Shown here piece by piece: positions 1 through 64,000 of a stretch of DNA of 64,000 bases. Within the stretch, counting starts at the first letter, position 1. The number at the start of each line of letters is the position of its first letter. Source of the DNA: an uncultured Gemmatimonadaceae bacterium (GTDB taxonomy: Bacteria; Gemmatimonadota; Gemmatimonadetes; Gemmatimonadales; Gemmatimonadaceae). The notes below the pieces were generated by a model. It ran no database searches, had not been told where the DNA came from, and saw only the letters and a list, made by a program, of their open reading frames with translations. The stretch is taken from positions 608,001-672,000 of the forward strand of contig CAWAGQ010000004.1 in NCBI GenBank assembly GCA_963781585.1, given 5' to 3'. The translations under genes and the position numbers were made by a program.

Positions 1-952
1 GTACTTCACGAACATCGCGTCCGCCAAGGCACAAATGGTGATTCCGCCGCATTCCGCATCAGTCCGCGTCCACGCTGGGTTTGTGTGAACCCAGCCAAGG
101 CGATTCTGGCTGCCGTTACCCACGGTCGGCTGGTGCCTGTAACCGTTGGTGCCTCCCTGTCCGAGCGGGCCATAGTTGCAATGGGATGCTGTGAGGAATC
201 CTTCGCCGACGTAGGTGGCATGGACGTTCCACCCTAGCGTGCATAACTGGCTGATGTCATTTGAAATCTGATACCCGGCGGATGTTGGACGAATTCGCGC
301 TGAGAGCGTGTGCAACATCTGCGCTCTTTGCCCGACCTCTATGGTCAGCATTGTGCTCGCCGCGCCAAGGTCATTCGCCACCTGGTAAATTGCGGCGTTC
401 ACGTCTTGTGAAGCTACGCGGACGACTACGCGGTTCTGTGCTTCATCGGCATCAATGGAAAGGAACCCAGGTACCATTCGTAGCTTGGGGAAGAGAGTCT
501 TCTCCCACGCGACGAGTTCCGAAAAAGAGAATTGTCCTTGTCTGAAAACGATGCCAGAGCCGCTGAGCACGCGTGACCGGGTCTCCGCCGGCATGGCAAG
601 TCCGTCCGCAACTGCAATGAAGGCGTTTCGCGCTGCGATCTCGGATCCTCCTTCTTTCAGGTAGATGACAAAATTTCCGTCTCCACTAAGCGATATCCCA
701 CCCAAGCCCGGAACCTGATTCTCTACCCTCAGGATCTCATCTTCAAACCCACGCAGGGTCCTTCCTTGGGCCGCCGCGAGACGCTCCGTCGCGGCCAGAT
801 CGACTGCCGGACTCGGCGGCCCCTTGATGGGTGGGGGGGGGGGCAGTACCCGGATCAACGCACGCGACCGCCCCTACGGTCAGGGCAAGAGCTGCCAGAA
901 AGCCTCCGAAACTGGTCGACATTCCCTGACCGGAATGGAGTGTTGAAATCAT
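1..952 (-). pseudogene. Chymotrypsin-like (S1, alpha-lytic type) serine protease lipoprotein precursor, frameshifted at a G11 tract (833-843); runs off the left edge
   Basis: ATG 952 with GAGGGG RBS gives a signal peptide/lipobox (LALTVGAVAC). After the homopolymer the adjacent frame is open to position 1 and reads ...ILRVENQVPGLGGISL...CTLGWNV...GFLTASHC...ADAMFVKY (catalytic His and probable Asp). This frame is missing from the ORF track because it has no stop in the window. Confidence 0.75.
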
Positions 953-1544
953 GTTCCCCTCACTTCGTAGATCGCATGCCGGTCCCACGGTCTCGTCCGT
1001 CCAAGTACCCGGTGCGCAACGCGTCCAGGGAGGCTTGTGCGACGTTGTGCAGGAAATCTGACGCGAGCCTCAATTCGCTCGAATCTGCGGGCGCCTGACC
1101 ACCGAGTCGGGAGATCCCCGACAAGCGGAACCGCTCCCTATTGTTACCGGCGGTCAGCCGGGATTCCCCAGGTAGCGAGGGTTCGCTGGATGATGGCGCG
1201 TTAGGCGCCTTTGGCGTTAGAGACGTCGGGGGCCGCGGTGCGGGCGATCTCCGCGAGACCGTCGGTCACGTCGCGGTAAGGGTGGACGAAGGCCTGGAGC
1301 GCGGCGAGAAGGGCATCGGTCGATGCGAATACAGCGGGATGGGACGCGAACACCATAACGCCGTGCGTGAGCAGGTTGTTGCTCTGCGAGAACGGCACGC
1401 GTCGCCTGGCGACGAAGTTGATCACGGACGCTTCCCGTGTCTCACCCTCCTAATGAACGACGAAGCGTGCCCGCCGTTGCGCTTGCCGATTGACCATTTC
1501 CACGATCGATCCGTGGTTCAGGATGGCTGAGCACGTGCGAGCGA

Positions 1545-4016
1545 CTAATAGCGCCCCGTCCTCAACAAGCGTCCGAGCGCTTCGTACGCGGTGCCGAACG
1601 CGGTCCAGTCGCCGCGTCGAAGCGCGTCGCGCATGGCAGCATAGAGCGCCTCGACGCGGGCACGGAATTCTTCGGGAGTGGGTGGCGGCGTGTTCACCGG
1701 CGGACCGGGCACGCCGACCGCGTCAGCGATGGTGGCCCCCGATGAGACGCTGTCACCGTGAAGCACCGAGACGTATACCACGTGCGGCGTTCCGTCTGGA
1801 CGCGTGGCGTAATGCGTCTCGATCGACAGCACGCTCCCGGCGCTCGGCACGATTCGAACAGCCCCCTCCAGGAGACGCGTGTCGCTCAGCACGCTCCGTA
1901 ACGAGTCACCGGCGCGTTGCAGCCGATCCACCACCTGCGGCCAACGTGCTTCTTCCGATTCGCGAGGGCGCCAGGACAAGTGTGCTTCGGGTCCGCCCTC
2001 GCCCGTTACCACGCCGCGAAGCCGGTCTCGCGCGTCGAGTACCGCAATGGCGATGGAGAGGAGGCCGGTCGCGTGATCGACGTACGGCGGTGCCGAGCGC
2101 ATGGTGAAGACCGTGTCGGCGCCCGTCTCCCGCGGGAGATGGGACGGCGGGACGTACTCGTTGCGGACGCCGACCTGCGCGAACGCCGCCGCTTCGATGA
2201 TCGTGCCGTCGACGGCGGGTGGCAGCTTGCGCAGCAGATCGCGATCCAGCGCCCCGGGCTCGACGAACAGGCTGGGAAATCGACCCATCCAGGTGACCGT
2301 CACGGGATCGGGATACGGATCGCCGATGGCGATGCTCCGTCCGGTGTGCGCGTTCACCAGCGCGACCGCGGCATGACGCAGGTAGTGCACCAGGTGGCCC
2401 CGCAGATCCATCGCCGCGCTCAGTGGATACCACTCGGAGGTCGCATAGAGATGCACTGCCCAGAAGAGGGAGTCCCGCCACACGATGGGGCTCACCTCGG
2501 ATCCCTGCTCGAAGAACGGATACAGCGCGTGCAGGCGCGCGCGCAGGTCGCGCCGCAGGACGATCCGATTGCGACCCGCCGCGAATGACCCCCGTAACAG
2601 CCCCGGTTCCTGGAGTCGCCAGGCATGGGCCAGACGCACCGAGAACGCGCGGAGGTCCGGTGCGGCGACCCGTCCTGTGGTGTCCGACACGATGGCGTAC
2701 GTGCTCGCCGAATCCGACACCAGCACGCCGTAGAGCGTGGACGCGGTGAGCGTGCCCGACTCGGTCAGCTCCACCAGGCCGCCGCGCTGATCGGCCACAT
2801 CGGCGGCGATTCGCGTGACGTGCCAGGGCGGCTGCGCATCGACGCTTTCCGGCCCCGTCGGCTGCTCCACCGCGACCGCCACCAGGCGTTCGTCATCGAC
2901 CTCCCACCCGAGAGCGCCGTTCACCCGGGAGGACGGACGAACGGGCTCGATGGCGCGTGCGAGCGCGATGCCATCCCAGAGGGAGGCGCCGCGTGCCGCA
3001 TCGACGAACGACGGGGCCGGAGGGGCCGGTGCCTCGCGGGTGAGTCGGTCCACGTCGTAAGCGCGTCGCGTGTACCCGTCCCTTGTGGCGCGGTAGGGCC
3101 GCTCGCGCGCCTCGGGATCGGCCGGGGCGATGAATCGCTCGGCGACGGGCGGGACGATCTGACGCAGGGTGAGGGCGATCAGGAGCACCGCCGTGATGGT
3201 GAAGAATGCCGTCCGAATCTGCGCCGTCCACCCCGACCATACGACGAGCATCGCGCCCGCCACCGCCACCACCGACAGAATGAGATTCACAGGCAGTCCG
3301 ACCCGATGGTCGATCGCCGAAAAGGTCCCGAGGGCGCCACTGCCGCTGGTTAGGAGACCGTACGCGTCCAGGCGATAGGTCCACGACAGCAGGAGGAGCA
3401 GCACGGCGCCAAGGGCGAACAGGTGTCGTCGCACGTAGCCGGTGACGTGCAGTCGGCCGTTGTGCCAGTGCAGGCTGGGCGTGAGCGCGTAGAAGAAGAC
3501 GCACACCAGGAAGACCGAGAGCAGCACGACGAAAGCCCACAGATGCAACGATGATTCGAGCGGGAGCCAGTAGACCCAGAATGCCAGGTCGCGCTGGAAA
3601 TACGGATCGGTCTCCCCGAACAGGGTGCCATGGCGGATGAGGTCGACGGAGATCCAGTCGTTCTGTCGCATCGACAACACCGCTCCCAGCACCATCGAGA
3701 GCACGACCACCGTGATGAGGAGGTACCGCCCGGGCACTTCCTCGCCGATCTCGATGTTGGCGATGCGCCGCGGCAGGCTGAAGGAGCCGAAGGAACGCCG
3801 GACCGCGTACAGATTGACGAACACGAATGCCGACCCGGCCAGAAAGATGCACCCGCGCAACAGGAGCAGATCCGACGCGCGCGCGCGCCACAGGTCGGTC
3901 GCCCCAAGGGCCGCGTACCACTGGTACTCGACGTACCATCCGGCGGCCATTCGACCCAGCAGCAGGAGCGCCGCCAGCGACAGAACGAGCCCGATCAACC
4001 AGCGGCGCGACCTCAC
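1545..4016 (-). CDS. UPF0182 family membrane protein
   Basis: N-terminal TM helices, DPYFQRDLAFWVYWLP and TRRAYDVD motifs, C-terminal ALRRGDWTAFGTAY; GTG start at 4016 chosen. Confidence 0.85.
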   Translation of the reverse strand: MRSRRWLIGLVLSLAALLLLGRMAAGWYVEYQWYAALGATDLWRARASDLLLLRGCIFLAGSAFVFVNLYAVRRSFGSFSLPRRIANIEIGEEVPGRYLLITVVVLSMVLGAVLSMRQNDWISVDLIRHGTLFGETDPYFQRDLAFWVYWLPLESSLHLWAFVVLLSVFLVCVFFYALTPSLHWHNGRLHVTGYVRRHLFALGAVLLLLLSWTYRLDAYGLLTSGSGALGTFSAIDHRVGLPVNLILSVVAVAGAMLVVWSGWTAQIRTAFFTITAVLLIALTLRQIVPPVAERFIAPADPEARERPYRATRDGYTRRAYDVDRLTREAPAPPAPSFVDAARGASLWDGIALARAIEPVRPSSRVNGALGWEVDDERLVAVAVEQPTGPESVDAQPPWHVTRIAADVADQRGGLVELTESGTLTASTLYGVLVSDSASTYAIVSDTTGRVAAPDLRAFSVRLAHAWRLQEPGLLRGSFAAGRNRIVLRRDLRARLHALYPFFEQGSEVSPIVWRDSLFWAVHLYATSEWYPLSAAMDLRGHLVHYLRHAAVALVNAHTGRSIAIGDPYPDPVTVTWMGRFPSLFVEPGALDRDLLRKLPPAVDGTIIEAAAFAQVGVRNEYVPPSHLPRETGADTVFTMRSAPPYVDHATGLLSIAIAVLDARDRLRGVVTGEGGPEAHLSWRPRESEEARWPQVVDRLQRAGDSLRSVLSDTRLLEGAVRIVPSAGSVLSIETHYATRPDGTPHVVYVSVLHGDSVSSGATIADAVGVPGPPVNTPPPTPEEFRARVEALYAAMRDALRRGDWTAFGTAYEALGRLLRTGRY

Positions 4017-4024
4017 GGCCCTGA

Positions 4025-5416
4025 TCAGTGTGCGGGGGACGCGGGCGGCGCGGGCTCCACCCCCTGCGTTCTGAGCCAGTCCTCCATTTCGCCGCGGATG
4101 GCCTCGAGGCGCTCGCGTGACCGCGCTTCGTAGCGCGTCACCAGAACCGGCTGGGTGTTGGACGCGCGAATCAGGCCCCACCCGTCGCCGAACTGCACCC
4201 GGACGCCGTCCACGTCGATCACGTCGAATCTGCTGCGAAAATAGCGAACCGCATCGGCCACGATCTGGAACTTTCGATTCTCGGGGCACTCCACGCGCAA
4301 TTCGGGAGTGGAGACGAACCGCGGCACGTCAGCGAGCATCCGGTCCACCGGTCGTCCTGCCGACGCCACGATGCGGAGGAGCCGGGCCGCGGCGTAAAGC
4401 GCATCGTCGTGCCCGTAGAAGCCTTCGGCGAAGAACATGTGTCCCGACATTTCGCCGGCCACCGGCGCGTGCATCTCCTTCATCTTTCCCTTGATCAGCG
4501 AGTGGCCGGTCTTCCACATGAGCGGACGGCCGCCCGCGTCGGCGATGGCCTGCGGCAGGGCCTGCGAGCACTTCACGTCGAAGATGATCGGCTGTCCCTT
4601 CCCCGTTCGCGCCATCACGTCGCGCGCGTAGAGAATCAGCAGGTAGTCGCCCCAGATGATTTCGCCGTTCGCGTCAACCACGCCGATCCGGTCCGCGTCG
4701 CCGTCGAACGCGATGCCGAGATCCGCACCGCGCGAGCGAACGGCCGCGATCAGGTCCTTGAGATTCGCCACCACGGTAGGATCCGGGTGGTGGTTCGGAA
4801 ACGTGCCGTCACTGTCACAGAACAGATGCGTGGCCTTCACGCCCAGGCGACGGAAGAGCTCCGGCGCGACGAGCGACCCGGCTCCGTTGCCGCAATCGAA
4901 TACCGCCGACATCGCGCGCGCCAGTGGACCGATGCGCGCCACGATGTCGACGATGTAACGCTCGATGATCTCCTCGCGCCGGACTGTCCCCTGTCCGGTC
5001 GGGTAGGCGGCAGCCTCGATGATTCCCCGTAGCTCCTGGATCCCGTCACCGTGGAGTGAATCGAAGCCGACGCAGATCTTGAAGCCGTTGTACTCTGGTG
5101 GATTGTGCGATCCGGTGATCTGGACACCGGCCGCCACCGGGAGATTGTGCAGGCTCCAGTACAGGAGCGGTGTGGGAACGACGCCGATATCGATCACGTT
5201 CACGCCGCCGCTCGTGAGCCCGTCGATCAGGGCCCCGACCAGCGCCGGTCCACTCGGCCGGTTGTCACGTCCCACCGCCGCAGTTCCGGCAATGCCGCGC
5301 CTGGCGAGCAGCGCGGCGAATCCGCGTCCGATTGCTCGCGCCACGTCGGGCGTGAGATCCCGGTCGACGACGCCGCGAATGTCGTACTGGCGAAAAATGT
5401 CCGGAGAAATCGTCAT
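4025..5416 (-). CDS. Phosphomannomutase/phosphoglucomutase
   Basis: IFRQYDIRG, ITGSHNP phosphoserine loop, FDGDADR metal loop, GEMSGH. Confidence 0.95.
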   Translation of the reverse strand: MTISPDIFRQYDIRGVVDRDLTPDVARAIGRGFAALLARRGIAGTAAVGRDNRPSGPALVGALIDGLTSGGVNVIDIGVVPTPLLYWSLHNLPVAAGVQITGSHNPPEYNGFKICVGFDSLHGDGIQELRGIIEAAAYPTGQGTVRREEIIERYIVDIVARIGPLARAMSAVFDCGNGAGSLVAPELFRRLGVKATHLFCDSDGTFPNHHPDPTVVANLKDLIAAVRSRGADLGIAFDGDADRIGVVDANGEIIWGDYLLILYARDVMARTGKGQPIIFDVKCSQALPQAIADAGGRPLMWKTGHSLIKGKMKEMHAPVAGEMSGHMFFAEGFYGHDDALYAAARLLRIVASAGRPVDRMLADVPRFVSTPELRVECPENRKFQIVADAVRYFRSRFDVIDVDGVRVQFGDGWGLIRASNTQPVLVTRYEARSRERLEAIRGEMEDWLRTQGVEPAPPASPAH

Positions 5417-5463
5417 CAATGCCTCGGAAACACAGCGGGCCGCTTGCGCGGCCCGCTGTAAAC

Positions 5464-7053
5464 TCACCGCCGCGGAGCCTGCTGTCCGGCACGTGGTGCG
5501 CTGTCCGGTGGCCGCGCGCCCGGTGGTACGGCGGCCGCGGTGGCCGGCGCCGGCGACACCGGCGGTCGCGACGCGCTTCCGACCATCGACGCGGCGCGCG
5601 TCCAGCGCACCACTGGATCGGGATACACGCCGAACGCCAGCAATACCACCGCCGAGGCGACGATCACCGCGCGGCTGATCCCCGTCACGACAGGCAAGGG
5701 CGGCGCGTTCTCGGGACGCGGCTTCATGTACATCACCATCACCACGTACAGATAGTATCCCGCCGAGACCGTGGTGGTGAGCACCAACAGCACCGACAGC
5801 CGGGTCTGGGGCGCCGGCGCGTTGAGCGCGACCTGCAACACGTACCACTTGGCGAAGAACCCCATTCCCCCGAACACGGGGAATCCGAGCAGGGCGAGCA
5901 TGAACACCGTCATCGCAACGGCAGTCCCGGGTCGCTCGAACCACAACCCGTGGTAGTCCTCGACGCGCTCGCGGGGCGTCTGCGCGGTCCCGAGCCCGAT
6001 GATGATTGCGAACGCGCCCATGACGGCGAGCGTGTAGGCGAGCAGGTAGAAGAGCAAGGCACCCGCGGTCTGCGTGGTGCCAGCGGCCACGGCCACCAGG
6101 ATGAATCCGGTGTGGCCGATGCTGGAATACGCGAGCATGCGCTTGAGATTCCTCTGCTGCAGCGCCACCAGGTTGCCGACGATCATGGTTGCCGCCGAGA
6201 GCCACCAGACCGCGGCGTGCCAGGTCTCGTAGAGCTCGCCGAACGCCTCGAACCAGACGCGCAGCAACGCGGCGAAGGCGGCGGCCTTCACCGCCGCCGC
6301 CATGTATCCGGTGATGGGCGTCGGGGCCCCCTCGTACACGTCAGGCGCCCACATGTGGAACGGAGCCGCCGCCACCTTGAAACCGAACCCGACCAGCAAC
6401 ATGGCCACGCCGATTCGCAACATCGGCTCGCCGCCCAGTACCAGGCCGGTCACGCGCTGGAAGATCACCTCGAGATTGGTCGACCCGGTGGCGCCGTAGA
6501 CGAGGGCGATGCCGTACAGCAGGAACGCGGTCGAGAACGCGCCGAGCAGGAAGTATTTGAGCGCGCCCTCGGCCGCGCGCGCGCTCCGCCGATTGAGACC
6601 CGCCAGCACGTACACCGCCACCGACATTGTCTCGAGGCCGAGGAACAACACCATCAGGTCGCGCGAGGCGGCCATGATCATCATCCCGGCGGTCGCGAAC
6701 AGAATCAGCACGTGCGATTCGGCGGCGTCGATCCCTTCGCGCGCGTTGTAGTCGAGGGAGAGGCCGATCGCGATCACGGTGGCCAGGAGAAACACCAGGT
6801 CCATCGCCCACCGGAATGGGTCGACCGCAATCACGCCCGGCGTAGCCGTCATGCCGCGCGCCGACGCCACCACCACCGCCACCAGAGCCACCAGGGCCAC
6901 CACCATGCTGGCCAGTCCCACGTTCCGCTGGTGGGCGGGACTGTCCGGTCGCCAGGCGGCGTACAGCATGAGACCCATCGCGCCCACGAGCAGCAGCAGC
7001 TCGGGGACCAGTGCGAGCATCAGCCCGGAGGCATGCGACAGGTCGAGGGGCAT
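5464..7053 (-). CDS. nuoN: NADH-quinone oxidoreductase subunit N
   Basis: EGALKYFLLG, FKVAAAPFHMWAPDVYEGAP, KRMLAYSSIGH; operon position. Confidence 0.95.
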   Translation of the reverse strand: MPLDLSHASGLMLALVPELLLLVGAMGLMLYAAWRPDSPAHQRNVGLASMVVALVALVAVVVASARGMTATPGVIAVDPFRWAMDLVFLLATVIAIGLSLDYNAREGIDAAESHVLILFATAGMMIMAASRDLMVLFLGLETMSVAVYVLAGLNRRSARAAEGALKYFLLGAFSTAFLLYGIALVYGATGSTNLEVIFQRVTGLVLGGEPMLRIGVAMLLVGFGFKVAAAPFHMWAPDVYEGAPTPITGYMAAAVKAAAFAALLRVWFEAFGELYETWHAAVWWLSAATMIVGNLVALQQRNLKRMLAYSSIGHTGFILVAVAAGTTQTAGALLFYLLAYTLAVMGAFAIIIGLGTAQTPRERVEDYHGLWFERPGTAVAMTVFMLALLGFPVFGGMGFFAKWYVLQVALNAPAPQTRLSVLLVLTTTVSAGYYLYVVMVMYMKPRPENAPPLPVVTGISRAVIVASAVVLLAFGVYPDPVVRWTRAASMVGSASRPPVSPAPATAAAVPPGARPPDSAPRAGQQAPRR

Positions 7054-7054
7054 C

Positions 7055-8629
7055 CTATCGCCCTCCGCGCGAGAACTGTGCGCGCTGCAGCTGGGCGGCC
7101 GCGTCGACGCGTTGCACGAAATTGGACGTCGACGCCTCCATGCGCGTGAGCACGGGCTTAGGATAGACGCCAAGCCAGATGATGCCGGCCAGCAACGGCA
7201 CCAGCAGTCCGATCTCACGCCAGTTCAGGTCGGTGAGCAACGCGTTCCTCGGCTTGTCCAGCGCGTTGTAGATGAGGCGTTGCAGCGCCCAGAGCATGTA
7301 TGCGGCGGCCAGAATCACTCCCACCGCCGAGATCATCGTCATGTAGGGGTAGGTCTTGAACGAGCCCACCATGACCAGGAATTCCGACACGAACCCGTTG
7401 GTCCCCGGCAAGCCGATGCTGCTCAGCGCCACGATCGTCAGCACGGTGGCGAACATCGGCACCACCCGCGCGATGCCGCCGTAATCGGCAATCAGTCGTG
7501 TGTGGGTGCGTTCGTAGATGATGCCCACCAGGAAGAACAGCGCGCCGGTGGACAGCCCATGCCCGATCATGACCATCAGCGCGCCCTGGACGCTCTCCCG
7601 GGTGAGGGCGAAGATGCCCAGCATGACGAATCCCAGGTGCGCGACCGACGAATACGCCACCAGCTTCTTGATGTCCGGTTGCACCAGCGCGACCAGTGAT
7701 CCGTAGATGACGCCGATAACCGCCAGGGCGATGATCACACCGCGGACCACGGGATGCATCGCCACCCCGGGAAAGAACGGCACGGCGAACCGGAGAAACC
7801 CGTACGTCCCGAGCTTGAGCAGGATGCCGGCCAGCACGACCGATCCCGCGGTGGGCGCTTCCACGTGCGCATCGGGCAACCAGGTGTGGAACGGGAACAT
7901 CGGGACCTTGACGGCGAACGCCACGAAGAACGCCGCGAACAGCCAGAACATGACCGCCGGTGTCACGCCGCGTACCGCGAGAATGGCCTCGTAGCTGAAA
8001 TTCGGCGTCCCCTGCGCGTAGCCCGCCTGGAGTCCGAGATAGACGATGGCGACCAGCATCAGCAGCGAACCGACCAGCGTGTACAGGAAGAACTTCACGC
8101 TCGCGTAGATCCGGCGCTCCCCGCCCCAGATGCCGATGATGAAATACATCGGGATCAGCATCACTTCCCACATCACGTAGAACAGGAACAGATCCTTCGC
8201 GACGAACACCCCGAGCACACCGGTGGTCAGCAGGAGCATCAGGGCGTGATAGGCGCTGACCTTGGTGCGCACGCTCGTCCATCCGCCGAGGATGGCCAGC
8301 GGCATCAGGAACGTGGTGAGCAGCACCATCATCAGCGAGATGCCGTCCACACCCACGGCGAAGTGCACGCCCCAGGCGTTGATCCACGGGACGTCCACCA
8401 CCGCCTGCCAGTCGGGCACCGAGGAATCGAGCGACCACCACAGGCCTAACGAGACGATCAGTTCGACCACCAGCACGCCGAACGTGAGGCGACGCGCCAG
8501 GCGGTCGCCGGCCTCACCCTGGGTCACTCGTCCGACCAACCAGACCAGCAGCGCGCCGGCCGTGGGAATGATCAGCAGCGCCGGCAGCACCCAGGCGTTG
8601 TAATGCAGCGCGTCGAGAAAGGCGTTCAT
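7055..8629 (-). CDS. nuoM: NADH-quinone oxidoreductase subunit M
   Basis: VKVPMFPFHTWLPDAHVEAPT, KKLVAYSSVAH. Confidence 0.95.
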   Translation of the reverse strand: MNAFLDALHYNAWVLPALLIIPTAGALLVWLVGRVTQGEAGDRLARRLTFGVLVVELIVSLGLWWSLDSSVPDWQAVVDVPWINAWGVHFAVGVDGISLMMVLLTTFLMPLAILGGWTSVRTKVSAYHALMLLLTTGVLGVFVAKDLFLFYVMWEVMLIPMYFIIGIWGGERRIYASVKFFLYTLVGSLLMLVAIVYLGLQAGYAQGTPNFSYEAILAVRGVTPAVMFWLFAAFFVAFAVKVPMFPFHTWLPDAHVEAPTAGSVVLAGILLKLGTYGFLRFAVPFFPGVAMHPVVRGVIIALAVIGVIYGSLVALVQPDIKKLVAYSSVAHLGFVMLGIFALTRESVQGALMVMIGHGLSTGALFFLVGIIYERTHTRLIADYGGIARVVPMFATVLTIVALSSIGLPGTNGFVSEFLVMVGSFKTYPYMTMISAVGVILAAAYMLWALQRLIYNALDKPRNALLTDLNWREIGLLVPLLAGIIWLGVYPKPVLTRMEASTSNFVQRVDAAAQLQRAQFSRGGR

Positions 8630-8633
8630 GAGC

Positions 8634-10844
8634 TCAGCGAAGAGAAAACGCGCCGACCACCGCCAGTACGCCGAGCACCAGCACCCAGGCGTAGGTGCCC
8701 ACGCTGCCCGTCTGCAGGCGCGCACCGATCCAGCCCAATCCCCGCATCAGGTAGGCGGCGCCATTGACCAGCAGTCCGTCGATGAGGCCCACATCCATCC
8801 CGCGCCACAGCACGGACCGCGACAGGCCCACCATCGGCTCCACGATCGCGCGATCGTAGGCCTCGTCCACGTAGTACTTGTGCTCGAGCACGCGCTCCAG
8901 GCCGGTCGATTCCGGCGCCTGCGCCTTGGGCACCAGCCGCTCCGGTTTGAGCCGGATCATCGCCAGCGCGATGCCGAGCACCGCGATCGCCACGGCGACC
9001 CCCACCAGCCCCAGCTCCAGACCCCTGGACAGCGGCGCGACCTCGCCACCCGTTATGCGGACGGTTGCCACGCCCGTCACCGGCTCCAGCCATCGCTCCA
9101 GCGCCTGAGTCGGTCCGGCCTTGAAGAATTCCGGAAGGTTGAACCACCCCCCCACCGCGCTCAGCAGACCAAGCGCCACCAGCGGACCGGTCATGATCCA
9201 CGGTGCCTCGGCCAGGTGCGCGCGCTCCTTGTCGCCAGTGCGATTCGGCCCGTGAAAGGTGTAGAGCATCATCCGCGTCATGTAGACCGCGGTCAGCAGC
9301 GCGGCGACGACGCCGAAGACGTACACCACGTACAGCACGAATCCGCCGGGAAGGCCCAGCCAGTGCGCGTCGGCCAGCGTGGAGCCGCGCGCCCGCTCGA
9401 ATGCGGCCTCCAGGATCCCATCCTTGGAGAAGAAGCCCGCAAACGGCGGAATGCCGCAGATCGCGAGCGTGGCGATCCACATGAGTACGAACGTCACCGG
9501 GAGGAAGCGGCGCAGCCCGCCCATGTTGCGCATGTCCTGCGCATCCTCGTGGCTTCCGGTGTGGTGATAGGCCCGGTGCATCGCGAAGATCACCGAGCCG
9601 GAGCCGAGGAACAGCAGCGCCTTGAAGAACGCGTGGGTGACCAGGTGGAAGATCCCCGCCGCGTATGCGCCGACCCCCACTCCGATGAACATGTAACCCA
9701 GCTGCGACACCGTGGAGTATGCCAGTACGCGCTTGATGTCCCACTGCTTGAGGCCGATGGTCGCGGCAAACAGCGCGGTCAGCGCTCCGATGAACGCCAC
9801 CGACAGGCTGGCAACCGGAGCGAGCGAGAAGATCACCGCGCTGCGGGCCACCAGATACACGCCGGCAGTGACCATGGTCGCGGCGTGGATCAGCGCCGAC
9901 ACCGGCGTCGGACCGGCCATCGCGTCAGGCAGCCAGGTGTACAGGGGAATCTGGGCGCTCTTGCCGGTACATCCGAGAAAGAAGAACAGACCGATCGCGC
10001 TGATGACCGCGCTCCCCGCGCCAAGACCGGGGGCTCCGGCATTCACACCCGCGAAGTCCAGCGATCCCAGATTCGCGTACAGCAGCAGCATCGCGATCAG
10101 GAATCCGAAGTCGCCGATTCGATTCACGATGAACGCCTTCTTGCCGGCGTCGGCGTTCACCTTGTCCGTGTACCAGAATCCGATCAGGAGATACGAGCAG
10201 AGCCCCACCCCTTCCCAGCCCACGAACAGCACGGGGTAGCTGGCGCCGAGCACCAGGACCAGCATGAAGAAGACGAACAGATTGAGGTAGGCGAAGTACC
10301 GCGGGTAGCCCGGGTCGTCGCGCATGTACCCCACGCTGAAGAGATGAATCAGGAATCCGACCCCGGTCACCACCAGCGTCATCACCATCGAGAGCTGGTC
10401 CACCTGGAGCGCCGCGTCGACGTGCAGATCGCCGGCCACCAGCCACGGGAACAAGGTGCGCACATACGGCGCCTCGGCGTGCGCGCCGGCGAGCGCAAAG
10501 AAGATCGACACCGAAAGCACGAAGGCCAGGCCGAGCACCGCCGGGCCCACCAGACTCACCACGCCGGCGTAGCGATGCCGGGTGACATGGTGGTCGTCGG
10601 CATGGTCGTCGGCATGGTCGTGGCTCAGGTCGTGCTGGTCCCCGCCACCCGGATGGGGTTCCCCGGCGTGGTGCGCATCGTGCGTCGAGGGGTCGGCCGG
10701 GCCGATCTGCGCGGCGCTGGCCAGCGACAGCGCGCCGTTGATCAGGAATCCCAGCAGGGGCAGCACGGGAACGACCCAGATCCACTCGGCGATGCTGCCT
10801 CCGAGCGGGTGGGGCGCGCTGGACGCGACGGCCTGGAGAAGCAT
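8634..10844 (-). CDS. nuoL: NADH-quinone oxidoreductase subunit L
   Basis: GWEGVGLCSYLLIGFW, GKSAQIPLYTWLPDAMAGPTPVSALIHAATMV. Confidence 0.95.
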   Translation of the reverse strand: MLLQAVASSAPHPLGGSIAEWIWVVPVLPLLGFLINGALSLASAAQIGPADPSTHDAHHAGEPHPGGGDQHDLSHDHADDHADDHHVTRHRYAGVVSLVGPAVLGLAFVLSVSIFFALAGAHAEAPYVRTLFPWLVAGDLHVDAALQVDQLSMVMTLVVTGVGFLIHLFSVGYMRDDPGYPRYFAYLNLFVFFMLVLVLGASYPVLFVGWEGVGLCSYLLIGFWYTDKVNADAGKKAFIVNRIGDFGFLIAMLLLYANLGSLDFAGVNAGAPGLGAGSAVISAIGLFFFLGCTGKSAQIPLYTWLPDAMAGPTPVSALIHAATMVTAGVYLVARSAVIFSLAPVASLSVAFIGALTALFAATIGLKQWDIKRVLAYSTVSQLGYMFIGVGVGAYAAGIFHLVTHAFFKALLFLGSGSVIFAMHRAYHHTGSHEDAQDMRNMGGLRRFLPVTFVLMWIATLAICGIPPFAGFFSKDGILEAAFERARGSTLADAHWLGLPGGFVLYVVYVFGVVAALLTAVYMTRMMLYTFHGPNRTGDKERAHLAEAPWIMTGPLVALGLLSAVGGWFNLPEFFKAGPTQALERWLEPVTGVATVRITGGEVAPLSRGLELGLVGVAVAIAVLGIALAMIRLKPERLVPKAQAPESTGLERVLEHKYYVDEAYDRAIVEPMVGLSRSVLWRGMDVGLIDGLLVNGAAYLMRGLGWIGARLQTGSVGTYAWVLVLGVLAVVGAFSLR

Positions 10845-11137
10845 CACCCTTTGAGCAGGTTGATGTTGCGGAGGTCGACCGAACGCGCGTGGCGGAAGAT
10901 GGCGATGATGATGGCCAGCCCCACCGCCGCTTCGGCGGCGGCGACCGTCATGACGAAGACCACGAACACCTGCCCCGTTGTGCCGTACAGCGAGGAAAAC
11001 GCCACGAACGAAAGATTCACCGCGTTCAGCATGAGCTCCACGCACATGAAGATCACGATCGCGTTCCGGCGCGTGAGCACACCGATGGCGCCGATGATGA
11101 ACAGGACGGCCGAGAGAGCGAGCGATTCTTCGATCAC
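10844..11137 (-). CDS. nuoK: NADH-quinone oxidoreductase subunit K
   Basis: [33 protein letters not shown] overlap with the nuoJ stop. Confidence 0.95.
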
Positions 11138-11667
11138 GCGGCCCTCCGTTTCCCGATCACCACGGCCCCGATGATGGCCACCAGCAGCAGGATGCTGGTC
11201 AGCTCGAACGCGAGCAGGTATTCGTGAAAGAGGGGCTTGGCCACCACACCCACCACGCCCAGGTCGCGGATTTCGGCGGCGGCATCCACCTGGGAGCGCA
11301 TCAGCGAGGGCGGGTAGTGCGCGCGAACGAGGATGAAGATCTGCGCCAGCAGCGCCAGTCCCACCAGCCCGGCCGCCAGCCGTCCCCACATGCCGCGGAT
11401 GTCGCTGATGTCGCTCGCCTGCCCGAGGTTGAGGAGCATGACCACGAATAGGAACACGACCATGATGGCGCCTGCATACACGATCACCTGAATGGCGCCG
11501 ATGAACTGGGCGTTCAGCATCACGTAGAGCACCGACAGACAGAACAGCACCACCACCAGCCAGAGCGCCGCCGCCACCGGACTGCGACGCGAAACGAACG
11601 CGATCGCCGATGCAATGGCGACCAGGCTGAAGAGGTAGAAGTTGAATTCGTAGAAGAAATTCGGCAT
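11134..11667 (-). CDS. nuoJ: NADH-quinone oxidoreductase subunit J
   Basis: [35 protein letters not shown]. Confidence 0.95.
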
Positions 11668-11688
11668 GGCGTCAGGGCCGCGCGGAAC

Positions 11689-12186
11689 TCACTCGCCCCG
11701 CGGATCGGCCGGGTCCCACATTTCGCACACCGGATGCGTCTGCGCGGTGAGTCGCTCGAGGTCATAGACGAACCCCGCGCGACTGTACTCGGAGTTCTCG
11801 TAATGACGGCCCAGGTGGATGGCCTCCTCGGGGCAGACTTCCTGACAGTATCCGCAGAAGATGCAGCGGAACTCATCGATCTCGAACACCAGCGGAAACC
11901 GGTTGCCCTGCTCGTCCTCGCCCGGCACGAGTTTGATGCAATTGGCTGGGCACACCGTGGGACAGAGGCCGCACGCCACGCACTTGGCCTTGCCGTCCTC
12001 GGTGGTGAGCATGCGGTGGGTGCCACGCCAGCGCCGGGACAGCGGCTCACGTTCCTCCGGGTACTGGGTGGTGACTTTGTGGGGCCGGACCAGGTGGCGC
12101 ATGGTGTTCGCCATGCCCGACAGGGTCGCGCGCACGTAGCTGGCCTGCGGAATGGGGCGGTCGAGGACCTTCACCGTAATGGCCAT
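11689..12186 (-). CDS. nuoI: NADH-quinone oxidoreductase subunit I
   Basis: TTQYPEE and two CxxCxxCxxxCP 4Fe-4S motifs. Confidence 0.95.
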   Translation of the reverse strand: MAITVKVLDRPIPQASYVRATLSGMANTMRHLVRPHKVTTQYPEEREPLSRRWRGTHRMLTTEDGKAKCVACGLCPTVCPANCIKLVPGEDEQGNRFPLVFEIDEFRCIFCGYCQEVCPEEAIHLGRHYENSEYSRAGFVYDLERLTAQTHPVCEMWDPADPRGE

Positions 12187-13475
12187 CAGCGGCTGACTCG
12201 CTGCAGGAGGTGTTCGCGAATGGCGGTGGCGGCGCGGATCCGCGCCAGGCGCTCCTGCCCCACCCGCGAGTACGCGGGACTGATGATGCGGCCGCGGTCG
12301 AGCACGAAAAACAGCCCTGTCAGCAGGACGGCGTTCACCGCGAACAGGATCAGGGCGTAGGTCACGCCCCGGGTCAGCCCCGCCGCGTCGAGCGCCAGCA
12401 CCAGCGCGGCCGTCGCGGTGATGTAGCCCAGCGACAGCGGGAGCATCACCTTCCATCCCAGCGACATCAGCTGATCGTAGCGGAAGCGCGGCAGCGTCCA
12501 GCGGATCCAGATGAACGCGAACAGGAAGAAGCCGGTCTTGAGGGCGAAGATGAGACCGGAGAGCAGCACCTGGAGGAACGGCACCGCCTGGGTGTTGTCG
12601 CGCAGCGTGAATGGGATGTCCCAGCCCCCGAAGAACAGCGTCGCGATCAGGGCGCTGGCGGTCATCATGTTGGCATACTCGGCGATGAAGAACAGCGAGA
12701 ACTTCATCGCGCTGTATTCGGTGTGATAGCCGGTGATGAGTTCCGATTCGGCCTCGGGCAGGTCGAACGGCAGGCGGTTGGTTTCGGCGAACGAGGCCAC
12801 CAGAAACAGGAAGAACGACACCGCCAGCGTGAGCACATTCCAGAGGTGCATCGACGCCTGCTGATTCACGATCTCCCGCAGCGACACATTGCCGCTCAGC
12901 AGCAGGACCGGGATCAGCGACATGCCGAGCGCTACCTCGTACGAGATCATCTGGGCGCTCGAGCGCAACCCGCCCAGCAGGGCGTACTTGTTGTTGGACG
13001 ACCATCCGGCGAGGACGATGCCGTACACGCCTAACGACGACAGGGCGAGAATGAACAGGAACCCCACCGGCAGATCCGCCAGCACCATGTCGATCCGGCC
13101 CCACGGCGAGGCCCACGACGCGGCAAACGGGATCACCGCCCAGACCATCATCGCCGGGACGAAGCTCAGCATCGGCGCCAGCATGAACAGCGTCCGGTTG
13201 GCGTAGGGCGGCAGCGTCTCTTCCTTCATCATGTTCTTGAGCCCGTCCGCCAGCGGCTGAAACAGGCCCTGCGGTCCCACCCGGTTCGGACCGTGGCGAT
13301 CCTGGATCCAGGCCGAGATCCGCCGCTCGGCCAGCGTCAGGTACGCCACGCCGAGCAGGTAGACGGTGAAGAAGATCAGGAGCTTCACCAGCATGGCGAC
13401 AAACCAGGGCCCGAATCGCGGTGCGGCCTGCGGATCGGCCACCTGCAGCAGCAGGGCGAACGGCCAGGCACTCAT
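12186..13475 (-). CDS. nuoH: NADH-quinone oxidoreductase subunit H
   Basis: QDRHGPNRVGP, ETNRLPFDLPEAESEL, RWTLPRFRYDQLM. Confidence 0.95.
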   Translation of the reverse strand: MSAWPFALLLQVADPQAAPRFGPWFVAMLVKLLIFFTVYLLGVAYLTLAERRISAWIQDRHGPNRVGPQGLFQPLADGLKNMMKEETLPPYANRTLFMLAPMLSFVPAMMVWAVIPFAASWASPWGRIDMVLADLPVGFLFILALSSLGVYGIVLAGWSSNNKYALLGGLRSSAQMISYEVALGMSLIPVLLLSGNVSLREIVNQQASMHLWNVLTLAVSFFLFLVASFAETNRLPFDLPEAESELITGYHTEYSAMKFSLFFIAEYANMMTASALIATLFFGGWDIPFTLRDNTQAVPFLQVLLSGLIFALKTGFFLFAFIWIRWTLPRFRYDQLMSLGWKVMLPLSLGYITATAALVLALDAAGLTRGVTYALILFAVNAVLLTGLFFVLDRGRIISPAYSRVGQERLARIRAATAIREHLLQRVSR

Positions 13476-15040
13476 GGCGCGGCCTCCGCCAGCGCGTCGG
13501 CGACCGCCTGCCCCCGGAGACCTAACGACTCATAGGTCAGCCCGGCGAATGCCGGATGGGCGGCGGCGAGCGCGTCGAACACCTGCGATGCCACATAGTA
13601 CCGCGCCGGTTCCCCGAGCAGCGTCGCCAGATCGGCGAGGGCGTACCAGCTGGGACGCGCCAGCCCCGGCGCCGCCTTCGCCTGGAGGAATCGCTGCACC
13701 CGGCCGCGCAGATTCGTCAACGTCCCCTCTTCCTCCGCGCAGTTCGCGATCGGCAGCACCACGTCCGCCTTGTCCAGACCCTCCGGCATGGTGGTCGACA
13801 CCACCACCACCACCGCCGCCCTGGCCGCCGCCGCGCGCTCCGCCTCGCTCATCGGGTGGTCCACCACCAGCAGCGCGTCGCCGGCGTGCAGTCCGGACAG
13901 CGGCTGGTCGCTCCGCGTGAATCCCAGCAACTCGGCGCCACGCGCGTTGGCCGCCCGATCGGCACGCAGCGCGAGATCCTCCACCCCGGCCAGCGGCGCC
14001 TCCTCGCCCTGCGGAACGCGAAACGCCCCCGCCCCTCCCGTTCTTTCCGCCAGCCGCGCGAGCAGGAACAGCGCCTCGTTCGACAGATTCGGTGACGCCA
14101 GCACGAACAGGCGCTTCCCCTTCAGGACCCGCGTCGCGCCGTCCAGCGCCACCTCCCAATCGACCGCCTCGAACCCGGACGCGCCGAGGATGGCCGGCGC
14201 CTCCAGCCGGTCCCGCCGGTTCAGCCAGCGATAGTTCATGCGCCCGTGATCACACATGAAGAACGCGTTCACGTCCGCGTTCGAACGCGGGCGCAGGCGC
14301 ATCACCACGTTGTCGCGGGTCTCGACGACGATATTGCACCCCTGACTGCATCCGGTGCACACCGATGCCGCGCGATCCAGTTCCCAGGCGCGCGCCTTGT
14401 TCAGAAAGTCCTTGGACAGCAGGGCGCCCACCGGACAGAGGTCCACCACGTTGCCCGACCACGGGTGCGTCAGGTCCTTCCCTTCGAAGCGGCCGATGCA
14501 GGCCCGATCGCCCCGCTCGCTGACGTTCAGGACCGCCTCATCGGCGACGTCGTCCATGAATCGCACGCATCGTGTGCAGAGAATGCAGCGGTTCGGAACG
14601 TACAGGACGTCGCCGCCGAAATCCTCAACCGGATTGAACCGTTTCGGCTCGCGGTACCGCGAGTCGGCGCGTCCCTCCTGATACGTGTAGTCCTGCAACT
14701 CGCACTCGCCGGCCTGATCGCAGATGGGGCAGTCGAGCGGGTGGTTGATCAGGAGCATCTCGAGCACTCCGGTCCGCGCCTCGCGCGCCTTCGGCGTGTG
14801 CACGTGCACCACCTGCCCTTCCGCCACGTTGGTCGCACACGCCGGCGCGAGCTTCGGGGCCTTCTCCACTTCCACCAGGCACATCCGGCACACCCCCGCG
14901 ATGGGAAGGCCGGGGTGATAGCAGTAGTGCGGGATCAGCACGCCGACGGTCTTGGCCGCCTCGAGAATCGACGTTCCGGCCGGCACGCTTGCCGGGCGTC
15001 CCTCGATGGTCAGGTTGACGCGGGTGGAGTCGGCGCTCAT
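13472..15040 (-). CDS. nuoG: NADH-quinone oxidoreductase subunit G (short form, 522 aa)
   Basis: CYHP..CRMCLVE, NHPLDCPICDQAGECELQ, CILCTRCVR, CTGCSQGC. Confidence 0.93.
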   Translation of the reverse strand: MSADSTRVNLTIEGRPASVPAGTSILEAAKTVGVLIPHYCYHPGLPIAGVCRMCLVEVEKAPKLAPACATNVAEGQVVHVHTPKAREARTGVLEMLLINHPLDCPICDQAGECELQDYTYQEGRADSRYREPKRFNPVEDFGGDVLYVPNRCILCTRCVRFMDDVADEAVLNVSERGDRACIGRFEGKDLTHPWSGNVVDLCPVGALLSKDFLNKARAWELDRAASVCTGCSQGCNIVVETRDNVVMRLRPRSNADVNAFFMCDHGRMNYRWLNRRDRLEAPAILGASGFEAVDWEVALDGATRVLKGKRLFVLASPNLSNEALFLLARLAERTGGAGAFRVPQGEEAPLAGVEDLALRADRAANARGAELLGFTRSDQPLSGLHAGDALLVVDHPMSEAERAAAARAAVVVVVSTTMPEGLDKADVVLPIANCAEEEGTLTNLRGRVQRFLQAKAAPGLARPSWYALADLATLLGEPARYYVASQVFDALAAAHPAFAGLTYESLGLRGQAVADALAEAAP

Positions 15041-16356
15041 CAGCTGGCGATTACGGGCACGGCGTGAACCGTCTTGCGGGTGATCAGGGCCTCGAACTCA
15101 GGACGGAACTTCTGAATGCCCGACACCACCGGAGCCGCACACGAATCGCTCAGCACACAGATGGTCTTGCCGGTCATGTTCTCGGAGATGTCGAGCAGCG
15201 TGTCGAGGTCTTCGGCGGTGCCGTCGCCGGCCACGATCCGTTCCAGGATCTTGGTCGACCACGCCGTGCCCTCGCGGCACTGCGTGCACTGCGCACAGCT
15301 CTCGTGGGCGTAGAAACGCGCCAGCCGCGCGATCTGCTTCGGCATGCTCTGCGCGTCATCGAACACGATGCATCCGGCCGATCCCAGCATCGTCCCGGCG
15401 GCCACCATGCCCTCATAGTCCATCGGCGCGCTCTCCGCTTCCTCCATGGTGATGATCGGTACCGACGATCCGCCGGGGATGACCGCCTTGAACCGGCGGC
15501 CGGGCGGCGGGCCACCACAGACTTCGCGCAGGAACTCCCCGAACGGGAATCCCATCTCCACTTCATAGTTTCCGGGGCGCGCCACGTTGCCGCAGACCGA
15601 CCAGAGCTTGGTGCCGGTGCTCTTCGGGTTGTCGGGCCGGGACATCTTCCTGTACCAGTCCGCTCCCTGCACGAGGATGTGCGGCACCGCCGCCAGCGTC
15701 TCCACATTGTTGATGGTCGTGGGCATGGAGAACACGCCCGAGACCGCCGGAAACGGCGGCTTGATGCGCGGATTGCCGCGCTTGCCCTCGATCGAGTTCA
15801 TCAGGGCCGTTTCTTCGCCGCAGATGTACGCGCCCGCGCCCTTGTGCACCCACATGTTCACCGTGTGCCCCGATCCCATGGCATTCGGGCCGATGATGCC
15901 GGCCCGCCGCGCCTCTTCGAGCGCGGATTCCATCTTCTGCAACGGCTCGGTGAACTCGCCGCGGATGTAGATGTAGGTCCTCTCGGCGCCGATGGCGTGG
16001 GCGGCGATCGCGCATCCCTCGATCAGCGCGTGCGGTGTCCACCGCATGATTTCGCGATCCTTGAACGTGCCCGGCTCGGACTCGTCGGCGTTGCAGCAAA
16101 GATAGTGTGGCTTGCCGTCGCCAAGCTTCATGAACGACCATTTGAGTCCGGTCGGAAAGCCCGCGCCGCCGCGGCCGCGGAGTCCCGATTCCTTCACCAC
16201 GTTCTGGACCGCAACCGGGTCCATACCCAGCGCCTGCTCGAGGGCGCGATACCCGCCCCGCTTTTTCCAACCGGCCAGCGTGACCGCCTCGGCGTCGCCG
16301 AAGTGCGGCGACAGCACCAGCGTCTCGCGGGGGTGAGGTCTGTGAGGAAAGCCCAT
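15040..16356 (-). CDS. nuoF: NADH-quinone oxidoreductase subunit F
   Basis: GLRGRGGAGFPTG, NADESEPGTFKDR, ESCAQCTQCREG; in-frame GTG at 16422 is an alternative start. Confidence 0.95.
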   Translation of the reverse strand: MGFPHRPHPRETLVLSPHFGDAEAVTLAGWKKRGGYRALEQALGMDPVAVQNVVKESGLRGRGGAGFPTGLKWSFMKLGDGKPHYLCCNADESEPGTFKDREIMRWTPHALIEGCAIAAHAIGAERTYIYIRGEFTEPLQKMESALEEARRAGIIGPNAMGSGHTVNMWVHKGAGAYICGEETALMNSIEGKRGNPRIKPPFPAVSGVFSMPTTINNVETLAAVPHILVQGADWYRKMSRPDNPKSTGTKLWSVCGNVARPGNYEVEMGFPFGEFLREVCGGPPPGRRFKAVIPGGSSVPIITMEEAESAPMDYEGMVAAGTMLGSAGCIVFDDAQSMPKQIARLARFYAHESCAQCTQCREGTAWSTKILERIVAGDGTAEDLDTLLDISENMTGKTICVLSDSCAAPVVSGIQKFRPEFEALITRKTVHAVPVIAS

Positions 16357-16418
16357 GTGCCAGTCGGGAATGTGGAAAACGGATTCGCCCCAGAAATCGA
16401 ATGCGCGCGTCGCGCGCG

Positions 16419-16985
16419 TCACGCCGGTCCTTCGCCCTCCACTCTTTTCAGGATGTCGGGAACCGATGCTGCGGTCACTGATTCGATGAACTCTGAATTG
16501 ATCATCACCGGAGTGGCGAATCCGCACGCGCCCAGACATTCCACTTCGATGACCGTGTACTTGCCGTCACTCGACGTCACGCCGAGTTCGCCACATCCGG
16601 TGTGCTCGAGAAACGCCTTCACCACGTCTTCGGCGCCACACACATTGCATGGCGAGGTGGTGCACACCTGGATGAAGTGTCGTCCTACCGGGTGCTGATG
16701 GTACATCGTGTAGAACGTGACCACGCCCTTCACGTAGGCCGCGGTAAGTCCCAGTACGTCGCCTACCTCGGCCATGGCGGCGTCGGAGATCCAGCCGCGC
16801 GCCTCCTGCACCATCCACAGCGCCGGAAGGAGGGCCGCCGCCTTCGTGGGATAGCGGGTCAGCAGGTCGTCGAGCCTGACCCGCTCCTCGCTGCCGGTGG
16901 TAAACACCGGTGCGTACGCTTCCGCGTGGTGCGACCCGGCCGCCTTCGGCACGGCGCCGCCTGCGGCGGAGGGACCGTGGCTCAT
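16419..16985 (-). CDS. nuoE: NADH-quinone oxidoreductase subunit E
   Basis: VVTFYTMY, VCTTSPC, VECLGACGFA 2Fe-2S ligands. Confidence 0.95.
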   Translation of the reverse strand: MSHGPSAAGGAVPKAAGSHHAEAYAPVFTTGSEERVRLDDLLTRYPTKAAALLPALWMVQEARGWISDAAMAEVGDVLGLTAAYVKGVVTFYTMYHQHPVGRHFIQVCTTSPCNVCGAEDVVKAFLEHTGCGELGVTSSDGKYTVIEVECLGACGFATPVMINSEFIESVTAASVPDILKRVEGEGPA

Positions 16986-17031
16986 GGGGTGCCGCCCGGC
17001 GTCAGGCGCCTGAGGGTCGTGATCGCGTCGC

Positions 17032-18342
17032 TCATCGATCGATCTCTCCCATGACGATGTCGATGCTCGCGTTGATGGCGATCACGTCGGACAGCAGGTG
17101 GCCCTCCGCCATCCGCGAGATCGCCGACAGGTTCACGAACGATGGCGGCCGGATGCGCCAGCGCACCGGCTTGGGCGTGCCGTCGGAAACAAAGTAGTAG
17201 CCCTTCTCGCCCTTGGGACTCTCCACCGGCACGTACACCTCGCCGATTGGCGGGCGCGGGCCTTCCATCACCTGCTTGAAGTGATGGATCATCGATTCCA
17301 TCTCGGTGGTGGCCTTGGTCTTGGTGGGCAGGATGACCCGGGGGTCGTCCACGTTCACCGGCCCGTCGGGCAGCCGGTCGGCCGCCTGTTTCAGGATGCG
17401 CACCGATTGCCGCAGCTCCTCCATGCGCACCAGGAAACGATCGTACACATCTCCGCTGGTGCCCACCGGAACCTCGAAGTCGTAGGTCTCGTAGTCCAGA
17501 TAGGGAAAGTCCTTTCTGACGTCGTACGCCACACCCGACGCCCGGACCATCGCGCCCGACAGGCCGTAGTTCACGGCCTCCTCGGCATTCATCGCCCCCA
17601 CCCCCGCCGTGCGCCCCACCCAGATGCCGTTGCGCGTCACCATCCGGTCGCATTCGTCGATCGTCTTCGGCAGCGTTCCGATGAAGTCGCTCAGCCCGTC
17701 CATCCAGCCGACCGGGATGTCGGCTCCCATGCCGCCTACCCGGGTGAGCGTGGTGGTGAGGCGCGCGCCGATCCACTGTTCGAGCAGCATGTACACGCGC
17801 TCCCGTTCCTGAAACGACCACAGGAACGGAGTGAAGGCGCCGATGTCGATGCAGGTTGTTCCCAGCCACACCAGATGGGAGATGATGCGCGACAGCTCCA
17901 GCGCGATCACCCGCAGGACCTTGCATCGCTCGGTGATCTCGATGCCGAAGAGACGCTCCGCGCCTAACGCGAAGGCGACGTTGTTGCCCGGCGAGTTGAG
18001 ATAGTCCTCGCGATCGGTCCAGGGAATGATCTGGTTGTACTGCCGGTACTCCCCCATCTTCTCGAACCCGCAGTGCAGGTACCCGATGTGCGGGATGCAG
18101 CGCACCACAGTCTCCCCGTCGAGCTCCAGCACCAGTCGCAGCACTCCGTGGGTGGCCGGGTGCTGAGGGCCGAGGTTGATGAGCATGTGCTCGCCCTCGA
18201 GTTCGGGCTCCAGGTCCGGAGCCGCCTCGATTGTGGTCACCTGCCCTTCCTCGTCCACCACCAGCGGAACGCGATGGGGTCTCCCGTGCGCGTCCAGCCC
18301 CGACGTGCCCAGTGCCACTTCGATCGTACGGGTTTCGGCCAT
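17032..18342 (-). CDS. nuoD: NADH-quinone oxidoreductase subunit D
   Basis: GPQHPATHGVLRL, ESPKGE, DIVMGEIDR. Confidence 0.95.
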   Translation of the reverse strand: MAETRTIEVALGTSGLDAHGRPHRVPLVVDEEGQVTTIEAAPDLEPELEGEHMLINLGPQHPATHGVLRLVLELDGETVVRCIPHIGYLHCGFEKMGEYRQYNQIIPWTDREDYLNSPGNNVAFALGAERLFGIEITERCKVLRVIALELSRIISHLVWLGTTCIDIGAFTPFLWSFQERERVYMLLEQWIGARLTTTLTRVGGMGADIPVGWMDGLSDFIGTLPKTIDECDRMVTRNGIWVGRTAGVGAMNAEEAVNYGLSGAMVRASGVAYDVRKDFPYLDYETYDFEVPVGTSGDVYDRFLVRMEELRQSVRILKQAADRLPDGPVNVDDPRVILPTKTKATTEMESMIHHFKQVMEGPRPPIGEVYVPVESPKGEKGYYFVSDGTPKPVRWRIRPPSFVNLSAISRMAEGHLLSDVIAINASIDIVMGEIDR

Positions 18343-18345
18343 CCG

Positions 18346-19041
18346 CTACTCCCCCGTCCGTTCGCCCTGCGCCAGACGCTGCCGCATGTCGAGCGGCAGG
18401 TGCTCGTACGCGTCGGCGATACTCAGCTCGTCCAGGGAGTAGCGTGACTCCGGCTGCGCCGCCAACGCCTGGCGCAACTGCTCCGATCGCGAGAACCGCC
18501 CGCGCAGCGGAAAATCCTTGCGCAGCGGAAAGCCCTCGGCGTACTGCTCCCACATCAGGATCCGCCGCAGATCGGGATGCCCTTCGAACTCGATGCCGAA
18601 CATGTCGTAGCACTCGCGCTCCAGCCAGTCCGCGCCCCGATAGACTGGCCAGACACTCGGAACGCGCAGCGGCGCACCCCTCGGCAATTCCGCTTTCAGC
18701 CTCAGAAAACGCCGATGCGGGAGAGACCGGAGGTGCCACACCACCTGCAACGGCAATTCGCCGTCACGAAACTCCACGGCCGTGACGTCCACCAGGTAGT
18801 CGTACTGCTCGGCCAGGTCGTCGTGCAGATACCGCACCACGTCGAGCACGTGGTCGGCACGCACATATACGGAGGTGTCGCCCCAGACCACTTCCGCGCG
18901 GATGAAACCCGCGGCGAAGCGCGCGCGAATGCGGTCCGCGCTGGGATTCATGGGGCCGCCGCGGTGCGGTACCTTCCGGGGCGTCGCCGGCACCTGCTCG
19001 GGCGACGCACTCCCCGGTGCGACGAAAGAGGCCGCGTTCAC
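18346..19041 (-). CDS. nuoC: NADH-quinone oxidoreductase subunit C
   Basis: [36 protein letters not shown] overlap with the nuoB stop. Confidence 0.93.
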
Positions 19042-19664
19042 AGGCCGGATCGGGTCTGTTGCACCGAGTTGCCGAACGGTTCGGACAGCTCGTCGATCGT
19101 CGGCGGCGGGATGTAGAGTCGGCTGGACGGATCCGGTTCCATCTCGTTCCGAAGCGTCCGATCTGTCATTCGCTCGCGCTTCACCTTCTCCTGCAGCATC
19201 AGGATGCCGTAGATCAGCCCCTCGGGGCGCGGAGGGCAGCCCGGCACGTAGACGTCCACCGGGACGATCGTATCGATACCCTGCACGACCGCGTAGTTGT
19301 CGAACATGCCGCCTGACGAGGCGCACGCTCCCATCGAAATGCACCACTTGGGCTGCGGCATCTGCTGCCAGATGCGACGCAGAACCGGCGCGAGCTTGAA
19401 CGGCACCCGGCCCGCGCAAATGAACACGTCCGCCTGTCGCGGCGAGAACGACATCCGCTCCATGCCGAAACGGGCCAGGTCGAACTTGCTCGCGGCGGTG
19501 GCCATGAATTCGATTGCGCAACAGGCGGTGCCGAAAGGCATCGGCCACAGCGAGTTGGCGCGCGCCCAGTTCACCAGGAAGTCCAACCGGGTGGTAACCC
19601 ACCCCTGCTGGCTCGGCGGTTCGACGATCGCCCGCGATCCGTCGGGCTGCGCCGTCAGTCCCAC
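19038..19664 (-). CDS. nuoB: NADH-quinone oxidoreductase subunit B
   Basis: [27 protein letters not shown]. Confidence 0.95.
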
Positions 19665-20059
19665 TGCAATGCCCCCTTCTTCCACACGTACACGAATCCG
19701 ACGAGCAGAATCACGATGAACACCAGCATCTCTCCGAACCCGAAAAATGAGACCTGCCCCGGCGGACAGGCGCCACCGGTGAGCGGGACTCCGCAGGAGA
19801 GCTGGCGATAGTACACACCCCACGGGATCATGAACATGGTCTCGATGTCGAAGATGATGAACAACATCGCCACCATGTAGAACTTCACCGAGAACCGCTC
19901 GCGCGCATCGCCGATCGGGGGGATGCCGGATTCGTACGGCGTATCCTTGACCGGCGTGGGACGATGCCGGAGCGTGAGGTGCGACAGCGCAACCATCCCC
20001 ACCGCGTTCACGATCACGAACCCCAGCAGAAACAGTATGGGCAGGTAGGTGCGATCCAT
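19655..20059 (-). CDS. nuoA: NADH-quinone oxidoreductase subunit A
   Basis: [28 protein letters not shown]. Confidence 0.95.
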
Positions 20060-20436
20060 CGCCCTCGGTGCTCGTGAAAAATTTCACTTGCGCAACTCGT
20101 TGAAACTATCTTGCGTTGCGAGAGAGTGTCAACGGAGAGGACCGCCTGTACGGCGACAGCGATTCGTCCTCGCGCCGTGGCTTCCGGGCGCGTCACCGCG
20201 CTCGGCGAAATCACCTCGGTGGGTCAGCGGTTGCCTTCGGGTGGGACCCGCCCCGAATGTCGCCTCGCTCACGCGGTGCGCATGGTTCGTCGCGAGAGTC
20301 CACAGCCGCCGCGCACGGAGTTACCTTAGGCGCTGCCGCGGAGCGGGCAGAACGGTTGCGCGCCTTCCGGAGCTCTCGAACAGGAGTATCGCGGCGTTAC
20401 CCTTTGGCCTCCGGCCCATGGCCTCAGCCCCACCCC

Positions 20437-20991
20437 ATGTCGATTCAGAACGACCGCTGGATCATCGAGATGGCGACGCACCAGGGGATGATCGATCCCT
20501 TTGAGCAGTGTCAGGTGCGGCAGGGCGTCATTTCGTATGGGGTCAGCTCGTATGGGTACGACATGCGCGTGGCGAGTGAGTTCCGCATCTTCACCAACGT
20601 CCTCAGCTCGGTCGTTGACCCCAAGAATTTCGATCCGCGATCGTTCGTGGAGTTCGAGGGGGACGTGTGCATCGTGCCCCCCAATTCGTTCGCGCTGGCT
20701 CGTTCGGTGGAGTATTTCCGCATTCCGCGCGACGTGGTGACCATCACCGTGGGCAAGTCGACCTACGCGCGCTGCGGGATCATTACCAATGTCACGCCCT
20801 TCGAGCCGGAGTGGGAGGGATACGTGACCCTGGAGATCTCAAATACCACCCCGCTTCCCGCCAAGATCTACGCGAACGAGGGGATCGCTCAGGTGCTCTT
20901 CTTCCGGGGTGAGGAGGCGCCTGCCGTGTCGTACAAGGACAAGAAGGGCAAGTATCAGGGCCAGAAGGGTGTCACCCTCCCCAAGCTCTGA
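20437..20991 (+). CDS. dcd: dCTP deaminase
   Basis: [30 protein letters not shown]. Confidence 0.95.
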
Positions 20992-21390
20992 TCCAGCGGT
21001 TGGCGAGCCCTGTTCGTCTGGCGCCGGGGGTGCTTGCGCGGTATGATCTGGTCCGACAGGCACCGCCGGTAAAGCGGAGCTTTTCGGATAGTGCGGTGTG
21101 GTGTGTCAAGGAGTGCTTTGCTTTCAGGCCGGCCGCCTCGGGTTGACTGGCCGGCCAGCCGTGACCAACCGACGGTCCGCTGTCAGCGCAAAAATCGTCT
21201 CTGCAGCGCAATTCCCTGTTGCGCCGAAGGTTGCCACGATTCAGAATTGTCGCGCGTATGACTTGACGTCGTTAGTGAGGCTCGCTGCAGCCAGATCCTT
21301 GTGGCCCCCATTCAGCCGGAGCGCGCACGAAGACAGCTGCTGTCCGGACGATACGCGCAACGGCGGTCCCGCTATGAAACGGAGGTGTAC

Positions 21391-21942
21391 ATGAAGCGAC
21401 TCGTAAGCTGCTGCTCAGTGCTGGCCGTGCTGGTCCTTGTGTCGAGTACCGCAAACGCGCAGCGGAGTCTCACCGGAATGGTCGGGTTGGGCGCGGACAT
21501 TGCCACAACCGATTACAAAGACGCCGACAGCGCGAAGACCGGATACCAGCTCATGGCCGGCTTGGAATGTCCACTCATCGGCAGCCACGCCTCGCTCCGC
21601 GTCGACGGCATGGTCGGATGGAACGCCCGCATGACGGAGTTTCGTGAAAGCACCTATCTGGCGAATGGCAACCTCCATCTGGTGCTCTGGATTCCGCTCA
21701 ACATGCCGTCGTTCCGGCCATACCTGATTGGCGGCGCCGGACTGATGTACAACAAGTACAATCCGGGCCAGACGGTCCATCACGCGCACTCGAAGACCGA
21801 GGCCGTGTACGGCGGTGGCGCCGGTGCCGAGATCGGAATTGCTGGCGTGAGAGCCTTCGTCGAGGGCAGGTACGACTACGGCGCCGACCTCACGCGCATC
21901 ATCCCCATTATCGTCGGCCTTAGGTTCAACAGCGGTTCCTGA
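21391..21942 (+). CDS. Small outer-membrane beta-barrel protein (OmpA/OmpW-like)
   Basis: GGAGG RBS, signal peptide, amphipathic strands (RPYLIGGAG, FVEGRY), C-terminal VGLRF. Confidence 0.8.
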   Translation: MKRLVSCCSVLAVLVLVSSTANAQRSLTGMVGLGADIATTDYKDADSAKTGYQLMAGLECPLIGSHASLRVDGMVGWNARMTEFRESTYLANGNLHLVLWIPLNMPSFRPYLIGGAGLMYNKYNPGQTVHHAHSKTEAVYGGGAGAEIGIAGVRAFVEGRYDYGADLTRIIPIIVGLRFNSGS

Positions 21943-21970
21943 TCGTCGCTTCGGCTCCGCAAATCTTCCG

Positions 21971-21994
21971 GGCCCCACCCAGCAGGGTGGGGCC
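21971..21994 (+). terminator. GC-rich hairpin, probable terminator between convergent genes
   Basis: GGCCCCACCC-AGCA-GGGTGGGGCC, perfect 10-bp stem. Confidence 0.6.
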
Positions 21995-22098
21995 TGCTGT
22001 TTCGCCGTACGGGCTCGGACCCGGGAGTTGGACGGCACCCAGCCCGGGGCGCTGGGCGTCCGCGTGCGTGACTCGAGTTCCCGCGTTCGGAGGCCCTG

Positions 22099-22875
22099 TC
22101 AGCCCCGAGGCGTGGCGGAGTCAGTCTCCGGCGGTGAGAACAGCATCGCCGTCCAGTAGTCGCGGTTCATGCGGGCGATGACGTCGATCGAGATCTCCTT
22201 CGGGCACGCCTCCTGGCACTCGCCAAACAGCGTGCAGCTCCCGAAGTGCTCCAGATCCATCTGCGACACCATCCCCAGGACGCGTCGCTCGCGCTCGGGC
22301 TGCCCCTGAGGCAGGGTGCCGAGGTGCGAAATCTTGGCCGCTGTGAAGAGCGACGCGGAGCCGTTGGGGCAGGCCGCCACGCAGGCGCCGCACCCGATGC
22401 ACGCGGCCGCGTCCATCGCCCGGTCGGCGTCGACCTTGGACACCGGCAGCGCGTTCGCGTCGGGAGCGCTTCCCGTGTTGACGGAGATGAACCCTCCGGC
22501 CTGAACGACCCGGTCCAGCGCCTCGCGGTTCACGCAGAGATCTTTCAACAGCGGGAACGCGCGGGCGCGCCACGGTTCCACGCTGATCGATGCGCCGTCG
22601 GCGAAGCTGCGCAGGTGGAGCTGGCAGGTGGCCGTTCCCTTCATCGGGCCGTGCGCGACACCATTGATCATCACCCCGCACATGCCGCAAATGCCTTCCC
22701 GGCAGTCCGAGTCGAAGGCGATGGGCTCTTCGCCTTTTTCGGCAAGCCCCTCGTTCACGACGTCGAGCAGTTCCAGGAACGACATGTCGGTGCTCACGTC
22801 GCGCACGTCGTATTGCACGAATCGACCCGGCGCGTCGGGGCCGGCCTGTCGCCACACTCTGAGCGTGAGATTCAT
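22099..22875 (-). CDS. sdhB: Succinate dehydrogenase/fumarate reductase iron-sulfur subunit
   Basis: [34 protein letters not shown]. Confidence 0.93.
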
Positions 22876-22894
22876 GCGCGCCCGTCCGCGAGGC

Positions 22895-24805
22895 TCACTT
22901 GTAGCTCCTGGTGGCGAGGTGCACGTTCTCGAACGCCAGGTGCTCCCGGTGGAGCCGGGGTGGCGCATCTCCCGCGTACTCCCACGCTGCGACGTAGCAG
23001 AAGTGCTCGTCGTCGCGACGCGCTTCGCCGTCGGCAGTCTGGAATTCGGTGCGAAAGTGACCGCCGCAGGATTCCTCGCGGTGGAGGGCGTCGCGGCACA
23101 GGAGCTCCCCCAGCTCGAGAAAGTCAGCGACCCGGCCGGCGTACTCGAGAGACTGGTTGAGCTCCGCCCCGCTGCCGGGGACCATGACGTTGCGCCAGAA
23201 CTCCTCCCGCAGTGCGGGAATCTCCTGCAGCGCCGACTCGAGTCCCGCGGCGTCGCGGGCCATGCCGCACTTGTCCCACAGGATCGCGCCCAGCTGGCGA
23301 TGGAACGAATGCACGGTGCGCGTGCCGCGGGTGCCTAACAAGCGCTGGAGGCGTTGCGCCACGTCGGCCTCGGCGGCGGCCACCGCTGGATGGTCGCCGG
23401 AAAGGGGCTCGAGGGCCGACGTGGCGAGGTAGTGACCAATGGTATACGGAATGACGAAGTATCCGTCCGCCAGCCCCTGCATCAGCGCGCTGGCCCCGAG
23501 CCGGTTGGCGCCGTGGTCCGAGAAATTCGCCTCGCCCAGCACGTGCAGGCCGGGGATGGTGCTCATCAGGTTGTAGTCCACCCACAGCCCGCCCATCGTG
23601 TAGTGCACCGCGGGATAGATGCGCATCGGCACCCGATACGGGTTCTCGCCGGTGATGCGCTCGTACATCTCGAACAGGTTGCCGTAGCGCTCAGCGATGG
23701 TGGCCTCACCGAGCCGACGGATGGCGTCGGCGAAGTCGAGGTATACCCCCTTCCCGCCCGGGCCCACGCCACGCCCTTCGTCACACACCTCCTTTGCCGC
23801 GCGCGAGGCGATGTCGCGCGGCGAGAGATTCCCGAAGCTCGGATACTTCCGCTCCAGGTAGTAGTCGCGCTCCGCCTCAGGAATCTCGTCCGGCGGCCGG
23901 TGGTCGCCCTCGCGCTTCGGTACCCACACGCGCCCGTCGTTGCGAAGCGACTCGGACATCAGCGTCAGCTTCGATTGGTGGTGTCCGCTCTGCGGAATAC
24001 AGGTGGGGTGGATCTGTGTAAAGCAGGGGTTCGCGAAGGCGGCGCCGCGCTTGTAGGCGCGCCAGATGGCGGTCGCATTGCATCCCTTCGCGTTCGTCGA
24101 CAGGTGGAAGACATTGCCGTAGCCGCCGGTCGCCAGGATCACCGCGTGTCCCAGATGCGACGACACCTGCCCCGTAACGAGATCCCGTGCGACGATCCCC
24201 CGGGCCCGACCGTCCACCACGATCAGGTCCAGCATTTCCCTGCGCGGGTGCATCGAGACCCCGCCGCGCGCGATCTCCTTGGCCAGCGCCTGGTAGGCGC
24301 CCAGCAGCAGCTGCTGACCTGTCTGTCCGCGCGCGTAAAACGTGCGCGAGACTTGCGCGCCGCCGAACGACCGATTGGCCAGGACGCCGCCGTACTCGCG
24401 GGCGAACGGCACCCCCTGGGCCACGCACTGGTCGATGATCGACAGGGACAATTGCGCCAACCGATAGACGTTGGACTCGCGCGACCGGAAATCGCCCCCC
24501 TTGATCGTGTCGTAGAACAGGCGCCAGACGCTGTCGCCGTCATTCTGGTAGTTCTTGGCGGCGTTGATCCCGCCCTGTGCCGCGATGCTGTGGGCCCGCC
24601 GGGGCGAGTCCTGGAAGCAGAAGCACGACACCTGGTACCCCAGCTCCGAAAGCGACGCGGCGGCCGACGCGCCCGCGAGCCCCGAACCGACCACCACCAC
24701 GTGGTATTTTCGCTTGTTCGCCGGGCTCACCAGCTTCATCTCGTGCCGATGTCGGTCCCACTTCTCGGCCAGCGGCCCGGTCGGGCTCCGCGCCAGCAGC
24801 TCCAT
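22895..24805 (-). CDS. sdhA: Succinate dehydrogenase/fumarate reductase flavoprotein subunit
   Basis: [32 protein letters not shown]. Confidence 0.95.
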
Positions 24806-24812
24806 GGGCGGC

Positions 24813-25544
24813 CTAACGGTGCGCGGAGGCCATCACCCCCGCCTGCGACCGTCCGATGACGCCGCCCGCCACCGCCAGAGGCACCAGAGAGAACGCCAGC
24901 CACAGCGCCACTGCCAGCAGCGTGACGAACGGCCGCGAGAACGGGTTCCGCCGCGCGCGCGACAGCCCCAGGGTGCGGATGGCGCTCCAGGCGCCGTGAT
25001 ACAGGTGGAGTCCCACCACCACCATCATCGTCAGGTAGAACACCACCATCACCGGTTGGGTGGTGAAGGCCAGGACCACGTTGCCGTACGGATTCCCGGC
25101 CGCGAATCCCGGCAGCAGCTGGCCGCCGGTGAAGTGGAGCAGGTGAATCACGACGAACAACGCCAGCAGGACCGACAGCCAGCGGATGCTGCGTGAGGCA
25201 AAGGTCGCGATCTGCTTCTCGGCGCGATCGTACGCGACCGGACGCGCCAGGCGGCTGGAACGCGCGAGTTGCGTTGCGGCCGTGGCGTGCAGCAGGACCG
25301 ACGCGAGCAGCACGATGCGCGCAGGCCAGAGAATCTCCGGCGTCGCGTGGAGGAATCGGGAGTAGGCGTTGAGCTCCGCCGGCCCGAGGAACGCGAGCAG
25401 ATTGGCCGCCGCGTGGGTGACCAGAAAGCCCACCATGATCAGACCGGTGGCCGCCATGACGATCTTCTTGCCGACCGTCGACGCCCAGAATCGGGCCAGG
25501 CGGCCAGCCGGCGCCGCCACGGGCGTGGTGGCGGCGGCTGTCAC
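24813..25544 (-). CDS. sdhC: Succinate dehydrogenase cytochrome b subunit (single-anchor type)
   Basis: [13 protein letters not shown], about 5 TM helices with His ligands, HLYHGAWS. Confidence 0.9.
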
Positions 25545-25606
25545 GGCGCGATCGCCGGCACGCTCGCGCCCATCGTCAGGCGCCCGCCGGTGCTCCGGCC
25601 CCTGGC

Positions 25607-26536
25607 CTAGACATTCAGCTTGGCCATCGGTTCCCGCACCGCTTCGGCGCTCCTGCCTAACGCCACGCGCTCGGCGGAGGTCAGTTCCACCTCGATGACC
25701 TGTTCCAGGCCCCGACGCCCGAGCTTGCACGGCACGCCGAGGAACAGGCCGGACAGCCCGTATTCCCCTTCCAGCCACGCCGAGCACGGGAGCACCCGCT
25801 TCTGATCGAACACGATCGCTTCCGCCATCTGCACCGCCGCCGCCGATGGCGCGTAGTAGGCCGATCCGGTCTTCAGGTACTGGACGATTTCGGCGCCGCC
25901 GCCTCGCGTCCGCTCCAGGATCTTGTCGAGGGCGGCGCGGTCGATCAACTGCGTCACCGGGATCCCGCTCACGCACGTATACGACACGAGCGGTACCATC
26001 GTGTCCCCGTGACCGCCCAGCACCATCGCCTGGATGTCCCGCACCGATACGTCCAGCGCCTCGGCCAGAAACGCCCGGTACCGGGACGAGTCCAGCACCC
26101 CCGCCATCCCCACCACCCGCTGCCGCGGAAATCCGCTTGCCTTCTTCGCCACGTAGCACATCACGTCCAGCGGATTGGACACGATGATCAGAATCGCGTT
26201 CGGTGAGGTGCGCGCCACCTGTTCGGCGACCCCCTTTACGATGCCGGCGTTGGTGTTCATCAGGTCGTCGCGCGACATGCCCGGCTTCCGCGCAATCCCG
26301 GCGGTGATGATCACCAGATCCGAACCCTCGGTCTCGGCATACCCGTTGGTCCCGATCAGCCGCGTGTCGAAGCCCTCGATCGGCGCGGTCTCCCACTGAT
26401 CGAGTCCCTTCCCCTGCGGGATCCCGTCTACGATATCCACCAGGACGACTCTCCTGGCGAGCTCCTTCTCGGCAAGTCGCTGTGTCGTTGTCGCGCCCAC
26501 GTTTCCGGCGCCGACGACCGTTATGAGATTGACCAT
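25607..26536 (-). CDS. mdh: Malate dehydrogenase (LDH-like)
   Basis: [22 protein letters not shown]. Confidence 0.95.
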
Positions 26537-26693
26537 GAATGCGGTGAGGTGCGGATGATTGACGGCCGTGCAAAGTTAGCCGCGCGCCAAACCCCCTTCA
26601 ACTCGACGCGCCACGATCGCGCGGCGCGCGCGATCCGTCCGTCAGCGACTTTCGGACAGCCGCGTCAGCGGTTCCACAGAGGCGTGCGCCTCG

Positions 26694-27683
26694 CTAGCCG
26701 CCAACCTGCGACAGTGCGCGCAGGCCGCCGACTTTCATCTGCAGCAGCTGATGCTCCTTCGGCTTTTCCGCCAGCGCGAGCCGGAAGAGCGGCTCCAGCG
26801 CGTCGCCGCGGCGCAGCGGGTCTCGCAGGTTCACCTCATGGTCGCCATACAGGCAGGTCCGCAGTCGCCCGTCGGCTGTCAGGCGCACGCGATTGCACGA
26901 CCCGCAGTAGGTGTGTGTCATGGGCGTAATCATGCCCACGGTCCCTGGCGCCCCGTCGATGCGGTAGTACCTGGCCGGTCCGTTTCCCCGCGCAGGGCCG
27001 CTATCCGCGCGCAACGTGCCAAGCGCGGCAATCCGGTCCAGGACCTCGTCGCTCGGAACGACGTGCTCCCACGTGAGGTCGCGCATCTCGCCGACCGGCA
27101 TCAGTTCGATATACCGCACGTGCCACGGGTGCTGGAGCGTGAGCCGCGCGAAATCCAGCACTTCGTCGTCGTTGATGCCCCGCATCACTACCATGTTGAT
27201 CTTGACCGGCGCCAGGCCGGCCGCACTGGCCGCTGTAGCGGCCTCGGTGGGCGCGAAACCCAGGTTGCGGCGTGCGATGCGGGCGATGCGCTCCGGTCGC
27301 AGACTGTCGGCGCTCATGTTGACGCGGTCCAGGCCGGCGTCGTGCAGCATCGCGGCCATCTGCGGGAGGCGCACCCCGTTGGTCGAGAGGGAAATGTCTT
27401 CGATGTCCGGCACGGCGCGCAGCAGTCGCACCAGCTGCTCCAGGTTCGGGCGGATGGTCGGTTCTCCCCCCGTCAACCGGACCCGTCTGAGCCCCAGTGG
27501 CGCCAGCTGCCTAACGACTTCCGCGATCTCCTCGTACGACAGGATCTCCGCCTTCGGCAGCCACTGCAGTCCCTCCAGCGGCATGCAGTAGACGCAGCGG
27601 AAATTGCAGCGATCGGTCACCGAGATCCGGAGATACTCGATGCTCCGCCCCCACTGATCCTGCAGCACCGTGCGCTCCGTCAC
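26694..27683 (-). CDS. moaA: GTP 3',8-cyclase
   Basis: CNFRCVYC radical SAM motif, CGSCNRVR, C-terminal GG. Confidence 0.95.
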   Translation of the reverse strand: MTERTVLQDQWGRSIEYLRISVTDRCNFRCVYCMPLEGLQWLPKAEILSYEEIAEVVRQLAPLGLRRVRLTGGEPTIRPNLEQLVRLLRAVPDIEDISLSTNGVRLPQMAAMLHDAGLDRVNMSADSLRPERIARIARRNLGFAPTEAATAASAAGLAPVKINMVVMRGINDDEVLDFARLTLQHPWHVRYIELMPVGEMRDLTWEHVVPSDEVLDRIAALGTLRADSGPARGNGPARYYRIDGAPGTVGMITPMTHTYCGSCNRVRLTADGRLRTCLYGDHEVNLRDPLRRGDALEPLFRLALAEKPKEHQLLQMKVGGLRALSQVGG

Positions 27684-28120
27684 GGCGATACCCCCGCTCC
27701 GTGCCGGGTGGGGTCGATCCATTCGCGCGTGCCGTCCACGTAGTGCTCGCGTTTCCAGATCGGCACCCGCTGCTTCAGCTCCTCGATGACGTAGCGCTGC
27801 GCATCCAGCACCGGTGCGCGGTGCCCGTGCGCCACGGCGATCGCCACGCTCACGTCGCCAAGCGCCAGCTCGCCCACGCGATGCTCCACCGCCAGCCTCC
27901 GGATGCCGAATCGGGCGGCCGCCTCGTCGGCGATGCGCCGCAGCTCCTTGCCGGCCATCGCGTCGTAGGCCGAATACTCGATGCCGCTCACCGCCCTCCC
28001 CTCATTGTGTGCGCGCACCGTGCCCAGGAACAGCGACACCGCTCCGCAGTCATCGCTTGCCACAAGCCGCAGCAGCGCCGGCGGGTCGATCGCCTCGCGG
28101 GTCAGGCGCACCCAGATCAT
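27680..28120 (-). CDS. moaE: Molybdopterin synthase catalytic subunit
   Basis: GAVSLFLGTVR, HRVG, VPIWKRE. Confidence 0.93.
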   Translation of the reverse strand: MIWVRLTREAIDPPALLRLVASDDCGAVSLFLGTVRAHNEGRAVSGIEYSAYDAMAGKELRRIADEAAARFGIRRLAVEHRVGELALGDVSVAIAVAHGHRAPVLDAQRYVIEELKQRVPIWKREHYVDGTREWIDPTRHGAGVSP

Positions 28121-28359
28121 CCGCCCGCCACCGGTGGAATGATCGCGACCTCGTCTCCGTCGGCAAGCACTTGCATGGCTGAGGCATACGTGGCGTTGAC
28201 CGCGGTCAGTGGCGACGGCGGAAGCGCCTGCACGACACTCATGGTCCGAATTCGGTCCACGAGGTCGCCGACCCGAGTTCCCCTCGGAACGTCGAGCGAA
28301 ACCTCATCCTTGCCGAACGCCTCGGCATAACTGGCGAAGAGCAGTACGCGCACGGTCAT
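28117..28359 (-). CDS. moaD: Molybdopterin synthase sulfur carrier
   Basis: VLLFA start, GDEVAIIPPVAGG C-terminus. Confidence 0.93.
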   Translation of the reverse strand: MTVRVLLFASYAEAFGKDEVSLDVPRGTRVGDLVDRIRTMSVVQALPPSPLTAVNATYASAMQVLADGDEVAIIPPVAGG

Positions 28360-28534
28360 CAGCATTACCGGAGAATATAGGGGCAGGCGGGTCAGAGGGG
28401 CCGCTTCAACGGGCGACAGAGCGAAGTTGCACTCAAGGTGCCCAATCGAAAGCCCCGGCAATCACTTGACCGGGGCATGCCCAGAAATCGCTCTCCCACT
28501 CCGGGTGTCGCGCTACGCGGTCGGGAGTGCCGCG

Positions 28535-28855
28535 CTACTCGGGGACCCCCGATGGCGGGACGAGGTCGGCAACCATCGCTCTCAGCTCCTTGGACGGCTT
28601 GAAGACCGGTACGGGCCTGGCCGAAACCTCTACCGGGGAACCAGTTCTGGGATTCCGCGCCATCCGCGTCTTGCGGTGTCGGATCTTGAACGTGCCGAAG
28701 CCCCGGACCTCGATGTTCTTCTGCGCGTGCAGCGCCTCCTTTACCGCATCCAGAAAAGCGTCGACGACGCGAGCGCAGTCCTTCTTGGAGATCATCGGAC
28801 CGGCGGTGCGCGAGATTTGTTGCGTGACTCGCTCGACGAGGTCGGCTTTGGTCAT
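28535..28855 (-). CDS. HU/IHF family DNA-binding protein
   Basis: MTKADLV, RGFGTF, ARNPRTG, PVFKPS. Confidence 0.93.
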   Translation of the reverse strand: MTKADLVERVTQQISRTAGPMISKKDCARVVDAFLDAVKEALHAQKNIEVRGFGTFKIRHRKTRMARNPRTGSPVEVSARPVPVFKPSKELRAMVADLVPPSGVPE

Positions 28856-28933
28856 TGCGTAGCCTCTGCGGAGAACCAGGGCGGCCCAACGCCTGAAACG
28901 TGCGGTCGAAATTAGACCGTTACCTATTGTGTG

Positions 28934-30070
28934 TCAAGCGGTTGGCCCACCTTGCCGTACGCGGCTTCGAACCGATTTGAGAAACTGCGTGAAGAGCGGG
29001 CGCGCGTCGTGCGGCCCCGGTGCAGCCTCCGGATGGTACTGCACGGCGAAGACGGGAAGCCGTCGGTGTCGGAGTCCCTCAACCGTGCCGTCATTCAGGT
29101 TCAGATGCGTGACTTCCAGATCCCGAGCCCCCGGAATGCCATCCGCGTCGCCTCGAACCGCAAATCCGTGATTCTGCGAGGTGATCAATACCCGACCACT
29201 GCTGAGTTCGCGAACGGGATGGTTACCGCCATGATGCCCGTACGGCAGTTTCACCGTGGATCCGCCGAAGGTGATCCCGAGCAGCTGGTGCCCCAGGCAA
29301 ATGCCGAACACGGGGACTTCACGCTCGGCGATCGTCCGAATGGCGGCTGGAGCATAGTGAACTGCGGCTGGATCCCCCGGGCCGTTGGAGAAGAACACGC
29401 CGTCGGGATCCCGCTCGAGAACAGCGTCCGCGGGTGTGGTTGATGGAACGACCGTCACTCGGCAGTCCTGCGCGTCGAACAGGCGGAGGATGTTCCGCTT
29501 GATGCCGTAGTCGTAGGCGACGATGTGGTGCTGCGCCTCCGGGCGGCCCCACGTGTATGCGTCCTTCGTGGACACGATGCTCGCCAGGTCGAGGCCTTCC
29601 ATGCTCGGACACGCCGCCAGTGCGGCGCGCGCTTCGTCGGTGGGCTCCGCACCCGAACCAATCGCCCCGCGCATGGCGCCCGCGGACCGGAGGTGTCTGG
29701 TGAGCATTCGCGTGTCCACACCGTCGAGCACCGGGACCCGCGACGCGTCGAGCCACGAGGCCAGGTCGGCGTCAGCGCGCCAGTTCGAATACGTGCGGGA
29801 GAGTTCGCGTACCACCACCCCCGCGACCTGCGGTCCCTGCGATTCCGGATCCTCGTCGTTCACCCCGTAGTTCCCGATCATCGGCGCCGTCATGACGACG
29901 ATCTGTCCATTGTATGAGGGGTCGGTGAAGACTTCCTGGTATCCGGTCATGTTCGTTGTGAACACGACTTCGGCGACGGTCGCCGGCGTGTCGCCGACGA
30001 GGCGTCCACGGAAAAGGGTTCCATCCTCGAGGAGGAGGAACCCCGGTCGCTGGCTGCGCAGGAGACTCAC
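28934..30070 (-). CDS. carA: Carbamoyl-phosphate synthase small subunit
   Basis: TGYQEVFTDPSY, SNGPGDP, GICLGHQ, QYHPE. Confidence 0.95.
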   Translation of the reverse strand: MSLLRSQRPGFLLLEDGTLFRGRLVGDTPATVAEVVFTTNMTGYQEVFTDPSYNGQIVVMTAPMIGNYGVNDEDPESQGPQVAGVVVRELSRTYSNWRADADLASWLDASRVPVLDGVDTRMLTRHLRSAGAMRGAIGSGAEPTDEARAALAACPSMEGLDLASIVSTKDAYTWGRPEAQHHIVAYDYGIKRNILRLFDAQDCRVTVVPSTTPADAVLERDPDGVFFSNGPGDPAAVHYAPAAIRTIAEREVPVFGICLGHQLLGITFGGSTVKLPYGHHGGNHPVRELSSGRVLITSQNHGFAVRGDADGIPGARDLEVTHLNLNDGTVEGLRHRRLPVFAVQYHPEAAPGPHDARPLFTQFLKSVRSRVRQGGPTA

Positions 30071-30080
30071 CAGCGCGTCG

Positions 30081-30485
30081 TCAGGGCTTCTTGGTCCCGC
30101 CCGCGCCTCCGCCGGCGGGGGGTGGCGGCGGGGCCTTCCCGGCCGGTTCGAGCGGCACGGCGGGCGCTGTCTGTGCGGGAGGAACACCCTGCTGGGTGGC
30201 CGGCGCCGACGGTGAGGCAGGCTGGTCGAGAATCGACCGGGGCGTCCGCGTATGCGTGGACAGGATCTGCAGGACGAACGAAAGTCCCAGGAAAATGCCG
30301 CCCGCCCACCATGTGGCCTTGGTCAGCACATTGCCGGCCTGACGGGTGCCGATCAGGGCATCGGCTGCCGTGGTGACGCCGCCGAAACTGGCGGCCAGTC
30401 CTCCTCCCTTTGCCGATTGCAGGAGGATCGCGCCGACCAGCACCAGGCTGTCGAGAATCAGTATGACGAGCAGGAATGTGTACAT
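30081..30485 (-). CDS. secG: Preprotein translocase subunit SecG
   Basis: ILLQSAKGGGL...LTKAT, two TM helices, follows tpiA. Confidence 0.9.
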   Translation of the reverse strand: MYTFLLVILILDSLVLVGAILLQSAKGGGLAASFGGVTTAADALIGTRQAGNVLTKATWWAGGIFLGLSFVLQILSTHTRTPRSILDQPASPSAPATQQGVPPAQTAPAVPLEPAGKAPPPPPAGGGAGGTKKP

Positions 30486-30548
30486 GGCGGTGCAGCGTTT
30501 TTCGGATGGATGCTAACCGCTCAATATCGCCGCACTTAGGGGCTCAAA

Positions 30549-31298
30549 TCAAGCGCGCACCAGAGACGTCCAGCCCTCGGCGTCGAGGCTGGCGCCTCCC
30601 ACCAGGAGCCCATCCACGTTCTGCGCGGCGAGCAGAGTCGCGGCGTTGCCGCGGTTCACGCTTCCGCCGTACAGTATGGGAACGCCGCCGCCTCTCTCCC
30701 GCAGCAGCGACCGCAGCTCCTCGCGCACGATGGCGTGCATTTGCGCCGCATCGGTGGGGGTGGCCGTCTTTCCCGTCCCGATTGCCCAGACCGGCTCGTA
30801 CGCGACCAGCATGCTGGCCAGGTCATGCGGCTGTGCGACCGACAGGCCGGCGCGGAGTTGGCGCAGCACCACCGACTCGGCGTCGCCGCGCTCGCGCTGT
30901 TCGAGGGTCTCGCCGACGCACAGAACGGGGACGAGGCGTGACCGGACCGCCGCCGCGACCTTGCGGGCGGTGTCCTCGTCCGACTCGCCGAAGACGTGAC
31001 GGCGTTCCGAGTGGCCGACCAGCACCAGATGAGCACCGGCGTCGCGTGCCATCGGCGCCGAGATCTCGCCGGTGAACGCGCCCTTGTCTTCCCAGTGGAT
31101 GTTCTGGACTCCGGCGAGCACGTCGGGCCGCTCCTTCAACATCTCGACCACAGTCGTTAGGCTGACGGCAGGGGGAAAGAAGATGACCTGCCGGTCGCTG
31201 CGCCGGGGGTAGTGGGTGAGAAACGATCGCAGGAACGCGCGGGCATCGGTCGGGCCGTGGTGCATCTTCCAGTTGGCGGCAAACACGGGGCGCTGCAT
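30549..31298 (-). CDS. tpiA: Triosephosphate isomerase
   Basis: ANWKM, GHSERR, AYEPVWAIGTG, YGGSV. Confidence 0.96.
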   Translation of the reverse strand: MQRPVFAANWKMHHGPTDARAFLRSFLTHYPRRSDRQVIFFPPAVSLTTVVEMLKERPDVLAGVQNIHWEDKGAFTGEISAPMARDAGAHLVLVGHSERRHVFGESDEDTARKVAAAVRSRLVPVLCVGETLEQRERGDAESVVLRQLRAGLSVAQPHDLASMLVAYEPVWAIGTGKTATPTDAAQMHAIVREELRSLLRERGGGVPILYGGSVNRGNAATLLAAQNVDGLLVGGASLDAEGWTSLVRA

Positions 31299-31302
31299 CA
31301 CG

Positions 31303-32496
31303 TCACCGATCGTCCAGGGCGGCCACGCCCGGCAGCGTCTTGCCCTCGAGAAACTCGAGCGACGCCCCACCTCCGGTGGAGACGTGGCTCATCGCTCCCT
31401 CGAGCCCGGCCGCCGCAACCGCGGCCGCCGAATCGCCGCCACCCACGATCGTCACCGCGCCCTCGCGCGTCGCGGCCGCCATCGCACGCGCGATCGCGAT
31501 CGTCCCTCGATCGAACGGCGGTGTCTCGAACACCCCCATCGGCCCGTTCCAGAGGACTGTCTTCGCGGTACCGATCGCGCGCGAGAACGAGGCCACGGAG
31601 TCGGGGCCGATATCGAACATCGCTTCGTTTGCCGGAATCGCATCCCGCTTCACCGCGTGCCCGGCACCCGGCCGATCCAGGGACGGCGCCACGATGGCGT
31701 CATGGGGCAACGTGAGGCGCATGCGCGCCCGGTCGAGCAGTTCCTTCGCCATCGATATCCGATCGGCCTCCACGAGCGACGTCCCGGTTTGAAGCCCCAT
31801 AGCCCGGAAGAACGTACACGCCATCGCCCCTCCCACCAGCAACCCGTCAACCTTGGGGAGGAGCGACTCGATCACGTCGATCTTTCCCGAGACCTTCGCG
31901 CCGCCCAGCAGCGCGATGAATGGACGGCGGGGTTCGCTCACCGCGCGCCCGAGATAGTCGAGCTCCTTCTCCATGAGAAAGCCGGCCACCGCCGGATGCA
32001 GCAGGCCCGCGACGCCCGCGGTGGAGGCATGCGCGCGATGCGCGGAGCCGAAGGCATCGTTGACGTAGAAGTCGCCGAGTTCCGCGAACGCGCGCGACAG
32101 CGCCTCGTCGTTCTTCTCCTCGCCGGCGTGGAACCTCGTGTTCTCGAGCACCAGAATGTCGCCATCGCCTAACGCGTGGGTGGCGGCGACGGCCTCGTCG
32201 CCCGACGAGGCGGCGACGAATCGCACCTGGTGGTCGGTGAGCTCGCCGAGGCGCGCCGCAACCGGGGCCAGGCTGTACCTCGCGTCCGAACCGCCCTTCG
32301 GCCGACCCAGGTGCGAGAACAGCACCACTCGCGCGCCGCGCGCGCACAGGTACGCGATCGTCGGCAGGGCGGCCCGGATGCGCGTGTCGTCGGCCACCCT
32401 GCCCTCCGCGATCGGCACATTGAAGTCCACCCGCACCAGCGCCCGTCGTCCGCGGAGCAGTGCGTCCGGGAGGTCGCGCAGCGTCTTCTTGTTCAT
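31303..32496 (-). CDS. pgk: Phosphoglycerate kinase
   Basis: RVDFNVP, HLGRPKG, STGGGASLE. Confidence 0.96.
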   Translation of the reverse strand: MNKKTLRDLPDALLRGRRALVRVDFNVPIAEGRVADDTRIRAALPTIAYLCARGARVVLFSHLGRPKGGSDARYSLAPVAARLGELTDHQVRFVAASSGDEAVAATHALGDGDILVLENTRFHAGEEKNDEALSRAFAELGDFYVNDAFGSAHRAHASTAGVAGLLHPAVAGFLMEKELDYLGRAVSEPRRPFIALLGGAKVSGKIDVIESLLPKVDGLLVGGAMACTFFRAMGLQTGTSLVEADRISMAKELLDRARMRLTLPHDAIVAPSLDRPGAGHAVKRDAIPANEAMFDIGPDSVASFSRAIGTAKTVLWNGPMGVFETPPFDRGTIAIARAMAAATREGAVTIVGGGDSAAAVAAAGLEGAMSHVSTGGGASLEFLEGKTLPGVAALDDR

Positions 32497-32587
32497 GGAA
32501 ACCGGTCAGGCCGTCGCGAGCTGGCCGCCGCGTCCGCGCGGCGGTTCCGACCGCTGGACACGGGCTGATCCATCGGCGCCTCGCGCA

Positions 32588-33598
32588 CTAGAGCTTGCCG
32601 CCAACCAGTCGGAGAAGGTCGACGCAACGGGTGGCGTACCCCCACTCGTTATCGTACCAGCCGCTCGTCTTCACCAGCGTGCCGTCGATGACGTTGGTGC
32701 TGCGGGCATCCACGATGCAGCTGTGCGGGTTGCCGATATAATCCGACGACACCAGCTCCTCCTCCGACACGGCCAGCACGCCGCGCATCGGGCCGGCGGC
32801 GGCTTCGCGAAACGCCGCATTGACCGCGTCGATGGTGGTTGGCCGCTCGACCTCGACCACCAGCTCATTGAGTGAGGCGTCCGGCGTCGGGACGCGGATC
32901 GCCACGCCGTCGATCTTGCCCTTGACCTCGGGGATCACCAGTCCCGTCGCCTTTGCCGCCCCGGTGGTGGTGGGAATGATGGACAGGGCGGCGGCACGGG
33001 CCCGTCGCAGGTCGCGATGCGGCAGATCGAGGAGCTGCTGGTCGTTGGTGTAGCTGTGGATGGTGATCATCGTGCCGTGCCGGAATCCGAACGCGTCGCG
33101 GATGACCCGAACCATCGGTGCCAGGCAATTGGTCGTGCACGACGCGTTGGAGATGATGTGGTGCGTCGCCGGGTCGTAGCGATCCTGGTTTACCCCCATG
33201 ACGATCGTTATGTCCTCGCCTTTCGCCGGCGCCGAAATGATCACCTTGCGGGCGCCGCCCGCGATGTGTTTTCGCGCATCGTCGGCCCTGGTGAACTTCC
33301 CGGTGGACTCGAGCACGATGGTGACGCCGAGCTCGCGCCACGGCAGGGCCGCCGGGTCCTTCTCCGCGAACACTCTGATCGAATCACCGTCGATTTCAAG
33401 CGCGTTCTCGCTGTGCGCGACGGTGCCCCGGTAGGTGCGGTGCACCGAATCGTACTTGAAGAGGTGCGCCAGCGTCCGTGTATCGGTGAGGTCGTTGACC
33501 GCCACGAAGTCGAGATCCGTGAACTCCCTCTCCTTCGCGACGCGGATCACCTGGCGGCCGATGCGACCGAATCCGTTGATGCCGACTTTGATGGCCAT
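32588..33598 (-). CDS. gap: Glyceraldehyde-3-phosphate dehydrogenase
   Basis: [28 protein letters not shown]. Confidence 0.96.
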
Positions 33599-33617
33599 GG
33601 GCAGTTCGGAGCCTCGC

Positions 33618-34352
33618 TCAGGTCGGCGCGTCACCCGGCAGGCGGGCGCGTCCGAATGTGACGTAGCTGATCATGCGGGCGCCTCCGTCGAACAGCGCGG
33701 TGGCGCAGGCGTTCATGGTCGCCGCGGTAGTCACGACGTCGTCCACCAGCAGCACGTGCAGGCCGCGCAGGCGTGTCACGTCGGCAGGGACACGAAACGC
33801 GCCGGCAACGTTGGTCAAACGCTGATCTGGTGTCAACCGCGTCTGGGATGCCGTGAATTCGTGACGCACGAGTGCCTGGCGCCACACCGGAAGCCCCCAT
33901 CGCTTGCCCAGCCCGGTTGCCAGTTGCTCGCTCTGGTTGTAGCCCCGTTCGCGCTGACGCCGTGGAGACAACGGCACTGGAATCACGGCCGCGCATTCCG
34001 CGACCACGTCGGGCGGCAGGGAGAGTCGCGCCATCCGGGCCGCCAGCTCGTCGGCGAGGCGCCACCATCCGTCGTACTTGAGCGCATGAACCAGGCGGCC
34101 GCCGACGCCGGCCGGGACCCACGTCACGGATCGGGCGGCGCGCACGAACGGCGGCAGGAGCTCGCACCAGCGGCACGTGTCGTCGCGCTCCGGGTATCCG
34201 CAGCGCGCGCACTGCGGCTGTGCCAGCGCTGGAATCCGGGTCCAGCACGGGCCGCAAGCAAGTTGCGTCTCCGAATCGGCGAGCCGCGCGCCGCAGACCA
34301 CACAGCAGCGGGGGAGCAGGAGTTCGAGCAATTCGCGCGCGACGCGGGGCAC
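33618..34352 (-). CDS. ComF family protein (double zinc ribbon plus PRTase)
   Basis: CxxC pairs, [15 protein letters not shown]; start approximate. Confidence 0.88.
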
Positions 34353-34374
34353 CCGCTCGCGCCACGGCCGGTTG

Positions 34375-35184
34375 TCAGCCTTCGAGGGCGGCGCGCATGG
34401 CGTCGATGTCGGGCGCGAATCCGAACCACCGCTCGAAGGCACAGGCCCCCTGCGTGATGAGCATCTCCAGTCCGTCGGCGGCCGCATGGCCGGCGGCGCG
34501 CGTGGCCCGGACCCACGGCGTCTCTCCGGCACGATACGCCAGGTCGATCACCGATGCGTCACGCGGAACCGCGTCCGGCGCAACGGGCATCTCCTCACCG
34601 CGCAGTCCCACCGGGGTGGCGTTCACTGCCAGGGTCGCGTCGCGAAGCGCGTCCGACGTCGACGATGCGGTGCGCGCAATCTCCGAGAACCGCTGCGCCA
34701 GCCGCTGTGCCCGCTCGGGACTGCGGCTGAAGATTGCCACGCGCGCCCGGGGCCACTCCTCCGCCGCCGCACAGACGGCTGCCGCGCCACCGCCCGCGCC
34801 GAGCAACGCAACACGCGCCCCGGACGGCCGACCGCCCAGCAGGCGGCTGGCCAGCGTGTCGAAGCCGGCGACATCGGTGTTGTCTCCCACCAGAAGGCCA
34901 CCCTCGGTCCAGAACGTGTTGACGGCGCCGGCACGTTCGGCCACGCGCGAGACGCGCGCGCAGACGGCTGCAACCGCGGCCTTGTGCGGAATCGTGACAT
35001 TGCCGGCCGCGCCCTCTCGTACCAGCCGCCGCAGCACCTCGCCAAGGTCCGGTGGCGCCACGTCGAGCGCTTCGTAGCAGAGGTCGATACGGGCCGCCCG
35101 CAACGCGGCGTTCTGCATGCGTGGAGAAAGGGAATGCTCCAGCGGATGCCCGAGCAGGACCAGCCGGCCCGGACGGCGGGTCAC
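34375..35184 (-). CDS. aroE: Shikimate dehydrogenase
   Basis: HSLSP, NVTIPHK, GDNTD, GAGG, NATPVG. Confidence 0.92.
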   Translation of the reverse strand: MTRRPGRLVLLGHPLEHSLSPRMQNAALRAARIDLCYEALDVAPPDLGEVLRRLVREGAAGNVTIPHKAAVAAVCARVSRVAERAGAVNTFWTEGGLLVGDNTDVAGFDTLASRLLGGRPSGARVALLGAGGGAAAVCAAAEEWPRARVAIFSRSPERAQRLAQRFSEIARTASSTSDALRDATLAVNATPVGLRGEEMPVAPDAVPRDASVIDLAYRAGETPWVRATRAAGHAAADGLEMLITQGACAFERWFGFAPDIDAMRAALEG

Positions 35185-35651
35185 GAACCGTGCGGCGTGC
35201 GCTCCGCGACCAGCCGGTCGAACACGCGGCGGATCTCCCCCTGCAGCTCGATGAGCGTGTCGCGGTAGTGCTCCAGCTCGCCGCCGAACGGATCGCTGAT
35301 GGCGCGGTCGCTCGCCGAATTCGACGCGAACGCGCTGAGGAGGTAGGTCTTCCCTTCCCCGCCTAACGCTTCAGCGCGCTCCAGGTGATGCGGGCCCATG
35401 ACCAAAATAATGTCGTGCTGCCGGACCAGGTCCCGGCTCAGCTGCTGCGCACGATGGGCACTGAGGTCGAGAGTGCGTTCCAGGGCCACCAGCAGCGCAC
35501 CGTCGGAGGCCGGAGCGCCCTCCCAGGCGCTCGTCCCCGCGCTCGCGACTTCCACGTCCGGCAATCCGCGCGCCATGGCTTCGCGGCGCGCCAGGGCCTC
35601 GGCCAGCGGGCTCCGACAGGTATTCCCGGTACACACAAAGAGAAGTCGCAT
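35181..35651 (-). CDS. Low molecular weight protein (Tyr/Arg) phosphatase
   Basis: VCTGNTCRS P-loop, DPFG. Confidence 0.92.
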   Translation of the reverse strand: MRLLFVCTGNTCRSPLAEALARREAMARGLPDVEVASAGTSAWEGAPASDGALLVALERTLDLSAHRAQQLSRDLVRQHDIILVMGPHHLERAEALGGEGKTYLLSAFASNSASDRAISDPFGGELEHYRDTLIELQGEIRRVFDRLVAERTPHGS

Positions 35652-35657
35652 CACACG

Positions 35658-36323
35658 TCACACGTCACCGATCAGGTCGGGCACGCTCCCGCGCAACTCG
35701 GTCGACGAAATCGCACCTGGACGGATCACGCGGGGGCGGCGCCCGGTGCAGTCCACCACCGTCGACGGAGGCGACGCGGTCAGCCGTCCGCCGTCGAGCA
35801 CCAGCAGCTGGCCCCGCGCGACGGCGTCGCTCCACTGCTGCACAATCTCGGATGCCGCCATCGCCGGGGGAAGCCCTGGCCGATTGGCCGACGTCGATGT
35901 GATGGGATCGCCGTATGCGCCGATCAGACGCTGGAGCGCGGCATGCGACGTCCACCGCACCGCCACCCCGCCCTCCGGCCCCCGCAGTCCGATCGGTACC
36001 CGATGCTCGCCGCCCGCCAGCACCAGCGTGAGCGGTCCCGGCCAGAACCGCGCCGCCAGTCGCGATGCCGCATTCGTTAGGTGCAGGTCCAGCCGCGCCA
36101 GCATCTCGCTCCCGGCAATCAGCAGCAGGAACGGCTTGGCCGGCGGACGCCGTTTGAGAGCCATCAACGACTCCAGCCCCGCCAGATCCACTGCGCCGCC
36201 AAACCCGTAGATCGTCTCGGTCGGATACCCGAGCAGTCCGCCCGAGCGGAGATGCGTAATGGCCGGGCCGATCGCGGCCGTCACTTCCTCGTCCGACCAG
36301 AACGGCAGCGCGCGTGGCTGCAT
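35658..36323 (-). CDS. tsaC: L-threonylcarbamoyladenylate synthase (TsaC/SUA5 family)
   Basis: PTETIYG, FWPGPLTLV, STSAN, PSTVVD. Confidence 0.9.
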   Translation of the reverse strand: MQPRALPFWSDEEVTAAIGPAITHLRSGGLLGYPTETIYGFGGAVDLAGLESLMALKRRPPAKPFLLLIAGSEMLARLDLHLTNAASRLAARFWPGPLTLVLAGGEHRVPIGLRGPEGGVAVRWTSHAALQRLIGAYGDPITSTSANRPGLPPAMAASEIVQQWSDAVARGQLLVLDGGRLTASPPSTVVDCTGRRPRVIRPGAISSTELRGSVPDLIGDV

Positions 36324-37079
36324 CTACTCCGCCAGCGGCGCGAGGGCCTCGGCCCGCGCGAAGTCCCGCTCGTCCGTGATCTTCAAGGCCCGCTCGCTGC
36401 CGGGCACCAGCAGGACCGGAAACCCGAGCCGTTCGCACAACGCGGAGTCGTCGGTCGCCGAAATGCCTTCGCGCCTCGCCGCGAGATAGGCACGCTCGAT
36501 CATCTCGCGCGGGAACGCCTGCGGCGTCTGGGCGCGCCAGAGTCGCTCCCGGGACACCGTCCGCACGATACGTCCCGCGCCATCCGCCTCCTTGAGCGTA
36601 TCCACCACCGGTATCGCCGCCACAGCGCCGCGGCCCCGCCGCGCCGTCGCGATGACCGCCTCGATGGTGGCGTCGGTCACCAGCGGCCGCGCCGCGTCGT
36701 GGATCACTGCGATCGTTGCCTCCTCGGGAAGATCCTCCAATCCACTCCACACCGAGTCTCCCCGCTCGCGTCCTCCCACCGATACCAGCAGGCGATCAAG
36801 GTCCGCCTGAAAGAGCCAGGGCGGAGGATCGCCCGCAATCGACTTCGGGAGGACGCAAACCACCAGCGCCACGTCGGCACGACGCTGAAACGTCTGCACG
36901 GCGTGCAGGAGCATGGGCTTTCCCGCCACCCAGCGAAATTGCTTCAGCTCGTGCCCCTCCGTGCGCGATCCGGTTCCGGCTGCCACGACCACCACGCCCA
37001 CATCGCGGCCCGCGCTCGCCTCCGGCTCGACGGGACGCGCCGTTGGCTCGGCGATTCCCGGATTGCGTCGTTCCGCCAT
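36324..37079 (-). CDS. ispD: 2-C-methyl-D-erythritol 4-phosphate cytidylyltransferase
   Basis: AAGTGSR, IHDAARP, AQTPQAF, KIT. Confidence 0.93.
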   Translation of the reverse strand: MAERRNPGIAEPTARPVEPEASAGRDVGVVVVAAGTGSRTEGHELKQFRWVAGKPMLLHAVQTFQRRADVALVVCVLPKSIAGDPPPWLFQADLDRLLVSVGGRERGDSVWSGLEDLPEEATIAVIHDAARPLVTDATIEAVIATARRGRGAVAAIPVVDTLKEADGAGRIVRTVSRERLWRAQTPQAFPREMIERAYLAARREGISATDDSALCERLGFPVLLVPGSERALKITDERDFARAEALAPLAE

Positions 37080-38456
37080 CAACCGAATACCTGCTTGAAC
37101 AGATCGCCGATTGTCGCCACTGGCTGGACGCGAATCCCGGTCGCGCGTACCGGCACGCTACGATCGCTTACGAAGGCCGTGGCCATTCCGCGCTGCGCTG
37201 CCTCGGCCAGGCGCCGCTCGGCATGCGCGACACCCCGCACTTCCCCCCCGAGTCCCACCTCGCCCACGAACACGGCATCAGCGGGAAGTGGTCGGTCAAG
37301 CACCGTCGAGGCGAGCGCGGTGACGATAGCGAGGTCGCCGGACGGTTCGGCAAGACGGAGTCCTCCCGCGATGTTCACGAACACGTCGAGTTGCGAGAAC
37401 TGGATGCCGGCGCGCCGTTCAAGGATTGCCAGCAGCAACGCCAGGCGCCTCCCGTCGAATCCGGTTGCCACGCGCTGCGGTGTCCCGTACCCCGACTTCG
37501 CGGCAAGCGCCTGGATCTCGACGAGCAGAGGACGGCTGCCTTCCATCAGCGCGGTCAGCGCGCTCCCGGATGCGTGTGGTCGCCGATCTCCCATGAACAG
37601 GTCCGAGGGATTCTCCACCGGCACCAGTCCGGCGCCGGTCATGCGGAAGACCCCGATCTCGTCCACGCTGCCGAACCGGTTCTTCGTGGCGCGCAGCACG
37701 CGATGGTCAAGCGATGCGTCGCCCTCGAAATACAGCACGGTATCGACGACGTGTTCCAGTGTCTTCGGTCCGGCGATGCCGCCCACCTTGGTGACATGCC
37801 CCACGAGAAACACCGCGGTCCCGATTTCCTTGGCCACTCGCATCAACTGGGCGGCGCACTCCCTCACCTGGCCCACGCTCCCCGGCGCGCCCTCCAGCTC
37901 GTCCGCCCACACGGTTTGTATGGAATCCACGACCAGAACCGAGCGGACGAAGCGTCCGCGCGGTTGCCTGAATGGCCGACAGCGACGTCTCGGTGAGCAG
38001 TTCCACGTTGGCGGCCTGCGACTCGAGGCGGTCGGCACGGAGCTTGACCTGGAGCGGCGACTCTTCGCCCGAGACGTACACGGCGCGCCCGCCGAGCCTG
38101 ACGACGTTCGCAGCCAGCTGCAGGAGCAAGGTTGATTTGCCGATTCCCGGTTCTCCGCCAACGAGGACCAGGCTTCCAGACACGATTCCGCCGCCCAGCA
38201 CGAAGTCCAGCTCCCGCAGGCCGCTGCTCGTGCGCGCGGTCGCGCTTCCTTTCACGTCGGCCAGGCGCACCGGTGACGCTCCCGTGCCCGCGGCCTCGCG
38301 CGGCGTACTGCGCCGGGACGTCGTCGTCCGTCGCTGCGGCGCCGGCTCCTCCACCAGGCTGTTCCACTCGCCGCAGAGATCGCATCGGCCGCCCCACTTC
38401 GGGAACTCCGCGCCGCACTCCGTGCACCGGTAGACTGTCCTTGCCTTGACGGTCAC
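37079..38456 (-). pseudogene. radA: DNA repair protein RadA/Sms, split by a +1 frameshift near 37943 (possible sequencing error)
   Basis: N-terminal half (CTEC..CDLC, GEPGIGKS) is in ORF 37707-38456 and C-terminal half (VVDSIQT, KNRFG) in ORF 37079-38161; the junction CGT CCG c TCG GTT has one extra base. Confidence 0.88.
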
Positions 38457-39877
38457 GTCGGCTGTCGGGGCGAGTAGTTGTCGAATCGCGTGTATTTCTT
38501 GTGGAAGAAGAGTCGCACCGTTTCGGTGGGCCCGTTGCGCTGCTTGCCGATGATCACCTCGGCGAGTCCTTCAATCGGGGTGCCGTCGCCCAGACGCCGC
38601 GGCTCGCCGCGCTCGTCGTTCGGCCCGTCGTAGTATTCCGGGCGATAGAGGAACATCACCACATCGGCGTCCTGCTCGATCGCGCCCGACTCGCGCAGGT
38701 CGGACAACTGCGGGCGACGGTTCTCGGCCGATCGTTGCTCGGGCGCGCGCGACAGCTGCGACAGCGCCACCACCGGCACCTTCAGCTCGCGCGACAGGTT
38801 TTTCAGCGAGCGCGAGATGTAGCTGATCTCCTGCTGTCGGTTCTCCGAATCGGACGGTCCCTGCATGAGCTGCAGATAGTCGATGATCACCAGGCCGATC
38901 CGGCTCTCGACCTGCAGCCGCCGCGCACGCGAACGGATGTCGAGCGCCGTGAGCGCCGGGGTATCGTCGATCCAGATCGGCGCCGAGCCGAGGATCCCGG
39001 CCGCCTTCGCGAGTCGGGCGAAGTCGTCATTGCTCAGCCGGCCGTTGCGCAGCTTCTGCGCGTCGATGTACCCCTCCGACGCCAGCATCCGTGCCACCAG
39101 CTGCTCCTTGGCCATCTCCAGCGAGAAGATCGCCACCGGCACCTGAGCCTGGATGGCCGCGTTCTGCGCCACGTTCAGCACGAACGCCGTCTTCCCCATC
39201 GACGGGCGCGCGGCAATGATGCTCAGTTCCGATCTCTGGAAGCCTAACGTGAGCTTGTCGAGATCGGCGTAGCCGCTGGGCACGCCGGTGATGGCGCTGG
39301 TGCCCCGCGACGTCTCCTCGATCCGCTCCATGCCCTCCCAGACGAGCTCCTTGATCCGATGGAAGCCCTCGCGGCCATGCTGCTGGCTGATCTGGAGAAT
39401 CCGCTGCTCGGCGTGGTCGAGCAGTTCGCCCGACGTGCGCCGGCCGTCAAACGCCGCCGTCACCAGCTCCGTGGACGTCTCGATCAGCCTCCGGACCAGC
39501 GCCTTCTCACGCACGATCCGGGCGTGGTACTCCACGTTGGCCGCGGTGGGGACTGCATCCAGCAGGAACGACAGGTATTCCTTTCCTCCTGAATGATCGA
39601 GCTCTCCCCGCAGGGCCAGTTCGTCGGCCAGCGTCAGCGCGTCGACCACCGCCCCGCGCTCGTTGAGCGCGACAATCGCGCGGAAGATCCGGCGATGTGC
39701 CTCGCGGTAGAACATCGTGTCATCGACATGTTCCGCGGCGCGATAGATCGCGTCGCGGTCCATGATCATCGCGCCCAGAACGGCTTGTTCCGCGTCCTCC
39801 GACCATGGCGGCCGGCGGTCGCGGTACGCGTCAGGGACTGATGGCGCGATCGAGGAGTCGTCGAGCAAGCTGGACAT
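38453..39877 (-). CDS. dnaB: Replicative DNA helicase
   Basis: AEQAVLG, AARPSMGKT, IDYLQLM, DLRESGAIEQDAD, KQRNGP. Confidence 0.96.
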   Translation of the reverse strand: MSSLLDDSSIAPSVPDAYRDRRPPWSEDAEQAVLGAMIMDRDAIYRAAEHVDDTMFYREAHRRIFRAIVALNERGAVVDALTLADELALRGELDHSGGKEYLSFLLDAVPTAANVEYHARIVREKALVRRLIETSTELVTAAFDGRRTSGELLDHAEQRILQISQQHGREGFHRIKELVWEGMERIEETSRGTSAITGVPSGYADLDKLTLGFQRSELSIIAARPSMGKTAFVLNVAQNAAIQAQVPVAIFSLEMAKEQLVARMLASEGYIDAQKLRNGRLSNDDFARLAKAAGILGSAPIWIDDTPALTALDIRSRARRLQVESRIGLVIIDYLQLMQGPSDSENRQQEISYISRSLKNLSRELKVPVVALSQLSRAPEQRSAENRRPQLSDLRESGAIEQDADVVMFLYRPEYYDGPNDERGEPRRLGDGTPIEGLAEVIIGKQRNGPTETVRLFFHKKYTRFDNYSPRQPT

Positions 39878-40793
39878 CTTCCCAAGTCGGGCGCTTCCAC
39901 CCGGGATTCCGCAGCAGCGCCGCCGGGTGGTACGTGACCACCAGCGGCACGCCGTAGTAGTGGTGGACCTTTCCCCGAAGTCTGCTGATCGCGTCCTTCG
40001 TGTTCAACAGCGTTTGTGCGGCGAACGTGCCGAACGCGACGATCACCTTCGGGGCAATGAGTTCGATCTGGCGAAGAAGGTACGGACTGCACGCTTCCAC
40101 CTCGTCCGGCGTGGGATTGCGATTTCCCGGCGGACGATGCTTCAGGACGTTGCAGATATACACGTCGTTCCGCGAGAGCTTGATCGCCGCCAGGATCTTG
40201 TCGAGCAGCTGGCCGGCCGGCCCCACGAAGGGTCGCCCGGTTTCGTCCTCCACCGCTCCGGGCGCCTCACCCACGCACATCAGGCCGGCCGTGGGACTCC
40301 CCTCACCCGGGACCGGGTTCTTCGCCGACCTGGACAGGGGGCACTTCGTGCACCCTGCGACCGCCTGCACGAGTTCGTCCAATGATCCATAGCGCGACGC
40401 CGGTCCGCCAAACAACTCACGCGCGTCTGCCCCCACGGTGAGGCCGGTCGGAATCTGATCCAGCGGGATCGTGGCCGGCGATTCGACGCCGCTGCTCTCC
40501 GCGGGTGTGGCACTCCGGACCGGAGACGACTCGTCGAACTGATACCGCCTGGACGGAGGGGGGCTCACGCGTGCCGGTGCCTGCGGACGATCGGCCGAGC
40601 CGGAGTCGGAGTCGCGCAGAGCGGCGCGCCAGTCCACCGGCTGCTCGGATACGCCTGCCGTCGCGGCGCTCGAGCCGGTGGCACCGAGCAGCCGCATCAC
40701 CTCCTCGACCGTCAGGCCATCGAGCACCAGTTCGGTCTCCCCCGCTTCGCGCCGCTGCTCGAGGTAACGGCGAAGCTGAGCTCTAGCGTCCAC
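39831..40793 (-). CDS. Uracil-DNA glycosylase, family 4
   Basis: CTKCPL, GEAPG, GRPFVG, TYHPAALLR. Confidence 0.92.
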   Translation of the reverse strand: MDARAQLRRYLEQRREAGETELVLDGLTVEEVMRLLGATGSSAATAGVSEQPVDWRAALRDSDSGSADRPQAPARVSPPPSRRYQFDESSPVRSATPAESSGVESPATIPLDQIPTGLTVGADARELFGGPASRYGSLDELVQAVAGCTKCPLSRSAKNPVPGEGSPTAGLMCVGEAPGAVEDETGRPFVGPAGQLLDKILAAIKLSRNDVYICNVLKHRPPGNRNPTPDEVEACSPYLLRQIELIAPKVIVAFGTFAAQTLLNTKDAISRLRGKVHHYYGVPLVVTYHPAALLRNPGWKRPTWEDVQLARRLLDRAISP

Positions 40794-41988
40794 GCAGCAA
40801 CTCCGCGACCTGATCGAGGATGGCGTCCGCCACCTCATCCTTCGTGAGAATGGGGAGGGCCTGCTCGCGGCCGTCGCGGAACACGAACGTCACGCGATTG
40901 GTGTCGACCTCGAAGCCGGCCCCGTCTTCGCGTGCATCATTGAGCACGATCAGGTCGAGATCCTTGGACTTGAGCTTGGCGCGGGCATTGGCAACGCCAT
41001 CGCCTGTCTCGAGCGCGAATCCGACCGCCACCATTCCCGGTTTTCTGGCGGTCCGCGTTTCGACGAGAATGTCGGGAGTCGGCGCGAGGCGCACGGAAAC
41101 AGGCGCCTCGCCACGCTTGAGTTTCACATCTTCGACGTGGTGGGCGCGAAAGTCGCCGGGGGCCGCCGCCATGACGATCACGTCGGCACGCGTCAGCTCG
41201 TTCGCTACCACGTCGCGCATCTGCTCGGTGGTTTCCACCCGGCGCAGCTCGGCGCCGACGGGCGGCGAGACCGCCAGCGGACCCGCGACCAGCACCACGT
41301 CGGCGCCCCGCCGCCACGCGGCGGCCCCCAGAGCCACGCCCATCTTCCCGCTGCTTCGATTGGAAAGGAAGCGCACAGGGTCGAGCGACTCGCGAGTCGG
41401 TCCCGCCGACACCACCACGCGCCTCCCTTCCAGATCACCCGGACCCTCCAGCACGCGTCCCAGGTGTGCGAGTATGGTGTCCGGCTCCGGCATGCGGCCC
41501 GGCCCGTGTCCCTCACCGACTGCGAGGTCTCCAGTTTCCGGATCGAGCACGCGATAACCCAGGTCACGCAGATGCGACACGTTGCGTGCGGTCTGCCCGT
41601 GGGCCCACATGCGGTCGTTCATCGCGGGCACCAGCAGCACCGGAGCGGTGGTAGCGAGGAGACAGGCCGTCAGCAGGTCGTCGGCGCGACCGGTGGCGGC
41701 GCGAGCAAGAAAATCGGCGGTGGCGGGCGCGACCACCACCACCTCGGCGCCCCGCGCCAGTCTGATGTGATCGAGCGCGTGCCCTGCTTCGATCAACGCC
41801 GTGTGGACCGGCCTCCCGGTCAGCGCCTCGAAAGTGACTGCGCCAACGAATTCCAGGGCCGACCGCGTGAGGACGACATCAACTTCGGCGCCCGCCTGCG
41901 TGAGCAGCCGGGCCAGCCACGCGGACTTGTAGCTGGCAATGCCTCCCGTAACACCGAGGAGGATGCGGCGGTGTGAAAACGGGCGGAC
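40783..41988 (-). CDS. coaBC: Bifunctional phosphopantothenoylcysteine decarboxylase/ligase; no canonical start codon (GTC at 41988)
   Basis: Frame extends upstream of the ORF-track start through RPFSHRRILLGVTGGIASYK; PAMN, GPTRE..DPVRFLSNRSSGKMG, VGFALET. Confidence 0.9.
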   Translation of the reverse strand, partial: VRPFSHRRILLGVTGGIASYKSAWLARLLTQAGAEVDVVLTRSALEFVGAVTFEALTGRPVHTALIEAGHALDHIRLARGAEVVVVAPATADFLARAATGRADDLLTACLLATTAPVLLVPAMNDRMWAHGQTARNVSHLRDLGYRVLDPETGDLAVGEGHGPGRMPEPDTILAHLGRVLEGPGDLEGRRVVVSAGPTRESLDPVRFLSNRSSGKMGVALGAAAWRRGADVVLVAGPLAVSPPVGAELRRVETTEQMRDVVANELTRADVIVMAAAPGDFRAHHVEDVKLKRGEAPVSVRLAPTPDILVETRTARKPGMVAVGFALETGDGVANARAKLKSKDLDLIVLNDAREDGAGFEVDTNRVTFVFRDGREQALPILTKDEVADAILDQVAELLRGR

Positions 41989-41993
41989 CGGAG

Positions 41994-42200
41994 CTACTCC
42001 CCACGCTGCCGCGGAACGATACGGTATTCGATTTCGCCTGAAGCGAGTTCTTCGAGCGCGCGCGTGGTGAGCTTTTTTTCGTGTGCCGCCCGTTCGCGCG
42101 GAAACTCGTTCAGCACGCGGGCGTGCTTCGCAGCCACAAGGACGCCGAGGTACTTGTTGGCGGCGCGGTTGGTGACTTCGTCGGGCGTGAAGACTCGCAT
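41994..42200 (-). CDS. rpoZ: RNA polymerase omega subunit
   Basis: NKYLGVLVAAKHAR..ALEEL; gmk-rpoZ-coaBC synteny. Confidence 0.85.
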   Translation of the reverse strand: MRVFTPDEVTNRAANKYLGVLVAAKHARVLNEFPRERAAHEKKLTTRALEELASGEIEYRIVPRQRGE

Positions 42201-42204
42201 TGGG

Positions 42205-42852
42205 CTAGGCTGTTTGGGTGAGGCTGAGAATCTCTCGATCGAGATCAGCGACCAGCTGGCGAAGCTGGACGTCCAGCTGCGGGATGCGTTCGTGTCGCAC
42301 GGTCTCGGCGTCCACGATGGCGCACACCAGCTCAAAGGTGCGCTGCAGATCGTCGTTCACCACTGCGTACTGGTACAAACTTACTTCATTGAGCTCCTGC
42401 CGCGCGCCCCTGATGCGCCGCAGGAATTCATCCGGTGCCTCGGTATGGCGGGCGGCAAGGCGCCGGAGCAGGACGTCGGCCGACGGCGGAAGGAGAAACA
42501 CCAGAACGGTTTCCGCGAAGGCCCTCGCCATCTGCCGTGCGCCCTGAACGTCGATGTCCATGACGACGTGCTTCCCCTGGCTCAGGACACGATCGATCTC
42601 GGTGCGCAAGGTCCCATACAGTTGGCCGTGCACCTCGGCGCTCTCGGCAAAGTCGCCTCGGGCGCGACGCGCAAGGAACTCGTCTCGCGACAGGAACTGG
42701 TAGTCTTTCCCCGCCTCCTCGCCGGGACGCGGCGCCCGCGTGGTACATGAGATCGAATACCCGACGTCCGCCCGCCGTTCGAGCAGCATCCGCGAGATCG
42801 TCGTCTTTCCCCCTCCGGAGGGTGAGGAGAGCACGAGGGGGAACGGGTTCAT
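42205..42852 (-). CDS. gmk: Guanylate kinase
   Basis: SPSGGGKTT, TTRAPRPGE, DIDVQGA. Confidence 0.95.
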   Translation of the reverse strand: MNPFPLVLSSPSGGGKTTISRMLLERRADVGYSISCTTRAPRPGEEAGKDYQFLSRDEFLARRARGDFAESAEVHGQLYGTLRTEIDRVLSQGKHVVMDIDVQGARQMARAFAETVLVFLLPPSADVLLRRLAARHTEAPDEFLRRIRGARQELNEVSLYQYAVVNDDLQRTFELVCAIVDAETVRHERIPQLDVQLRQLVADLDREILSLTQTA

Positions 42853-43721
42853 TCGAGGTTCTCCACCTGCTCGCGAATCCGCTCCAACTCCTCCTTTATC
42901 AGGACGACGTCGTTCAGCATCGCGGCATCGTTCGCCTTGCTGCCGGTGGTGTTGGCCTCGCGGAGCATCTCCTGAAGGAGAAACCCCAGTCGCTTCCCGA
43001 CCGGATCGTCCTCCTGACCCGTCAGCGTGCGTCGAAACGCCTCGATGTGAGAGCGCAACCGCGTCAACTCCTCGTGCACATCCAGGCGATCGGCGAGGAT
43101 CGCAATCTCGACGGCGAGGCGCTGCGGGTCGACTGCCACGCCTTCGGCGAGCTGCTTCACCGCCTGTGCGAGTCGCTGGTGCTGCTCCGCCAGTCGCTGA
43201 GGTGCGCGCAGGGCCACGCGCTCGATGGCCGCCTCGATAACCGTCAGGCGCTCGAGCAGGAACGCCATCAGTCGCGATCCCTCTTCCTCGCGGGAGCGGG
43301 TCAATTCCGCGGCAGCGGCATTGACCACCTGAATGAACGCCGCGGCGTCTCCGTCTTCCCCTTCGGTGATCGACGACACCACGTCGGGCATGCGCAACAC
43401 CGTAGCCACGTCAACATCTCCGGAGAGCTTGAAGCGCTGGTTCAGGCCGCGCAAAAGCGTCACGTACGCGGCGAACCGCTCCTCGTCGATCAACGGAGTC
43501 CCGGCAACGCCTCTCGCGATCCGGGCGGAGAGCGATACGTGTCCGCGGGTAACTCGCCGGCGCAACGCTTCCCTCACCTCGCCTTCCCAGCGCGACAGTT
43601 CCGCGGGGAGGCGAATGGTCGAGTTGAAGAAGCGGTGGTTGACGGAGCGAAGCTCAACCGCGACGCGGGCAGCGCCGACGGCCCCTTCCGCCGAGCCGAA
43701 CCCCGTCATGCTTCGTATCAT
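42849..43721 (-). CDS. yicC: YicC family endoribonuclease
   Basis: MIRSMTGFG, SVNHRF, GKRLGFLLQEMLREANTTGSK, REQVENLE. Confidence 0.93.
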   Translation of the reverse strand: MIRSMTGFGSAEGAVGAARVAVELRSVNHRFFNSTIRLPAELSRWEGEVREALRRRVTRGHVSLSARIARGVAGTPLIDEERFAAYVTLLRGLNQRFKLSGDVDVATVLRMPDVVSSITEGEDGDAAAFIQVVNAAAAELTRSREEEGSRLMAFLLERLTVIEAAIERVALRAPQRLAEQHQRLAQAVKQLAEGVAVDPQRLAVEIAILADRLDVHEELTRLRSHIEAFRRTLTGQEDDPVGKRLGFLLQEMLREANTTGSKANDAAMLNDVVLIKEELERIREQVENLE

Positions 43722-43758
43722 TAGTGAGGGCGTAAGTTATGGAACGACAACGACCTTG

Positions 43759-45675
43759 TCAATTGAAGAAGTTCCATCTGACGCCGTAGAAATTCATCTG
43801 CTTGGGCATCAGAAAGCCGGGCACCTGCGAATACTGCTCACCAAAGAGATTGCGGTACTGATAGCTGACCGTCGCGGTGAGCAATCGGATTTCAAGCAGG
43901 AATCCCCAGGTCCGGTACTGCGAAGACTGCACGATGTCGCCGGTCGAGATCGGAAAGAGCGCCTGGCTACGGTACTCGTGCGTGAGCGCCGCCATGAGGT
44001 GCAGGTGCCCGCTGGGGAATCGCCGCAGGAAACTGCTCTCGAAATACAGCTGTGACCGCGTCTGATATTGGGGCCGAAAAGCGTCCGCCTGGCTGTAGCG
44101 AACTCCGCGCACGTCGACTCCCAGGTCGCCCCAGAACTTTCCTCTCACACCGGCGAACACGCCCGTGGTGTGTCCCTGCGCTGCAGCTTGATAGCTCGTG
44201 TCGAACACGATCGGTGGGGCGAGCGATGATGTGTCACGCGTCATCGCGCCCCCCGTGAGCCAGACCCGTCCCAGGCGGACTCCAGCCTCGGCGAGCATCG
44301 ACGTGGATGCCGGAATGCTCGTGCTGCCGATTGGTGTGCGACGGCCCAGTGATAGTCTGAGTGAAACGTATGGCAGGGGTGAGAGGCGTGCCGCGAGTTC
44401 CGTCCGAACCACGCTGTCGCGCGGTGCGCGCTCGCCGAACAGGGACACGGTGGCCCGGCGCTGCTCGAACGATGCGCGGACGCTGGGCGCGAACGATGAA
44501 TGTCCGTGGTCGCTGGTGGACCGTCCCGTTGCGGAGAGCCGCAGGGGGCCCCGGCTCCACCCGCCTGCGATGACGTACTGGGGCATCGAGCGCGTCGTGT
44601 CGCCCGACAGTTGGATGGTGTCCGGGTGCTCGGGCGATCCCCCGGGACCACCGCCGTCGGGCCCCGGGATGGAATCGATGATCGGTGGCGGCGGTGGGCC
44701 GTGCAGGGCGAAGCCCTCAGATGCCGCCACGGCCTGCGCCCAGACTCCTTGTCCCGGATCGCCGTAGGCGACGCGCGCGTACGAGATCGAAGTCGAACCG
44801 TCCAGTTTCGGCAGATTCGTGAACGGGACCAGCGCAAGCTGTTCATCTCGCTCACGGCTCCGGCGCAGGAATGATGCATCGGCCGTCCATTTCTTCTTCG
44901 ACCAGCCCACGCGTCCCCAGAGAGACAGGTCGTGCGTGTCTCCGCCATTGCGCACGTCGCGTGTCCCGAACTGGTCCGCGCCCAGTTGGAGGGCATAGCC
45001 CGACCGGAATCGCCTGCCGTAGAATCCGCGAAAGGCGTTGGTCTGCAGGTCGCCGGTGCTGAAATCCACGCGGGTGGTGGGAGTCGTACTGCGCACCGTC
45101 CAGCTTCCCAGGTATACGCGCACTTCGTCCGCGGTCTGTTCGACGCGGGCGTCCTCGAGCGGCCACATGCTCACCATCGAGAGGTCCAGCATGCGACCCA
45201 TGCGGGGATCGAGCGGTTGTATCTCGATGCCGTCATAGAAAACCCGCACGCGCGAGAAGTCGCCCTGGTACGCCCCCACGTGTGGAGAGCCGATCCATCC
45301 GCTGCGGAACACAGTGAGTCCCGGCACGTCGTCGAGGAGTTCGCCGAAGGTGAGTGCGCCGCTGGCGAACAGCGCCGTTCGGTCCCATCGCAGTCCGTCG
45401 TCGATGTCGGTGAGGACCGGGACCTCGGCGTGCGCGATGGGCGCCTTGATGGTATCGGCGGCGCGTCGCTGCTCGGCGAGGTGGCGGAGGCTGTCCGCGT
45501 GGGCGCGCGCGCGGAGCGAATCTGCGCGGGCGCTGTCCTGCGGTGTCAGCGCGTGTTGGGCCGAGTCGCGCCTGGTGCTGGTGGTGTCCTGCGCCTGGAC
45601 CTGTCCGTGCAACGCCACTGCGGTGATCGCGCCGAGGCACGCGCGCCGCAGCAGCGCGCGCAGCGCCGTCGTCAG
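43759..45675 (-). CDS. Outer-membrane protein with TonB-receptor plug-like domain
   Basis: Signal peptide, ELLDDVPGL..VRVFYDGI..LDLS plug-like segment, C-terminal GVRWNFFN; start uncertain (CTG at 45675 after GGAGG). Confidence 0.65.
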   Translation of the reverse strand: MTTALRALLRRACLGAITAVALHGQVQAQDTTSTRRDSAQHALTPQDSARADSLRARAHADSLRHLAEQRRAADTIKAPIAHAEVPVLTDIDDGLRWDRTALFASGALTFGELLDDVPGLTVFRSGWIGSPHVGAYQGDFSRVRVFYDGIEIQPLDPRMGRMLDLSMVSMWPLEDARVEQTADEVRVYLGSWTVRSTTPTTRVDFSTGDLQTNAFRGFYGRRFRSGYALQLGADQFGTRDVRNGGDTHDLSLWGRVGWSKKKWTADASFLRRSRERDEQLALVPFTNLPKLDGSTSISYARVAYGDPGQGVWAQAVAASEGFALHGPPPPPIIDSIPGPDGGGPGGSPEHPDTIQLSGDTTRSMPQYVIAGGWSRGPLRLSATGRSTSDHGHSSFAPSVRASFEQRRATVSLFGERAPRDSVVRTELAARLSPLPYVSLRLSLGRRTPIGSTSIPASTSMLAEAGVRLGRVWLTGGAMTRDTSSLAPPIVFDTSYQAAAQGHTTGVFAGVRGKFWGDLGVDVRGVRYSQADAFRPQYQTRSQLYFESSFLRRFPSGHLHLMAALTHEYRSQALFPISTGDIVQSSQYRTWGFLLEIRLLTATVSYQYRNLFGEQYSQVPGFLMPKQMNFYGVRWNFFN

Positions 45676-47147
45676 CTCGTCCTCCCCCGAACGAATTCCA
45701 CAAAGGTACCCACTGGCACGCCGGTGGGTCCGCGCGGAATGATGACGAGATCCGTCTCGCTGTAGGCCGTCCCTGCCACGTCGAGGTGCACCCACGGATA
45801 GTCCACGAACTCCTGGAGGAACTTGGCGGCCGTAATGGTGCCGGCGGCGCGTCCGCCGGTGTTCTTGACGTCAGCCACGTCCGACTTGATGAGCTCCCGG
45901 TACTCGTCCCACAGGGGGAGTTGCCACGCCGGTTCGCTTGCCCGGCCGGCGGCGCTCACCACCTCGCGCACCAGACGGTCGTCACCGCCTAACGCGCCGG
46001 TTGCGGCGCTGCCGAGGGCCACGACGCAGGCGCCGGTCAGGGTGGCCGCATCGATCACCGCCTCCGGCTTGAAGCGCTTCACGTAGGTGAGCAGGTCGGC
46101 CAGCACCAGCCGGCCTTCGGCGTCGGTATTGATGATCTCGATGGTGCGACCCGAGCTGGCCGTCACCACGTCGCCCGGCTTGACGGCGGTGCCCGACGGC
46201 ATGTTGGTCGTGGCGCCGAACACGCCGACGACGTTCGCGCGGAGTCCGAGGCGCGCAATCGCTTCCATCGCCCCGATCACGCCCGCCGCGCCGCACATGT
46301 CGAACTTCATGAATTCCATGCGATCGGCCGGCTTGATGGAGATGCCTCCCGTATCGAAGCAGAGTCCCTTCCCCACCAGCACAATCGGTCTGGCGTCCTT
46401 CCTGCCCTTCCGGTATTCCAGCGTCACCAAGCGGGGCTCCTGCGGTGTGCCCTGGGCGACCGCGAGAAACGAGCCCATCTTCTCGCGCTCCATTTCCTTG
46501 CGACCGAGCACTGTAACCTGCATCCGGTGGCGCTTGCCGATGTCGCGAGCCACGTCAGCCAGGAGATCGGGGGTGCAGAGATTCCCCGGCATCATCGCGA
46601 GACGCCTGGCCACCGCGTATCCCGACCCGAGCGCCAGCGCCGCGGCCAGCCCCCGCCGCGCGCGGGCGGCGTCGGCCACCAGAATGGTGGCCGCCGTGAG
46701 CGGTGCGCGGCGTGACTCGTCAGGCGGCGGAGTCCTGAGGTCGTTGTATTCCCAGCTGCCGAGCTGCACTCCCACTCCCACCCCTTCCACACCGCGCGCG
46801 TCCAGGCGCCCACCCCAGACGGTCATCGATCCCACCCCCATTCGTTGCGCCTGGCGCGCGGCCAGCGTGGCCGCGCGGCGCAGCGCCAGCCCCACGTCCT
46901 TCGGAGTGCCGATCCCGACCAGCAGCAGCCGCCGGGCCCGGCCCTCGCGTCCGCTGAGGTGCAGGGTCTCGTCGCGTTCGCCGCGGAAGTCGCCGCGCTG
47001 CAGCGTCTGCGACAACAGCCCGTCCGTTGCGGCGTCGAGCGGTCGCAGAGCAGGAGGAAGCCGACGTGATGCGGGGAGCAAGAGCACCAGAAGCGGTGTC
47101 GCGACGCTGGTGACGTCGGACGACCGAACTTCGAGCGAGAGGGGCAT
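45672..47147 (-). CDS. pepA: Leucyl aminopeptidase (M17)
   Basis: VGKGLCFDTGG, MKFDMCG, NTDAEGRL, HLDVAG. Confidence 0.93.
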   Translation of the reverse strand: MPLSLEVRSSDVTSVATPLLVLLLPASRRLPPALRPLDAATDGLLSQTLQRGDFRGERDETLHLSGREGRARRLLLVGIGTPKDVGLALRRAATLAARQAQRMGVGSMTVWGGRLDARGVEGVGVGVQLGSWEYNDLRTPPPDESRRAPLTAATILVADAARARRGLAAALALGSGYAVARRLAMMPGNLCTPDLLADVARDIGKRHRMQVTVLGRKEMEREKMGSFLAVAQGTPQEPRLVTLEYRKGRKDARPIVLVGKGLCFDTGGISIKPADRMEFMKFDMCGAAGVIGAMEAIARLGLRANVVGVFGATTNMPSGTAVKPGDVVTASSGRTIEIINTDAEGRLVLADLLTYVKRFKPEAVIDAATLTGACVVALGSAATGALGGDDRLVREVVSAAGRASEPAWQLPLWDEYRELIKSDVADVKNTGGRAAGTITAAKFLQEFVDYPWVHLDVAGTAYSETDLVIIPRGPTGVPVGTFVEFVRGRTS

Positions 47148-47264
47148 GAGTGGTCCGGGAGGTGAAAGGGTGCGCGCGGCCCGCACGGAACAGGTCGCAG
47201 CGCGGCGGGCTGCGTTCGGCGGTGGCGAAAGCTAGAGGCCTCGGCGAACGACTTCTAGGTCGGA

Positions 47265-48233
47265 TCACACCACCCGATCAGGTGGCTCGCTCCCATCCAG
47301 GAAGGCCGCGATGTTCGCAAGGGCGCGATGGCCCATCGCCGAGCGCGACTCTGTCGTGGCGCTGCCCAGGTGCGGCAGCGCGACGACGTTGTCGAGGGCC
47401 AAGAGCGCGGGATCGACTGCCGGTTCGCGCTCGAACACGTCGAGCGCGGCACCTGCGATGGTGCCGTTTCGGAGGGCCGTTGCCAGCGCGCGTTCGTCGA
47501 CCACGTCGCCCCGGCTGGTGTTGATCAGGAAGGCCGTGGGGCGCATCTGTTCCAGGCGGCGCCCGTCGATCAGGTGATGGGTGTCGGGGTTTGCCGGGCA
47601 GTGGAGCGACACGAAATCCGATTGGGCGAGCAGGTCATCGAGGCTACATCGCTCGGCGCCGAGCTCGCGAACGAGGGTGTCGGGCGCGTCGTGCCGCGTA
47701 TGGTACAGCACGCGCATCCCGAAGCCGCGATCGGCGCGCAGGGCCACCGCGCGGCCGATCCGACCGAACCCAACGATCCCGATGGTCCGACCCGAGACGC
47801 GCGTGCCTAACAAGTAGGTCGGACGCCACCCGGTCCAGCGGCCCGCCCGGAGGTCGCGCTCGCCATCCCGGAACCGCCGTGCCACTGCCAGCAGCAGGAG
47901 CATCGTGAGATCGGCGGTGTCTTCGGTGAGCACGCCGGGGGTATTGGTCACGACCAGGCCGGCATCGCGGGCGGCATCGAGCGCGATGTTGTCGACGCCC
48001 GCGCCGAAGTTGGCCAGGAGTCGCGCCCGGAAAGGCGTGCTCTTCAGAACGGCTGCGGTCATCTGATCGGACACTGTGCACAGGACCACATCCGCTTCGT
48101 GCAGGGCCGCGATCAGCTCGTCAGGCGTGAACGCATGATCGTCGGGATTGAGCCGGGCGTCGTACAGTAAGTGCAGCTCGTGCTCGACGGGCGCGGGCAG
48201 GCGTCGCGTGGCGATGACGGTCGGCTGCGGCAT
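47265..48233 (-). CDS. D-2-hydroxyacid dehydrogenase (glyoxylate reductase/D-glycerate DH)
   Basis: TNTPGVL, GFGRIG, INTSRG, LDVFE, PHLGS. Confidence 0.92.
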   Translation of the reverse strand: MPQPTVIATRRLPAPVEHELHLLYDARLNPDDHAFTPDELIAALHEADVVLCTVSDQMTAAVLKSTPFRARLLANFGAGVDNIALDAARDAGLVVTNTPGVLTEDTADLTMLLLLAVARRFRDGERDLRAGRWTGWRPTYLLGTRVSGRTIGIVGFGRIGRAVALRADRGFGMRVLYHTRHDAPDTLVRELGAERCSLDDLLAQSDFVSLHCPANPDTHHLIDGRRLEQMRPTAFLINTSRGDVVDERALATALRNGTIAGAALDVFEREPAVDPALLALDNVVALPHLGSATTESRSAMGHRALANIAAFLDGSEPPDRVV

Positions 48234-48481
48234 GTGGAACAACCTATCGACGTGGGGTCGGGAGCTGGCGACTGACGCGCCGCGTCGATCGGCCAACCCG
48301 CTTCACGGCATCAGCTTGTTCGCATGTCCTGGCGCGCGTCCTTCTGTCAATCTCTGCGGTGCGGTTCCGAATCAAACTGGCCGACGGGGACAAGTCCCTG
48401 TGTCGCAACGAAGCAACACTCTTACCCGCCACTTCTCGACTGCGAACATGGTCGCCATGTTTACGCCGATCTTCTGGATCG

Positions 48482-48567
48482 CCTTCCGTTAAAGGGCAAC
48501 CCGTCCGCGAGGACGGTGCGCAAAGCGCGGAGTCTCATCCCCGAGACGGTCCCGCTACCGACGAAGG
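48482..48567 (+). ncRNA. Cyclic di-GMP-I (GEMM) riboswitch
   Basis: AAAGGGCAACC-CGTCC-GCGA-GGACG-GTGCGCAAAG...GTCTC..GAGAC..TACCGA fits the GEMM-I consensus (P2 with GNRA tetraloop, GCAAAG junction, ACCGA), about 55 nt upstream of a gene. Confidence 0.85.
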
Positions 48568-48621
48568 ACCCCAACCAACGCCTGGTCTGGGACGACTCCA
48601 CTCTTCGGGAGGTAGACGCAC

Positions 48622-49494
48622 ATGTTTCCCCAACATCTGGCGCGCGCATCGCTCGCCATTCTCTCGCTGGCTGCGCTCGCGGCCTGTGCCGACGGTCCGA
48701 CCGGCACATCGACGAGTCGGGTTCTGGTCCAAACTCCAGCCGCGGCCATCCAAACGCCGGGCGGCGGCGAGCTCTGGGTGTGCAAGGCAGGCAATACGGC
48801 CGGCACGTTCCACTTCGCCATCTCGTACTCGCACAAGTCGGGTCCCGGATCAGCGGTCCCGTCGAACCTCGCGTTGACGTCAACAGATGTCGATGTCGGC
48901 AGCTGCGTCGAGGTGGCGAGTTCTCCCGTGACCGGCTCAGACGTCTACCTCGCGTCGATCGTGGAGACGGGGCAGACGAACTGGGCCCTGTCCGCGGTCA
49001 CCGCTATCAAGGGAAATGGGTCCGACGTCACGGCCTCGCTCACCATCAATCTCGGGACCCTCACGGCGAGCGGCGCCCGACTGGGCAACGACCGCGGCAC
49101 GACGGTTGTCTTCACCAACACGTTCACCCCGCCGACCGTAACGCCGGAAGGCTGCTCGCCGGGCTACTACAAGAAGCACCTCCAGCCGGGCAACGACCAA
49201 CTCCTGGGCGACATCTTTTCCAGCACGCCGGGCGCACTGGCAGGCTACACGCTCCAGGACGCGCTGCACTTCGAAGGTGGTCCAACCCTGACCGACAAGG
49301 AAAAGATCCTGCTCCGGCAGGCGGCGGCCGGATACTTCAACATCGGGTGGCTCGGCGCCCCGCCGTACCCGCTGTCGCTCACGGACCTGCAGAACCTCGT
49401 CAATGACGCGCTGGACACTGGCAATGCGACGACGATACTGAACGTGAAGGACCAGATCGCCGGCGACAACAATCTGGAAGGGCCGAAGTGCTGA
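48622..49494 (+). CDS. Hypothetical lipoprotein (Thr/Ser-rich, GCSPGYYK motif)
   Basis: GGGAGG RBS, lipobox LAAC, typical codon usage. Confidence 0.8.
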   Translation: MFPQHLARASLAILSLAALAACADGPTGTSTSRVLVQTPAAAIQTPGGGELWVCKAGNTAGTFHFAISYSHKSGPGSAVPSNLALTSTDVDVGSCVEVASSPVTGSDVYLASIVETGQTNWALSAVTAIKGNGSDVTASLTINLGTLTASGARLGNDRGTTVVFTNTFTPPTVTPEGCSPGYYKKHLQPGNDQLLGDIFSSTPGALAGYTLQDALHFEGGPTLTDKEKILLRQAAAGYFNIGWLGAPPYPLSLTDLQNLVNDALDTGNATTILNVKDQIAGDNNLEGPKC

Positions 49495-49547
49495 CCTGAG
49501 GTCGCGGATCCAGCCGCGCCACAGCGCGGCTGGTGTGGTGGATGTGC

Positions 49548-49573
49548 GAAGGGCCCTCCTCGGAGGGCCCTTC
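49548..49573 (+). terminator. Probable intrinsic terminator
   Basis: GAAGGGCCCTCC-TC-GGAGGGCCCTTC followed by TGCTTT; a second hairpin lies at 49510-49533. Confidence 0.7.
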
Positions 49574-49733
49574 TGCTTTGCTACGCACCCGCGTCTGGCG
49601 ACCTGATGAAGGCGTGGTCCATCGCACCGGCAAGACTTCTGGCACCGCGGCATAAGCGACGATCATTCCCCACCGGCGGCCCCTTGGGTGCGCCGATCGT
49701 CCGCCTGCGCGCCTAACGCTCGGTCGAAATGAG

Positions 49734-49789
49734 TGCCCAGGACGAGACTCGAACTCGTAAGGGCCGAAGCCCGGCGGATTTTGAGTCCG
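49734..49789 (-). tRNA. 3' fragment (56 nt) of tRNA-Leu(CAA); duplicated att core of the integrated element, not an intact tRNA
   Basis: Minus strand CGGA-CTCAAAA-TCCG anticodon arm, long variable arm, ACGAG-TTCGAGT-CTCGT T arm, CCTGGGC-A acceptor; D arm and 5' acceptor strand are absent. Confidence 0.88.
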
Positions 49790-49901
49790 AACAACGACGG
49801 GTGCGGTGTTTGCCGGTGTTCGCCGATGTTGTTGTGTGAGCGACCGTTAGGCACTTCGGTTCATGTGCTGCGGGAAGCATGTTTGACGATGTTTTGCGGT
49901 G

Positions 49902-49934
49902 GTTCTAGCACAGTTCTAGCACAGTTCTAGCACA
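49902..49934 (+). repeat. 3 x 11-bp tandem repeat GTTCTAGCACA, likely integrase arm-type binding sites
   Basis: Perfect triplication about 110 bp inside the att core. Confidence 0.75.
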
Positions 49935-49951
49935 ATCAACCAGGAAGGCCA

Positions 49952-50977
49952 GTGCACACGACACCTGATCTGGAGCTGTTGCGCTCTGTTGGAAGCGGCC
50001 AAGTCTGGGCCATCGACCCCGATCGGTTGGAGGCCGTGCTCGGCCTTGCCACGCTCCGCGGTGCGCAGGCCGGACCGGAGCGCCGAGGCGTGTTGGCCCC
50101 GCGCGCTCCGCTCGTTACGGGCGGCGTCGCCGTGCTGCCGATGCATGGCATCCTCGTGCATCGCGCGTCGCCGCTCGCGAACCCGCTCGGTGCGGTGACA
50201 TCCACCGAAGCGGTGGGCCGGTCGTTGGACGACCTGCTCTCCCACGGGACGGAGACCATTGTGCTGGAGGTGGACTCGCCCGGCGGGGAATACGACGGCG
50301 TTCCAGAACTTGCGGACAAGGTATTTCACGCGCGGAGCCGGGCGCGCATCATCGCCGTGGCGGATAGCCTGGCGACGGCTGGCGCGTACGTCGTGGCTGC
50401 GGCGGCTGGTGAACTGGTGGTGAGTCCGTCGGCGGTCGTGGGCGGGCTCGGCGTCTTCACCATGCACGATGACTTCTCGGCGATGTTCGAACGGGTCGGG
50501 CTCACACGGACGGTGGTGCGGGCGCCAGCCTCCAAGGCCGAAGGCGCGGGGAATCTCCCGCTCAGCGCGGCGGCCCGCACGGCGCTCCGGGCGACCGTGC
50601 AGACGGTGTACGCGACATTAGTGGAGTCCGTGGCGCGCGGCCGGGCCGTCACGCCCGCAAGGGTTCGCGACGGGTTCGGCCAGGGGCGTACGGTCATGTC
50701 AGAGCGCGCCGTGCGAGAGGGCATGGCCGATCGCGTGGCCACGCTCGAAAGCGTCGTGCGCGCGTATCAGCGGAGCGCGCCGCCTCTTGGCCGGAACGCC
50801 TTCCGGGCGCCCGCGGAGTCCCCGCCGTTAGATGCTGATGCGCCTGGCGCATGGATCCGCTGCGATGCCGACGACGCCCCTGATCCATTTGCGGTAGAGT
50901 GGGATCGGTTCTATCGGCCGCGCGACGGAGGGAACGCCGCGGTACTTCGTCGGCGGCTCGAGTTGGAAACCGACTGA
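49952..50977 (+). CDS. S49 (SppA/prohead-protease-like) peptidase homologue, nucleophile Ser apparently replaced
   Basis: VAVLPMHG, IVLEVDSPGG, ELADKV, FGQGR, GMADRVAT; LATAGAY in place of AASAAY and GGLGV in place of GSIGV. Confidence 0.85.
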   Translation: MHTTPDLELLRSVGSGQVWAIDPDRLEAVLGLATLRGAQAGPERRGVLAPRAPLVTGGVAVLPMHGILVHRASPLANPLGAVTSTEAVGRSLDDLLSHGTETIVLEVDSPGGEYDGVPELADKVFHARSRARIIAVADSLATAGAYVVAAAAGELVVSPSAVVGGLGVFTMHDDFSAMFERVGLTRTVVRAPASKAEGAGNLPLSAAARTALRATVQTVYATLVESVARGRAVTPARVRDGFGQGRTVMSERAVREGMADRVATLESVVRAYQRSAPPLGRNAFRAPAESPPLDADAPGAWIRCDADDAPDPFAVEWDRFYRPRDGGNAAVLRRRLELETD

Positions 50978-51046
50978 TATGCTCTATGCCGCGTCGTCCG
51001 AACAAGCCGCCTGACGAAGCTTCGCGATGGTTAGGGCACAGAAAGG

Positions 51047-51136
51047 GCACAGTCATCCAGGAGGGCCATGTGCACATGACACGCGATTTCGAGCTGTTGC
51101 GCTGCGTCGGGACGCGGCCAAGCCTGGGCGATCGAC
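51047..51136 (+). repeat. Degenerate copy of 49930-50017 (island-end repeats and S49 5' end)
   Basis: Aligns base by base; encodes VHMTRDFELLRCVG versus MHTTPDLELLRSVG; preceded by two 11-bp ...GGGCACA units (51030-51051). Confidence 0.8.
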
Positions 51137-51256
51137 ACCACGCCGTTGCTAGAGGCGCACGGCGGCGCGCTGTCGGCTGACATGCTGCCCGAGTCTAGCC
51201 TTACCACTGCTGACGGGCTATTGTCTCGTCCCTCCCTGAGCCCGAGGAATGAGAGC

Positions 51257-51697
51257 TTGAGAATCGCGCTAGCCGCCGTATGTGACTACGCAATAATGGA
51301 CCAAAGCGGCAAACTGAGCCTCCTTGGGTTATTCGATGAGTTGCGAGCCGTCTCCTTCCCGGTGGCGCATCCGCGGATGTTTGTATGTCTCCGGATCCAG
51401 TGCGAGCCGATTGAGGCTAACACTCAGCACAGGTTGCAGATACGCTTGCAGGACGCTGATGGGAACCTTGTCTTGCCGGAGGTATCCACGCAATTCACAG
51501 TGCCGGATCGGCGTGCCGATCAGCCACATATGGCCGTCCAACTTGTACTAGAGATGGGTGGCGTTCGCTTCCCGCGGGCCGGCGAGTACTCTTTCGAAGT
51601 GGCCATCGATGGCTCGCATGTTCAGACCCTTGCGATTCGTGTCCAGCAGTTCACCCCAGGAGGTCCCCAAGGCGGCCAGCGTCCGAAATTGCGCTAG
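51257..51697 (+). CDS. DUF6941-like protein
   Basis: AAVCDYA..GKLSLLGLFD..FPVAHP..FPRAGEYSFEVAIDG pattern; TTG start chosen. Confidence 0.65.
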   Translation: MRIALAAVCDYAIMDQSGKLSLLGLFDELRAVSFPVAHPRMFVCLRIQCEPIEANTQHRLQIRLQDADGNLVLPEVSTQFTVPDRRADQPHMAVQLVLEMGGVRFPRAGEYSFEVAIDGSHVQTLAIRVQQFTPGGPQGGQRPKLR

Positions 51698-51700
51698 ACG

Positions 51701-52009
51701 ATGGCGCGCCACGTGCCGGGCAGGGCTTGGAAACTTTATGCGCGGATGTTGAACAGTCGTGCGGGTTGGGGACAGCGCGACTTCCACAAGCTGTACAAGG
51801 GCTTCGGATTCGAGTGTCGGGAAGGACGCGATCGGGTCTATTTCCACCCCGATCATCGCGGTGTGATTCCGATAGCGATGGTTGCAAGACATAATGAACT
51901 ATCAAAGGCATATACCGACGACGCCATCGAGCGCGTCGGCCGGCTCATCGCCTTAGAGCAATTGACGCAGGAGAAAATACCAAATGAGTACGATGATGTT
52001 CACGGATGA
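51701..52009 (+). CDS. HicA-like toxin (divergent)
   Basis: FGFECREG.DRVYFHP..VARHNELSKAY; upstream of a HicB-like gene. Confidence 0.6.
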   Translation: MARHVPGRAWKLYARMLNSRAGWGQRDFHKLYKGFGFECREGRDRVYFHPDHRGVIPIAMVARHNELSKAYTDDAIERVGRLIALEQLTQEKIPNEYDDVHG

Positions 52010-52322
52010 CTCGATCACCGCCGTTCAGGTGAACGTTGACAATGTTGGTCGGAAGGTGTGGTGGGAGGAGACCCTTCCGAGTGGCGCGCAAGTCTGGGTG
52101 GCGCGTGACCTCGATCTACCTGGCTGCATCGTTCAGGAGGGCTCTGCGCCCGCAGCACTTGCGGCCCTAGAAGATGCGAGGCTGCACTATCGTGCTGTGA
52201 TGGCTGAAATTGCCCAACCCTCAGACGCTCCCGACGCGTTGCTTCCAACTAGCACCAGCGAGACATCGAGTGCCATACCGACAAAACTCTTCAGCTATCG
52301 GGATTTGCAGCCAGTAGGCTAA
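51984..52322 (+). CDS. HicB-like antitoxin
   Basis: WVARDLDLPGCIVQEGSAPAALAALEDA resembles the HicB partial RNase-H fold. Confidence 0.65.
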   Translation: MSTMMFTDDSITAVQVNVDNVGRKVWWEETLPSGAQVWVARDLDLPGCIVQEGSAPAALAALEDARLHYRAVMAEIAQPSDAPDALLPTSTSETSSAIPTKLFSYRDLQPVG

Positions 52323-52715
52323 ATCGTTAGGGAGCTCGGTGACAGCTAGCGCGGATTTGATCGCTCGACCACCGCGCGCAGGCTCTCAGTGAGTTCCCGG
52401 AGCTGCTCGAGCGCTTTGGCCGTTTTCCCGGTTTTGCGACATAGCGCCACCAGACGAGCCGCGTGAGCTCGTCGAGGGCTGCGCGGTCCGGGGCCGCGCT
52501 CACGAGGCGACCGAGCGCCGCGGCGCGGGGCGGTCGTGAGCTTCAATTGTCTCGGACCAGGCGCGCGCGTTTCAGCGTGATCAGGAGGACGAGCGCGGTG
52601 CTGTCCTCCCCTTCGGGATAGTAGTGGTCGAGATCGGCCCTGAGGCGCGCGAGCGCCGCCGGATCATCGGCGAGCCGGATGCGGCGCAGGTAAAGGCCGC
52701 CAGCTCGAGCGCGGG

Positions 52716-53291
52716 TCACTGGATAGTTGACCAGGCGGCTTTGTTGATGCAGCGCGCGTAGACGACGGAGAGGGCTCCGTCCTCGTCTGGTCCCCCGGGC
52801 CACATGGGTACGACGGCGCTCCCTTTGAAGAGAAGGCTGTCGAGTCGCCCGATCGGTAAGAATTGCGCGCGTCCTTCGCCATATCTCCACGTTCCATCGC
52901 GCCAACGGAAAACCATGGAAAGACGTGCCCAGAACGGCGCATGACCATCCGGCTTGGCCAGCAGAACGCCAATGCTGTCAGGCTCCGGTGAAAAAACCAT
53001 CTCAGCGATCTCGAACGAGACGGGCGCTGAGTACGGCGTCACCAGGCTCGCCGTCTTCTGCACGTCGAAAAGCACATTCTGAATAGCACATTGGACGCGG
53101 CCGAACTTGCCGCGATACTCGCTCGTCGAATCGAATTGCCAAATCACGCGCGCCTTCTGTACGGAGTCGATCTTCCGAGCGAGTGCCAGTTCGAAGTCCT
53201 TCGCGATCCGCGCTTCATTTACCGCCTGCGCGGGCAGATGCGTGGCCCCGAGCACGAGAGCGGCGAAGCCACATCTGCAAGCTTTGGACAC
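52716..53291 (-). CDS. Hypothetical exported protein
   Basis: GGAGG RBS before GTG 53291; signal peptide ending AQA. Confidence 0.55.
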   Translation of the reverse strand: MSKACRCGFAALVLGATHLPAQAVNEARIAKDFELALARKIDSVQKARVIWQFDSTSEYRGKFGRVQCAIQNVLFDVQKTASLVTPYSAPVSFEIAEMVFSPEPDSIGVLLAKPDGHAPFWARLSMVFRWRDGTWRYGEGRAQFLPIGRLDSLLFKGSAVVPMWPGGPDEDGALSVVYARCINKAAWSTIQ

Positions 53292-53559
53292 GGTAACCTC
53301 CATTACGATTCTGGCGACGCCGGCAGCTAACCGGCAGCTAAATGCGCCGGCAGTAGGCGGCGAAACTCTGCGCGGTCATCTTGCCCGCCGCGTCGGAACG
53401 CGGCTCAGAAGGAGACAAGGGTCGCTCGATCTCATTGCGAGCTGAGGCGCCTGGCTCCGAATCCGCTGCCGCGTCAACAGGGCCGCTGGTGCGGTCCCGG
53501 GGGCATTCGACAGCGTCAGCCCTGAGGAGCCATAGCGCCACGAATTTCCCAATACGCAT

Positions 53560-54291
53560 TTACGCGGTCACCGATTCGGTGTCGTGAGACCGCCGCTCTG
53601 ATGGAGGGTCGGCTTGCCAGCGTTCCTGCCATGCGCGGAGCATCTCCTCTAGGAACGCCGTCGCCCGGTGCCGAAATACCGAGTTGAAAGACGCTTCAAG
53701 CTCAATTTGTTGTTCTTGCTGCGTGAGCGTTAGCCCAACGTCCCTCTGCTCGAGACGCCGCACGATTTTTCTGCGATTCTCTCGCACCTCGCCGCGAGCA
53801 TGGATGAGGAGATTTCGAACTTCTCCGTACTCCAATAGCTCGTTCCACTGCGGCTCGGCTGGAGACGCGAGCGCGGCTACCTTGGTGAGGAATGTTCTCG
53901 CTTGGCGGATGCCAGTTCCACGCAGGTCCGTTCGCGCGACGCGCTGCGGCGCAAAGTAATGAACCAGGTCGCAAGTTCGAATCAGGCCGTGCTCCAACGT
54001 GCCGTAGGCCATGAGGAAGAGCGCGGCACGCTGGATCTGCGGGAAAGCCCAATCTGCCATCCCGTGTTCCAGTAAGAGCTCCGTGTATTCGCTCGCCGAC
54101 CGCTTCGTGCCCTCCACGAGGGCAGCCCGCGCCGTAGCAGAAGCGTTGTTCATGGCGACTTCCGACAGCTCGTGCAACCGCTGGACGTGGTACAGGCGCT
54201 CAAGCGTGGTCGATATTGCGAGCACGCCGTAGTCGCGAACGAGTTGAAAAGGTGCGCGCGATTTAGCAGGCGGTCGCTGCTCGGGGGTCAT
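53560..54291 (-). CDS. HEPN-domain protein (RxxxxH), candidate RNase/abortive-infection effector
   Basis: Helical protein with AYGTLEHGL, DLRGTGI and VRNLLIHARG. Confidence 0.65.
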   Translation of the reverse strand: MTPEQRPPAKSRAPFQLVRDYGVLAISTTLERLYHVQRLHELSEVAMNNASATARAALVEGTKRSASEYTELLLEHGMADWAFPQIQRAALFLMAYGTLEHGLIRTCDLVHYFAPQRVARTDLRGTGIRQARTFLTKVAALASPAEPQWNELLEYGEVRNLLIHARGEVRENRRKIVRRLEQRDVGLTLTQQEQQIELEASFNSVFRHRATAFLEEMLRAWQERWQADPPSERRSHDTESVTA

Positions 54292-54512
54292 CTCCCCCGC
54301 TTCCGCTTCCCATCGGTGGCGAGCAGTTCGCCGGGCTGAACGCCCAGGGCCGCGGCGAGGCGTTCCAGCACGTCGAGATCGATCCGGGACGTCGCGCCGC
54401 GCTCAATCTGAGAGATGGTGGCCTGGCGGACGCCGGCGAGCTCCGCGAGCGCCTCCTGCGTGAGGCCGCGCGCCGCGCGAAGATCCCGAAGCCGGAACCG
54501 GACCGGTGACAT
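54288..54512 (-). CDS. XRE-family HTH transcriptional regulator
   Basis: LRDLRAARGLTQEALAELAGVRQATISQIERG; ATGA-coupled to the HEPN gene. Confidence 0.9.
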   Translation of the reverse strand: MSPVRFRLRDLRAARGLTQEALAELAGVRQATISQIERGATSRIDLDVLERLAAALGVQPGELLATDGKRKRGR

Positions 54513-54519
54513 GCCGGCC

Positions 54520-54569
54520 AATATACGCTGAGGCGGATATTGACGGCAATACGCCCTGGCGTATATCCT
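54520..54569. promoter_or_regulatory. Divergent promoter with two related palindromic operators
   Basis: AATATACGC-TGAG-GCGGATATT (54520-54541) and ATACGCC-CT-GGCGTAT (54549-54564), overlapping TTGACG-N18-TATCCT. Confidence 0.7.
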
Positions 54570-54601
54570 TCAGGCACCACACTTATCATGGAGGCGAGAC
54601 C

Positions 54602-54883
54602 ATGCCAGCACGGATGACCGCGAACACGATACCCACGCCGGGACCGAGCGCGGCGTTTCTCGAAGGGCTGAGGCTCATCGAGACGATCTACAAGGAGTAT
54701 GGCCGTGCGTGGATCGCGCGGGAGATCGGCACGAAGGCCAGCGTCATCGCGGACTGGTACGCCGGGAAGCGGACGCCACTACCGAAACACGTTGACGGTC
54801 TGCTGGACCTAATGCTTTCCGCGTACCCATCAGGCTCCCGGCGGGCGGAAGAGTGCATTGCCGCCGCCCGGGAGTCGGGTTGA
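54602..54883 (+). CDS. Cro-like HTH protein
   Basis: GGAGG RBS; AWIAREIGTKASVIADWYAGKRTP; divergent from XRE. Confidence 0.65.
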   Translation: MPARMTANTIPTPGPSAAFLEGLRLIETIYKEYGRAWIAREIGTKASVIADWYAGKRTPLPKHVDGLLDLMLSAYPSGSRRAEECIAAARESG

Positions 54884-55097
54884 CAGCATCGGGAATCCGG
54901 TGAGGGGATGGATCGAGCGCCGAGGGCGTTCGCGCTCTGCGCCGTCGGTAGGTTCTTGCTGATCCGGGCGGCGCTCCGGATTATACAGACCGGTGCGAAA
55001 CCATTCTTGCAGGTCGGCGCGAAGGCGTTGCGCCGATCTGCACGCACGCTATAAGGCTGGTCGGCCGACAGGTTTCCGGACGAACGATTCAAAGTAT

Positions 55098-55104
55098 GTT
55101 ATGC
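55098..55104 (+). other. Integron core site GTTATGC at the start of cassette 1 (attI-like context)
   Basis: Exact complement of GCATAAC at the end of the same gene; preceded by ATTCAAAGTAT. Confidence 0.65.
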
Positions 55105-55129
55105 GGACTGAGTAAGGACGAAGACCACG

Positions 55130-56002
55130 ATGACCTCACTGAAGTACTCGAAGCCGGAACGTATCTGGTTGAAGGACCATCCTGATTTGGATGAGCGCTG
55201 GCTTCAGGACCGGATCGGTGAGGATCCGGCACTCCTCGGCCTTGGAGACTTGGTCCTGAAGGATCGAGAGCGACCGCAGCCTCGAGCTGGGCGGCTCGAC
55301 CTGCTACTTCAAGATGCGGAGACCAACAAGCGCTACGAGGTCGAGGTGCAGCTCGGCAAGACCGATGAGGCGCACATCATCCGCACCATCGAGTACTGGG
55401 ACATCGAGCGGAAACGATATCCGCAATATGACCACACGGCGGTGATCGTCGCCGAGGATATTACCGGCCGTTTCCTTAACGTCATCAGCCTATTCAACGG
55501 TTCCATTCCCCTTGTCGCCATTCAGATGAGCGCGGTCCGGCTCGGCGATTCTGTATCGTTGATCTGTTCGAAGGTTCTCGACGAGATGCGCCTTGGCCTC
55601 GTGGACGAGGACGAGGAAGTCCAGGCAGCAGCGGACCGGTCGTATTGGGAGGCTCGAGCAAGCAAACACACCCTGGCGATGGCGGACGAAATGCTCGAAG
55701 TGGTTCGTGCTTTCGATCCGCAGCTCGAGCTCAAGTACAACAAGTTCTATATCGGCCTGGCCAAGGGTGGTCAGCCAAACAACTTTGTCATCTTCCGTCC
55801 GAAGAAGGACTGGCTTCGGCTTGAAGTGCGCCTCGACCGCTCAGACGAGACGCAAGCACAGCTCGATGGATCGGGTCTCGACGTCATGGACTACGATTCC
55901 CGATGGGGGCGGTACAGAATCCGCCTCGCCAAGGGCGACACTACGAAGCACAGGGATTTCCTGGCGGCGCTCATGACGAAGGCATTCGCAGGGACCGCAT
56001 AA
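55130..56002 (+). CDS. Cassette 1: PD-(D/E)xK-like (NucS-like) nuclease domain plus DUF5655-like C-terminus
   Basis: ERWLQD..GRLDLLLQD..YEVEVQLG..HIIRTIEY; the stop TAA overlaps attC R''. Confidence 0.75.
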   Translation: MTSLKYSKPERIWLKDHPDLDERWLQDRIGEDPALLGLGDLVLKDRERPQPRAGRLDLLLQDAETNKRYEVEVQLGKTDEAHIIRTIEYWDIERKRYPQYDHTAVIVAEDITGRFLNVISLFNGSIPLVAIQMSAVRLGDSVSLICSKVLDEMRLGLVDEDEEVQAAADRSYWEARASKHTLAMADEMLEVVRAFDPQLELKYNKFYIGLAKGGQPNNFVIFRPKKDWLRLEVRLDRSDETQAQLDGSGLDVMDYDSRWGRYRIRLAKGDTTKHRDFLAALMTKAFAGTA

Positions 56003-56072
56003 CAAGCGTTTGCAGCCGACGGCGGCGTGTGAAATCGTTTGGTGCCGCCGCGGCTGAAACACAACGTTAGGC
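55997..56072 (+). other. attC recombination site (76 bp)
   Basis: GCATAAC-AAGCG-TTTGCAGCCGACGGCGGC...GCCGCCGCGGCTGAAAC-ACAAC-GTTAGGC: R''/L''/L'/R' architecture, imperfect palindrome. Confidence 0.88.
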
Positions 56073-56096
56073 CGAAAACGCAAAGGGGAGGACTGA

Positions 56097-56759
56097 ATGG
56101 CTTGGTGGATGTGGATCCTCCTGGTGCTCGCCGGCTTCGGAGTGTTGGTGACCCTTGGCAAGCGGCGCCGCTTTCGCCTTCGGGCGACCATTCTCGTGCC
56201 AGAGCAGGGAGCACCAGAAGTCCACATCTCACCTGCGGCCCCTGAAGCTGATGACTTATGCTTGCTAGTGCTCTGTTACGCTGCCAAGATCCGCTGGGTT
56301 ATCCTCAGTGAACCCGTAGTTGTTCAAGAATTATTCGACGAACTCTGTGGCGAGGCGATCGACTCGTGGAGCGAAAGCGGCGGCGATTTGATCGACCGCA
56401 TGCCGTCGGCGCGTGGACTACGTGCGGCTCAAGACTTGCCCCGCGCCGTCCCCGGAGGAGAGCGATTCCAGATTGATCTCTTTCGGACGCAGTATACCAG
56501 CCTCCAGAACCACGCGTACGTCGTCAACACGCTTCCGATGCCGGGCTTGGCCCCGAACCTTCCTTGGAGTTGGCTGCTCATCGCAAATCACGTTGCGTCT
56601 CGGCTGCACTCGCATGATTCGGAGAGACTGCGCGAAGCACTGGCGAGCTGGTGTGACAGCGTCCACGGGGAGAGCGGCGAGCAATCAGTCGCAAGCCTCA
56701 AGAGGCTCTTCGCACTGAGCTTGGCCAGCCTCGCATCGGTACAGGCCGTGCGCGAATGA
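56097..56759 (+). CDS. Cassette 2: hypothetical protein with N-terminal membrane anchor
   Basis: GGAGG RBS right after GTTAGGC; MAWWMWILLVLAGFGVLVTLGKRRR. Confidence 0.75.
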   Translation: MAWWMWILLVLAGFGVLVTLGKRRRFRLRATILVPEQGAPEVHISPAAPEADDLCLLVLCYAAKIRWVILSEPVVVQELFDELCGEAIDSWSESGGDLIDRMPSARGLRAAQDLPRAVPGGERFQIDLFRTQYTSLQNHAYVVNTLPMPGLAPNLPWSWLLIANHVASRLHSHDSERLREALASWCDSVHGESGEQSVASLKRLFALSLASLASVQAVRE

Positions 56760-56774
56760 GTCGTAGCCGTTTCG

Positions 56775-56863
56775 GCCTAACAACGTTTGCTGCTGGCAGC
56801 CGGAGCTGACCTGCTCGGACGTCCGAATCTGCCCGCCACGCGGCTCGAACGCGCGAGTTCGGG
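56775..56863 (+). other. Second attC site, degenerate
   Basis: GCCTAAC (complement of cassette-2 start GTTAGGC)-AACGTTTGCTGCTGGC...GCCACGCGGCTCGAACGCGCGA-GTTCGGG. Confidence 0.6.
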
Positions 56864-56980
56864 TACGACGCGGGCGACTCGTGGAAAAAGGGCACGCCCT
56901 ATGACCATCGTCGGGATGAGGGCGAGGCTGGCGACGGAGCGACTGTCGCCTAACGGTTTCGTCACGCCATTTCGCTGTTG

Positions 56981-57008
56981 AAGGCCCGGCTCAATGGCCG
57001 GGCTTTTT
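56981..57008 (+). terminator. Intrinsic terminator after the cassette array
   Basis: AAGGCCCGGC-TCAATG-GCCGGGCTTTTT. Confidence 0.8.
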
Positions 57009-57040
57009 GTTTGCCTGTCCGACTTCGGCGGTCGATTCCA

Positions 57041-57241
57041 GCACCCGCCGAGCAGGAAGCGCGGGAACGTGAAAAGACGAGCAATGCGAGTAGGGCACTA
57101 ATGCCCGACTCGGACAAACGCCGCGCCCGCGACGATGCGGCGAAGCTGGTTGGCGTCTCCCCGCGCTACGTGCAGGACGCGAAGGCGATCAGTCGGCGGG
57201 CGCCGGGCGGAGACGACCTGGTCTCAGGCGCATCCGCATAA
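57041..57241 (+). pseudogene. Fragment of a ParB/Spo0J-type HTH protein
   Basis: ARDDAAKLVGVSPRYVQDAKAI with no credible start, directly after a terminator. Confidence 0.45.
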
Positions 57242-58079
57242 TTGCGTAATTTTGTCCCTTGTGCTCCTGAAACTTAGGTTGGGTCGGCAGCCGTTGGAGT
57301 CGCCGCTCGAGTTGCTCATGCTGCCGTGGGGTAACGAGCACCCACTGGTTAAGTGGCCACGCCTTCCATGCGCTGCTCCCCCATTGTGGCATTTCCCCGC
57401 GGCTCACCTTTTCGGCCGCCACGCTCCCGATGAAATCGGCGAGCGTGCGAAATGGTCTCGCATCTTTGCGCCGCTGCTGATTACGCCGCGGCGGCCGCGC
57501 GAAGGACGGCAACGGCGCCAACTCCAGATGATGAGCGGTCAAGGCGCACAGATCCCCAGCGATCGCCGCATACGGTGATCGAGATTCGGTCATCAGCCGA
57601 TGAAGTTCCCGTAGCTGCTCGTACAGGGCTCCGTCCCGGCTTTTGAGCACCTCAACTAACCGCTCATGGCTCCCGCGGTACTTTCGGACGATTTCCGCCA
57701 ACAGATCGTCGGGCCACGGAACAGAGTAGTCGGCCAACGCGCGCACAATAGGACTTTGTCCGCGGCTCAATGTCTGGACAATGAAATCACGAAGGGTCGC
57801 TGGCAAGGATCGGCGGTCCGCTGCGGCGCTGAGCGACTCAGGGCCGTTCCCCAAGAGTAGCCACGTCGGGGAGCGGTGATACTCCGTGCAGATCCGAAGA
57901 ATCGTGCCTACATCAGGGGTCGCCGGGTCGCGCTTTCGCAACCACTTCCCGACCGTTTCGCTGGTCGAGCCGATGGCTTCCGCAAACGCCGCCGCGCCGC
58001 CGGCGTCCTCGACCACCAAATGCAACCGGTGGCTGATGGCACGGGAATCTGACGGCTCCGGTTTCGATCGACCCAACAA
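57189..58079 (-). CDS. CI/Stl-like repressor (N-terminal XRE HTH)
   Basis: AFAEAIGSTSETVGKWL...SPTWLLLGNGP; divergent from the replication operon. Confidence 0.7.
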   Translation of the reverse strand: MLGRSKPEPSDSRAISHRLHLVVEDAGGAAAFAEAIGSTSETVGKWLRKRDPATPDVGTILRICTEYHRSPTWLLLGNGPESLSAAADRRSLPATLRDFIVQTLSRGQSPIVRALADYSVPWPDDLLAEIVRKYRGSHERLVEVLKSRDGALYEQLRELHRLMTESRSPYAAIAGDLCALTAHHLELAPLPSFARPPRRNQQRRKDARPFRTLADFIGSVAAEKVSRGEMPQWGSSAWKAWPLNQWVLVTPRQHEQLERRLQRLPTQPKFQEHKGQNYAIMRMRLRPGRLRPAPAD

Positions 58080-58170
58080 TGCTCCGCGTTAAACTAGCAC
58101 CTCGGACAGTTTAACACCGAGTTCCCGTCATTAGCAATGTGCCCGTGACACACACACGGGAGAATCATTC

Positions 58171-58344
58171 GTGACATCGACTCTCATCGCGAATCTTCGG
58201 CCGGCGGCCGAAGAAGCGGCGCGGCGCGGGATCTCGCGGGAAGCGCTCGTACGAGCGATTCAGAAAAAGCGCATGCCTGGCGTGCGCATCGGCACCCATT
58301 GGTTCGCCGTGATCGAACCGGAAGAGCCGGGTGGGGCTTCTTGA
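58171..58344 (+). CDS. Excisionase/AlpA-like winged HTH (57 aa, below ORF-track cutoff)
   Basis: GGGAG RBS; AEEAARRGISREALVRAIQKKRMPGVRIGTHWF. Confidence 0.7.
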   Translation: MTSTLIANLRPAAEEAARRGISREALVRAIQKKRMPGVRIGTHWFAVIEPEEPGGAS

Positions 58345-58538
58345 ACCGGACGTACCATGCGTGCCCCGAAGCTCTAAAGGCGAAGCGCCCCAGCCGGTAT
58401 GTGCAAGGTGTCCGCGTCGCCATCGACGATCTCGACGCCCGGCTGCGGCACATCGAGGGCGAGGTCTGCACGCGCGCCAGGGTGCGTGCAGTGGCAAACG
58501 TGACGAACGCGCACGCGGTGTCTCTCCTCCGCAGATGA
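58341..58538 (+). CDS. Hypothetical small protein
   Basis: TTGA/ATGA overlaps with both neighbours. Confidence 0.45.
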   Translation: MNRTYHACPEALKAKRPSRYVQGVRVAIDDLDARLRHIEGEVCTRARVRAVANVTNAHAVSLLRR

Positions 58539-58738
58539 ACAACCTGCGCGTGGCGGACGCTCTGATCCGGCGCGGCGTCCCGACCGCGCCCGTGTCGGCG
58601 GTCGATAAGACACCGCTCGCCCAGCTTTTCGCGGATGATTCCGCGCGGCGCACTCCGGGGGGTCAGTCGGGACGGCCGCTACTACGTCGTCACGGGAACG
58701 GATGGCAGGGACTTGCGTGCGGTCGGCGGCAAACGTGA
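58535..58738 (+). CDS. Hypothetical small protein
   Basis: ATGA coupling to the previous ORF. Confidence 0.4.
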   Translation: MNNLRVADALIRRGVPTAPVSAVDKTPLAQLFADDSARRTPGGQSGRPLLRRHGNGWQGLACGRRQT

Positions 58739-58826
58739 CCGTCGCTGATACTGATGCACGTCCACCAAAAACAGGCGCCCCGCGGTCACGAGCCGCGAGG
58801 CGCTATGCCCCAACCTTCTCACCAGG

Positions 58827-59141
58827 ATGGAGCTTATGGCGAAGCTACGTAGTCGTTATGGGGTGCGCCAGCGCCCGGACCCTGCGGTCTCGCATCCTGC
58901 AATGCGCTCGCTCGGCGCGATCATGCTCGACGAGCATGATCGACGTCTGCTCGCGTGTTCGCTCCAAGCCTACGACCGCGCGTGGCGCGAACTGCCATTC
59001 AGCAAAGCGCGGTGTGCCACGGAAGTCCGCGCGGCTGTCACGCGCATGATCGCGCGCCTTCGCGGTGCTGACAAATTCATCCCCGCGGCCGAACAGGTCG
59101 ACGAACAGGTCGACGCTGCGATTGCGGCGCTGGGCGAGTAA
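58827..59141 (+). CDS. Hypothetical protein
   Basis: Helical ORF ending 3 nt before the helicase. Confidence 0.5.
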   Translation: MELMAKLRSRYGVRQRPDPAVSHPAMRSLGAIMLDEHDRRLLACSLQAYDRAWRELPFSKARCATEVRAAVTRMIARLRGADKFIPAAEQVDEQVDAAIAALGE

Positions 59142-59144
59142 CCG

Positions 59145-60452
59145 GTGCAATCTCGCGTCGATGCGTACGAGCCGCAGAATGACGAAGAGCTCGAGGACGT
59201 CCTCGGGTCGCCAGAGGGGAACGGCACGAAACCGCATCCGGCGAATGAGCCCGGACTCCCTTCCTTCGTGCGACTGTCCGAGGTGGCGCCTGACATCGCG
59301 ATCGAGTGGGACGCCGAGGACCTCTTTGTGCACGGAGAACCTGCGGTTCTGGCCGGGAGAGGGGCCACGTACAAGACGTCGACGATCCTCGCGATGGCCG
59401 GCGCCGTCGCGACGGGACATCGCGTCTTCGGGCGGTTCCATGTGCCCACGCCTGGTCCGTTCTGCTACGTCTCAGGCGAGGATCCGCCCGAGGTGATCCG
59501 CAACCGCCTCGAGGCCATTTGCCACGGCCACGGCTATAACGTGGCCGACGCGTTCGAGAACGTGCACGTGCTCGCGCTCTCCGGCATCGACCTCGCGGAA
59601 GAACGTTGGCGTCGACACGTCAGGGATGAAGTGCGCGCCATCGGCGCGCGGATGCTCGTGCTGGATCCGCTCGCCGAAGTGGACAGCGGCGAGGAGAACA
59701 ACAACGACGACCGCCGGCGCCTCGTACGCGCGATCCGGTGGTTCGGCGCGGAGACCGACGCGACGGTCCTGGTGGCGCACCACTTCCGCAAGAGCGCCGA
59801 GGGCGGAGACAAAGGTGATCTGATCCGGGGCGGTAATGCGCTCCCAAACGCGTCCCGGCAGACGTACGCCTTGGAACGCCTCGACGACGGGAGCGTGACC
59901 GTGGAGTGCGTGAAGTTCTCGCGGGCTGCGCGGCGACCACCCTTCGTGCTGCGGCCGATCATAGAGACCAAACCGGGCAACGAAGCGGTCTGGCTGAGTG
60001 CCCGGTTTGAATACGCCACGGCCTCCGAGGCCAAGTTCGACCGGGCGGAGGAATTCGTGCTCGAGCGCCTCACGCTCGGGGTCCGATTGAGCACCTCAGA
60101 CCTGAAGCTCGAGGCCAAGGGGACCGGTGTTTCCGGTGCCGATATTGCCCGGGCGCTGCGGGTGCTCGAGATGCGCCGGCTCATCAGTTTCGAGGCCGGG
60201 GAGAAGAATGCGAAGCTCTGGGGTCTGGTTGCCGGGCAAGCTGGGCAACCAGAGAATGTGCTTGCCCGGCAAACAGGCAGCTTGCCGGGCAACCAGAATA
60301 AGGCCGGTTCTGCTTGCCTTGCCCCCTTTAGGGGGGCAAGCAGAAACCGGCCGCCTAACGAGCACCGGCAACCAGACCCGCCCCCGAACCACGGCGAGGC
60401 CTGGGAGCCGCCTCTCGACGATTCGCAGGCAGCGATGTGGGGCGGCGCATGA
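59145..60452 (+). CDS. AAA_25/RepA-type replicative helicase
   Basis: Walker A AGRGATYKTS, YVSGED, Walker B LVLDPL, EENNN, VAHHFRK, IRGGNAL. Confidence 0.85.
   Translation: MQSRVDAYEPQNDEELEDVLGSPEGNGTKPHPANEPGLPSFVRLSEVAPDIAIEWDAEDLFVHGEPAVLAGRGATYKTSTILAMAGAVATGHRVFGRFHVPTPGPFCYVSGEDPPEVIRNRLEAICHGHGYNVADAFENVHVLALSGIDLAEERWRRHVRDEVRAIGARMLVLDPLAEVDSGEENNNDDRRRLVRAIRWFGAETDATVLVAHHFRKSAEGGDKGDLIRGGNALPNASRQTYALERLDDGSVTVECVKFSRAARRPPFVLRPIIETKPGNEAVWLSARFEYATASEAKFDRAEEFVLERLTLGVRLSTSDLKLEAKGTGVSGADIARALRVLEMRRLISFEAGEKNAKLWGLVAGQAGQPENVLARQTGSLPGNQNKAGSACLAPFRGASRNRPPNEHRQPDPPPNHGEAWEPPLDDSQAAMWGGA
60227..60350. repeat. Putative replication origin (iteron-like palindromes)
   Basis: TTGCC(G/C)GGCAA at 60229, 60262 and 60282, then hairpin CTTGCCCCC-TTTA-GGGGGGCAAG. 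Confidence 0.65.
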
Positions 60453-60535
60453 GCCGGGCGCTGTGGACGCCAGCGCCGCTTCCGTTCGACCGGCGTGGCA
60501 TGACCTCGGCGTCCCGGCCATCCGAGGACTGACCC

Positions 60536-60973
60536 ATGACTCCTCCGGAGAGTCGCGCGATGCGGTTGGCGGCCGGCCTGGATCCGGTCAGTCGGCATGC
60601 GTGGTATGCATTCCTCCCAACCTTGGAGAAGCTGCTCGCCGAGCACCACGGTCTGTGCGACGCGATCCGCGCATCCGATGGCCGGGAGGCGCGAGCCGTG
60701 CGGGCCGCAGGCTATCGCGCGCTCAGAGCGATGCAGCCTTTGGTAGCGATCGTGTGCGAAAACGAAGAGCTACGCGCCCGTATCGCCCGCCTCGCGCCCG
60801 CTCATAAGGACGAGTCGTTAGGTCAACCCCTGCCTTCACCCTTCACTTCCGAGGTGCTCCCATGTTCTACCCTTTCCCCGAACTCGACGGGCAGCTCGCC
60901 TCGGCGCGGCGCCCGCTTCTCACCCGCGCGGAGCGCGAGCGCTGGTGCGCAGAAACGGCGCCGTATGCCGTGA
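60536..60973 (+). CDS. Hypothetical protein
   Basis: GAGGA RBS, helical N-terminal two-thirds; C-terminus overlaps the next ORF. Confidence 0.45.
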   Translation: MTPPESRAMRLAAGLDPVSRHAWYAFLPTLEKLLAEHHGLCDAIRASDGREARAVRAAGYRALRAMQPLVAIVCENEELRARIARLAPAHKDESLGQPLPSPFTSEVLPCSTLSPNSTGSSPRRGARFSPARSASAGAQKRRRMP

Positions 60974-61064
60974 CCCTGGACGCCGACGGCCGCATAGTGA
61001 AGTCACCCCTGCGCCAGTCCGCGCCATCGCGCATCCGGCAGATGGCCATCAACGGACGGAACTG

Positions 61065-61265
61065 ATGACCACGCGATCGCGCCCTCAGAGCCCGGCTGAG
61101 CCGCCCGTCGGCGCCCGCCGGCTCATCGATTATTCGACCGGCTCGTTCTATCGCGAGCGGTTGTCCAGCGGCAAGCACATCACGTACCGGCGTGGGGCCA
61201 CGCCGGCGCATACGGACGCGGCGCGGCGCATCGCGCTGCTGCGCCTCGACCTCGCCACCCTCTAA
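61065..61265 (+). CDS. Hypothetical small protein
   Basis: TGATG coupling with ORF 60862-61065. Confidence 0.4.
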   Translation: MTTRSRPQSPAEPPVGARRLIDYSTGSFYRERLSSGKHITYRRGATPAHTDAARRIALLRLDLATL

Positions 61266-61282
61266 CGGGAGAACTCGTCCTC

Positions 61283-61973
61283 ATGCTGCCCGAATGGATT
61301 CGTGAAGTTCCCGGCTTCGCGCCGATGCTGAAGGAGTTTGACGAGAAGCAGCGGCGGCAGGCCGCGGTCGAGCGCACGCAGCTCCTCGCCGAGCGTGCGC
61401 GCATCATCGCCGAAGCGGAACGTGGCAATCGAGAGCGGTGGAAGGCGCGCGACGCTCGCGAAGGAGCGAGCGGAAGCGGCGTGGAAGGAATACCAAGCCG
61501 CGAACGCGGCGCTCGTGATCGTCATGGCCGCGGGACACAGCGCAAGTCACGCTGGGTCGCGTCAGCTGCAGCAGCTCGAGGCTCGGCTGCGCGAGTCAGC
61601 GTCTCCCGCTATCGCGGCAGCGCGCGCGCAGCTCGTGGAGCTACGCGAGCAGATCCGGCGCCTTGGCAGTGAGGGGTTCTATAGCCGAACGGCGACGCAT
61701 TTTCTCACTGGCGAGCGGGTCACGGCCGTATCCAACACGCAGGCGATCGCCCAGCGCGTGGATGCCATCGCGACCACGCTCCGCGCGCTCGATGAACTCG
61801 AACTCGTCGACGTGCGCGATCCGGAGGCTGAGGTCGCGACGATCCTCGCCGGCGTACCAGGCGGCGTGCAGGATCCGGCCACTGAGGCCGTGGTGTTCTT
61901 TGAGACGCGGCCAGTCAACCCGCCGGAAGCGCGGCGCTCAGGTGAGGTTACCCCGCTGGGACGTCGGCGATGA
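61283..61973 (+). pseudogene. Coiled-coil hypothetical protein with +1 frameshift near 61448
   Basis: The protein-like frame switches at AAG GCG c GCG ACG from ORF 61283 to ORF 61338-61973. Confidence 0.6.
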
Positions 61974-62168
61974 GGCCGCGCGTCCGGCAGGCCGGAGTCG
62001 GCCTTCGCAGCGCATGGCGCGGGAACTCGCAGACCCACCCCGGGGTCGGTCCGATCTCTGTGATCGGCCGCGTTAGGGACCGTGGCCAGCCCTCAGCGCG
62101 CCCTGGGCAGGTTTTGCGAGCCGAAAGTGCCCGGCAGGACCTTCGCAGAACGAGCGGAGGCTGAAACG

Positions 62169-62657
62169 ATGCGTGGTCCGCCGAAGAAACCGACCGCCGT
62201 CAAGCTGATCGAGGGCACCTTCCGCCGGGATCGTGCGCCGAGGCGCGAGCCGCGTCCGGTGCCAGGCGTTCCCCGGCGCCCCCGCTGGCTCGATGCCCGC
62301 GGCGCGACGAAATGGCGACAGCTCGTGGCCATCCTCGGTCCAATGCACGTGGTGACCGTGGCCGACGGCGATGCGCTAGCGCTGGCTGCGGAGGCGTTCT
62401 CGCGATTCCTGGCGGCCAGGGATGCGGTCCGACAGTTCGGCACGGTCTACAGTTCGGCGACCCCGGCCGGGGGCACGATCGTCCGGCCCCGTCCGGAGTG
62501 CGCGATGGCGACGAGCACGTGGCGGGACTATCTGCGCGCGCTGCAGGAGTTCGGCCTCACGCCGGCGGCACGCGCCCGGGTGGAAGCGCGAGACGACGGC
62601 GGGAGCGAGACCGACCGGTTCCTGTTCGATGAGTCACGCCGCCGGCGTCGAGCGTAG
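62169..62657 (+). CDS. Phage terminase small subunit, P27 family
   Basis: GGAGG RBS; RGPPKKPTAVKLIEG, PRWLD..KWRQL, EFGLTPAARARV. Confidence 0.9.
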   Translation: MRGPPKKPTAVKLIEGTFRRDRAPRREPRPVPGVPRRPRWLDARGATKWRQLVAILGPMHVVTVADGDALALAAEAFSRFLAARDAVRQFGTVYSSATPAGGTIVRPRPECAMATSTWRDYLRALQEFGLTPAARARVEARDDGGSETDRFLFDESRRRRRA

Positions 62658-62666
62658 GAGAGCCGA

Positions 62667-62807
62667 ATGACAACATCACAGCAGCATGGCGATGAGCTGA
62701 TGCTCTTGCGGGCCAGGTACGACGCGCTGGCCGCCGAGGCGGTGCGGCAGGCGATTCTCTCCGGCGGCTCGCTCAAGATCGATGTGGAGGGCATCACGGA
62801 GCCGTGA
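62667..62807 (+). CDS. Hypothetical 46-aa protein
   Basis: AGGAG RBS; GTGA overlap with the next gene. Confidence 0.5.
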   Translation: MTTSQQHGDELMLLRARYDALAAEAVRQAILSGGSLKIDVEGITEP

Positions 62808-63142
62808 CGTCTCCTCTTGCGGGCCAACTCGAGGCGCTCATCGAGCGCGCGACGGCAGAGGAATTGCCGACGCTCGCGGGAGCGTTGGCGACCGCGCTCG
62901 CGAGCGTGCTGGCGCGCGTATCGACGCCGGCCGCAGGGCCGACCCTTTCCCGGCCGCACACAACCTCTGACGGGCTCCTGGACGTGCAGCAGGCGGCCGA
63001 GCGGCTCGGGGTAGCGCCGACGTGGCTCTACCGACATGCCAGCAAGCTCCCCTTCACCCGGAAACTCGGGCACAAGACGCTCCGCTTTGACGCCCGCGGC
63101 CTCGATCGCTGGGCCGCGACGCGCGCCACGTCGCATGCTTGA
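62804..63142 (+). CDS. Excisionase-like HTH_17 protein
   Basis: LLDVQQAAERLGVAPTWLYR..LPFTRKLG..LRFD..LDRW. Confidence 0.82.
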   Translation: MTSPLAGQLEALIERATAEELPTLAGALATALASVLARVSTPAAGPTLSRPHTTSDGLLDVQQAAERLGVAPTWLYRHASKLPFTRKLGHKTLRFDARGLDRWAATRATSHA

Positions 63143-63177
63143 CATCATGCACCGGTCGGTAACACATTGGTACCAGC

Positions 63178-63423
63178 ATGAACGCCGTCACTCGCACCAT
63201 GCAGCGGATCCTCGCTGACTCGCCGGTGAGCCTTCGGGAGATTGCCCGGCGGTGCGGGGTGTCGCATGTGCAGCTCGCACGGATCGTGAATGGTGAACGC
63301 AACGCGACGCCGGCCGTGGCCGCCGCAGTGGCGACGGCGCTGGAGACACTCGGGGCCGACTGTACCGCGCGTGCGAAGCGGGTGCGGCGTTCCTTGGCCA
63401 CATCAGGCAAGGGGGAGCGATGA
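63178..63423 (+). CDS. XRE-family HTH protein
   Basis: SLREIARRCGVSHVQLARIVNGER; ATGA-coupled to the integrase. Confidence 0.8.
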   Translation: MNAVTRTMQRILADSPVSLREIARRCGVSHVQLARIVNGERNATPAVAAAVATALETLGADCTARAKRVRRSLATSGKGER

Positions 63424-64000
63424 GAGACGCGACGAAGAAGCGCGCCGAGCGTGGCGCCGGAGGGCTCTACCAGCGCGGCGGTCTGTGGTGGATTCGCTAT
63501 AGCTATCGGGGAAAGCAACTCCGCGAGTCGAGCGGCTCCGACGTGCGGAACGACGCCGTGAAGCTCTTGCGGCGGCGTCTGGCCGAGATGGGATCCGGAA
63601 AGCTCATCGGTCCGGACGCCGAGCGCACGTCGTTCGACGACCTGGCCGACATGGTGATTGCTGACTATCGGCTCAATGGCCGGCGCTCGACTCGACGGGC
63701 CACCGAGGCGCTTGCGCGGCTTCGCGGCTTCTTTGCGTTCGCGCGCGTGCCTGACGTGACGAGCGATCGCATCGCCCGCTACATCACACAACGGCAAGAG
63801 GACAGCGCCGCGGCCGCGACGATCCGATACGAGCTGTCGATGCTCAAGCGCGCCTTCACGCTCGGCATGCGCGCCGGCAAGGCCGCGACGCGCCCCTACA
63901 TCCCCACGGTGGCCGTCGATAACGCTCGCAAGGGATTCTTTGAGCCCGCAGACTTCGAGGCCGTCGAGACGCACTTGCCGGCGCCGCTGCAGCCGCTCAT
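63420..64000 (+). CDS. Tyrosine recombinase/phage integrase, N-terminal part (truncated by window)
   Basis: Arm-binding domain GLYQRGGLWWIRYSYRGKQLRESS, SAM-like core (AATIRYELSMLKRAF), NARKGFFE; not in the ORF track because there is no stop. Confidence 0.88.
   Translation, partial: MRDATKKRAERGAGGLYQRGGLWWIRYSYRGKQLRESSGSDVRNDAVKLLRRRLAEMGSGKLIGPDAERTSFDDLADMVIADYRLNGRRSTRRATEALARLRGFFAFARVPDVTSDRIARYITQRQEDSAAAATIRYELSMLKRAFTLGMRAGKAATRPYIPTVAVDNARKGFFEPADFEAVETHLPAPLQPL

What the first reader, a model, noticed from the sequence alone, without database searches (positions are those of the whole stretch)
1200..60359. Over-represented, strand-biased heptamer GCCTAAC/GTTAGGC embedded in housekeeping genes
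Seen by eye: GCCTAAC on + at 8444, 13029, 17962, 23333, 24811, 25655, 27509, 32167, 35361, 39242, 45987, 47805, 49711, 56775, 56948 and 60353 (16), and GTTAGGC at 1200, 31156, 49846 and 56066 (4). Assuming ~68% GC, a zero-order model gives ~3.5 per strand, and TTA/TAA words are otherwise rare here. Within genes it forces rare codons in different frames (TTA GGC in nuoM/nuoH/nuoD/sdhA/mdh/pgk/dnaB, GTT AGG in moaA, CTA ACG in tpiA, the TAG stop of sdhC), pointing to selection at DNA level. Inference: a lineage-specific signal (Chi-, KOPS-, HIP1- or uptake-like, or a protein/methylase site). It also equals the integron core consensus GTTRRRY.
Basis: partly seen in the sequence, partly recalled or inferred. 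Interest (0 to 1): 0.72.

Follow-up and report, generated by a model that had tools for sequence, protein, structure and literature searches.

The report
Hyper-abundant genome-wide DNA word YGCCTAACG
A soil bacterium of the family Gemmatimonadaceae has written one short DNA word, GCCTAACG, about 1,500 times into its genes by silent codon changes, much like the DNA "uptake tags" of Neisseria and Haemophilus, and the word is the same as the core of integron recombination sites.

Summary
Genome-wide there are 1,591 copies in 5.7 Mb. That is 13x an order-3 Markov expectation and about 13x a synonymous-codon shuffle, and it is the top-ranked 7-mer. The true unit is Y-GCCTAAC-G-(not G), with the same flanks inside and outside genes.

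Copies arise by silent changes: 15% of all [S/P/T/A]-Leu-Gly and 32% of Pro-Asn-[VADEG] sites carry the word, and half of all TTA codons sit in it. The strand bias follows gene direction (Leu-Gly is commoner than Pro-Asn), not replication, so Chi and KOPS are disfavoured. No RecC or AddB was found.

Copies avoid each other at short range, are denser in compositionally typical genes, and are scarce in low-GC islands. They are conserved between two species of the genus far better than control words (Jaccard 0.67 against 0.11-0.34).

The trait is patchy, at 0.005 to 1.45 copies per kb. It occurs in several lineages of one order and in 0 of 102 genomes outside it. It tracks no integrase, Vsr or methylase family tested.

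Best reading (about 0.4): a DUS/USS-like, self-propagating transfer tag. An unexplained fact is that it equals the attC R'' box of this clade's integrons.

The parts
1200..1206 (-). Motif copy (GTTAGGC on +, context CGTTAGGCG); outside my confident gene calls.
8444..8450 (+). Motif copy in a nuoM/N-type gene (ORF 7055..8725, minus strand); coding strand reads G|TTA|GGC. Not shared with G001.
   Evidence: frame from coordinates
13029..13035 (+). Motif copy in nuoH (minus strand): TCG TCG TTA GGC GTG = S-S-L-G-V. Shared with G001. None of 67 aligned relatives encodes this site as TCG TTA GGC; most use TCG CTC/CTG/CTT GGC.
17962..17968 (+). Motif copy in nuoD (minus strand): GCG TTA GGC = A-L-G. 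Shared with G001.
23333..23339 (+). Variant copy (GCCTAACA) in sdhA (minus strand): TTG TTA GGC = L-L-G. G001 has CTA here.
24811..24817 (+). Motif copy at the gene junction upstream of sdhA; it overlaps the TAG stop of minus-strand ORF 24813... Shared with G001.
25655..25661 (+). Motif copy in mdh (minus strand): GCG TTA GGC = A-L-G. G001 has CTG GGC.
27509..27515 (+). Motif copy in moaA (minus strand), in the rare frame GTT AGG C = V-R.
31156..31162 (-). Motif copy in tpiA (minus strand); coding strand reads nGC CTA ACG. Shared with G001.
   Evidence: frame from coordinates
32167..32173 (+). Motif copy in pgk (minus strand): GCG TTA GGC = A-L-G. G001 has CTA.
35361..35367 (+). Motif copy in a low-molecular-weight phosphotyrosine phosphatase gene (minus strand): GCG TTA GGC.
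39242..39248 (+). Motif copy in dnaB (minus strand): ACG TTA GGC = T-L-G.
45987..45993 (+). Motif copy in an M17 leucyl aminopeptidase gene (minus strand): GCG TTA GGC. Shared with G001.
47805..47811 (+). Variant copy (GCCTAACA) in a D-2-hydroxyacid dehydrogenase gene (minus strand): TTG TTA GGC. Shared with G001.
49711..49717 (+). Intergenic copy; left member of a convergent pair 135 bp apart. The pair does not fold better than shuffles (z = -0.07).
49846..49852 (-). Intergenic copy; right member of the convergent pair. G001 has CGTTAGGT here.
56066..56072 (-). Copy in the lower-GC stretch (about 52-57 kb) that has no counterpart in the aligned G001 region; no confident gene.
56775..56781 (+). 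Variant copy (GCCTAACA) in the same stretch; no confident gene.
56948..56954 (+). Copy in the same stretch; no confident gene.
60353..60359 (+). Copy in a plus-strand AAA_25 ATPase gene: CCG CCT AAC GAG = P-P-N-E (the Pro-Asn class).

Best explanation
YGCCTAACG is a DNA-level 'genome tag' of the same kind as the neisserial DUS and the pasteurellacean USS. Some step of DNA transfer between cells is assumed to prefer fragments that carry the word. The most likely step is binding or uptake of free DNA by the competence machinery, followed by homologous recombination. Any mutation that creates the word is then over-transmitted. Copies pile up wherever they cost least, that is at silent positions of common peptides, until mutation and drive balance. 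Shown here: the abundance, the DNA-level nature of the word, its neutrality to orientation, the spacing, the conservation, the depletion in atypical DNA and the patchy taxonomic spread. Inferred: that the biased step is uptake or transfer.
For: 1. Abundance is beyond any compositional null: 13x order-3 Markov and about 13x a synonymous shuffle. Density reaches 1.45 copies per kb in relative G009, comparable to my recollection of DUS/USS density (about one per kb; no call).
2. The word is a DNA-level unit. The flank preferences (Y at -1, G at +7, not-G at +8) are the same in intergenic copies, Leu-Gly copies and Pro-Asn copies. Density is about 0.27 per kb in genes and 0.30 per kb between them.
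3. Copies are created by silent changes at conserved peptides. In nuoH, 0 of 67 aligned relatives use TTA GGC where G000 and G001 do. 692 of 4,480 [SPTA]-L-G sites and 252 of 782 x-P-N-[VADEG] sites are occupied. 692 of 1,329 TTA codons lie in the word.
4. There is no replichore orientation. The orientation bias inside genes matches what the abstract of PMC2346458 reports for USS and DUS.
5. Copies are over-dispersed at short range. In G000, 39 gaps under 300 bp were seen against 128 expected, and 87 under 500 bp against 207. In G009, 10.8% of gaps are under 200 bp against 25.7% expected, with CV 0.79.
6. Density rises from 0.09 to 0.44 per kb across GC3 classes, although the word has an AT core. 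The longest copy-free stretches are low-GC.
7. Copies are retained. Over 405 kb aligned between G000 and G001 (87.6% identity), 72 are shared, 9 are private to G001 and 26 to G000. Jaccard is 0.67, against 0.11-0.38 for the 15 other 8-mer strings listed, or 0.11-0.34 leaving out the one-off variant CGTTAGGT (0.375); three of the strings are reverse complements of others, so 12 are distinct words. Private sites differ mostly by one base.
8. Turnover is fast and lineage-specific. One genus holds 3,896 and 4,141 copies against 66.
9. ComEC, a ComEA-like protein, DprA and secretins are present in G000.
Against: No uptake experiment exists for this phylum, and no receptor was identified. The competence genes tested occur in motif-poor relatives too (ComEC 40 of 41, ComEA-like 39 of 41), so they do not explain the patchiness. 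Close inverted pairs acting as terminators (as I recall for DUS; no call) are rare here: 14 convergent pairs under 300 bp among 1,574 gaps. In the complete relative G303 the two megabase secondary replicons and a 21-kb contig are at least as dense as the chromosome (0.75, 0.86 and 0.95 against 0.62 per kb). A process acting inside the cell on all resident DNA would predict this more directly. Every statistical feature listed is also compatible with selection for a protein-binding site. Gene calls are my own crude ones (79% coding), the genome is a MAG (93.5% complete, 7.2% contamination), and replication direction was inferred from weak GC skew.
Confidence: 0.4

Rival explanations
1. HIP1-like origin. 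A sequence-specific enzyme pair inside the cell (a methyltransferase that recognises the word or its core, plus a methyl- or sequence-directed mismatch repair) converts near-cognate sites into the word and keeps them, as Elhai proposed for the cyanobacterial GCGATCGC.
For: The word is an octamer written silently into coding DNA. It is patchy among relatives, and the enriched one-off variants mostly keep the inner hexamer: CGTTAGGT 7.8x and TGTTAGGC 5.2x. This resembles the bias towards end positions reported for HIP1 (abstract of PMC4390886). All replicons of G303 are equally dense.
Against: The word is not a palindrome. No methylase or repair family tested tracks richness. C5 methylase and Vsr are each in 5 of 41 relatives and were not found in the richest genome, G009. 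N6_N4 methylase is in 16 of 41 and in neither G000 nor G001. N6_Mtase is in 17 of 41 and not in G000. The Eco57I family is in 39 of 41, rich and poor alike. A conversion process does not predict the shortage of close pairs. The family searches cannot see specificity, so this rival is weakened, not excluded.
Confidence: 0.2
2. Selected binding site of a chromosome-associated protein (nucleoid organisation, segregation or a self-marking system). Copies are kept because the protein needs regularly spaced sites.
For: The word is conserved between species, evenly spaced, present on all replicons and scarce in foreign-looking DNA.
Against: Density varies about 300-fold among relatives, and within one genus from 66 to about 4,000 copies. 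That is hard to reconcile with a core chromosomal function. No candidate protein is known.
Confidence: 0.12
3. Integron-related. The copies are bare R boxes (GTTAGGC) recognised by the integron integrase. They either serve as secondary targets or were spread by abortive strand exchange with attC sites.
For: The word equals the R''/R' boxes RYYYAAC/GTTRRRY (PMC12901181, passages read, which also gives GCCTAAC as the R'' of attC-aadB). It is the first 8 bases of the attC sites of this order. Integron integrases are common here: 28 of 41 relatives at E<=1e-60. G000 has one at C7:185885-186829.
Against: The integrase does not track richness. It was not found in G009, G005, G024 or G015, yet it is present in poor genomes such as G002, G003, G004, G011 and G292. 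Copies have no L boxes or hairpin: the flanks carry no information beyond 10 bp, and only one strong attC-like hairpin was found in G000. Position +8 is G in attC but disfavoured genome-wide. Targets inside essential genes would be harmful.
Confidence: 0.08
4. Chi-like recombination hotspot for a helicase-nuclease (RecBCD, AddAB or AdnAB), or a KOPS-like guide for FtsK.
For: The word is an over-represented octamer found mainly in typical core genes. In G000 its density, one per 3.6 kb, is comparable to that of Chi in E. coli (recalled, not from a call).
Against: No co-orientation with replication was seen in G000 or in a complete relative chromosome. RecC and alpha-type AddB were not found, and the only PDDEXK_1 match is weak, 31 bits. 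The MAG is 93.5% complete. A density of 1.45 per kb in G009 is very high for an 8-mer Chi.
Confidence: 0.06

Closest known systems
DNA uptake sequences: DUS of Neisseriaceae and USS of Pasteurellaceae
   Same: A short word of 8-10 bp at 0.3-1.5 copies per kb, found inside and between genes. It has no replichore bias, one orientation is favoured inside genes for coding reasons (PMC2346458 abstract), spacing is more even than random, and it is specific to a clade.
   Different: The phylum is Gemmatimonadota, a high-GC soil group. The core is AT-rich and built from the rarest codons. Close relatives lack the word entirely, and one poor relative sampled (G003, 200 kb) shows no replacement 'dialect'. 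Terminator-type inverted pairs are rare. Uptake specificity is untested, and no receptor such as ComP is known.
HIP1 (GCGATCGC) of cyanobacteria
   Same: A hyper-abundant octamer written into coding DNA, patchy among relatives, with one-off variants concentrated at the outer positions (PMC4390886 abstract).
   Different: HIP1 is a palindrome and goes with specific orphan methyltransferases. This word is asymmetric, and none of the four methylase families tested tracks it.
Integron attC R''/R' boxes (RYYYAAC / GTTRRRY)
   Same: The 7-mer is identical, and 8 bases match the attC sites of the same order.
   Different: More than 98% of the copies in G000 lack the paired box, the L boxes and the hairpin. 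They lie in frame in housekeeping genes and are not next to intI.
Chi (GCTGGTGG) and KOPS (GGGNAGGG) of E. coli
   Same: An over-represented octamer in the core genome.
   Different: Chi and KOPS are co-oriented with replication. This word is not, and no RecBCD/AddAB genes were found.

Membership tests
DNA uptake sequence (DUS/USS type) | Hundreds to thousands of copies, far above compositional and codon-aware expectation | tested here: met
   1,591 copies against 123 (order 3). In CDS, 1,134 against 89 after synonymous shuffling.
DNA uptake sequence (DUS/USS type) | Both orientations present, with no bias by replication direction | tested here: met
   Intergenic 22:23. Head-on and co-directional genes behave alike. 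G303 chromosome 113:133 with no reversal.
DNA uptake sequence (DUS/USS type) | Spacing more even than random | tested here: met
   39 gaps under 300 bp against 128 expected. G009 spacing CV 0.79.
DNA uptake sequence (DUS/USS type) | Scarce in recently acquired DNA, enriched in the native core | tested here: met
   0.09 to 0.44 copies per kb across GC3 classes. The longest copy-free stretches are low-GC. This rests on a composition proxy only.
DNA uptake sequence (DUS/USS type) | Competent cells preferentially take up DNA that carries the word | not testable with these tools
   Needs uptake or transformation assays. Competence genes are present but are not specific to rich genomes.
DNA uptake sequence (DUS/USS type) | Frequent close inverted pairs acting as terminators (neisserial type) | tested here: not met
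   Only 14 convergent pairs under 300 bp, none an immediate hairpin.
Chi site | Co-orientation with the direction of replication | tested here: not met
Chi site | A cognate RecBCD or AddAB enzyme in the genome | tested here: not met
   PF04257 and TIGR02786 gave no match; PF12705 gave only 31 bits. The MAG is 93.5% complete, and AdnAB was not searched.
KOPS / FtsK-orienting sequence | Strong skew that switches at ori and dif | tested here: not met
HIP1-type iterated sequence | Palindromic word | tested here: not met
   GCCTAACG differs from its reverse complement CGTTAGGC (sequence itself).
HIP1-type iterated sequence | Co-occurrence with a methyltransferase specific for the word | tested here: inconclusive
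   PF00145 in 5 of 41, PF01555 in 16 of 41 (none in G000 or G001), PF02384 in 17 of 41 (none in G000), PF07669 in 39 of 41. None tracks richness. Specificities are unknown.
Integron attC site | R''-L''...L'-R' imperfect inverted repeat that folds into a hairpin | tested here: not met
   Flanks are uninformative beyond 10 bp. One strong attC-like hairpin was found in the whole genome.
Integron attC site | Arrayed in one orientation next to intI | tested here: not met
   True for the hits in poor relatives (G027:C80 and C95) but not for the dispersed copies in G000.

The most novel reading that the evidence does not exclude
The identity with the attC R'' box is not a coincidence. In these Gemmatimonadales lineages a DNA-uptake or recombination specificity has been tuned to, or derived from, the integron recombination core. 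Free DNA that carries integron cassettes would then be imported preferentially, and as a side effect the bare R box has been driven into thousands of chromosomal sites. This would physically couple natural transformation to cassette capture. Experiments in Vibrio already link the two processes (titles and abstracts of PMC8191803 and PMC12614218).
Probability: 0.1. Interest if true: 0.9.

Novelty: new variant of a known kind. Interest (0 to 1): 0.78.

Why it matters
If the word is an uptake or transfer tag, it would be, as far as I recall, the first uptake-type tag outside Proteobacteria, and in a phylum described in one abstract seen (PMC8547001) as among the ten most abundant in soil. That would show that self-preferring DNA exchange is not a peculiarity of two host-associated families.

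Its on/off distribution makes the responsible gene findable by phyletic profiling. One genus holds about 4,000 copies in two species and 66 in a third. A complete, motif-rich genome (G303) suggests that a tractable strain may exist.

If it is instead HIP-like, it is a non-palindromic case and would widen that unsolved problem.

There are practical consequences either way. The word distorts codon statistics: half of all TTA codons sit in it. It marks native against foreign DNA. It could also serve as a binning or contamination check for these MAGs. The identity with the attC core raises a testable link between integrons and genome-wide sequence drive.

Tried and rejected
- Chance or codon artefact: rejected.
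- Replication-linked skew (Chi, KOPS): rejected.
- RNA- or protein-level signal: rejected. Both orientations, all frames and intergenic copies share the same flanks.
- Vsr/Dcm-type very-short-patch repair: the gene pair exists in G000 (C7:477177-478451) but occurs in only 5 of 41 relatives and was not found in most rich ones.
- Integrase as driver: no association with richness.
- attC sites as the source of the copies: one hairpin found. My first filter was too strict and found none. The looser energy-based scan found one.
- An alternative 'dialect' in poor relatives: none in 200 kb of G003. The over-represented 8-mers of G037 turned out to be tandem (GGAGTRA)n arrays, not a dispersed word.
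- The tRNA-like look of window 49730-49790: ARAGORN finds no tRNA. The convergent pair there does not fold better than shuffles.
- ComEA as a specificity determinant: present in 39 of 41 relatives, and identity follows relatedness.
- Literature. No paper was found that treats this word as a genomic signal; one search returned 4,851 papers holding at least one of the four strings, and the 25 I saw listed were unrelated in topic. No paper held both 'Gemmatimonadetes' and 'uptake sequence'. The word is absent from PMC2843746.
- Earlier findings of this scan were not open.
- Sequencing runs: one soil run held 0.06 of the words.
- The careful tree search did not finish. The quick tree is used.

Full report
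**1.

GCCTAAC occurs at exactly the 20 places listed, 16 on the plus strand and 4 on the minus. Dinucleotide-preserving shuffles give a mean of 2.6 and never more than 7.

The window is G000:C4:608001-672000 of a 5.72-Mb, 17-contig, 67% GC assembly. Titles of the closest public relatives place it in the Gemmatimonadaceae.

The window is not special. Every contig carries 0.22-0.38 copies per kb, 1,591 in all. Expected numbers are 646, 212, 107 and 123 under Markov orders 0 to 3. GCCTAAC/GTTAGGC is the highest-scoring 7-mer of the genome under order 3, with z = 132.6.

The order-5 ratio of 1.05 is uninformative. That model predicts a 7-mer from its own two 6-mers, and these occur almost only within the word.

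Shuffling synonymous codons within each of my 3,877 gene calls leaves 48+41 copies, against 342+792 observed. This null is conservative because it keeps the surplus TTA codons.

**2. What the unit is**

Position +7 is G in 91% of copies and position -1 is C or T in 80%. These preferences, and the avoidance of G at +8, are the same in three groups:

- 349 copies outside my gene calls;
- 751 copies read G|TTA|GGC;
- 269 copies read G|CCT|AAC.

The unit is therefore a DNA-level word of about 10 bp, Y-GCCTAAC-G-H, and not a by-product of one reading frame.

Some one-off variants are themselves enriched: ACCTAACG 7.8x, GCCTAACA 5.2x, GCATAACG 4.8x and GCCTGACG 2.7x. The other 20 variants lie between 0.3x and 2.1x.

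**3. How copies sit in genes**

My gene calls are crude: ORFs scored by codon usage, covering 79% of the genome. 'Intergenic' therefore includes some missed genes. With that caveat:

- Density is the same inside and outside genes, about 0.27 and 0.30 per kb.
- Within genes the word uses the four frames that avoid a stop. Occupancy of all sites where it could be written silently is as follows:

| Site class | Occupied / possible | Share |
|---|---|---|
| [S/P/T/A]-Leu-Gly | 692 / 4,480 | 15.4% |
| x-Pro-Asn-[V/A/D/E/G] | 252 / 782 | 32.2% |
| Val-Arg frame | 37 / 3,144 | 1.2% |
| [S/R/G/C]-Leu-Thr frame | 64 / 2,283 | 2.8% |

- 692 of the 1,329 TTA codons in my gene calls lie in xCG TTA GGC.
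- At the nuoH copy (window 13029) the peptide S-L-G is conserved. 67 of the 80 fetched loci could be aligned, and none encodes the site as TCG TTA GGC. Most use TCG CTC/CTG/CTT GGC, and one has TCG TTA GGG.

The word was therefore made by a silent double change.

The window's own copies fit this pattern: 11 Leu-Gly copies in minus-strand genes (a nuoM/N-type gene, nuoH, nuoD, sdhA, mdh, pgk, a phosphatase gene, dnaB, an M17 peptidase gene and a 2-hydroxyacid dehydrogenase gene), one Val-Arg copy (moaA), one Leu-Thr copy (tpiA) and one Pro-Asn copy in a plus-strand gene. The rest lie outside confident genes.

**4. The strand bias comes from gene direction, not replication**

Genome-wide, GTTAGGC lies on the coding strand in 69% of genic copies. 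The share is the same for genes classed as co-directional and as head-on by GC skew.

I then restricted the test to regions where skew and gene orientation agree:

| Class | GTTAGGC : GCCTAAC on the coding strand |
|---|---|
| Co-directional genes | 117:38 |
| Head-on genes | 29:12 |

In the same regions, intergenic copies have GTTAGGC on the leading versus the lagging strand 22:23.

In the complete relative G303 (5.31-Mb chromosome) I sampled 20 stretches of 20 kb. They hold 113 and 133 copies of the two orientations, with no reversal under either way of halving the circle.

The Pro-Asn orientation is used more per available site than the Leu-Gly orientation. The bias therefore reflects how common Leu-Gly is, together with the minus-strand genes of this window. 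This removes the main argument for a Chi- or KOPS-type signal. In addition, no RecC or alpha-type AddB was found, and the only PDDEXK_1 match is weak.

**5. Distribution along the genome**

Gaps between copies have the Poisson median but too few short values:

| Gap | Observed | Expected |
|---|---|---|
| under 300 bp | 39 | 128 |
| under 500 bp | 87 | 207 |
| under 1 kb | 267 | 388 |

Density rises with compositional typicality, from 0.09 per kb in the lowest GC3 decile of genes to 0.44 per kb in the highest, although the word itself has an AT core. The longest copy-free stretches are low-GC, for example C8:283862-322252 at 62%.

**6. Conservation and turnover**

I aligned 405 kb of G001 (same genus, 87.6% identity) to G000. 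The word is shared at 72 sites, private to G001 at 9 and private to G000 at 26. Jaccard is 0.67. The same script listed 15 other 8-mer strings, which gave 0.11-0.38; leaving out the one-off variant CGTTAGGT (0.375) the range is 0.11-0.34. Three of the 15 are reverse complements of others and repeat their counts, so they make 12 distinct words.

Private sites mostly differ by one base, for example CGTTAGGT, CGCTAGGC and CGTCAGGC. In the window, 7 of 15 alignable copies are shared, and all 7 G001 copies in the aligned part are shared.

Copies are thus retained much better than comparable silent sequence, while new ones keep arising.

**7. Taxonomic spread**

Among 41 relatives the 8-mer count ranges from 5 to 6,360. 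Ten genomes have at least 300 copies, and the richest is G009 with 6,360 in 5.1 Mb. A 236-kb sample of G009 gave:

- 1.45 copies of the 7-mer per kb;
- the same flanks as in G000;
- spacing CV of 0.79;
- 10.8% of gaps under 200 bp, against 25.7% expected.

In a survey of 301 genomes of the phylum that are at least 85% complete, 14 have at least 300 copies: 10 in family f1 and 4 in one genus of f2. None of the 102 genomes outside the order exceeds 70. Two f3 genera are rich.

One genus holds 3,896 and 4,141 copies against 66. The poor member is 77% identical in the nuo region and has ordinary codons at its relative's copy sites.

On a quick NuoG tree (74 rows; 7 of the 80 loci were dropped for short matches; the careful search did not finish), 7 of the 9 rows with two or more local copies fall in one clade of 10. 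Two lie elsewhere, and one of those sits beside a copy-free sister.

A poor relative (G003, 200 kb) has no substitute dispersed word.

The tallies include unpublished genomes: G008 in the 41-genome searches, and G008, G084, G123 and G202 in the survey. All four are poor in the word, and no conclusion rests on them.

**8. The integron coincidence**

GCCTAAC/GTTAGGC is the R''/R' box of integron attC sites (RYYYAAC/GTTRRRY; PMC12901181, passages read).

In poor relatives, many of the listed hits lie in one-orientation runs with about 500-650 bp spacing, and where I looked these are cassette arrays. In G027 such a run lies beside an intI match. Its repeats read GCCTAACGG...L''...L'...TGTTAGGC, a textbook attC.

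Integron integrases are common in the order (28 of 41 relatives at E<=1e-60), and G000 has one. Three points argue against a direct integron origin of the dispersed copies:

- The integrase does not follow motif richness.
- The dispersed copies have no L boxes or hairpin.
- attC has G at +8, where the dispersed word avoids it.

The dispersed copies are therefore not attC sites. Still, an 8-base identity between the most over-represented word and the clade's own recombination core is unlikely by chance. By my own arithmetic, 2 of 65,536 octamers give this match. I leave it as unexplained, and it forms the basis of the novel reading.

**9. Explanations**

The combination of features seen here is the signature described for DUS and USS:

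- a DNA-level word, neutral to orientation;
- silent placement in genes;
- even spacing;
- enrichment in native DNA;
- retention with turnover;
- rapid lineage-specific gain.

The within-gene orientation bias also matches (PMC2346458, abstract). The core competence genes are present. I therefore favour a transfer-biased drive, most likely at DNA uptake, with confidence of about 0.4.

What is missing is decisive. There is no uptake experiment and no receptor, and the competence genes occur equally in poor relatives.

The equal or higher density on G303's secondary replicons fits an intracellular, HIP1-like conversion process somewhat better. Against that rival, four methylase families and Vsr show no association with richness.

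A selected protein-binding site, an integrase-linked process and a Chi-like role are ranked lower, for the reasons given under each rival.

**10. Verdict**

The finding is real and strong. As far as three full-text searches show, it has not been described. It is best filed as a new variant of the known class of hyper-abundant genomic words. The mechanism is unproven, and the tie to integron recombination sites is intriguing and testable.

Noticed in passing
G027:C95:1-24000, G027:C80:90-7148, G027:C43, G025:C3, G095:C12, G099:C55 (relatives): Large one-orientation integron cassette arrays with canonical attC sites (GCCTAACGG...CAGCTTCAAGCGCTTGTTAGGC, about 100 bp) every 500-650 bp. In G027:C80 the array lies next to an intI match. 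Integron integrases are found in 28 of 41 relatives, so this order is rich in chromosomal integrons.
   Followed up: partly
G000:C7:185885-186829 (-) and G000:C13:335129-335219: The window's own genome has a full-length integron integrase (434 bits, cut-off 265). It also has one clear attC-like hairpin on another contig.
   Followed up: partly
G037:C1 (e.g. 141666-141750 and 145779-145860 on the reverse strand of the fetched 200 kb): Intergenic tandem arrays of a heptamer, (GGAGTRA)n, strongly one-stranded: 78 of 84 pattern matches lie on one strand. This is a different phenomenon from the dispersed word.
   Followed up: partly
window 49880-49935 and 49950-57200: Three direct repeats of GTTCTAGCACA lie just upstream of ORF 49952..50977 (Peptidase_S49). 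A lower-GC stretch follows (62% at 52-56 kb) that has no counterpart in the aligned G001 region and includes a weak YdaS-like hit. It is probably an island or prophage remnant. It contains only 3 copies of the word.
   Followed up: partly
G000:C7:477177-478451: A C5 cytosine methyltransferase gene is directly followed by a Vsr endonuclease domain, a Dcm/Vsr-type pair. The same pairing is seen in G007, G019 and G034.
   Followed up: partly
G000:C7:172407-173237, C7:183006-183836, C13:309021-309851: Three identical copies of a 303-aa tyrosine-recombinase ORF, probably an active mobile element. Two of them lie within 15 kb of intI.
   Followed up: no
G000:C4 around 580-600 kb (just left of the window): GC skew and gene orientation both switch sign here. 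Genes converge, and a Xer-like recombinase match lies at C4:588569-589372. This looks like a replication terminus, so the window would sit just beyond it.
   Followed up: no
whole genome G000: GCCTGAC/GTCAGGC, one transition away from the word, is also over-represented: 2,052 copies against 992 under order 3. So are AGCGCCT, AGCGGCT and AGGCCAA under order 5. The cause was not examined.
   Followed up: no
G303:C4 (20,952 bp contig): A small separate contig of the complete relative carries 19 copies in 20 kb, 0.95 per kb. This is denser than the chromosome sample (0.62 per kb).
   Followed up: no

Follow-up and report, generated by a model that had tools for sequence, protein, structure and literature searches.

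The 64,000-nt window analysed here, from an uncultured, soil-type Gemmatimonadaceae bacterium, ends in a region that an earlier note, made from the letters alone, had taken for a PICI-like phage satellite integrated at tRNA-Leu(CAA). This raises the question of whether a mobile element is present at this site and, if so, how it would be moved. The tRNA 3' fragment placed at its left end is an exact copy: positions 49734..49789 (left att site, no strand assigned) hold a displaced 56-nt fragment of the 3' part of tRNA-Leu(CAA), identical to the right att core at 64608-64663. The intact tRNA-Leu(CAA) sharing this core, which was expected just past the window, lies on the minus strand (64608-64691), at a distance of 608 bp from the window end (ARAGORN; Rfam 53.7 bits), coordinates in this part being extrapolated as the L002 position plus 48000. 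Because the direct repeat consists of 56 exact nucleotides of a tRNA, it cannot have arisen by chance, and it delimits a mobile element of 14,930 bp (14.9 kb). Candidate integrase arm-type sites of 11 nt flank the att core on both sides. On the P' arm, three perfect tandem copies of GTTCTAGCACA (49902..49934, plus strand) begin 112 nt after the left core, while on the P arm two tandem plus-strand copies, one of them with 1 mismatch (64521-64542), directly follow the int stop codon, 65 nt before the right core. This repeat has 8 matches at no more than 2 mismatches in L002, a number reached by 0 of 200 shuffles, and two metagenome contigs carry a 91% identical core with GTTCTAGCACA repeats about 114 nt away.

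Read through to its C-terminus, the gene previously claimed as an integrase (63420-64520, plus strand, of which the window holds 63420..64000) encodes a full 366-aa tyrosine integrase (PF00589; phrog_1 E 2.9e-45). Residues R203, K230, H300, R303, H326 and Y335 all fall in invariant alignment columns, and the enzyme is intact and catalytically complete. Its nearest relatives (71-78% identity) belong to Gemmatimonadota / Gemmatimonadaceae MAGs, in agreement with the lineage that had been thought probable. Both proteins described as xis-like HTHs beside int do contain an HTH, but only the 112-aa HTH_17 (MerR/AlpA/excisionase-type) protein (62804-63142, plus strand; PF12728 E 2.9e-7; phrog_66 E 3.8e-6) is xis/AlpA-like; the other, of 81 aa (63178-63423, plus strand; PF01381 E 1.3e-7), is an XRE-type HTH_3 protein whose gene overlaps the int start. 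The gene order, which had been called unusual, is in fact normal for this integrase family: of 80 loci, 37 have an HTH_17 homolog, which in most cases immediately precedes int, and 51 have a tRNA gene downstream of int at a distance of up to about 500 nt. HTH_3 homologs occur in 12 of the 80, and the order rep, terS, HTH, int, tRNA was also found in a sister element and in islands L146 and L150. The family moves many small islands of 2.3-10.9 kb (both att copies are in reach at 17/80 loci), and since neither terS nor head genes were seen in three of these islands (L049, L124 and L076), it is not satellite-specific as such, which was counted against a satellite.

The regulatory and replication genes lie in the middle of the element. 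The proposed CI-like repressor corresponds to a 296-aa protein (57189..58079, minus strand) with an N-terminal HTH and a large orphan C-terminal region. It is indeed divergent from the replication/packaging operon and its helicase, but the HTH matches are weak (phrog_8 E 1.3e-6, phrog_4 and phrog_2328; PF15943 E 6e-5, below cut-off), Pfam detected no S24 peptidase domain in it, and searching 5.8 billion proteins by word index found only the protein itself. Its AF2 model (pLDDT 39) is unusable. The assignment as a repressor, resting on these sequence matches, is weak and was counted against a satellite. A 57-aa ORF (58171..58344, plus strand), which has no Pfam match, is a candidate Cro/Xis-like HTH gene; it is weakly similar (E 0.093) to the HTH_17 gene that occupies the corresponding place in the sister element.

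The helicase/ori module comprises a 435-aa AAA_25 replicative-helicase-like protein (59145-60452, plus strand; PF13481 E 1.7e-31) and a structured cluster of TTGCCSGGCAA repeats and nested inverted repeats (60215..60385, no strand assigned). Three exact copies of the repeat lie within 64 nt, the five matches in total were reached by no window shuffle, and the cluster folded as single-stranded DNA gives -60.4 kcal/mol (z -7.4), with 0/200 shuffles as stable. It has no Rfam family match and is a candidate origin of replication, or else another protein-binding or packaging site. As had been remarked, no primase domain is visible in the AAA_25 protein by Pfam or PHROGs, and it aligns only to positions 495-694 of 872 in phrog_906. 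Its relatives are often primase-helicase fusions of 578-716 aa, helicase-only forms also exist, and homologs were found in 13 of 400 other genomes of the phylum. The missing primase domain was counted against the element being a satellite.

The P27 terS was likewise confirmed (62082-62657, plus strand; PF05119 E 1.3e-17; phrog_83 E 4.2e-28; TIGR01558 at 50.9 bits, cut-off 45.6). It is the sole Terminase_4 (PF05119) gene of the host genome, and looking for P27-terS prophages elsewhere in that genome, as proposed earlier, returned only this gene. Plus-strand ORFs of 145, 67, 66-106, 183-211 and 64 aa occupy the interval between helicase and terS (60536..62164) and have no match in Pfam, PHROGs, PADLOC or NCBIfam; one of them, orf211, has weak coiled-coil-type PDB matches, no Atlas match and an all-helical AF2 model of low confidence (pLDDT 50). 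Among the 106 ORFs of at least 60 aa, Pfam and PHROGs gave no match to terL, portal, major capsid, tail, connector or lysis families, and none was recognised as a conjugation or mobilisation gene; the only head/packaging matches were terS and a protease homolog. The claim that capsid, portal, terL and tail are missing therefore holds for all four families, but not the claim that no capsid-related gene is present, since a head-protease homolog had been overlooked. No cos or pac site was identified in the element, which was also counted against a satellite.

This overlooked gene adjoins the left att site (49952-50977, plus strand) and encodes a 341-aa homolog of S49 head-maturation proteases (phrog_53 E 2.9e-55; PF01343 E 5.4e-21). 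It is 35-47% identical over about 270 residues to the S49 (SppA / lambda gpC-type) proteases of phrog_53, with which it shares the general-base Lys and most motifs. Unlike these proteases, its gene neighbours neither a portal nor an MCP gene, and its nucleophile is lost: the corresponding column holds Ser in 149 of 150 family representatives and Ala (Ala143, codon GCT) only here, while Lys195, the general base, is conserved in all 150. S165, in the VGSIGV motif, is replaced by Gly. The protein is a candidate pseudo-protease, and we put slightly below an even chance the view that its gene is merely decaying and without function rather than a pseudo-enzyme used against or with a helper phage. 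Of the 38 alignment columns with 90% conservation or more, five are changed (K131A, S143A, S165G, Q213R and F223L), which ties the protein with the lowest of the 150 homologs; this was counted against the satellite reading and is as compatible with decay as with a new function. The gene stands at the edge of the element and, because the S49 homolog of the satellite-like island L144 retains Ser, loss of the nucleophile does not characterise satellites in general. Against mere decay, the ORF is full length (family median 356 aa) with a good coding score of 114, the other 33 columns are kept, general-base Lys and GQGRTVM motif included, and a basic C-terminal motif resembling those of phage proteins is still present.

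The left half of the element, of lower GC (62.2%), carries accessory cargo: a DUF6941 gene, an Xre cassette and orf290. The DUF6941 gene (51146..51697, plus strand; PF22091 E 5.2e-35) belongs to a family found in 268/300 other genomes of the phylum and is an extra copy of this phylum-conserved host gene family. Two small ORFs of 102 and 112 aa follow (51701..52322, plus strand), with weak coding scores and no match in Pfam, PHROGs, PADLOC or NCBIfam. The minus-strand cassette (52543..54521) starts with a 77-aa Xre-type HTH_3 regulator (54288-54521; HTH_3 E 2.4e-18), which has a paralog of 67% identity at C4:268048, and continues with ORFs of about 243, 179-195 and 58-120 aa, unmatched in the same four databases. 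The product of orf290 (55130..56002, plus strand) weakly matches phage-defence candidates in PADLOC (PDC-S11 E 5.3e-5; PDC-S18 E 6.9e-5) and, below cut-off, DUF5655 (E 1.8e-4). Its cassette (1201 bp) is 97.3% identical to an unrelated locus, L014, in the same-genus genome G001, where the copy is frameshifted. Next to it, orf220 (56097..56759, plus strand) has no match in any of the four databases.

The sister element, also in G001, is 16.8 kb long and occupies the same site with an identical 56-nt core. Its int and the HTH_3 gene beside it are 91% and 73% identical to ours, and its backbone is the same (repressor, divergent HTH_17, AAA helicase-like gene, HTH_17, terS, HTH_3, int). At the same backbone position its terS is of another family (phrog_1482), and its cargo is unrelated. 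It contains GGGCACAA twice, 11 nt apart, at the position aligned with our P-arm repeats, and, where its helicase gene ends (3'), three copies of a different 19-nt repeat. Across the phylum, related small tRNA islands that have terS, head genes or both but lack terL turn up repeatedly, and terS or head genes were found in related islands of other phyla as well. Among islands with both att copies are L042 (9.3 kb; int, primase-helicase, phrog_83 terS, short MCP-like gene), L044 (9.9 kb) and L095 (10 kb; protease-MCP fusion, helicase, int). A census of P27 terS in 400 genomes of the phylum revealed 14 further loci, spread over 13 genomes; terL adjoins in five, at least four (L144, L146, L150 and L151) are int/primase islands without terL or portal, and five were placed in neither class.

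In phages, relatives of the element's terS and protease share a single module, terS-terL-portal-protease-MCP. The phylum does contain complete phages with P27 terS, terL, portal, S49 protease and HK97-type MCP (L148), in agreement with the HK97-like helper type named in the earlier note; the head module of a helper would most likely have these five components. The host genome (93.5% complete) gave 0 matches for PF05065, PF03354, PF04860, phrog_10, phrog_9, PF03237, PF04466 and PF05876; with no terL, HK97 capsid or portal in the assembly, no resident helper is visible. In IMG/VR, neither the element or near-identical DNA nor relatives of its AAA_25 protein were found, the arm-repeat scan gave 0 matches and relatives of its terS are only 30% identical. 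The missing helper and these negatives were counted against a satellite.

How does the element compare with known satellites? Its architecture corresponds to the PICI core list of PMC10085698 (int, regulator, replication, terS, possibly capsid morphogenesis, no forbidden components). It resembles PICIs (phage-inducible chromosomal islands; SaPIs, EcCICFT073-type) in size, in an integrase with att sites, in a MerR/AlpA-type regulator plus a repressor, in a replication protein beside a repeat cluster, in its own terS and accessory cargo, and in being without tail, lysis, portal and connector genes. It differs in host phylum, more than 99.9% of PICIs belonging to Proteobacteria and Firmicutes in the survey of the same paper, which defines them for SatelliteFinder and also mentions an occasional serine protease in PICIs (PMC10085698). 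It differs further in its helicase-only replication protein without primase, in a terS of the P27 (cos/HNH-associated) family, in a head-protease homolog without catalytic Ser, and in its order (rep, terS, HTH_17, HTH_3, int, tRNA), whereas PICI int lies next to the repressor. Capsid-forming PICIs (cfPICIs) are satellites that, like the element, carry HK97-type head-module genes, including prohead serine protease and terS, but their genes for MCP, portal, head-tail adaptors and terL have no detected counterpart here. L095, L144 and L042, with a protease-MCP fusion or short MCP-like gene and no terL or portal, stand between PICI and cfPICI. phiRv1 and phiRv2 carry terminase, prohead protease and capsid genes. 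Compared by gene content, these integrated elements of about 10 kb also combine an integrase with few head/packaging genes and no complete virion module; ours comes from another phylum, has no MCP and has a presumably inactive protease homolog. Such small, prophage-like Mycobacterium elements are classed as putative PICIs in PMC10085698. Marine VEIMEs (virion-encapsidated integrative mobile elements) likewise come from environmental, uncultured hosts and have a tyrosine integrase, a regulator of AlpA type and a primase/helicase. A terS, an HNH gene or a serine protease is present in some of them and, as here, a major capsid gene in none. Unlike our element, they were found physically inside virus particles, and habitats and hosts differ (PMC9618062).

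Two other origins have to be weighed. The element could be what is left of a formerly complete HK97-type prophage after deletion of its terL, portal, MCP, tail and lysis genes, immobile now both as virus and as satellite, a view favoured by the common head-module type of terS and protease homolog, by the loss of the catalytic Ser and four other conserved residues, and by the lack of a helper in the host assembly. However, the att site separates terS from the protease homolog, and int-attP takes the place of terL and portal on the circular map, so that no simple internal deletion yields this map. Moreover, the att repeats are exact, arm-type repeats are kept on both arms, int is intact, the terL-less architecture is common to the sister element and several small bounded islands, and tblastn with 26 fusion-protein C-termini detected no MCP remnant (best E 0.038). 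We regard such a remnant as very improbable. A non-parasitic island, for cargo or defence for instance, that excises and replicates but is moved otherwise, with terS and protease as hitch-hiking fragments or anti-phage decoys, is unlikely too, if a little less so. The integrase family does mobilise small islands, some without recognisable phage gene, and the left half is cargo-like, with orf290 matching phage-defence candidates; yet a terS is present here and one of a different family at the same backbone position in the sister, related islands within and beyond the phylum repeatedly carry terS or head genes, and the ORFs hold no conjugation or mobilisation gene.

We rather favour an integrative, self-replicating, capsid-less mobile element that is probably a PICI-like satellite, with an exogenous HK97-type phage as its helper. 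What stands of the original proposal is a bounded, satellite-sized element with int, regulators, helicase and terS and without terL, portal, MCP or tail, whereas satellite behaviour, that is helper-dependent induction and packaging, is what we infer from architecture and comparison. The repressor-like HTH protein would hold the rightward operon silent until a helper-phage signal lifts repression, as with Stl-type repressors, given an orphan protein with no detected S24 self-cleavage domain. HTH_17 and int would then cut the element out, the helicase would copy it from the repeat cluster (60215-60385), and its terS would direct the helper TerL (with HNH) to a packaging site on the element itself, thereby filling helper-made capsids with element DNA. 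In the circular form, the protease homolog and the next three plus-strand ORFs would lie directly downstream of terS-HTH-int across attP and, being on the same strand, could be co-expressed only upon excision. The Ser-less homolog may then become part of helper procapsids and interfere by disturbing or remodelling their maturation, or may alternatively be a decaying relic. If this element is indeed a satellite, it would spread by hijacking the particles of another phage.

The element is delimited by an exact repeat of a tRNA gene. ARAGORN detected no tRNA inside the 64-kb window; on the extended contig it placed a tRNA-Leu(CAA) gene on the minus strand at window-equivalent positions 64608-64691, in agreement with Rfam, which returned no match other than tRNA. 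The earlier note had expected an intact tRNA-Leu(CAA) sharing a 56-nt core soon after the integrase, and this gene is indeed there: its 3' 56 nt recur exactly at 49734-49789. The repeat and the intact tRNA together define an element that measures 14,930 bp with its two cores and 14,818 bp without them. At 64.6%, the element is lower in GC than the genome, at 67.0% (6.5% of 1101 genome windows of the same size are equally low), with 62.2% in the left half and 66.8% in the right half. When the 19-kb locus was compared with 40 relatives, both flanks were shared only by G001, a genome of the same genus in which the site is occupied, and no empty attB was found among these 40.

The integrase (63420-64520, plus strand; PF00589; phrog_1, E 2.9e-45) has R203, K230, H300, R303, H326 and Y335 in invariant columns of an alignment of six family members. 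The 11-nt sequence GTTCTAGCACA is repeated near both ends of the element, always in the same orientation. On the left, 112 nt in from the core, three perfect copies stand in tandem (49902-49934); on the right, 65 nt from the core, a tandem pair in which one copy carries one mismatch follows the int stop codon immediately (64521-64542). With up to 2 mismatches allowed, eight matches occur in the extended locus, a number reached by 0 of 200 shuffles. Once the element is circular, the left and right copies would lie to either side of the core as P and P' arm-type sites putatively bound by the integrase; the catalytic R-K-H-R-H-Y set and repeated candidate arm-type sites flanking the core are the features of a lambda-type integrase. 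At the aligned position the G001 element carries GGGCACAA twice, 11 nt apart. Two short metagenome contigs have a 91%-identical core and the same repeats about 114 nt further on, their other DNA being unrelated, and an exact scan of IMG/VR for the arm repeat returned nothing.

To describe the gene content, all 106 ORFs of at least 60 aa at positions 940-17011 of the extended locus (window coordinates minus 48000) were compared with Pfam (E <= 0.01) and PHROGs (E <= 0.001), and a curated set of 25 ORFs with PADLOC and NCBIfam. The left end bears, on the plus strand, a homolog of S49/phrog_53 head maturation proteases (49952-50977; E 2.9e-55), a DUF6941 gene (51146-51697; E 5.2e-35) and two small ORFs without matches (51701-52322), followed on the minus strand by a cassette (52543-54521) headed by an Xre HTH_3 gene (54288-54521; E 2.4e-18). 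Next come orf290 (55130-56002, plus strand), with weak PADLOC matches to the phage-defence candidates PDC-S11/S18 (E about 5e-5), and orf220 (56097-56759, plus strand), with none. A 296-aa repressor-like protein with a weak N-terminal HTH (57189-58079, minus strand; phrog_8, E 1.3e-6) precedes the rightward genes, all on the plus strand: an AAA_25 helicase (59145-60452; E 1.7e-31), ORFs without matches (60536-62164), a P27 terS (62082-62657; phrog_83, E 4.2e-28), HTH_17 (62804-63142; E 2.9e-7), HTH_3 (63178-63423; E 1.3e-7) and the integrase. The terS scores above the curated P27 cut-offs of both TIGR01558 (50.9 vs 45.6 bits) and PF05119 (64.5 vs 24.7 bits). Among the 106 ORFs, terS and the protease homolog are the only matches in the 'head and packaging' category, and no terL, portal, MCP, connector, tail or lysis family was detected, a search that distant or novel families could escape. 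The earlier note's description of an element devoid of capsid, portal, terL and tail genes thus stands for these families, yet it had overlooked a head-protease homolog.

Scans for promoters and terminators did not rise above shuffles. A word-indexed homolog search with the repressor returned only itself; compared with PDB sequences, the repressor, orf211, DUF6941 and orf290 gave no match or only matches with E >= 0.04. No match to orf211 was found in the ESM Atlas, and AF2 models predicted from one sequence reached a pLDDT of 39 for the repressor and 50 for orf183, a quality too low for comparing folds.

The AAA_25 protein aligns only with the helicase part, i.e., the C-terminal region, of primase-helicase PHROGs, and Pfam and PHROGs recognized no primase domain in any of the 106 ORFs, bearing out the earlier remark that none was visible. 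Its relatives in the phylum are often primase fusions of 578-716 aa, and helicase-only forms of 415-473 aa occur too. A related-locus search with this protein returned none in genome contigs or viral contigs. Inside the 3' end of the helicase gene, positions 60215-60385 hold three exact copies of TTGCCSGGCAA along with nested inverted repeats. As single-stranded DNA, these 171 nt have a predicted folding energy of -60.4 kcal/mol vs -35.8 +/- 3.3 in 200 shuffles, none of which is as stable (z -7.4), and they match no Rfam family. In the G001 element, too, a repeat is located exactly at the 3' end of the helicase gene; it is 19 nt long, differs in sequence and occurs three times. SaPI-type satellites have an element-specific ori beside the replication gene; by analogy, we propose 60215-60385 as a candidate origin of replication.

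DUF6941 (PF22091) is found in 268 of 300 other genomes of the phylum (including four flagged unpublished), in 1-3 copies each and often in 2-3, and in 0 of 14 well-known control genomes; a word-indexed homolog search was empty and the ESM Atlas gave only DUF6941 clusters. Judging by this distribution, DUF6941 is a lineage-typical family, and because it is nearly universal in the hosts, the element gene is best read as an extra copy of a host family, ruling it out as a capsid gene. A 1201-bp stretch containing orf290 (54873-56072) is 97.3% identical to positions 6392-7588 of an unrelated G001 locus (L014, on contig C9), where orf290 is frameshifted. The chromosome flanks are only 78-90% identical between the two genomes, and the stretch looks like a recently exchanged cassette. 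By eye, the N-terminal motif of orf290 gives the impression of a nuclease. Elsewhere on the host contig, at 268048-268269 of C4, lies an Xre HTH paralog with 67% aa identity to the 77-aa gene of the element, which may point to a further mobile element or to a cassette resembling toxin-antitoxin systems.

The protease homolog is 341 aa long. Its relatives in IMG/VR, on nine contigs and 35-39% identical, sit in phage modules of the order [HNH]-terS(phrog_83)-terL(phrog_9)-portal(phrog_12)-protease(phrog_53)-MCP(phrog_10), as annotated with PHROGs on 39 of the 86 plus-strand ORFs listed for five contigs; on one contig, L017, a relative of the element's terS accompanies that of the protease homolog. 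When the element protein is aligned with Bacillus subtilis SppA (3rst) and four phage proteins, it shows A-T-A-G-A-Y in place of the S49 nucleophile motif A-A/L-S-A-A/G-Y: the Ser of the A-A-S-x-x-Y motif, kept by all four phage homologs, is replaced by Ala143, encoded by GCT. Searched exhaustively with HMMER, 1.84 billion representatives gave 30,374 matches at E <= 1e-3, the closest other match being 47% identical. Among the best 150 of these, the nucleophile column holds Ser in 149 and Ala in the element protein only, while the general-base Lys (K195 in the element) is present in 150/150. The protein keeps 33 of the 38 columns conserved at 90% or more, vs an average of 36.6 and a minimum of 33 in the other sequences, having lost K131A, S143A, S165G, Q213R and F223L. 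The Ser is retained, along with the VGSIGV motif, in the S49 homologs from L144, a satellite-like island, and L148, a phage of the phylum.

Taken together, the near-invariant Ser column, the motif alignment and the GCT codon show at the sequence level that the canonical nucleophile has been lost. Of the features of an active S49 enzyme, family homology and the general-base Lys are present and the Ser nucleophile is not. The protein could be a functional pseudo-enzyme or the product of a decaying gene, and we give these two readings roughly equal weight. That it is a truncated protease-MCP fusion is unsupported, its length being normal for a stand-alone protein (105 of the 150 homologs measure 260-460 aa, and 26 are fusions of at least 650 aa) and no MCP remnant lying downstream.

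The G001 element spans 16.8 kb between the same 56-nt cores. The two elements have in common only the integrase (91% aa identity), HTH_3 (73%) and HTH_17 (52%), and the backbone is the same: HTH repressor, divergent HTH_17, AAA primase/helicase-like gene, HTH_17, terS, HTH_3 and int. The terS of the sister element belongs to another family (phrog_1482, 354 aa), and no capsid, portal, terL or tail gene was found among the 104 of its 118 listed ORFs that were scanned. The sister element also carries an IS, whose transposase (phrog_2331) interrupts it at L013 6220-7420. About 1.6 kb of extra DNA (L013 15896-17430), with minus-strand ORFs lacking PHROG matches, separates its int stop codon from the arm-type repeats that lie near the att core; in the host genome the repeats directly follow int.

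More distant relatives point to a recurrent type of island. AAA_25 relatives were found in 13 of 400 other phylum genomes, one of them (G204) flagged unpublished; the comparison genomes are kin, and such counts are descriptive, not statistical. Several of the ORF sets compared with PHROGs were filtered by length and GC3, and small or atypical genes could escape. All six contexts looked at lie near tRNA genes. Annotation of 76 of 163 listed ORFs, inside the putative islands of four loci, revealed a 9.3-kb island between 38-nt tRNA-Cys repeats (L042) carrying a phrog_83 terS (E 1.3e-8) and a 250-aa MCP-like gene in addition to int and a primase-helicase, and a 9.9-kb island at tRNA-Arg (L044) with int, helicase and an MCP-like fragment. 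Integrase relatives were retrieved at 80 loci, the best (71-78% identity) from Gemmatimonadota MAGs and others from Acidobacteriota, Nitrospirota, Eisenbacteria, Verrucomicrobiota and more. By hand count, a tRNA gene lies within about 500 nt downstream of int at 51 of the 80 loci, an HTH_17 homolog is present at 37, mostly directly upstream of int, an HTH_3 homolog at 12, and a terL-like probe match at one. Both att copies are in reach at 17 loci (2.3-10.9 kb). Six of the integrase loci were annotated (123 ORFs): L095 (10 kb) has a protease-MCP fusion, helicase and int; L075, whose left end is beyond reach, a phrog_83 terS followed directly by a phrog_80 head protease, with one weak tape-measure-like match; L066 a weak terS and a primase; and L076, L049 and L124 show no head gene. 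At L075 2777-3882, two overlapping frames (236 and 133 aa) both match phrog_83 terS, a sign that terS may be frameshifted or duplicated in this Verrucomicrobiia island.

A census of P27 terS genes yielded 14 other loci in 13 of 400 genomes, none of them among the 93 genomes of the host's own family. Probe tblastn placed terL, and mostly portal too, next door at five loci, including L148. The nine loci without a terL probe match were scanned (100 ORFs of at least 150 aa): L144, L146, L150 and L151 are islands with int and primase/helicase and without terL or portal, and five of the 14 were assigned to neither class. In L146 the order is that of the element, i.e., primase, terS, xis-like HTH, int and tRNA. 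Together with the usual position of HTH_17 at the integrase loci, this does away with the view that the gene order is unusual for this lineage. Protease-MCP fusions of 725 and 698 aa are encoded at L095 4639-6813 (an Eisenbacteria MAG) and L144 6902-8995 (a class-level relative in Gemmatimonadota), each beside a helicase or terS gene, and neither locus yielded a terL or portal match; by gene content, these two could be minimal capsid-forming satellites, between PICI and cfPICI.

A helper phage was sought in the host assembly (93.5% complete, 7.2% contamination). HK97 MCP, TerL_ATPase, HK97 portal, phrog_10, phrog_9, Terminase_6N, Terminase_3 and GpA_ATPase gave zero matches there, with positive controls matched every time. 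The sole Terminase_4 gene is the element's own terS, leaving no P27-terS prophage elsewhere in the assembly. By tblastn against the genome, 26 element proteins found only the Xre paralog and a weak DUF6941 paralog. The helper, if any, is exogenous or lies in the unassembled part of the genome. One order-level relative carries a complete-looking module of P27 terS, terL, portal, S49 protease and MCP (L148, G249:C64:1-10000), with a protease 37% identical to the element's homolog; judging from these genes, it could serve as a model for the kind of phage able to act as helper.

The architecture of the element appears to fit the PICI core list that de Sousa et al. (PMC10085698) define for SatelliteFinder: an integrase (PF00589), a small terminase (the P27 terS) and a regulator are all present at domain level, HTH_17 (MerR/AlpA-type) and the weak HTH repressor-like gene being candidates, by domain match, for the alpA, merR or stl homolog of the regulation module. 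None of the tail, holin, portal and head-tail connector genes barred from PICIs was found among the 106 ORFs. The primase-replicase module listed there is matched in part, by the AAA_25 helicase without a primase domain, and the capsid-morphogenesis gene only if the nucleophile-less S49 homolog is counted, which differs from the capsid-morphogenesis family of proteobacterial PICIs. The same paper mentions occasional serine proteases in PICIs, and Eppley et al. (PMC9618062) describe marine satellites with terS, HNH or serine proteases. A cfPICI would bring its own MCP, portal, head-tail adaptor/connector and terL, none of which was detected.

That the element is the remains of a prophage is unlikely. 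Among the ORFs scanned, the 14.9 kb between the att repeats contain no terL, portal, MCP, tail or lysis gene of a complete or recently defective tailed prophage. Moreover, a simple internal deletion in a prophage could not produce this arrangement: terS is on one side of att and the protease homolog on the other, and in the circular form the HTH genes, int and attP come between them. Judging from gene content, the element instead belongs to a recurrent class of small tRNA islands in which an integrase and a replication helicase go together with an orphan terS, some of the head genes, or both. Complete phages with a matching head module occur in the same phylum.

In the circular form, a single plus-strand string runs from the helicase through terS, HTH_17, HTH_3, int and attP to the protease homolog, DUF6941 and the two ORFs. 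Left-end genes could therefore be expressed from the rightward operon only after excision, a possibility suggested by the circular map. A broader and rather improbable hypothesis is that these islands form an undescribed, widespread satellite group in Gemmatimonadota and other soil and freshwater phyla, with a conserved HTH_17-(HTH_3)-int-tRNA module and variable HK97-type head subsets (terS alone, terS plus protease, or protease-MCP), and that the helper-type protease of the element is a dead decoy, expressed only after excision by read-through of attP, which would enter helper procapsids to block or re-size maturation. No satellite-encoded inactive prohead protease appeared in a literature search covering titles and abstract starts.

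To our knowledge, almost all described satellites come from Proteobacteria, Firmicutes and a few Actinobacteria. The earlier note knew of none in Gemmatimonadota, and the literature searched for satellites together with Gemmatimonadota/Gemmatimonadetes or phiRv elements likewise yielded no description. De Sousa et al. (PMC10085698) report more than 99.9% of PICIs from Proteobacteria or Firmicutes. The nucleophile-less head protease, which automatic annotation would label an active 'head maturation protease', is a concrete candidate, open to testing, for a new device of interference or capsid remodelling and, if the decoy reading is true, would represent a new mode of satellite interference. 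If the islands are satellites, phage parasitism of this kind reaches abundant, poorly cultured soil phyla, and the HTH_17-HTH_3-int-tRNA module with an orphan terS would be a practical handle in the search for more.

Follow-up and report, generated by a model that had tools for sequence, protein, structure and literature searches.

A serine-less S49 head-protease homologue in a candidate phage satellite of an uncultured Gemmatimonadaceae bacterium: a possible pseudo-protease acting on helper head assembly

An integrative island of 14.9 kb in this genome opens with a gene for an intact homologue of the S49 head-maturation proteases of tailed phages (hereafter P0001), in which Ala stands in the column of the nucleophile Ser and Gly in that of the Lys-positioning Ser. 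Our preferred reading, to which we give a probability of roughly 45%, is that P0001 is a pseudo-protease, folded but unable to cut because of these two replacements, which has been maintained by selection and acts on helper head assembly. From its sequence, P0001 probably acts as a non-cutting protein, and perhaps has a role in the assembly of helper capsids. Ser loss accompanies loss of the head module, as a capsid, TerL or portal gene lies next to the S49 gene at 30 of 34 Ser-bearing genome loci, compared with 0 of 3 Ser-less loci.

The island measures 14,930 bp and is integrated in a tRNA-Leu(CAA) gene, its distal end lying just past the window, by which we mean the whole stretch of DNA analysed (64,000 nucleotides). 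Its features, in order, are the following.

49734-49789, no strand: attL, a direct repeat of 56 bp, identical to the 3' part of tRNA-Leu(CAA)
49902-49934, + strand: GTTCTAGCACA three times in perfect tandem, 18 bp upstream of the start of the S49-like gene
49952-50977, + strand: S49 head-maturation-protease homologue (P0001) without the catalytic Ser, 341 aa
51018-51139, + strand: diverged duplicate of the S49-gene 5' region (GCACA repeats, RBS and first 23 codons)
51070-51180, + strand: 36-codon leader ORF opening in the duplicate, read from the sequence
51146-51697, + strand: DUF6941 gene, an additional copy of a gene family near-universal in the host bacterial family
54288-54521, - strand: Cro/CI-type HTH_3 regulator, from profile matches
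57189-58079, - strand: HTH repressor-like protein of 296 aa, from weak YdaS and PHROG-repressor matches
59145-60452, + strand: AAA_25 (RepA or primase-helicase-type) replication protein, from profile matches
62082-62657, + strand: terS, small terminase subunit of the P27 family (Terminase_4), from profile matches
62804-63142, + strand: HTH_17 (excisionase or AlpA-like) protein, from a profile match
63178-63423, + strand: small HTH_3 protein, from a profile match
63420-64520, + strand: tyrosine integrase of 366 aa, followed by attR and tRNA-Leu (the window ends at 64000)
64608-64663: attR, the partner 56-bp repeat, just past the window end and inside tRNA-Leu (64608-64691, - strand)

The P27-family terS, the integrase and the att repeats bear out the preliminary description of the DNA as a terS-bearing integrative island. 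Around the S49-like gene the island is compact and otherwise intact, and it looks active, given its perfect att repeats, intact integrase, excisionase-like HTH protein, replication protein and terS. It is a candidate PICI-like phage satellite, in that it combines an integrase and att repeats at a specific site, HTH proteins of the AlpA/excisionase and repressor types, and a terS without structural or lysis genes, within the size range of about 10-18 kb. The AAA_25 protein matches the helicase part of PHROG primase/helicase profiles, and no primase domain was detected in it. Related Rep-bearing elements are found in three genomes of the family (G081, G120 and G146), all three missing from the S49 matches of the host family, so that the S49-like gene is not a core gene of such islands.

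The statement that the element has no capsid gene holds as far as it was searched. Neither Pfam nor PHROGs gave a capsid, portal or TerL gene in the island, custom HMMs built on S49-adjacent genes gave no MCP, TerL or portal there, and PF05065 and PF03864 had no match in the whole genome (93.5% complete). The S49-like gene is likewise not placed as in a head module, these searches having found no portal, TerL or major capsid gene beside it. No second S49 gene, helper phage or capsid gene was found elsewhere in the host genome, and since there is no second S49 gene, any partner of P0001 would have to come from a phage. The likely helper type can be named, because relatives of the island TerS (31-40% identity) sit in S49-bearing phage loci (L025, L030, L202, L218, L222, L231 and L236).

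The ORF of P0001 is full length, starts with GTG and follows a strong Shine-Dalgarno sequence (AGGAAGG). With Pfam Peptidase_S49 (PF01343) the protein scores 75.6 bits, the cut-off being 24.9 (E 5.4e-21), PHROG_53 'head maturation protease' matches at 3.1e-55, and NCBIfam SppA_dom scores 95.7, which is under its cut-off of 155.45. A sequence match in the PDB was obtained with Bacillus subtilis SppA (2.3e-11), and an AF2 model, with a core of pLDDT >90 (153 residues at 90 or above), had SppA structures 4kwb and 3rst as its top Foldseek matches (E 1e-18, target-normalised TM 0.81-0.86). P0001 is of phage type by its PHROG_53 match together with its phage-specific N- and C-terminal segments. The N-terminal WAIxP motif is kept as in active homologues, and the C-terminal RRRLEL tail, presumed to be a procapsid-targeting segment, corresponds to their conserved RRRELDL tail.

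Catalysis in S49 enzymes is described, in a passage of PMC9360617, as resting on a Ser-Lys dyad. The motifs of P0001 are spelled as first noted, DSPGG at residues 108-112, LATAGAY at 140-146, GGLGV at 164-168 and PASKAEG at 192-198, and the residues that bear on activity are encoded as follows.

50378-50380, + strand: codon of Ala143, in the column of the Ser nucleophile (alignments and model)
50444-50446, + strand: codon of Gly165, in the column of the GSIGV Ser (alignments)
50534-50536, + strand: codon of Lys195, in the column of the general-base Lys, which is kept (alignments)
50930-50974, + strand: C-terminal helix and tail, ending in AAVLRRRLELETD (alignments and model)

In the model Ala143 is the first residue of a helix (143-150), and the Gly preceding the Lys motif is also replaced (G192P). 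The initial claim of an intact S49 homologue that has lost both serines was thereby confirmed, by Pfam, PHROG_53 and the SppA fold on the one side and by Ala143 and Gly165 on the other.

These replacements are rare. Ser occupies the nucleophile column in 217 of 218 homologues in one alignment and in 274 of 276 in a larger set; in the 218, Ser fills the GSIGV column in 210 and Lys its own column in 214. By tblastn the nucleophile Ser was present at 91 of 94 genome loci (one of the three exceptions being a one-residue alignment slip), at 80 of 80 metagenome loci and in 80 of 80 viral contigs, the last count coming from a scan pattern that favoured Ser. P0001 itself is, on the searches made, a singleton, and its own lineage gives no sign of conservation: no homologue above 47% identity was present in 5.8e9 clusters and 1.8e9 representatives, and the best one within 400 genomes of the host family has 33% identity. 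P0064, a candidate sister of P0001, was rejected as a member of another S49 subgroup.

The conserved columns that P0001 has lost are not spread evenly along the protein. Among 69 columns conserved at 80% or more in 217 Ser-bearing homologues, 15 lie at most four residues from positions 143, 165 or 195, and P0001 has lost 7 of these 15 catalytic-motif columns against 7 of the 54 elsewhere (Fisher p=0.0086), with windows picked post hoc, after the data had been seen, and with no significant difference at a 90% conservation threshold (p 0.13-0.23). The seven losses outside the motifs are ordinary: as many or more occur in 58 of the 217 active homologues, and P0004, the closest active relative of P0001, has one loss in the motifs and seven outside, so that in this part P0001 is no less conserved than P0004. 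As neutral drift of the whole gene would spread losses evenly, their clustering in the catalytic motifs argues against plain decay, and a non-catalytic role that has been retained accounts for the erosion pattern better than neutral decay does. A quick tree places the five Ser-less rows apart, without clustering and with five changes required, and gives P0001 an end branch of 0.97 compared with a median of 0.37. The earlier suggestion of a non-catalytic role instead of decay is upheld in part: it gains from an erosion concentrated in the catalytic motifs and from the persistence of a Ser-less clade elsewhere, whereas the singleton status of P0001, the scattered loss of Ser and two Ser-less copies in degraded contexts count against a conserved function.

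The clade in question is an unrelated, metagenomic group of 12 S49 proteins, in which the nucleophile position is Ala in seven members, Cys in one and Ser in four, and the Lys is kept in all 12. Its ORFs are all intact (266-331 aa in the 11 members whose length was seen), the N- and C-terminal motifs are kept in all nine aligned members (the seven Ala rows, the Cys row and one Ser row), and the seven Ala members share pairwise identities of 54-73%. This group is a precedent for persistence, its Ala or Cys at the nucleophile having lasted through ~40% divergence. Its sole member with a known context, L027 of an Acidobacteriota genome, belongs to a capsid-less, integrase-bearing element and adjoins tape-measure fragments; a further Ser-less copy, L036, sits alone amid host genes. 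No terS was found at either locus and the column test showed motif-specific erosion in neither, and both copies look like remnants in degraded contexts, so that a recurrence of Ser-less homologues in terS-bearing islands, as raised in the preliminary description, gains no support from these two loci. A search of 400 genomes of the order of L027 returned only two further matches at a 1e-40 cut-off (50% and 35% identity), and a motif scan of viral contigs for the context of the clade returned four chance matches and no S49 gene. Contigs of the clade were likewise absent from the 80 metagenome loci, which were all Ser-bearing. H1 and H6, two S49-bearing Ralstonia 'phage' records of small size, were dropped as satellites, since both are fragments without annotation in which the Ser is kept. 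As a separate observation, S49 genes, Ser-bearing or Ser-less, recur across several phyla in compact integrase-bearing elements without recognisable capsid genes.

The 5' region of the S49-like gene is itself unusual. The GTTCTAGCACA repeats may serve as an operator or as an Int arm site. The pattern GCACA-N3-7-GCACA occurs five times in the window, where 0.93 occurrences would be expected, three of the five at these repeats or at the duplicate. The duplicate matches the S49-gene 5' region at 81% over 70 bp (51070-51139) with a 1-base indel near 51113, and the leader ORF that it opens ends in a TGA (51178-51180) 1 nt ahead of an ATG (51182) that lies in frame with the DUF6941 gene. DUF6941 is present in 189 of 201 genomes of the host family and does not lie near any of the 80+ S49 loci, and was therefore rejected as a head gene. 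No sigma-70-like promoter or terminator was found within 49700-52500, and a search for public sequencing runs covering 49600-52400, RNA included, returned none.

In the mechanism that we propose, a helper of the terS(P27)-TerL-portal-S49-HK97-capsid type would infect a cell that bears the island, and P0001 would then enter the helper procapsids or mix into the helper protease ring, by way of the ring-forming core together with the WAIxP segment at its N terminus and the RRRLEL tail at its C terminus. It could act there as a Ser-less, Lys-only poison subunit or, alternatively, as a protease-resistant, scaffold-like core protein, and with either option head maturation would be disturbed or redirected in a manner favouring the 15-kb island, the packaging of which would be directed by the island's own TerS. 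The active sites of S49 rings are built across subunits, which makes dominant-negative poisoning mechanistically plausible and easily tested; the decoy role as such is what we hypothesize. One could go further and regard nucleophile-less S49 homologues, P0001 and the Ala/Cys clade included, as a class of proteins which recurs in satellites or integrative elements under selection and whose members would join the helper protease ring or procapsid core through their N- and C-terminal segments and block or resize heads as Lys-only poison subunits or uncleavable scaffolds, although we hold this generalisation to be rather doubtful.

The same gene could also be an inert relic, a leftover of a phage head module that lost its activity when there was no longer a cognate capsid to process, and that still awaits deletion. 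The long end branch of a singleton, the sporadic and scattered losses of Ser, the degraded or orphan contexts of L027 and L036, and the neighbouring partial duplicate, whose divergence and indel show local rearrangement, would all be expected of such a remnant, and in a genome of 66% G+C ORFs stay open longer by chance. However, uniform decay would not produce losses concentrated in the catalytic motifs with normal conservation elsewhere, and 341 codons have remained without frameshift or stop despite six to seven replacements in the active-site motifs; the island around the gene is compact, otherwise intact and bounded by perfect att repeats, and the persistence of S49 proteins without the Ser is shown to be possible by the Ala/Cys clade. 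We regard inert debris as an unlikely explanation, if the one that deserves most attention among the alternatives.

A non-catalytic role away from capsids seems less probable still, the S49 shell for example sensing or baiting a phage protein as one half of a cargo pair for defence or abortive infection, with a co-regulated DUF6941 protein as the other half, or being a host-directed, chaperone-like factor. Satellites often place accessory cargo at the end away from the integrase, which is where the S49-like gene lies; the duplicated 5' control region is common to it and to the DUF6941 gene, and DUF6941 is of host type rather than a head gene. Against this, PADLOC gave no match for either protein, S49 occurs in no known defence system as far as PADLOC covers them, and the segments that P0001 has kept beyond its core are those common to genuine head proteases. 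That P0001 is still a protease, with Thr142 or another Ser as the nucleophile beside Lys195, we consider very improbable. Lys195 and DSPGG are kept, and Thr142, in a column where Thr is found in just 2 of 218 homologues, immediately precedes the nucleophile position; yet this Thr of LATAG, which the preliminary description had named as a possible nucleophile, is one residue out of register in pairwise and multiple alignments, and in the model Thr142 ends a strand while residue 143 begins the helix. The second Ser (G165) and the Gly preceding the Lys motif (G192P) have been lost too, and 7 of 15 motif columns have changed.

P0001 is homologous to the S49 head proteases of tailed phages (PHROG_53, the lambda gpC type or 'capsid assembly protease C'), with which it shares the SppA-like fold, WAIxP, the Lys motif and the RRxLxL tail, the likeness being drawn through the PHROG_53 profile; it differs from them in having neither the nucleophile Ser nor the GSIG Ser and in not lying between portal and capsid genes. 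A natural Ser-less S49 domain that keeps its Lys is found in the N-terminal domain of E. coli SppA (protease IV, PDB 3bf0/3bez), where the nucleophile column holds Gln and the Lys of 'GTYKS' aligns with K195 of P0001. The Lys of this domain serves a Ser located in the other domain, but there the Ser-bearing partner is fused in one chain.

Known satellites take over helper capsids with small proteins that mimic the scaffold (CpmB, Rcm), with homologues of capsid proteins or, as in the case of P4 Sid, with external cages. As excerpts of the respective articles have it, CpmB of SaPI1 and the scaffold are competitors for one capsid-protein site (PMC5644958), and Rcm of SaPIpT1028 parallels CpmB (PMC12409344). 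The logic proposed for P0001 would be analogous, that of a satellite protein which imitates a head-assembly protein of the helper or competes with it; unlike P0001, however, these proteins are small helical or external scaffolds and not dead enzymes, no sequence relationship is to be expected, and binding and size redirection, shown for CpmB, Rcm and Sid, are what we propose for P0001. Similar in gene content, by their descriptions, are the Vibrio satellite plasmid TG93, noted in part of PMC13230959 to carry capsid protein E, a head maturation protease and a small terminase, and the module-2 VEIMEs, to which a passage of PMC9618062 ascribes 'periplasmic serine proteases'; like the present island they are small terS-type elements with a head-protease-like gene and without a full head module, but TG93 has a capsid gene, and Ser loss is not mentioned for either set of proteases in those portions of the two articles.

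In the full-text literature, most subscription journals lying outside the search, no satellite was found described as carrying a head protease without catalytic activity, and for a satellite to rely on a dead enzyme would, if true, be an undescribed strategy. A dead head-maturation protease would then be a new molecular route of capsid hijack, and P0001 a rare microbial pseudoenzyme retained for assembly interfaces. The integrase-bearing, capsid-less S49 elements in several phyla further point to an unexplored phage-dependent group beyond the classic PICI hosts. The island itself resembles PICIs in that a tRNA gene harbours some 15 kb of DNA with genes for an integrase, an AlpA/excisionase-like HTH protein, regulators, a replication protein and TerS, without structural genes having been found, and it departs from the classic ones in the lack of a detected primase domain and in its host, a G+C-rich bacterium of uncultured type outside the range of classic PICI hosts.

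P0001, the S49-like protein studied here, is encoded by the first gene of an island whose anatomy is, as read from sequence, that of a PICI-like satellite. The source genome (G000) is 93.5% complete with 7.2% contamination, and 18 kb past the window end were also analysed. An exact 56-base repeat, found at 49734-49789 and in the tRNA-Leu stretch, places the island limits at 49734-64663 (14,930 bp).

Features of the island and its attachment site
49734-49789: att repeat, an exact repeat of the first 56 bases of the 64608-64691 stretch
49952-50977, + strand: S49-like gene (P0001), an uninterrupted 341-codon ORF with a GTG start
51146-51697: DUF6941 gene
54288-54521, - strand: HTH_3 regulator
57189-58079, - strand: HTH-repressor-like gene with weak YdaS/PHROG-repressor matches
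59145-60452: AAA_25 replication protein
62082-62657: P27-family small terminase (terS)
62804-63142: HTH_17 excisionase-like gene
63178-63423: small HTH_3 gene
63420-64520: tyrosine integrase, followed by the tRNA-Leu(CAA)
64608-64691, - strand: tRNA-Leu(CAA), beyond the window end

The claim of the preliminary description that the element has no capsid gene holds within these searches: Pfam, PHROGs and custom HMMs all failed to detect TerL, portal or capsid genes on the island, the HMMs being made from 23 capsid, 20 TerL and 5 portal genes adjoining S49 genes elsewhere and giving 1e-28 to 1e-185 on the positive-control loci L019, L236 and L257. Likewise, the whole G000 genome yielded no other S49 gene, no PF05065 or PF03864 capsid and no second terS copy. 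In the excised circular form, the interval from terS to the S49-like gene would consist of xis-HTH-int-attP alone, about 2.2 kb (62082-64000 plus 49734-50977), and would occupy the position of TerL and portal in related phages such as that of L236. Two 290-aa ORFs were also noted. The one at 55130-56002, in the lower-G+C island middle, resembles, weakly, DUF5655 (1.8e-4) and two candidate-defence models of PADLOC, PDC-S11 and PDC-S18 (about 5e-5), and may be defence cargo; the other, at 48622-49494 just outside attL, has a high third-position G+C and no match in Pfam, PHROG, NCBIfam or PADLOC.

The P0001 start codon is preceded, 5 bases upstream, by AGGAAGG. The protein matches Pfam Peptidase_S49 (E 5.4e-21) and, over residues 10-276, PHROG_53 'head maturation protease' (E 3.1e-55), and a sequence comparison with solved structures pairs it with SppA of B. 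subtilis and of E. coli (E about 2e-11). An AlphaFold2 model with an alignment of 27 sequences as input has a mean pLDDT of 76.6, with 153 residues at 90 or higher and a confident core at about 55-275; its top Foldseek matches are the SppA chains 4kwb and 3rst (E 1e-18, target-normalised TM 0.81-0.86). S49 enzymes use a Ser-Lys dyad, as described in a passage of PMC9360617. In pairwise alignment, SLATAGAY of P0001 lies opposite SMAASGGY of B. subtilis SppA, with Ala143 on the nucleophile Ser, and Lys195 lies opposite an Ala of the B. subtilis crystal chains, 52 residues downstream of the nucleophile. These chains are presumably a Lys-to-Ala mutant with the dyad numbered S147/K199, with which the 52-residue spacing agrees. 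In E. coli SppA, the residue aligned with Lys195 is the GTYKS Lys, which belongs to the N-terminal domain.

Residue at the nucleophile column in S49 homologues
First homologue set (multiple alignment): Ser in 217/218
Second S49 subgroup added (multiple alignment): Ser in 274/276, the exceptions being P0064 and P0228
Genome loci (tblastn): Ser in 91/94, with Ala in L027, Gly in L036 and a one-residue slip in L073
Viral-contig loci: Ser in 80/80, one scan pattern itself having included Ser
Metagenome loci: Ser in 80/80

Of 218 homologues in the multiple alignment, 210 have the GSIGV Ser and 214 the catalytic Lys. Alignments, ORF and fold thus agree in every detail with the earlier account of an intact 341-aa ORF with S49 motifs from which both serines are absent, the loss at the nucleophile motif included. 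The Thr of LATAG is an unlikely nucleophile: this residue, Thr142, precedes the nucleophile column by one position and, in the model, is the last residue of strand 132-142, position 143 opening helix 143-150.

The distribution of the losses bears on whether the gene is simply decaying. In 69 columns, conservation among the 217 Ser-bearing homologues reaches 80% or more, and those columns within 4 residues of positions 143, 165 and 195 were taken as the motif set. P0001 departs from 7/15 motif columns (A142T, S143A, A144G, W147V, S165G, I166L and G192P) vs 7/54 outside (Fisher one-sided p=0.0086); outside the motifs it is ordinary, since 58 of the 217 active homologues have as many losses or more. 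In the active relatives nearest to it, 0-1 motif columns and 2-7 outside columns are lost (1 and 7 in P0004), and G144 is probably ancestral because P0004 reads LAASGAYW. With thresholds of 80% and 85%, the test is significant whichever window from 2 to 6 residues is used (p 0.004-0.024); it fails at 90%, where few columns are left (p 0.13-0.23). As the windows were picked after data inspection, the clustering provides moderate evidence against plain decay, and so against the gene being an inert relic. Neither L027 (3/15 vs 6/54) nor L036 (1/15 vs 9/54) has such a motif pattern.

An inert relic, which we consider less likely than a retained non-catalytic role, would nevertheless fit the scattered Ser loss, the long branch of P0001 and the degraded contexts of other Ser-less copies. 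In a quick IQ-TREE analysis of 89 rows, for which the careful search is incomplete, the five Ser-less rows (P0001, P0064, P0228, L027 and L036) are unclustered and need five changes, and the P0001 end branch is 0.97 vs a median of 0.37. The surroundings of L027, which comes from an Acidobacteriota genome, include an integrase, an HTH_17 gene and apparent tape-measure fragments, and L036, from Paraburkholderia lacunae, is an S49 gene alone among host genes. Full flanks were available for 34 of the Ser-bearing genome loci; among these, an HK97-type capsid gene is adjoining or fused in 25, and a capsid, TerL or portal gene is nearby in 30, vs none of the three Ser-less loci (hand-computed 4/7770, about 5e-4, for relatives that are non-independent). 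At each locus the scan covered between one and three of the flanking ORFs, the largest ones. Of 87 listed ORFs, 66 were submitted, leaving out third ORFs along with the L027 and L036 ORFs (scanned earlier), and L062 was resolved separately. Ser loss thus accompanies head-module loss, which is compatible with both decay and re-use.

Further weight against a relic comes from a search with the L027 protein, which gave 103 further proteins with Ser (95), Ala (7) or Cys (1) at the nucleophile column. The Ala rows (P0279, P0280, P0281, P0282, P0284, P0285 and P0291) and the Cys row P0309 fall, with the Ser rows P0283, P0286, P0290 and P0319, in one long-branched clade of 12 members (FastTree, without displayed support values). 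The Ala rows are mutually 54-73% identical (21 pairs, mean 59%). Nine aligned members (the seven Ala rows, P0309 and P0283) are 283-331 aa long and all keep an N-terminal PWAIxPETL and a C-terminal LRRELELL tail, tripled in P0285; P0290 and P0319 have 250 and 266 aa. The Lys is kept in all 12 and the GSIG Ser in all except P0291 and P0309. Therefore, a nucleophile-less S49 protein can persist through about 40% divergence, and by the counts of Ala 7, Cys 1 and Ser 4 the nucleophile of this clade is labile. Genomic context is known for one member, L027 (P0279, at L027:7998-8903), the metagenome scan having returned none of the others' contigs. The clade merits separate study.

P0001 itself is isolated. 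Its top homologue is 47% identical, in a search of 5.8 billion clusters and again in an exhaustive search of 1.84 billion representatives, so that dN/dS is not computable; in 400 same-family genomes the top identity is 33%. Three of these genomes (G081, G120 and G146) have distant relatives of the island replication protein and are absent among the S49 matches of the 400, and the S49-like gene is therefore not fixed in an island family.

Ahead of the DUF6941 gene, 51018-51139 duplicates the S49-like gene's 5' region; the two copies are 81% identical across 70 bp (51070-51139) and differ by one 1-base indel. The duplicated part comprises promoter-proximal GCACA repeats, the RBS and codons 1-23, and yields a 36-codon ORF whose stop lies 1 base ahead of the in-frame DUF6941 ATG (within 51018-51184). 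The arrangement resembles a reused cassette for expression and translational coupling, and the two genes probably have common control signals. DUF6941 occurs in 189/201 genomes of the host bacterial family, a tally that includes the unpublished genomes G007, G033, G034 and G133; in G000 another copy lies on contig C3 (G000:C3:214024-214392), and none was found beside S49 genes at other loci.

Other S49 elements were also seen. Three from metagenomes or genomes (L049:7749-12313, L255:7552-13459 and L273:7183-12018) have in common a Ser-bearing S49 gene, two larger products (one helix-rich, of about 290 aa, the other of about 800 aa) and a pair of smaller conserved genes, with an integrase as well in L255 and L273. 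Custom HMMs found no capsid, TerL or portal in the three, and the 282- and 820-aa proteins of L049 have no Pfam match; the protein of about 290 aa could be a head protein that escaped recognition. Further compact elements, each with an integrase or replication protein (L040:8010-11848, L285:9881-13944 and L032:7866-11398), have S49 followed by a 627-777-aa protein, tape-measure-like in L032 and L040. L040 has a fusion of S49 with an S78 prohead-protease domain, and L285 has a stand-alone S78-like ORF next to its S49 gene and an integrase 42% identical to that of the P0001 island.

P0001 keeps an N-terminal segment, VWAIDPDRL, with Trp19 conserved in at least 90% of aligned homologues, and a C-terminal LRRRLELETD, the tail being modelled as a helix (residues 327-340). 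Duda et al. 2013 reportedly described a C-terminal encapsidation signal in the HK97 protease, and by this analogy we infer that the two segments might target procapsids. Relatives of the island TerS (31-40% identity) occur in 7/240 S49 loci (L025, L030, L202, L218, L222, L231 and L236); L236 is arranged as terS, TerL, portal, S49, capsid, and a phage of this kind is the likely helper. P0001 would enter the helper procapsid or mix into the helper S49 ring and disturb maturation, either as a Ser-less subunit still able to offer its Lys, as the Ser-less N-terminal domain of E. coli SppA does, or as a scaffold-like protein unable to remove itself, while the island TerS would direct packaging of the 15-kb element.

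P0001 had been proposed to be a dead prohead-protease decoy; this interpretation, a role in interference with helper head assembly, is plausible and somewhat strengthened but unproven. Satellites with protease genes include TG93 (PMC13230959) and the module-2 VEIMEs (PMC9618062), the passages on them making no mention of a missing Ser. The closest functional parallels to the proposed role are CpmB (PMC5644958), Rcm (PMC12409344) and Sid (PMC7552001). Satellite interference with helper head assembly is a known kind of strategy, of which P0001 would be a variant.
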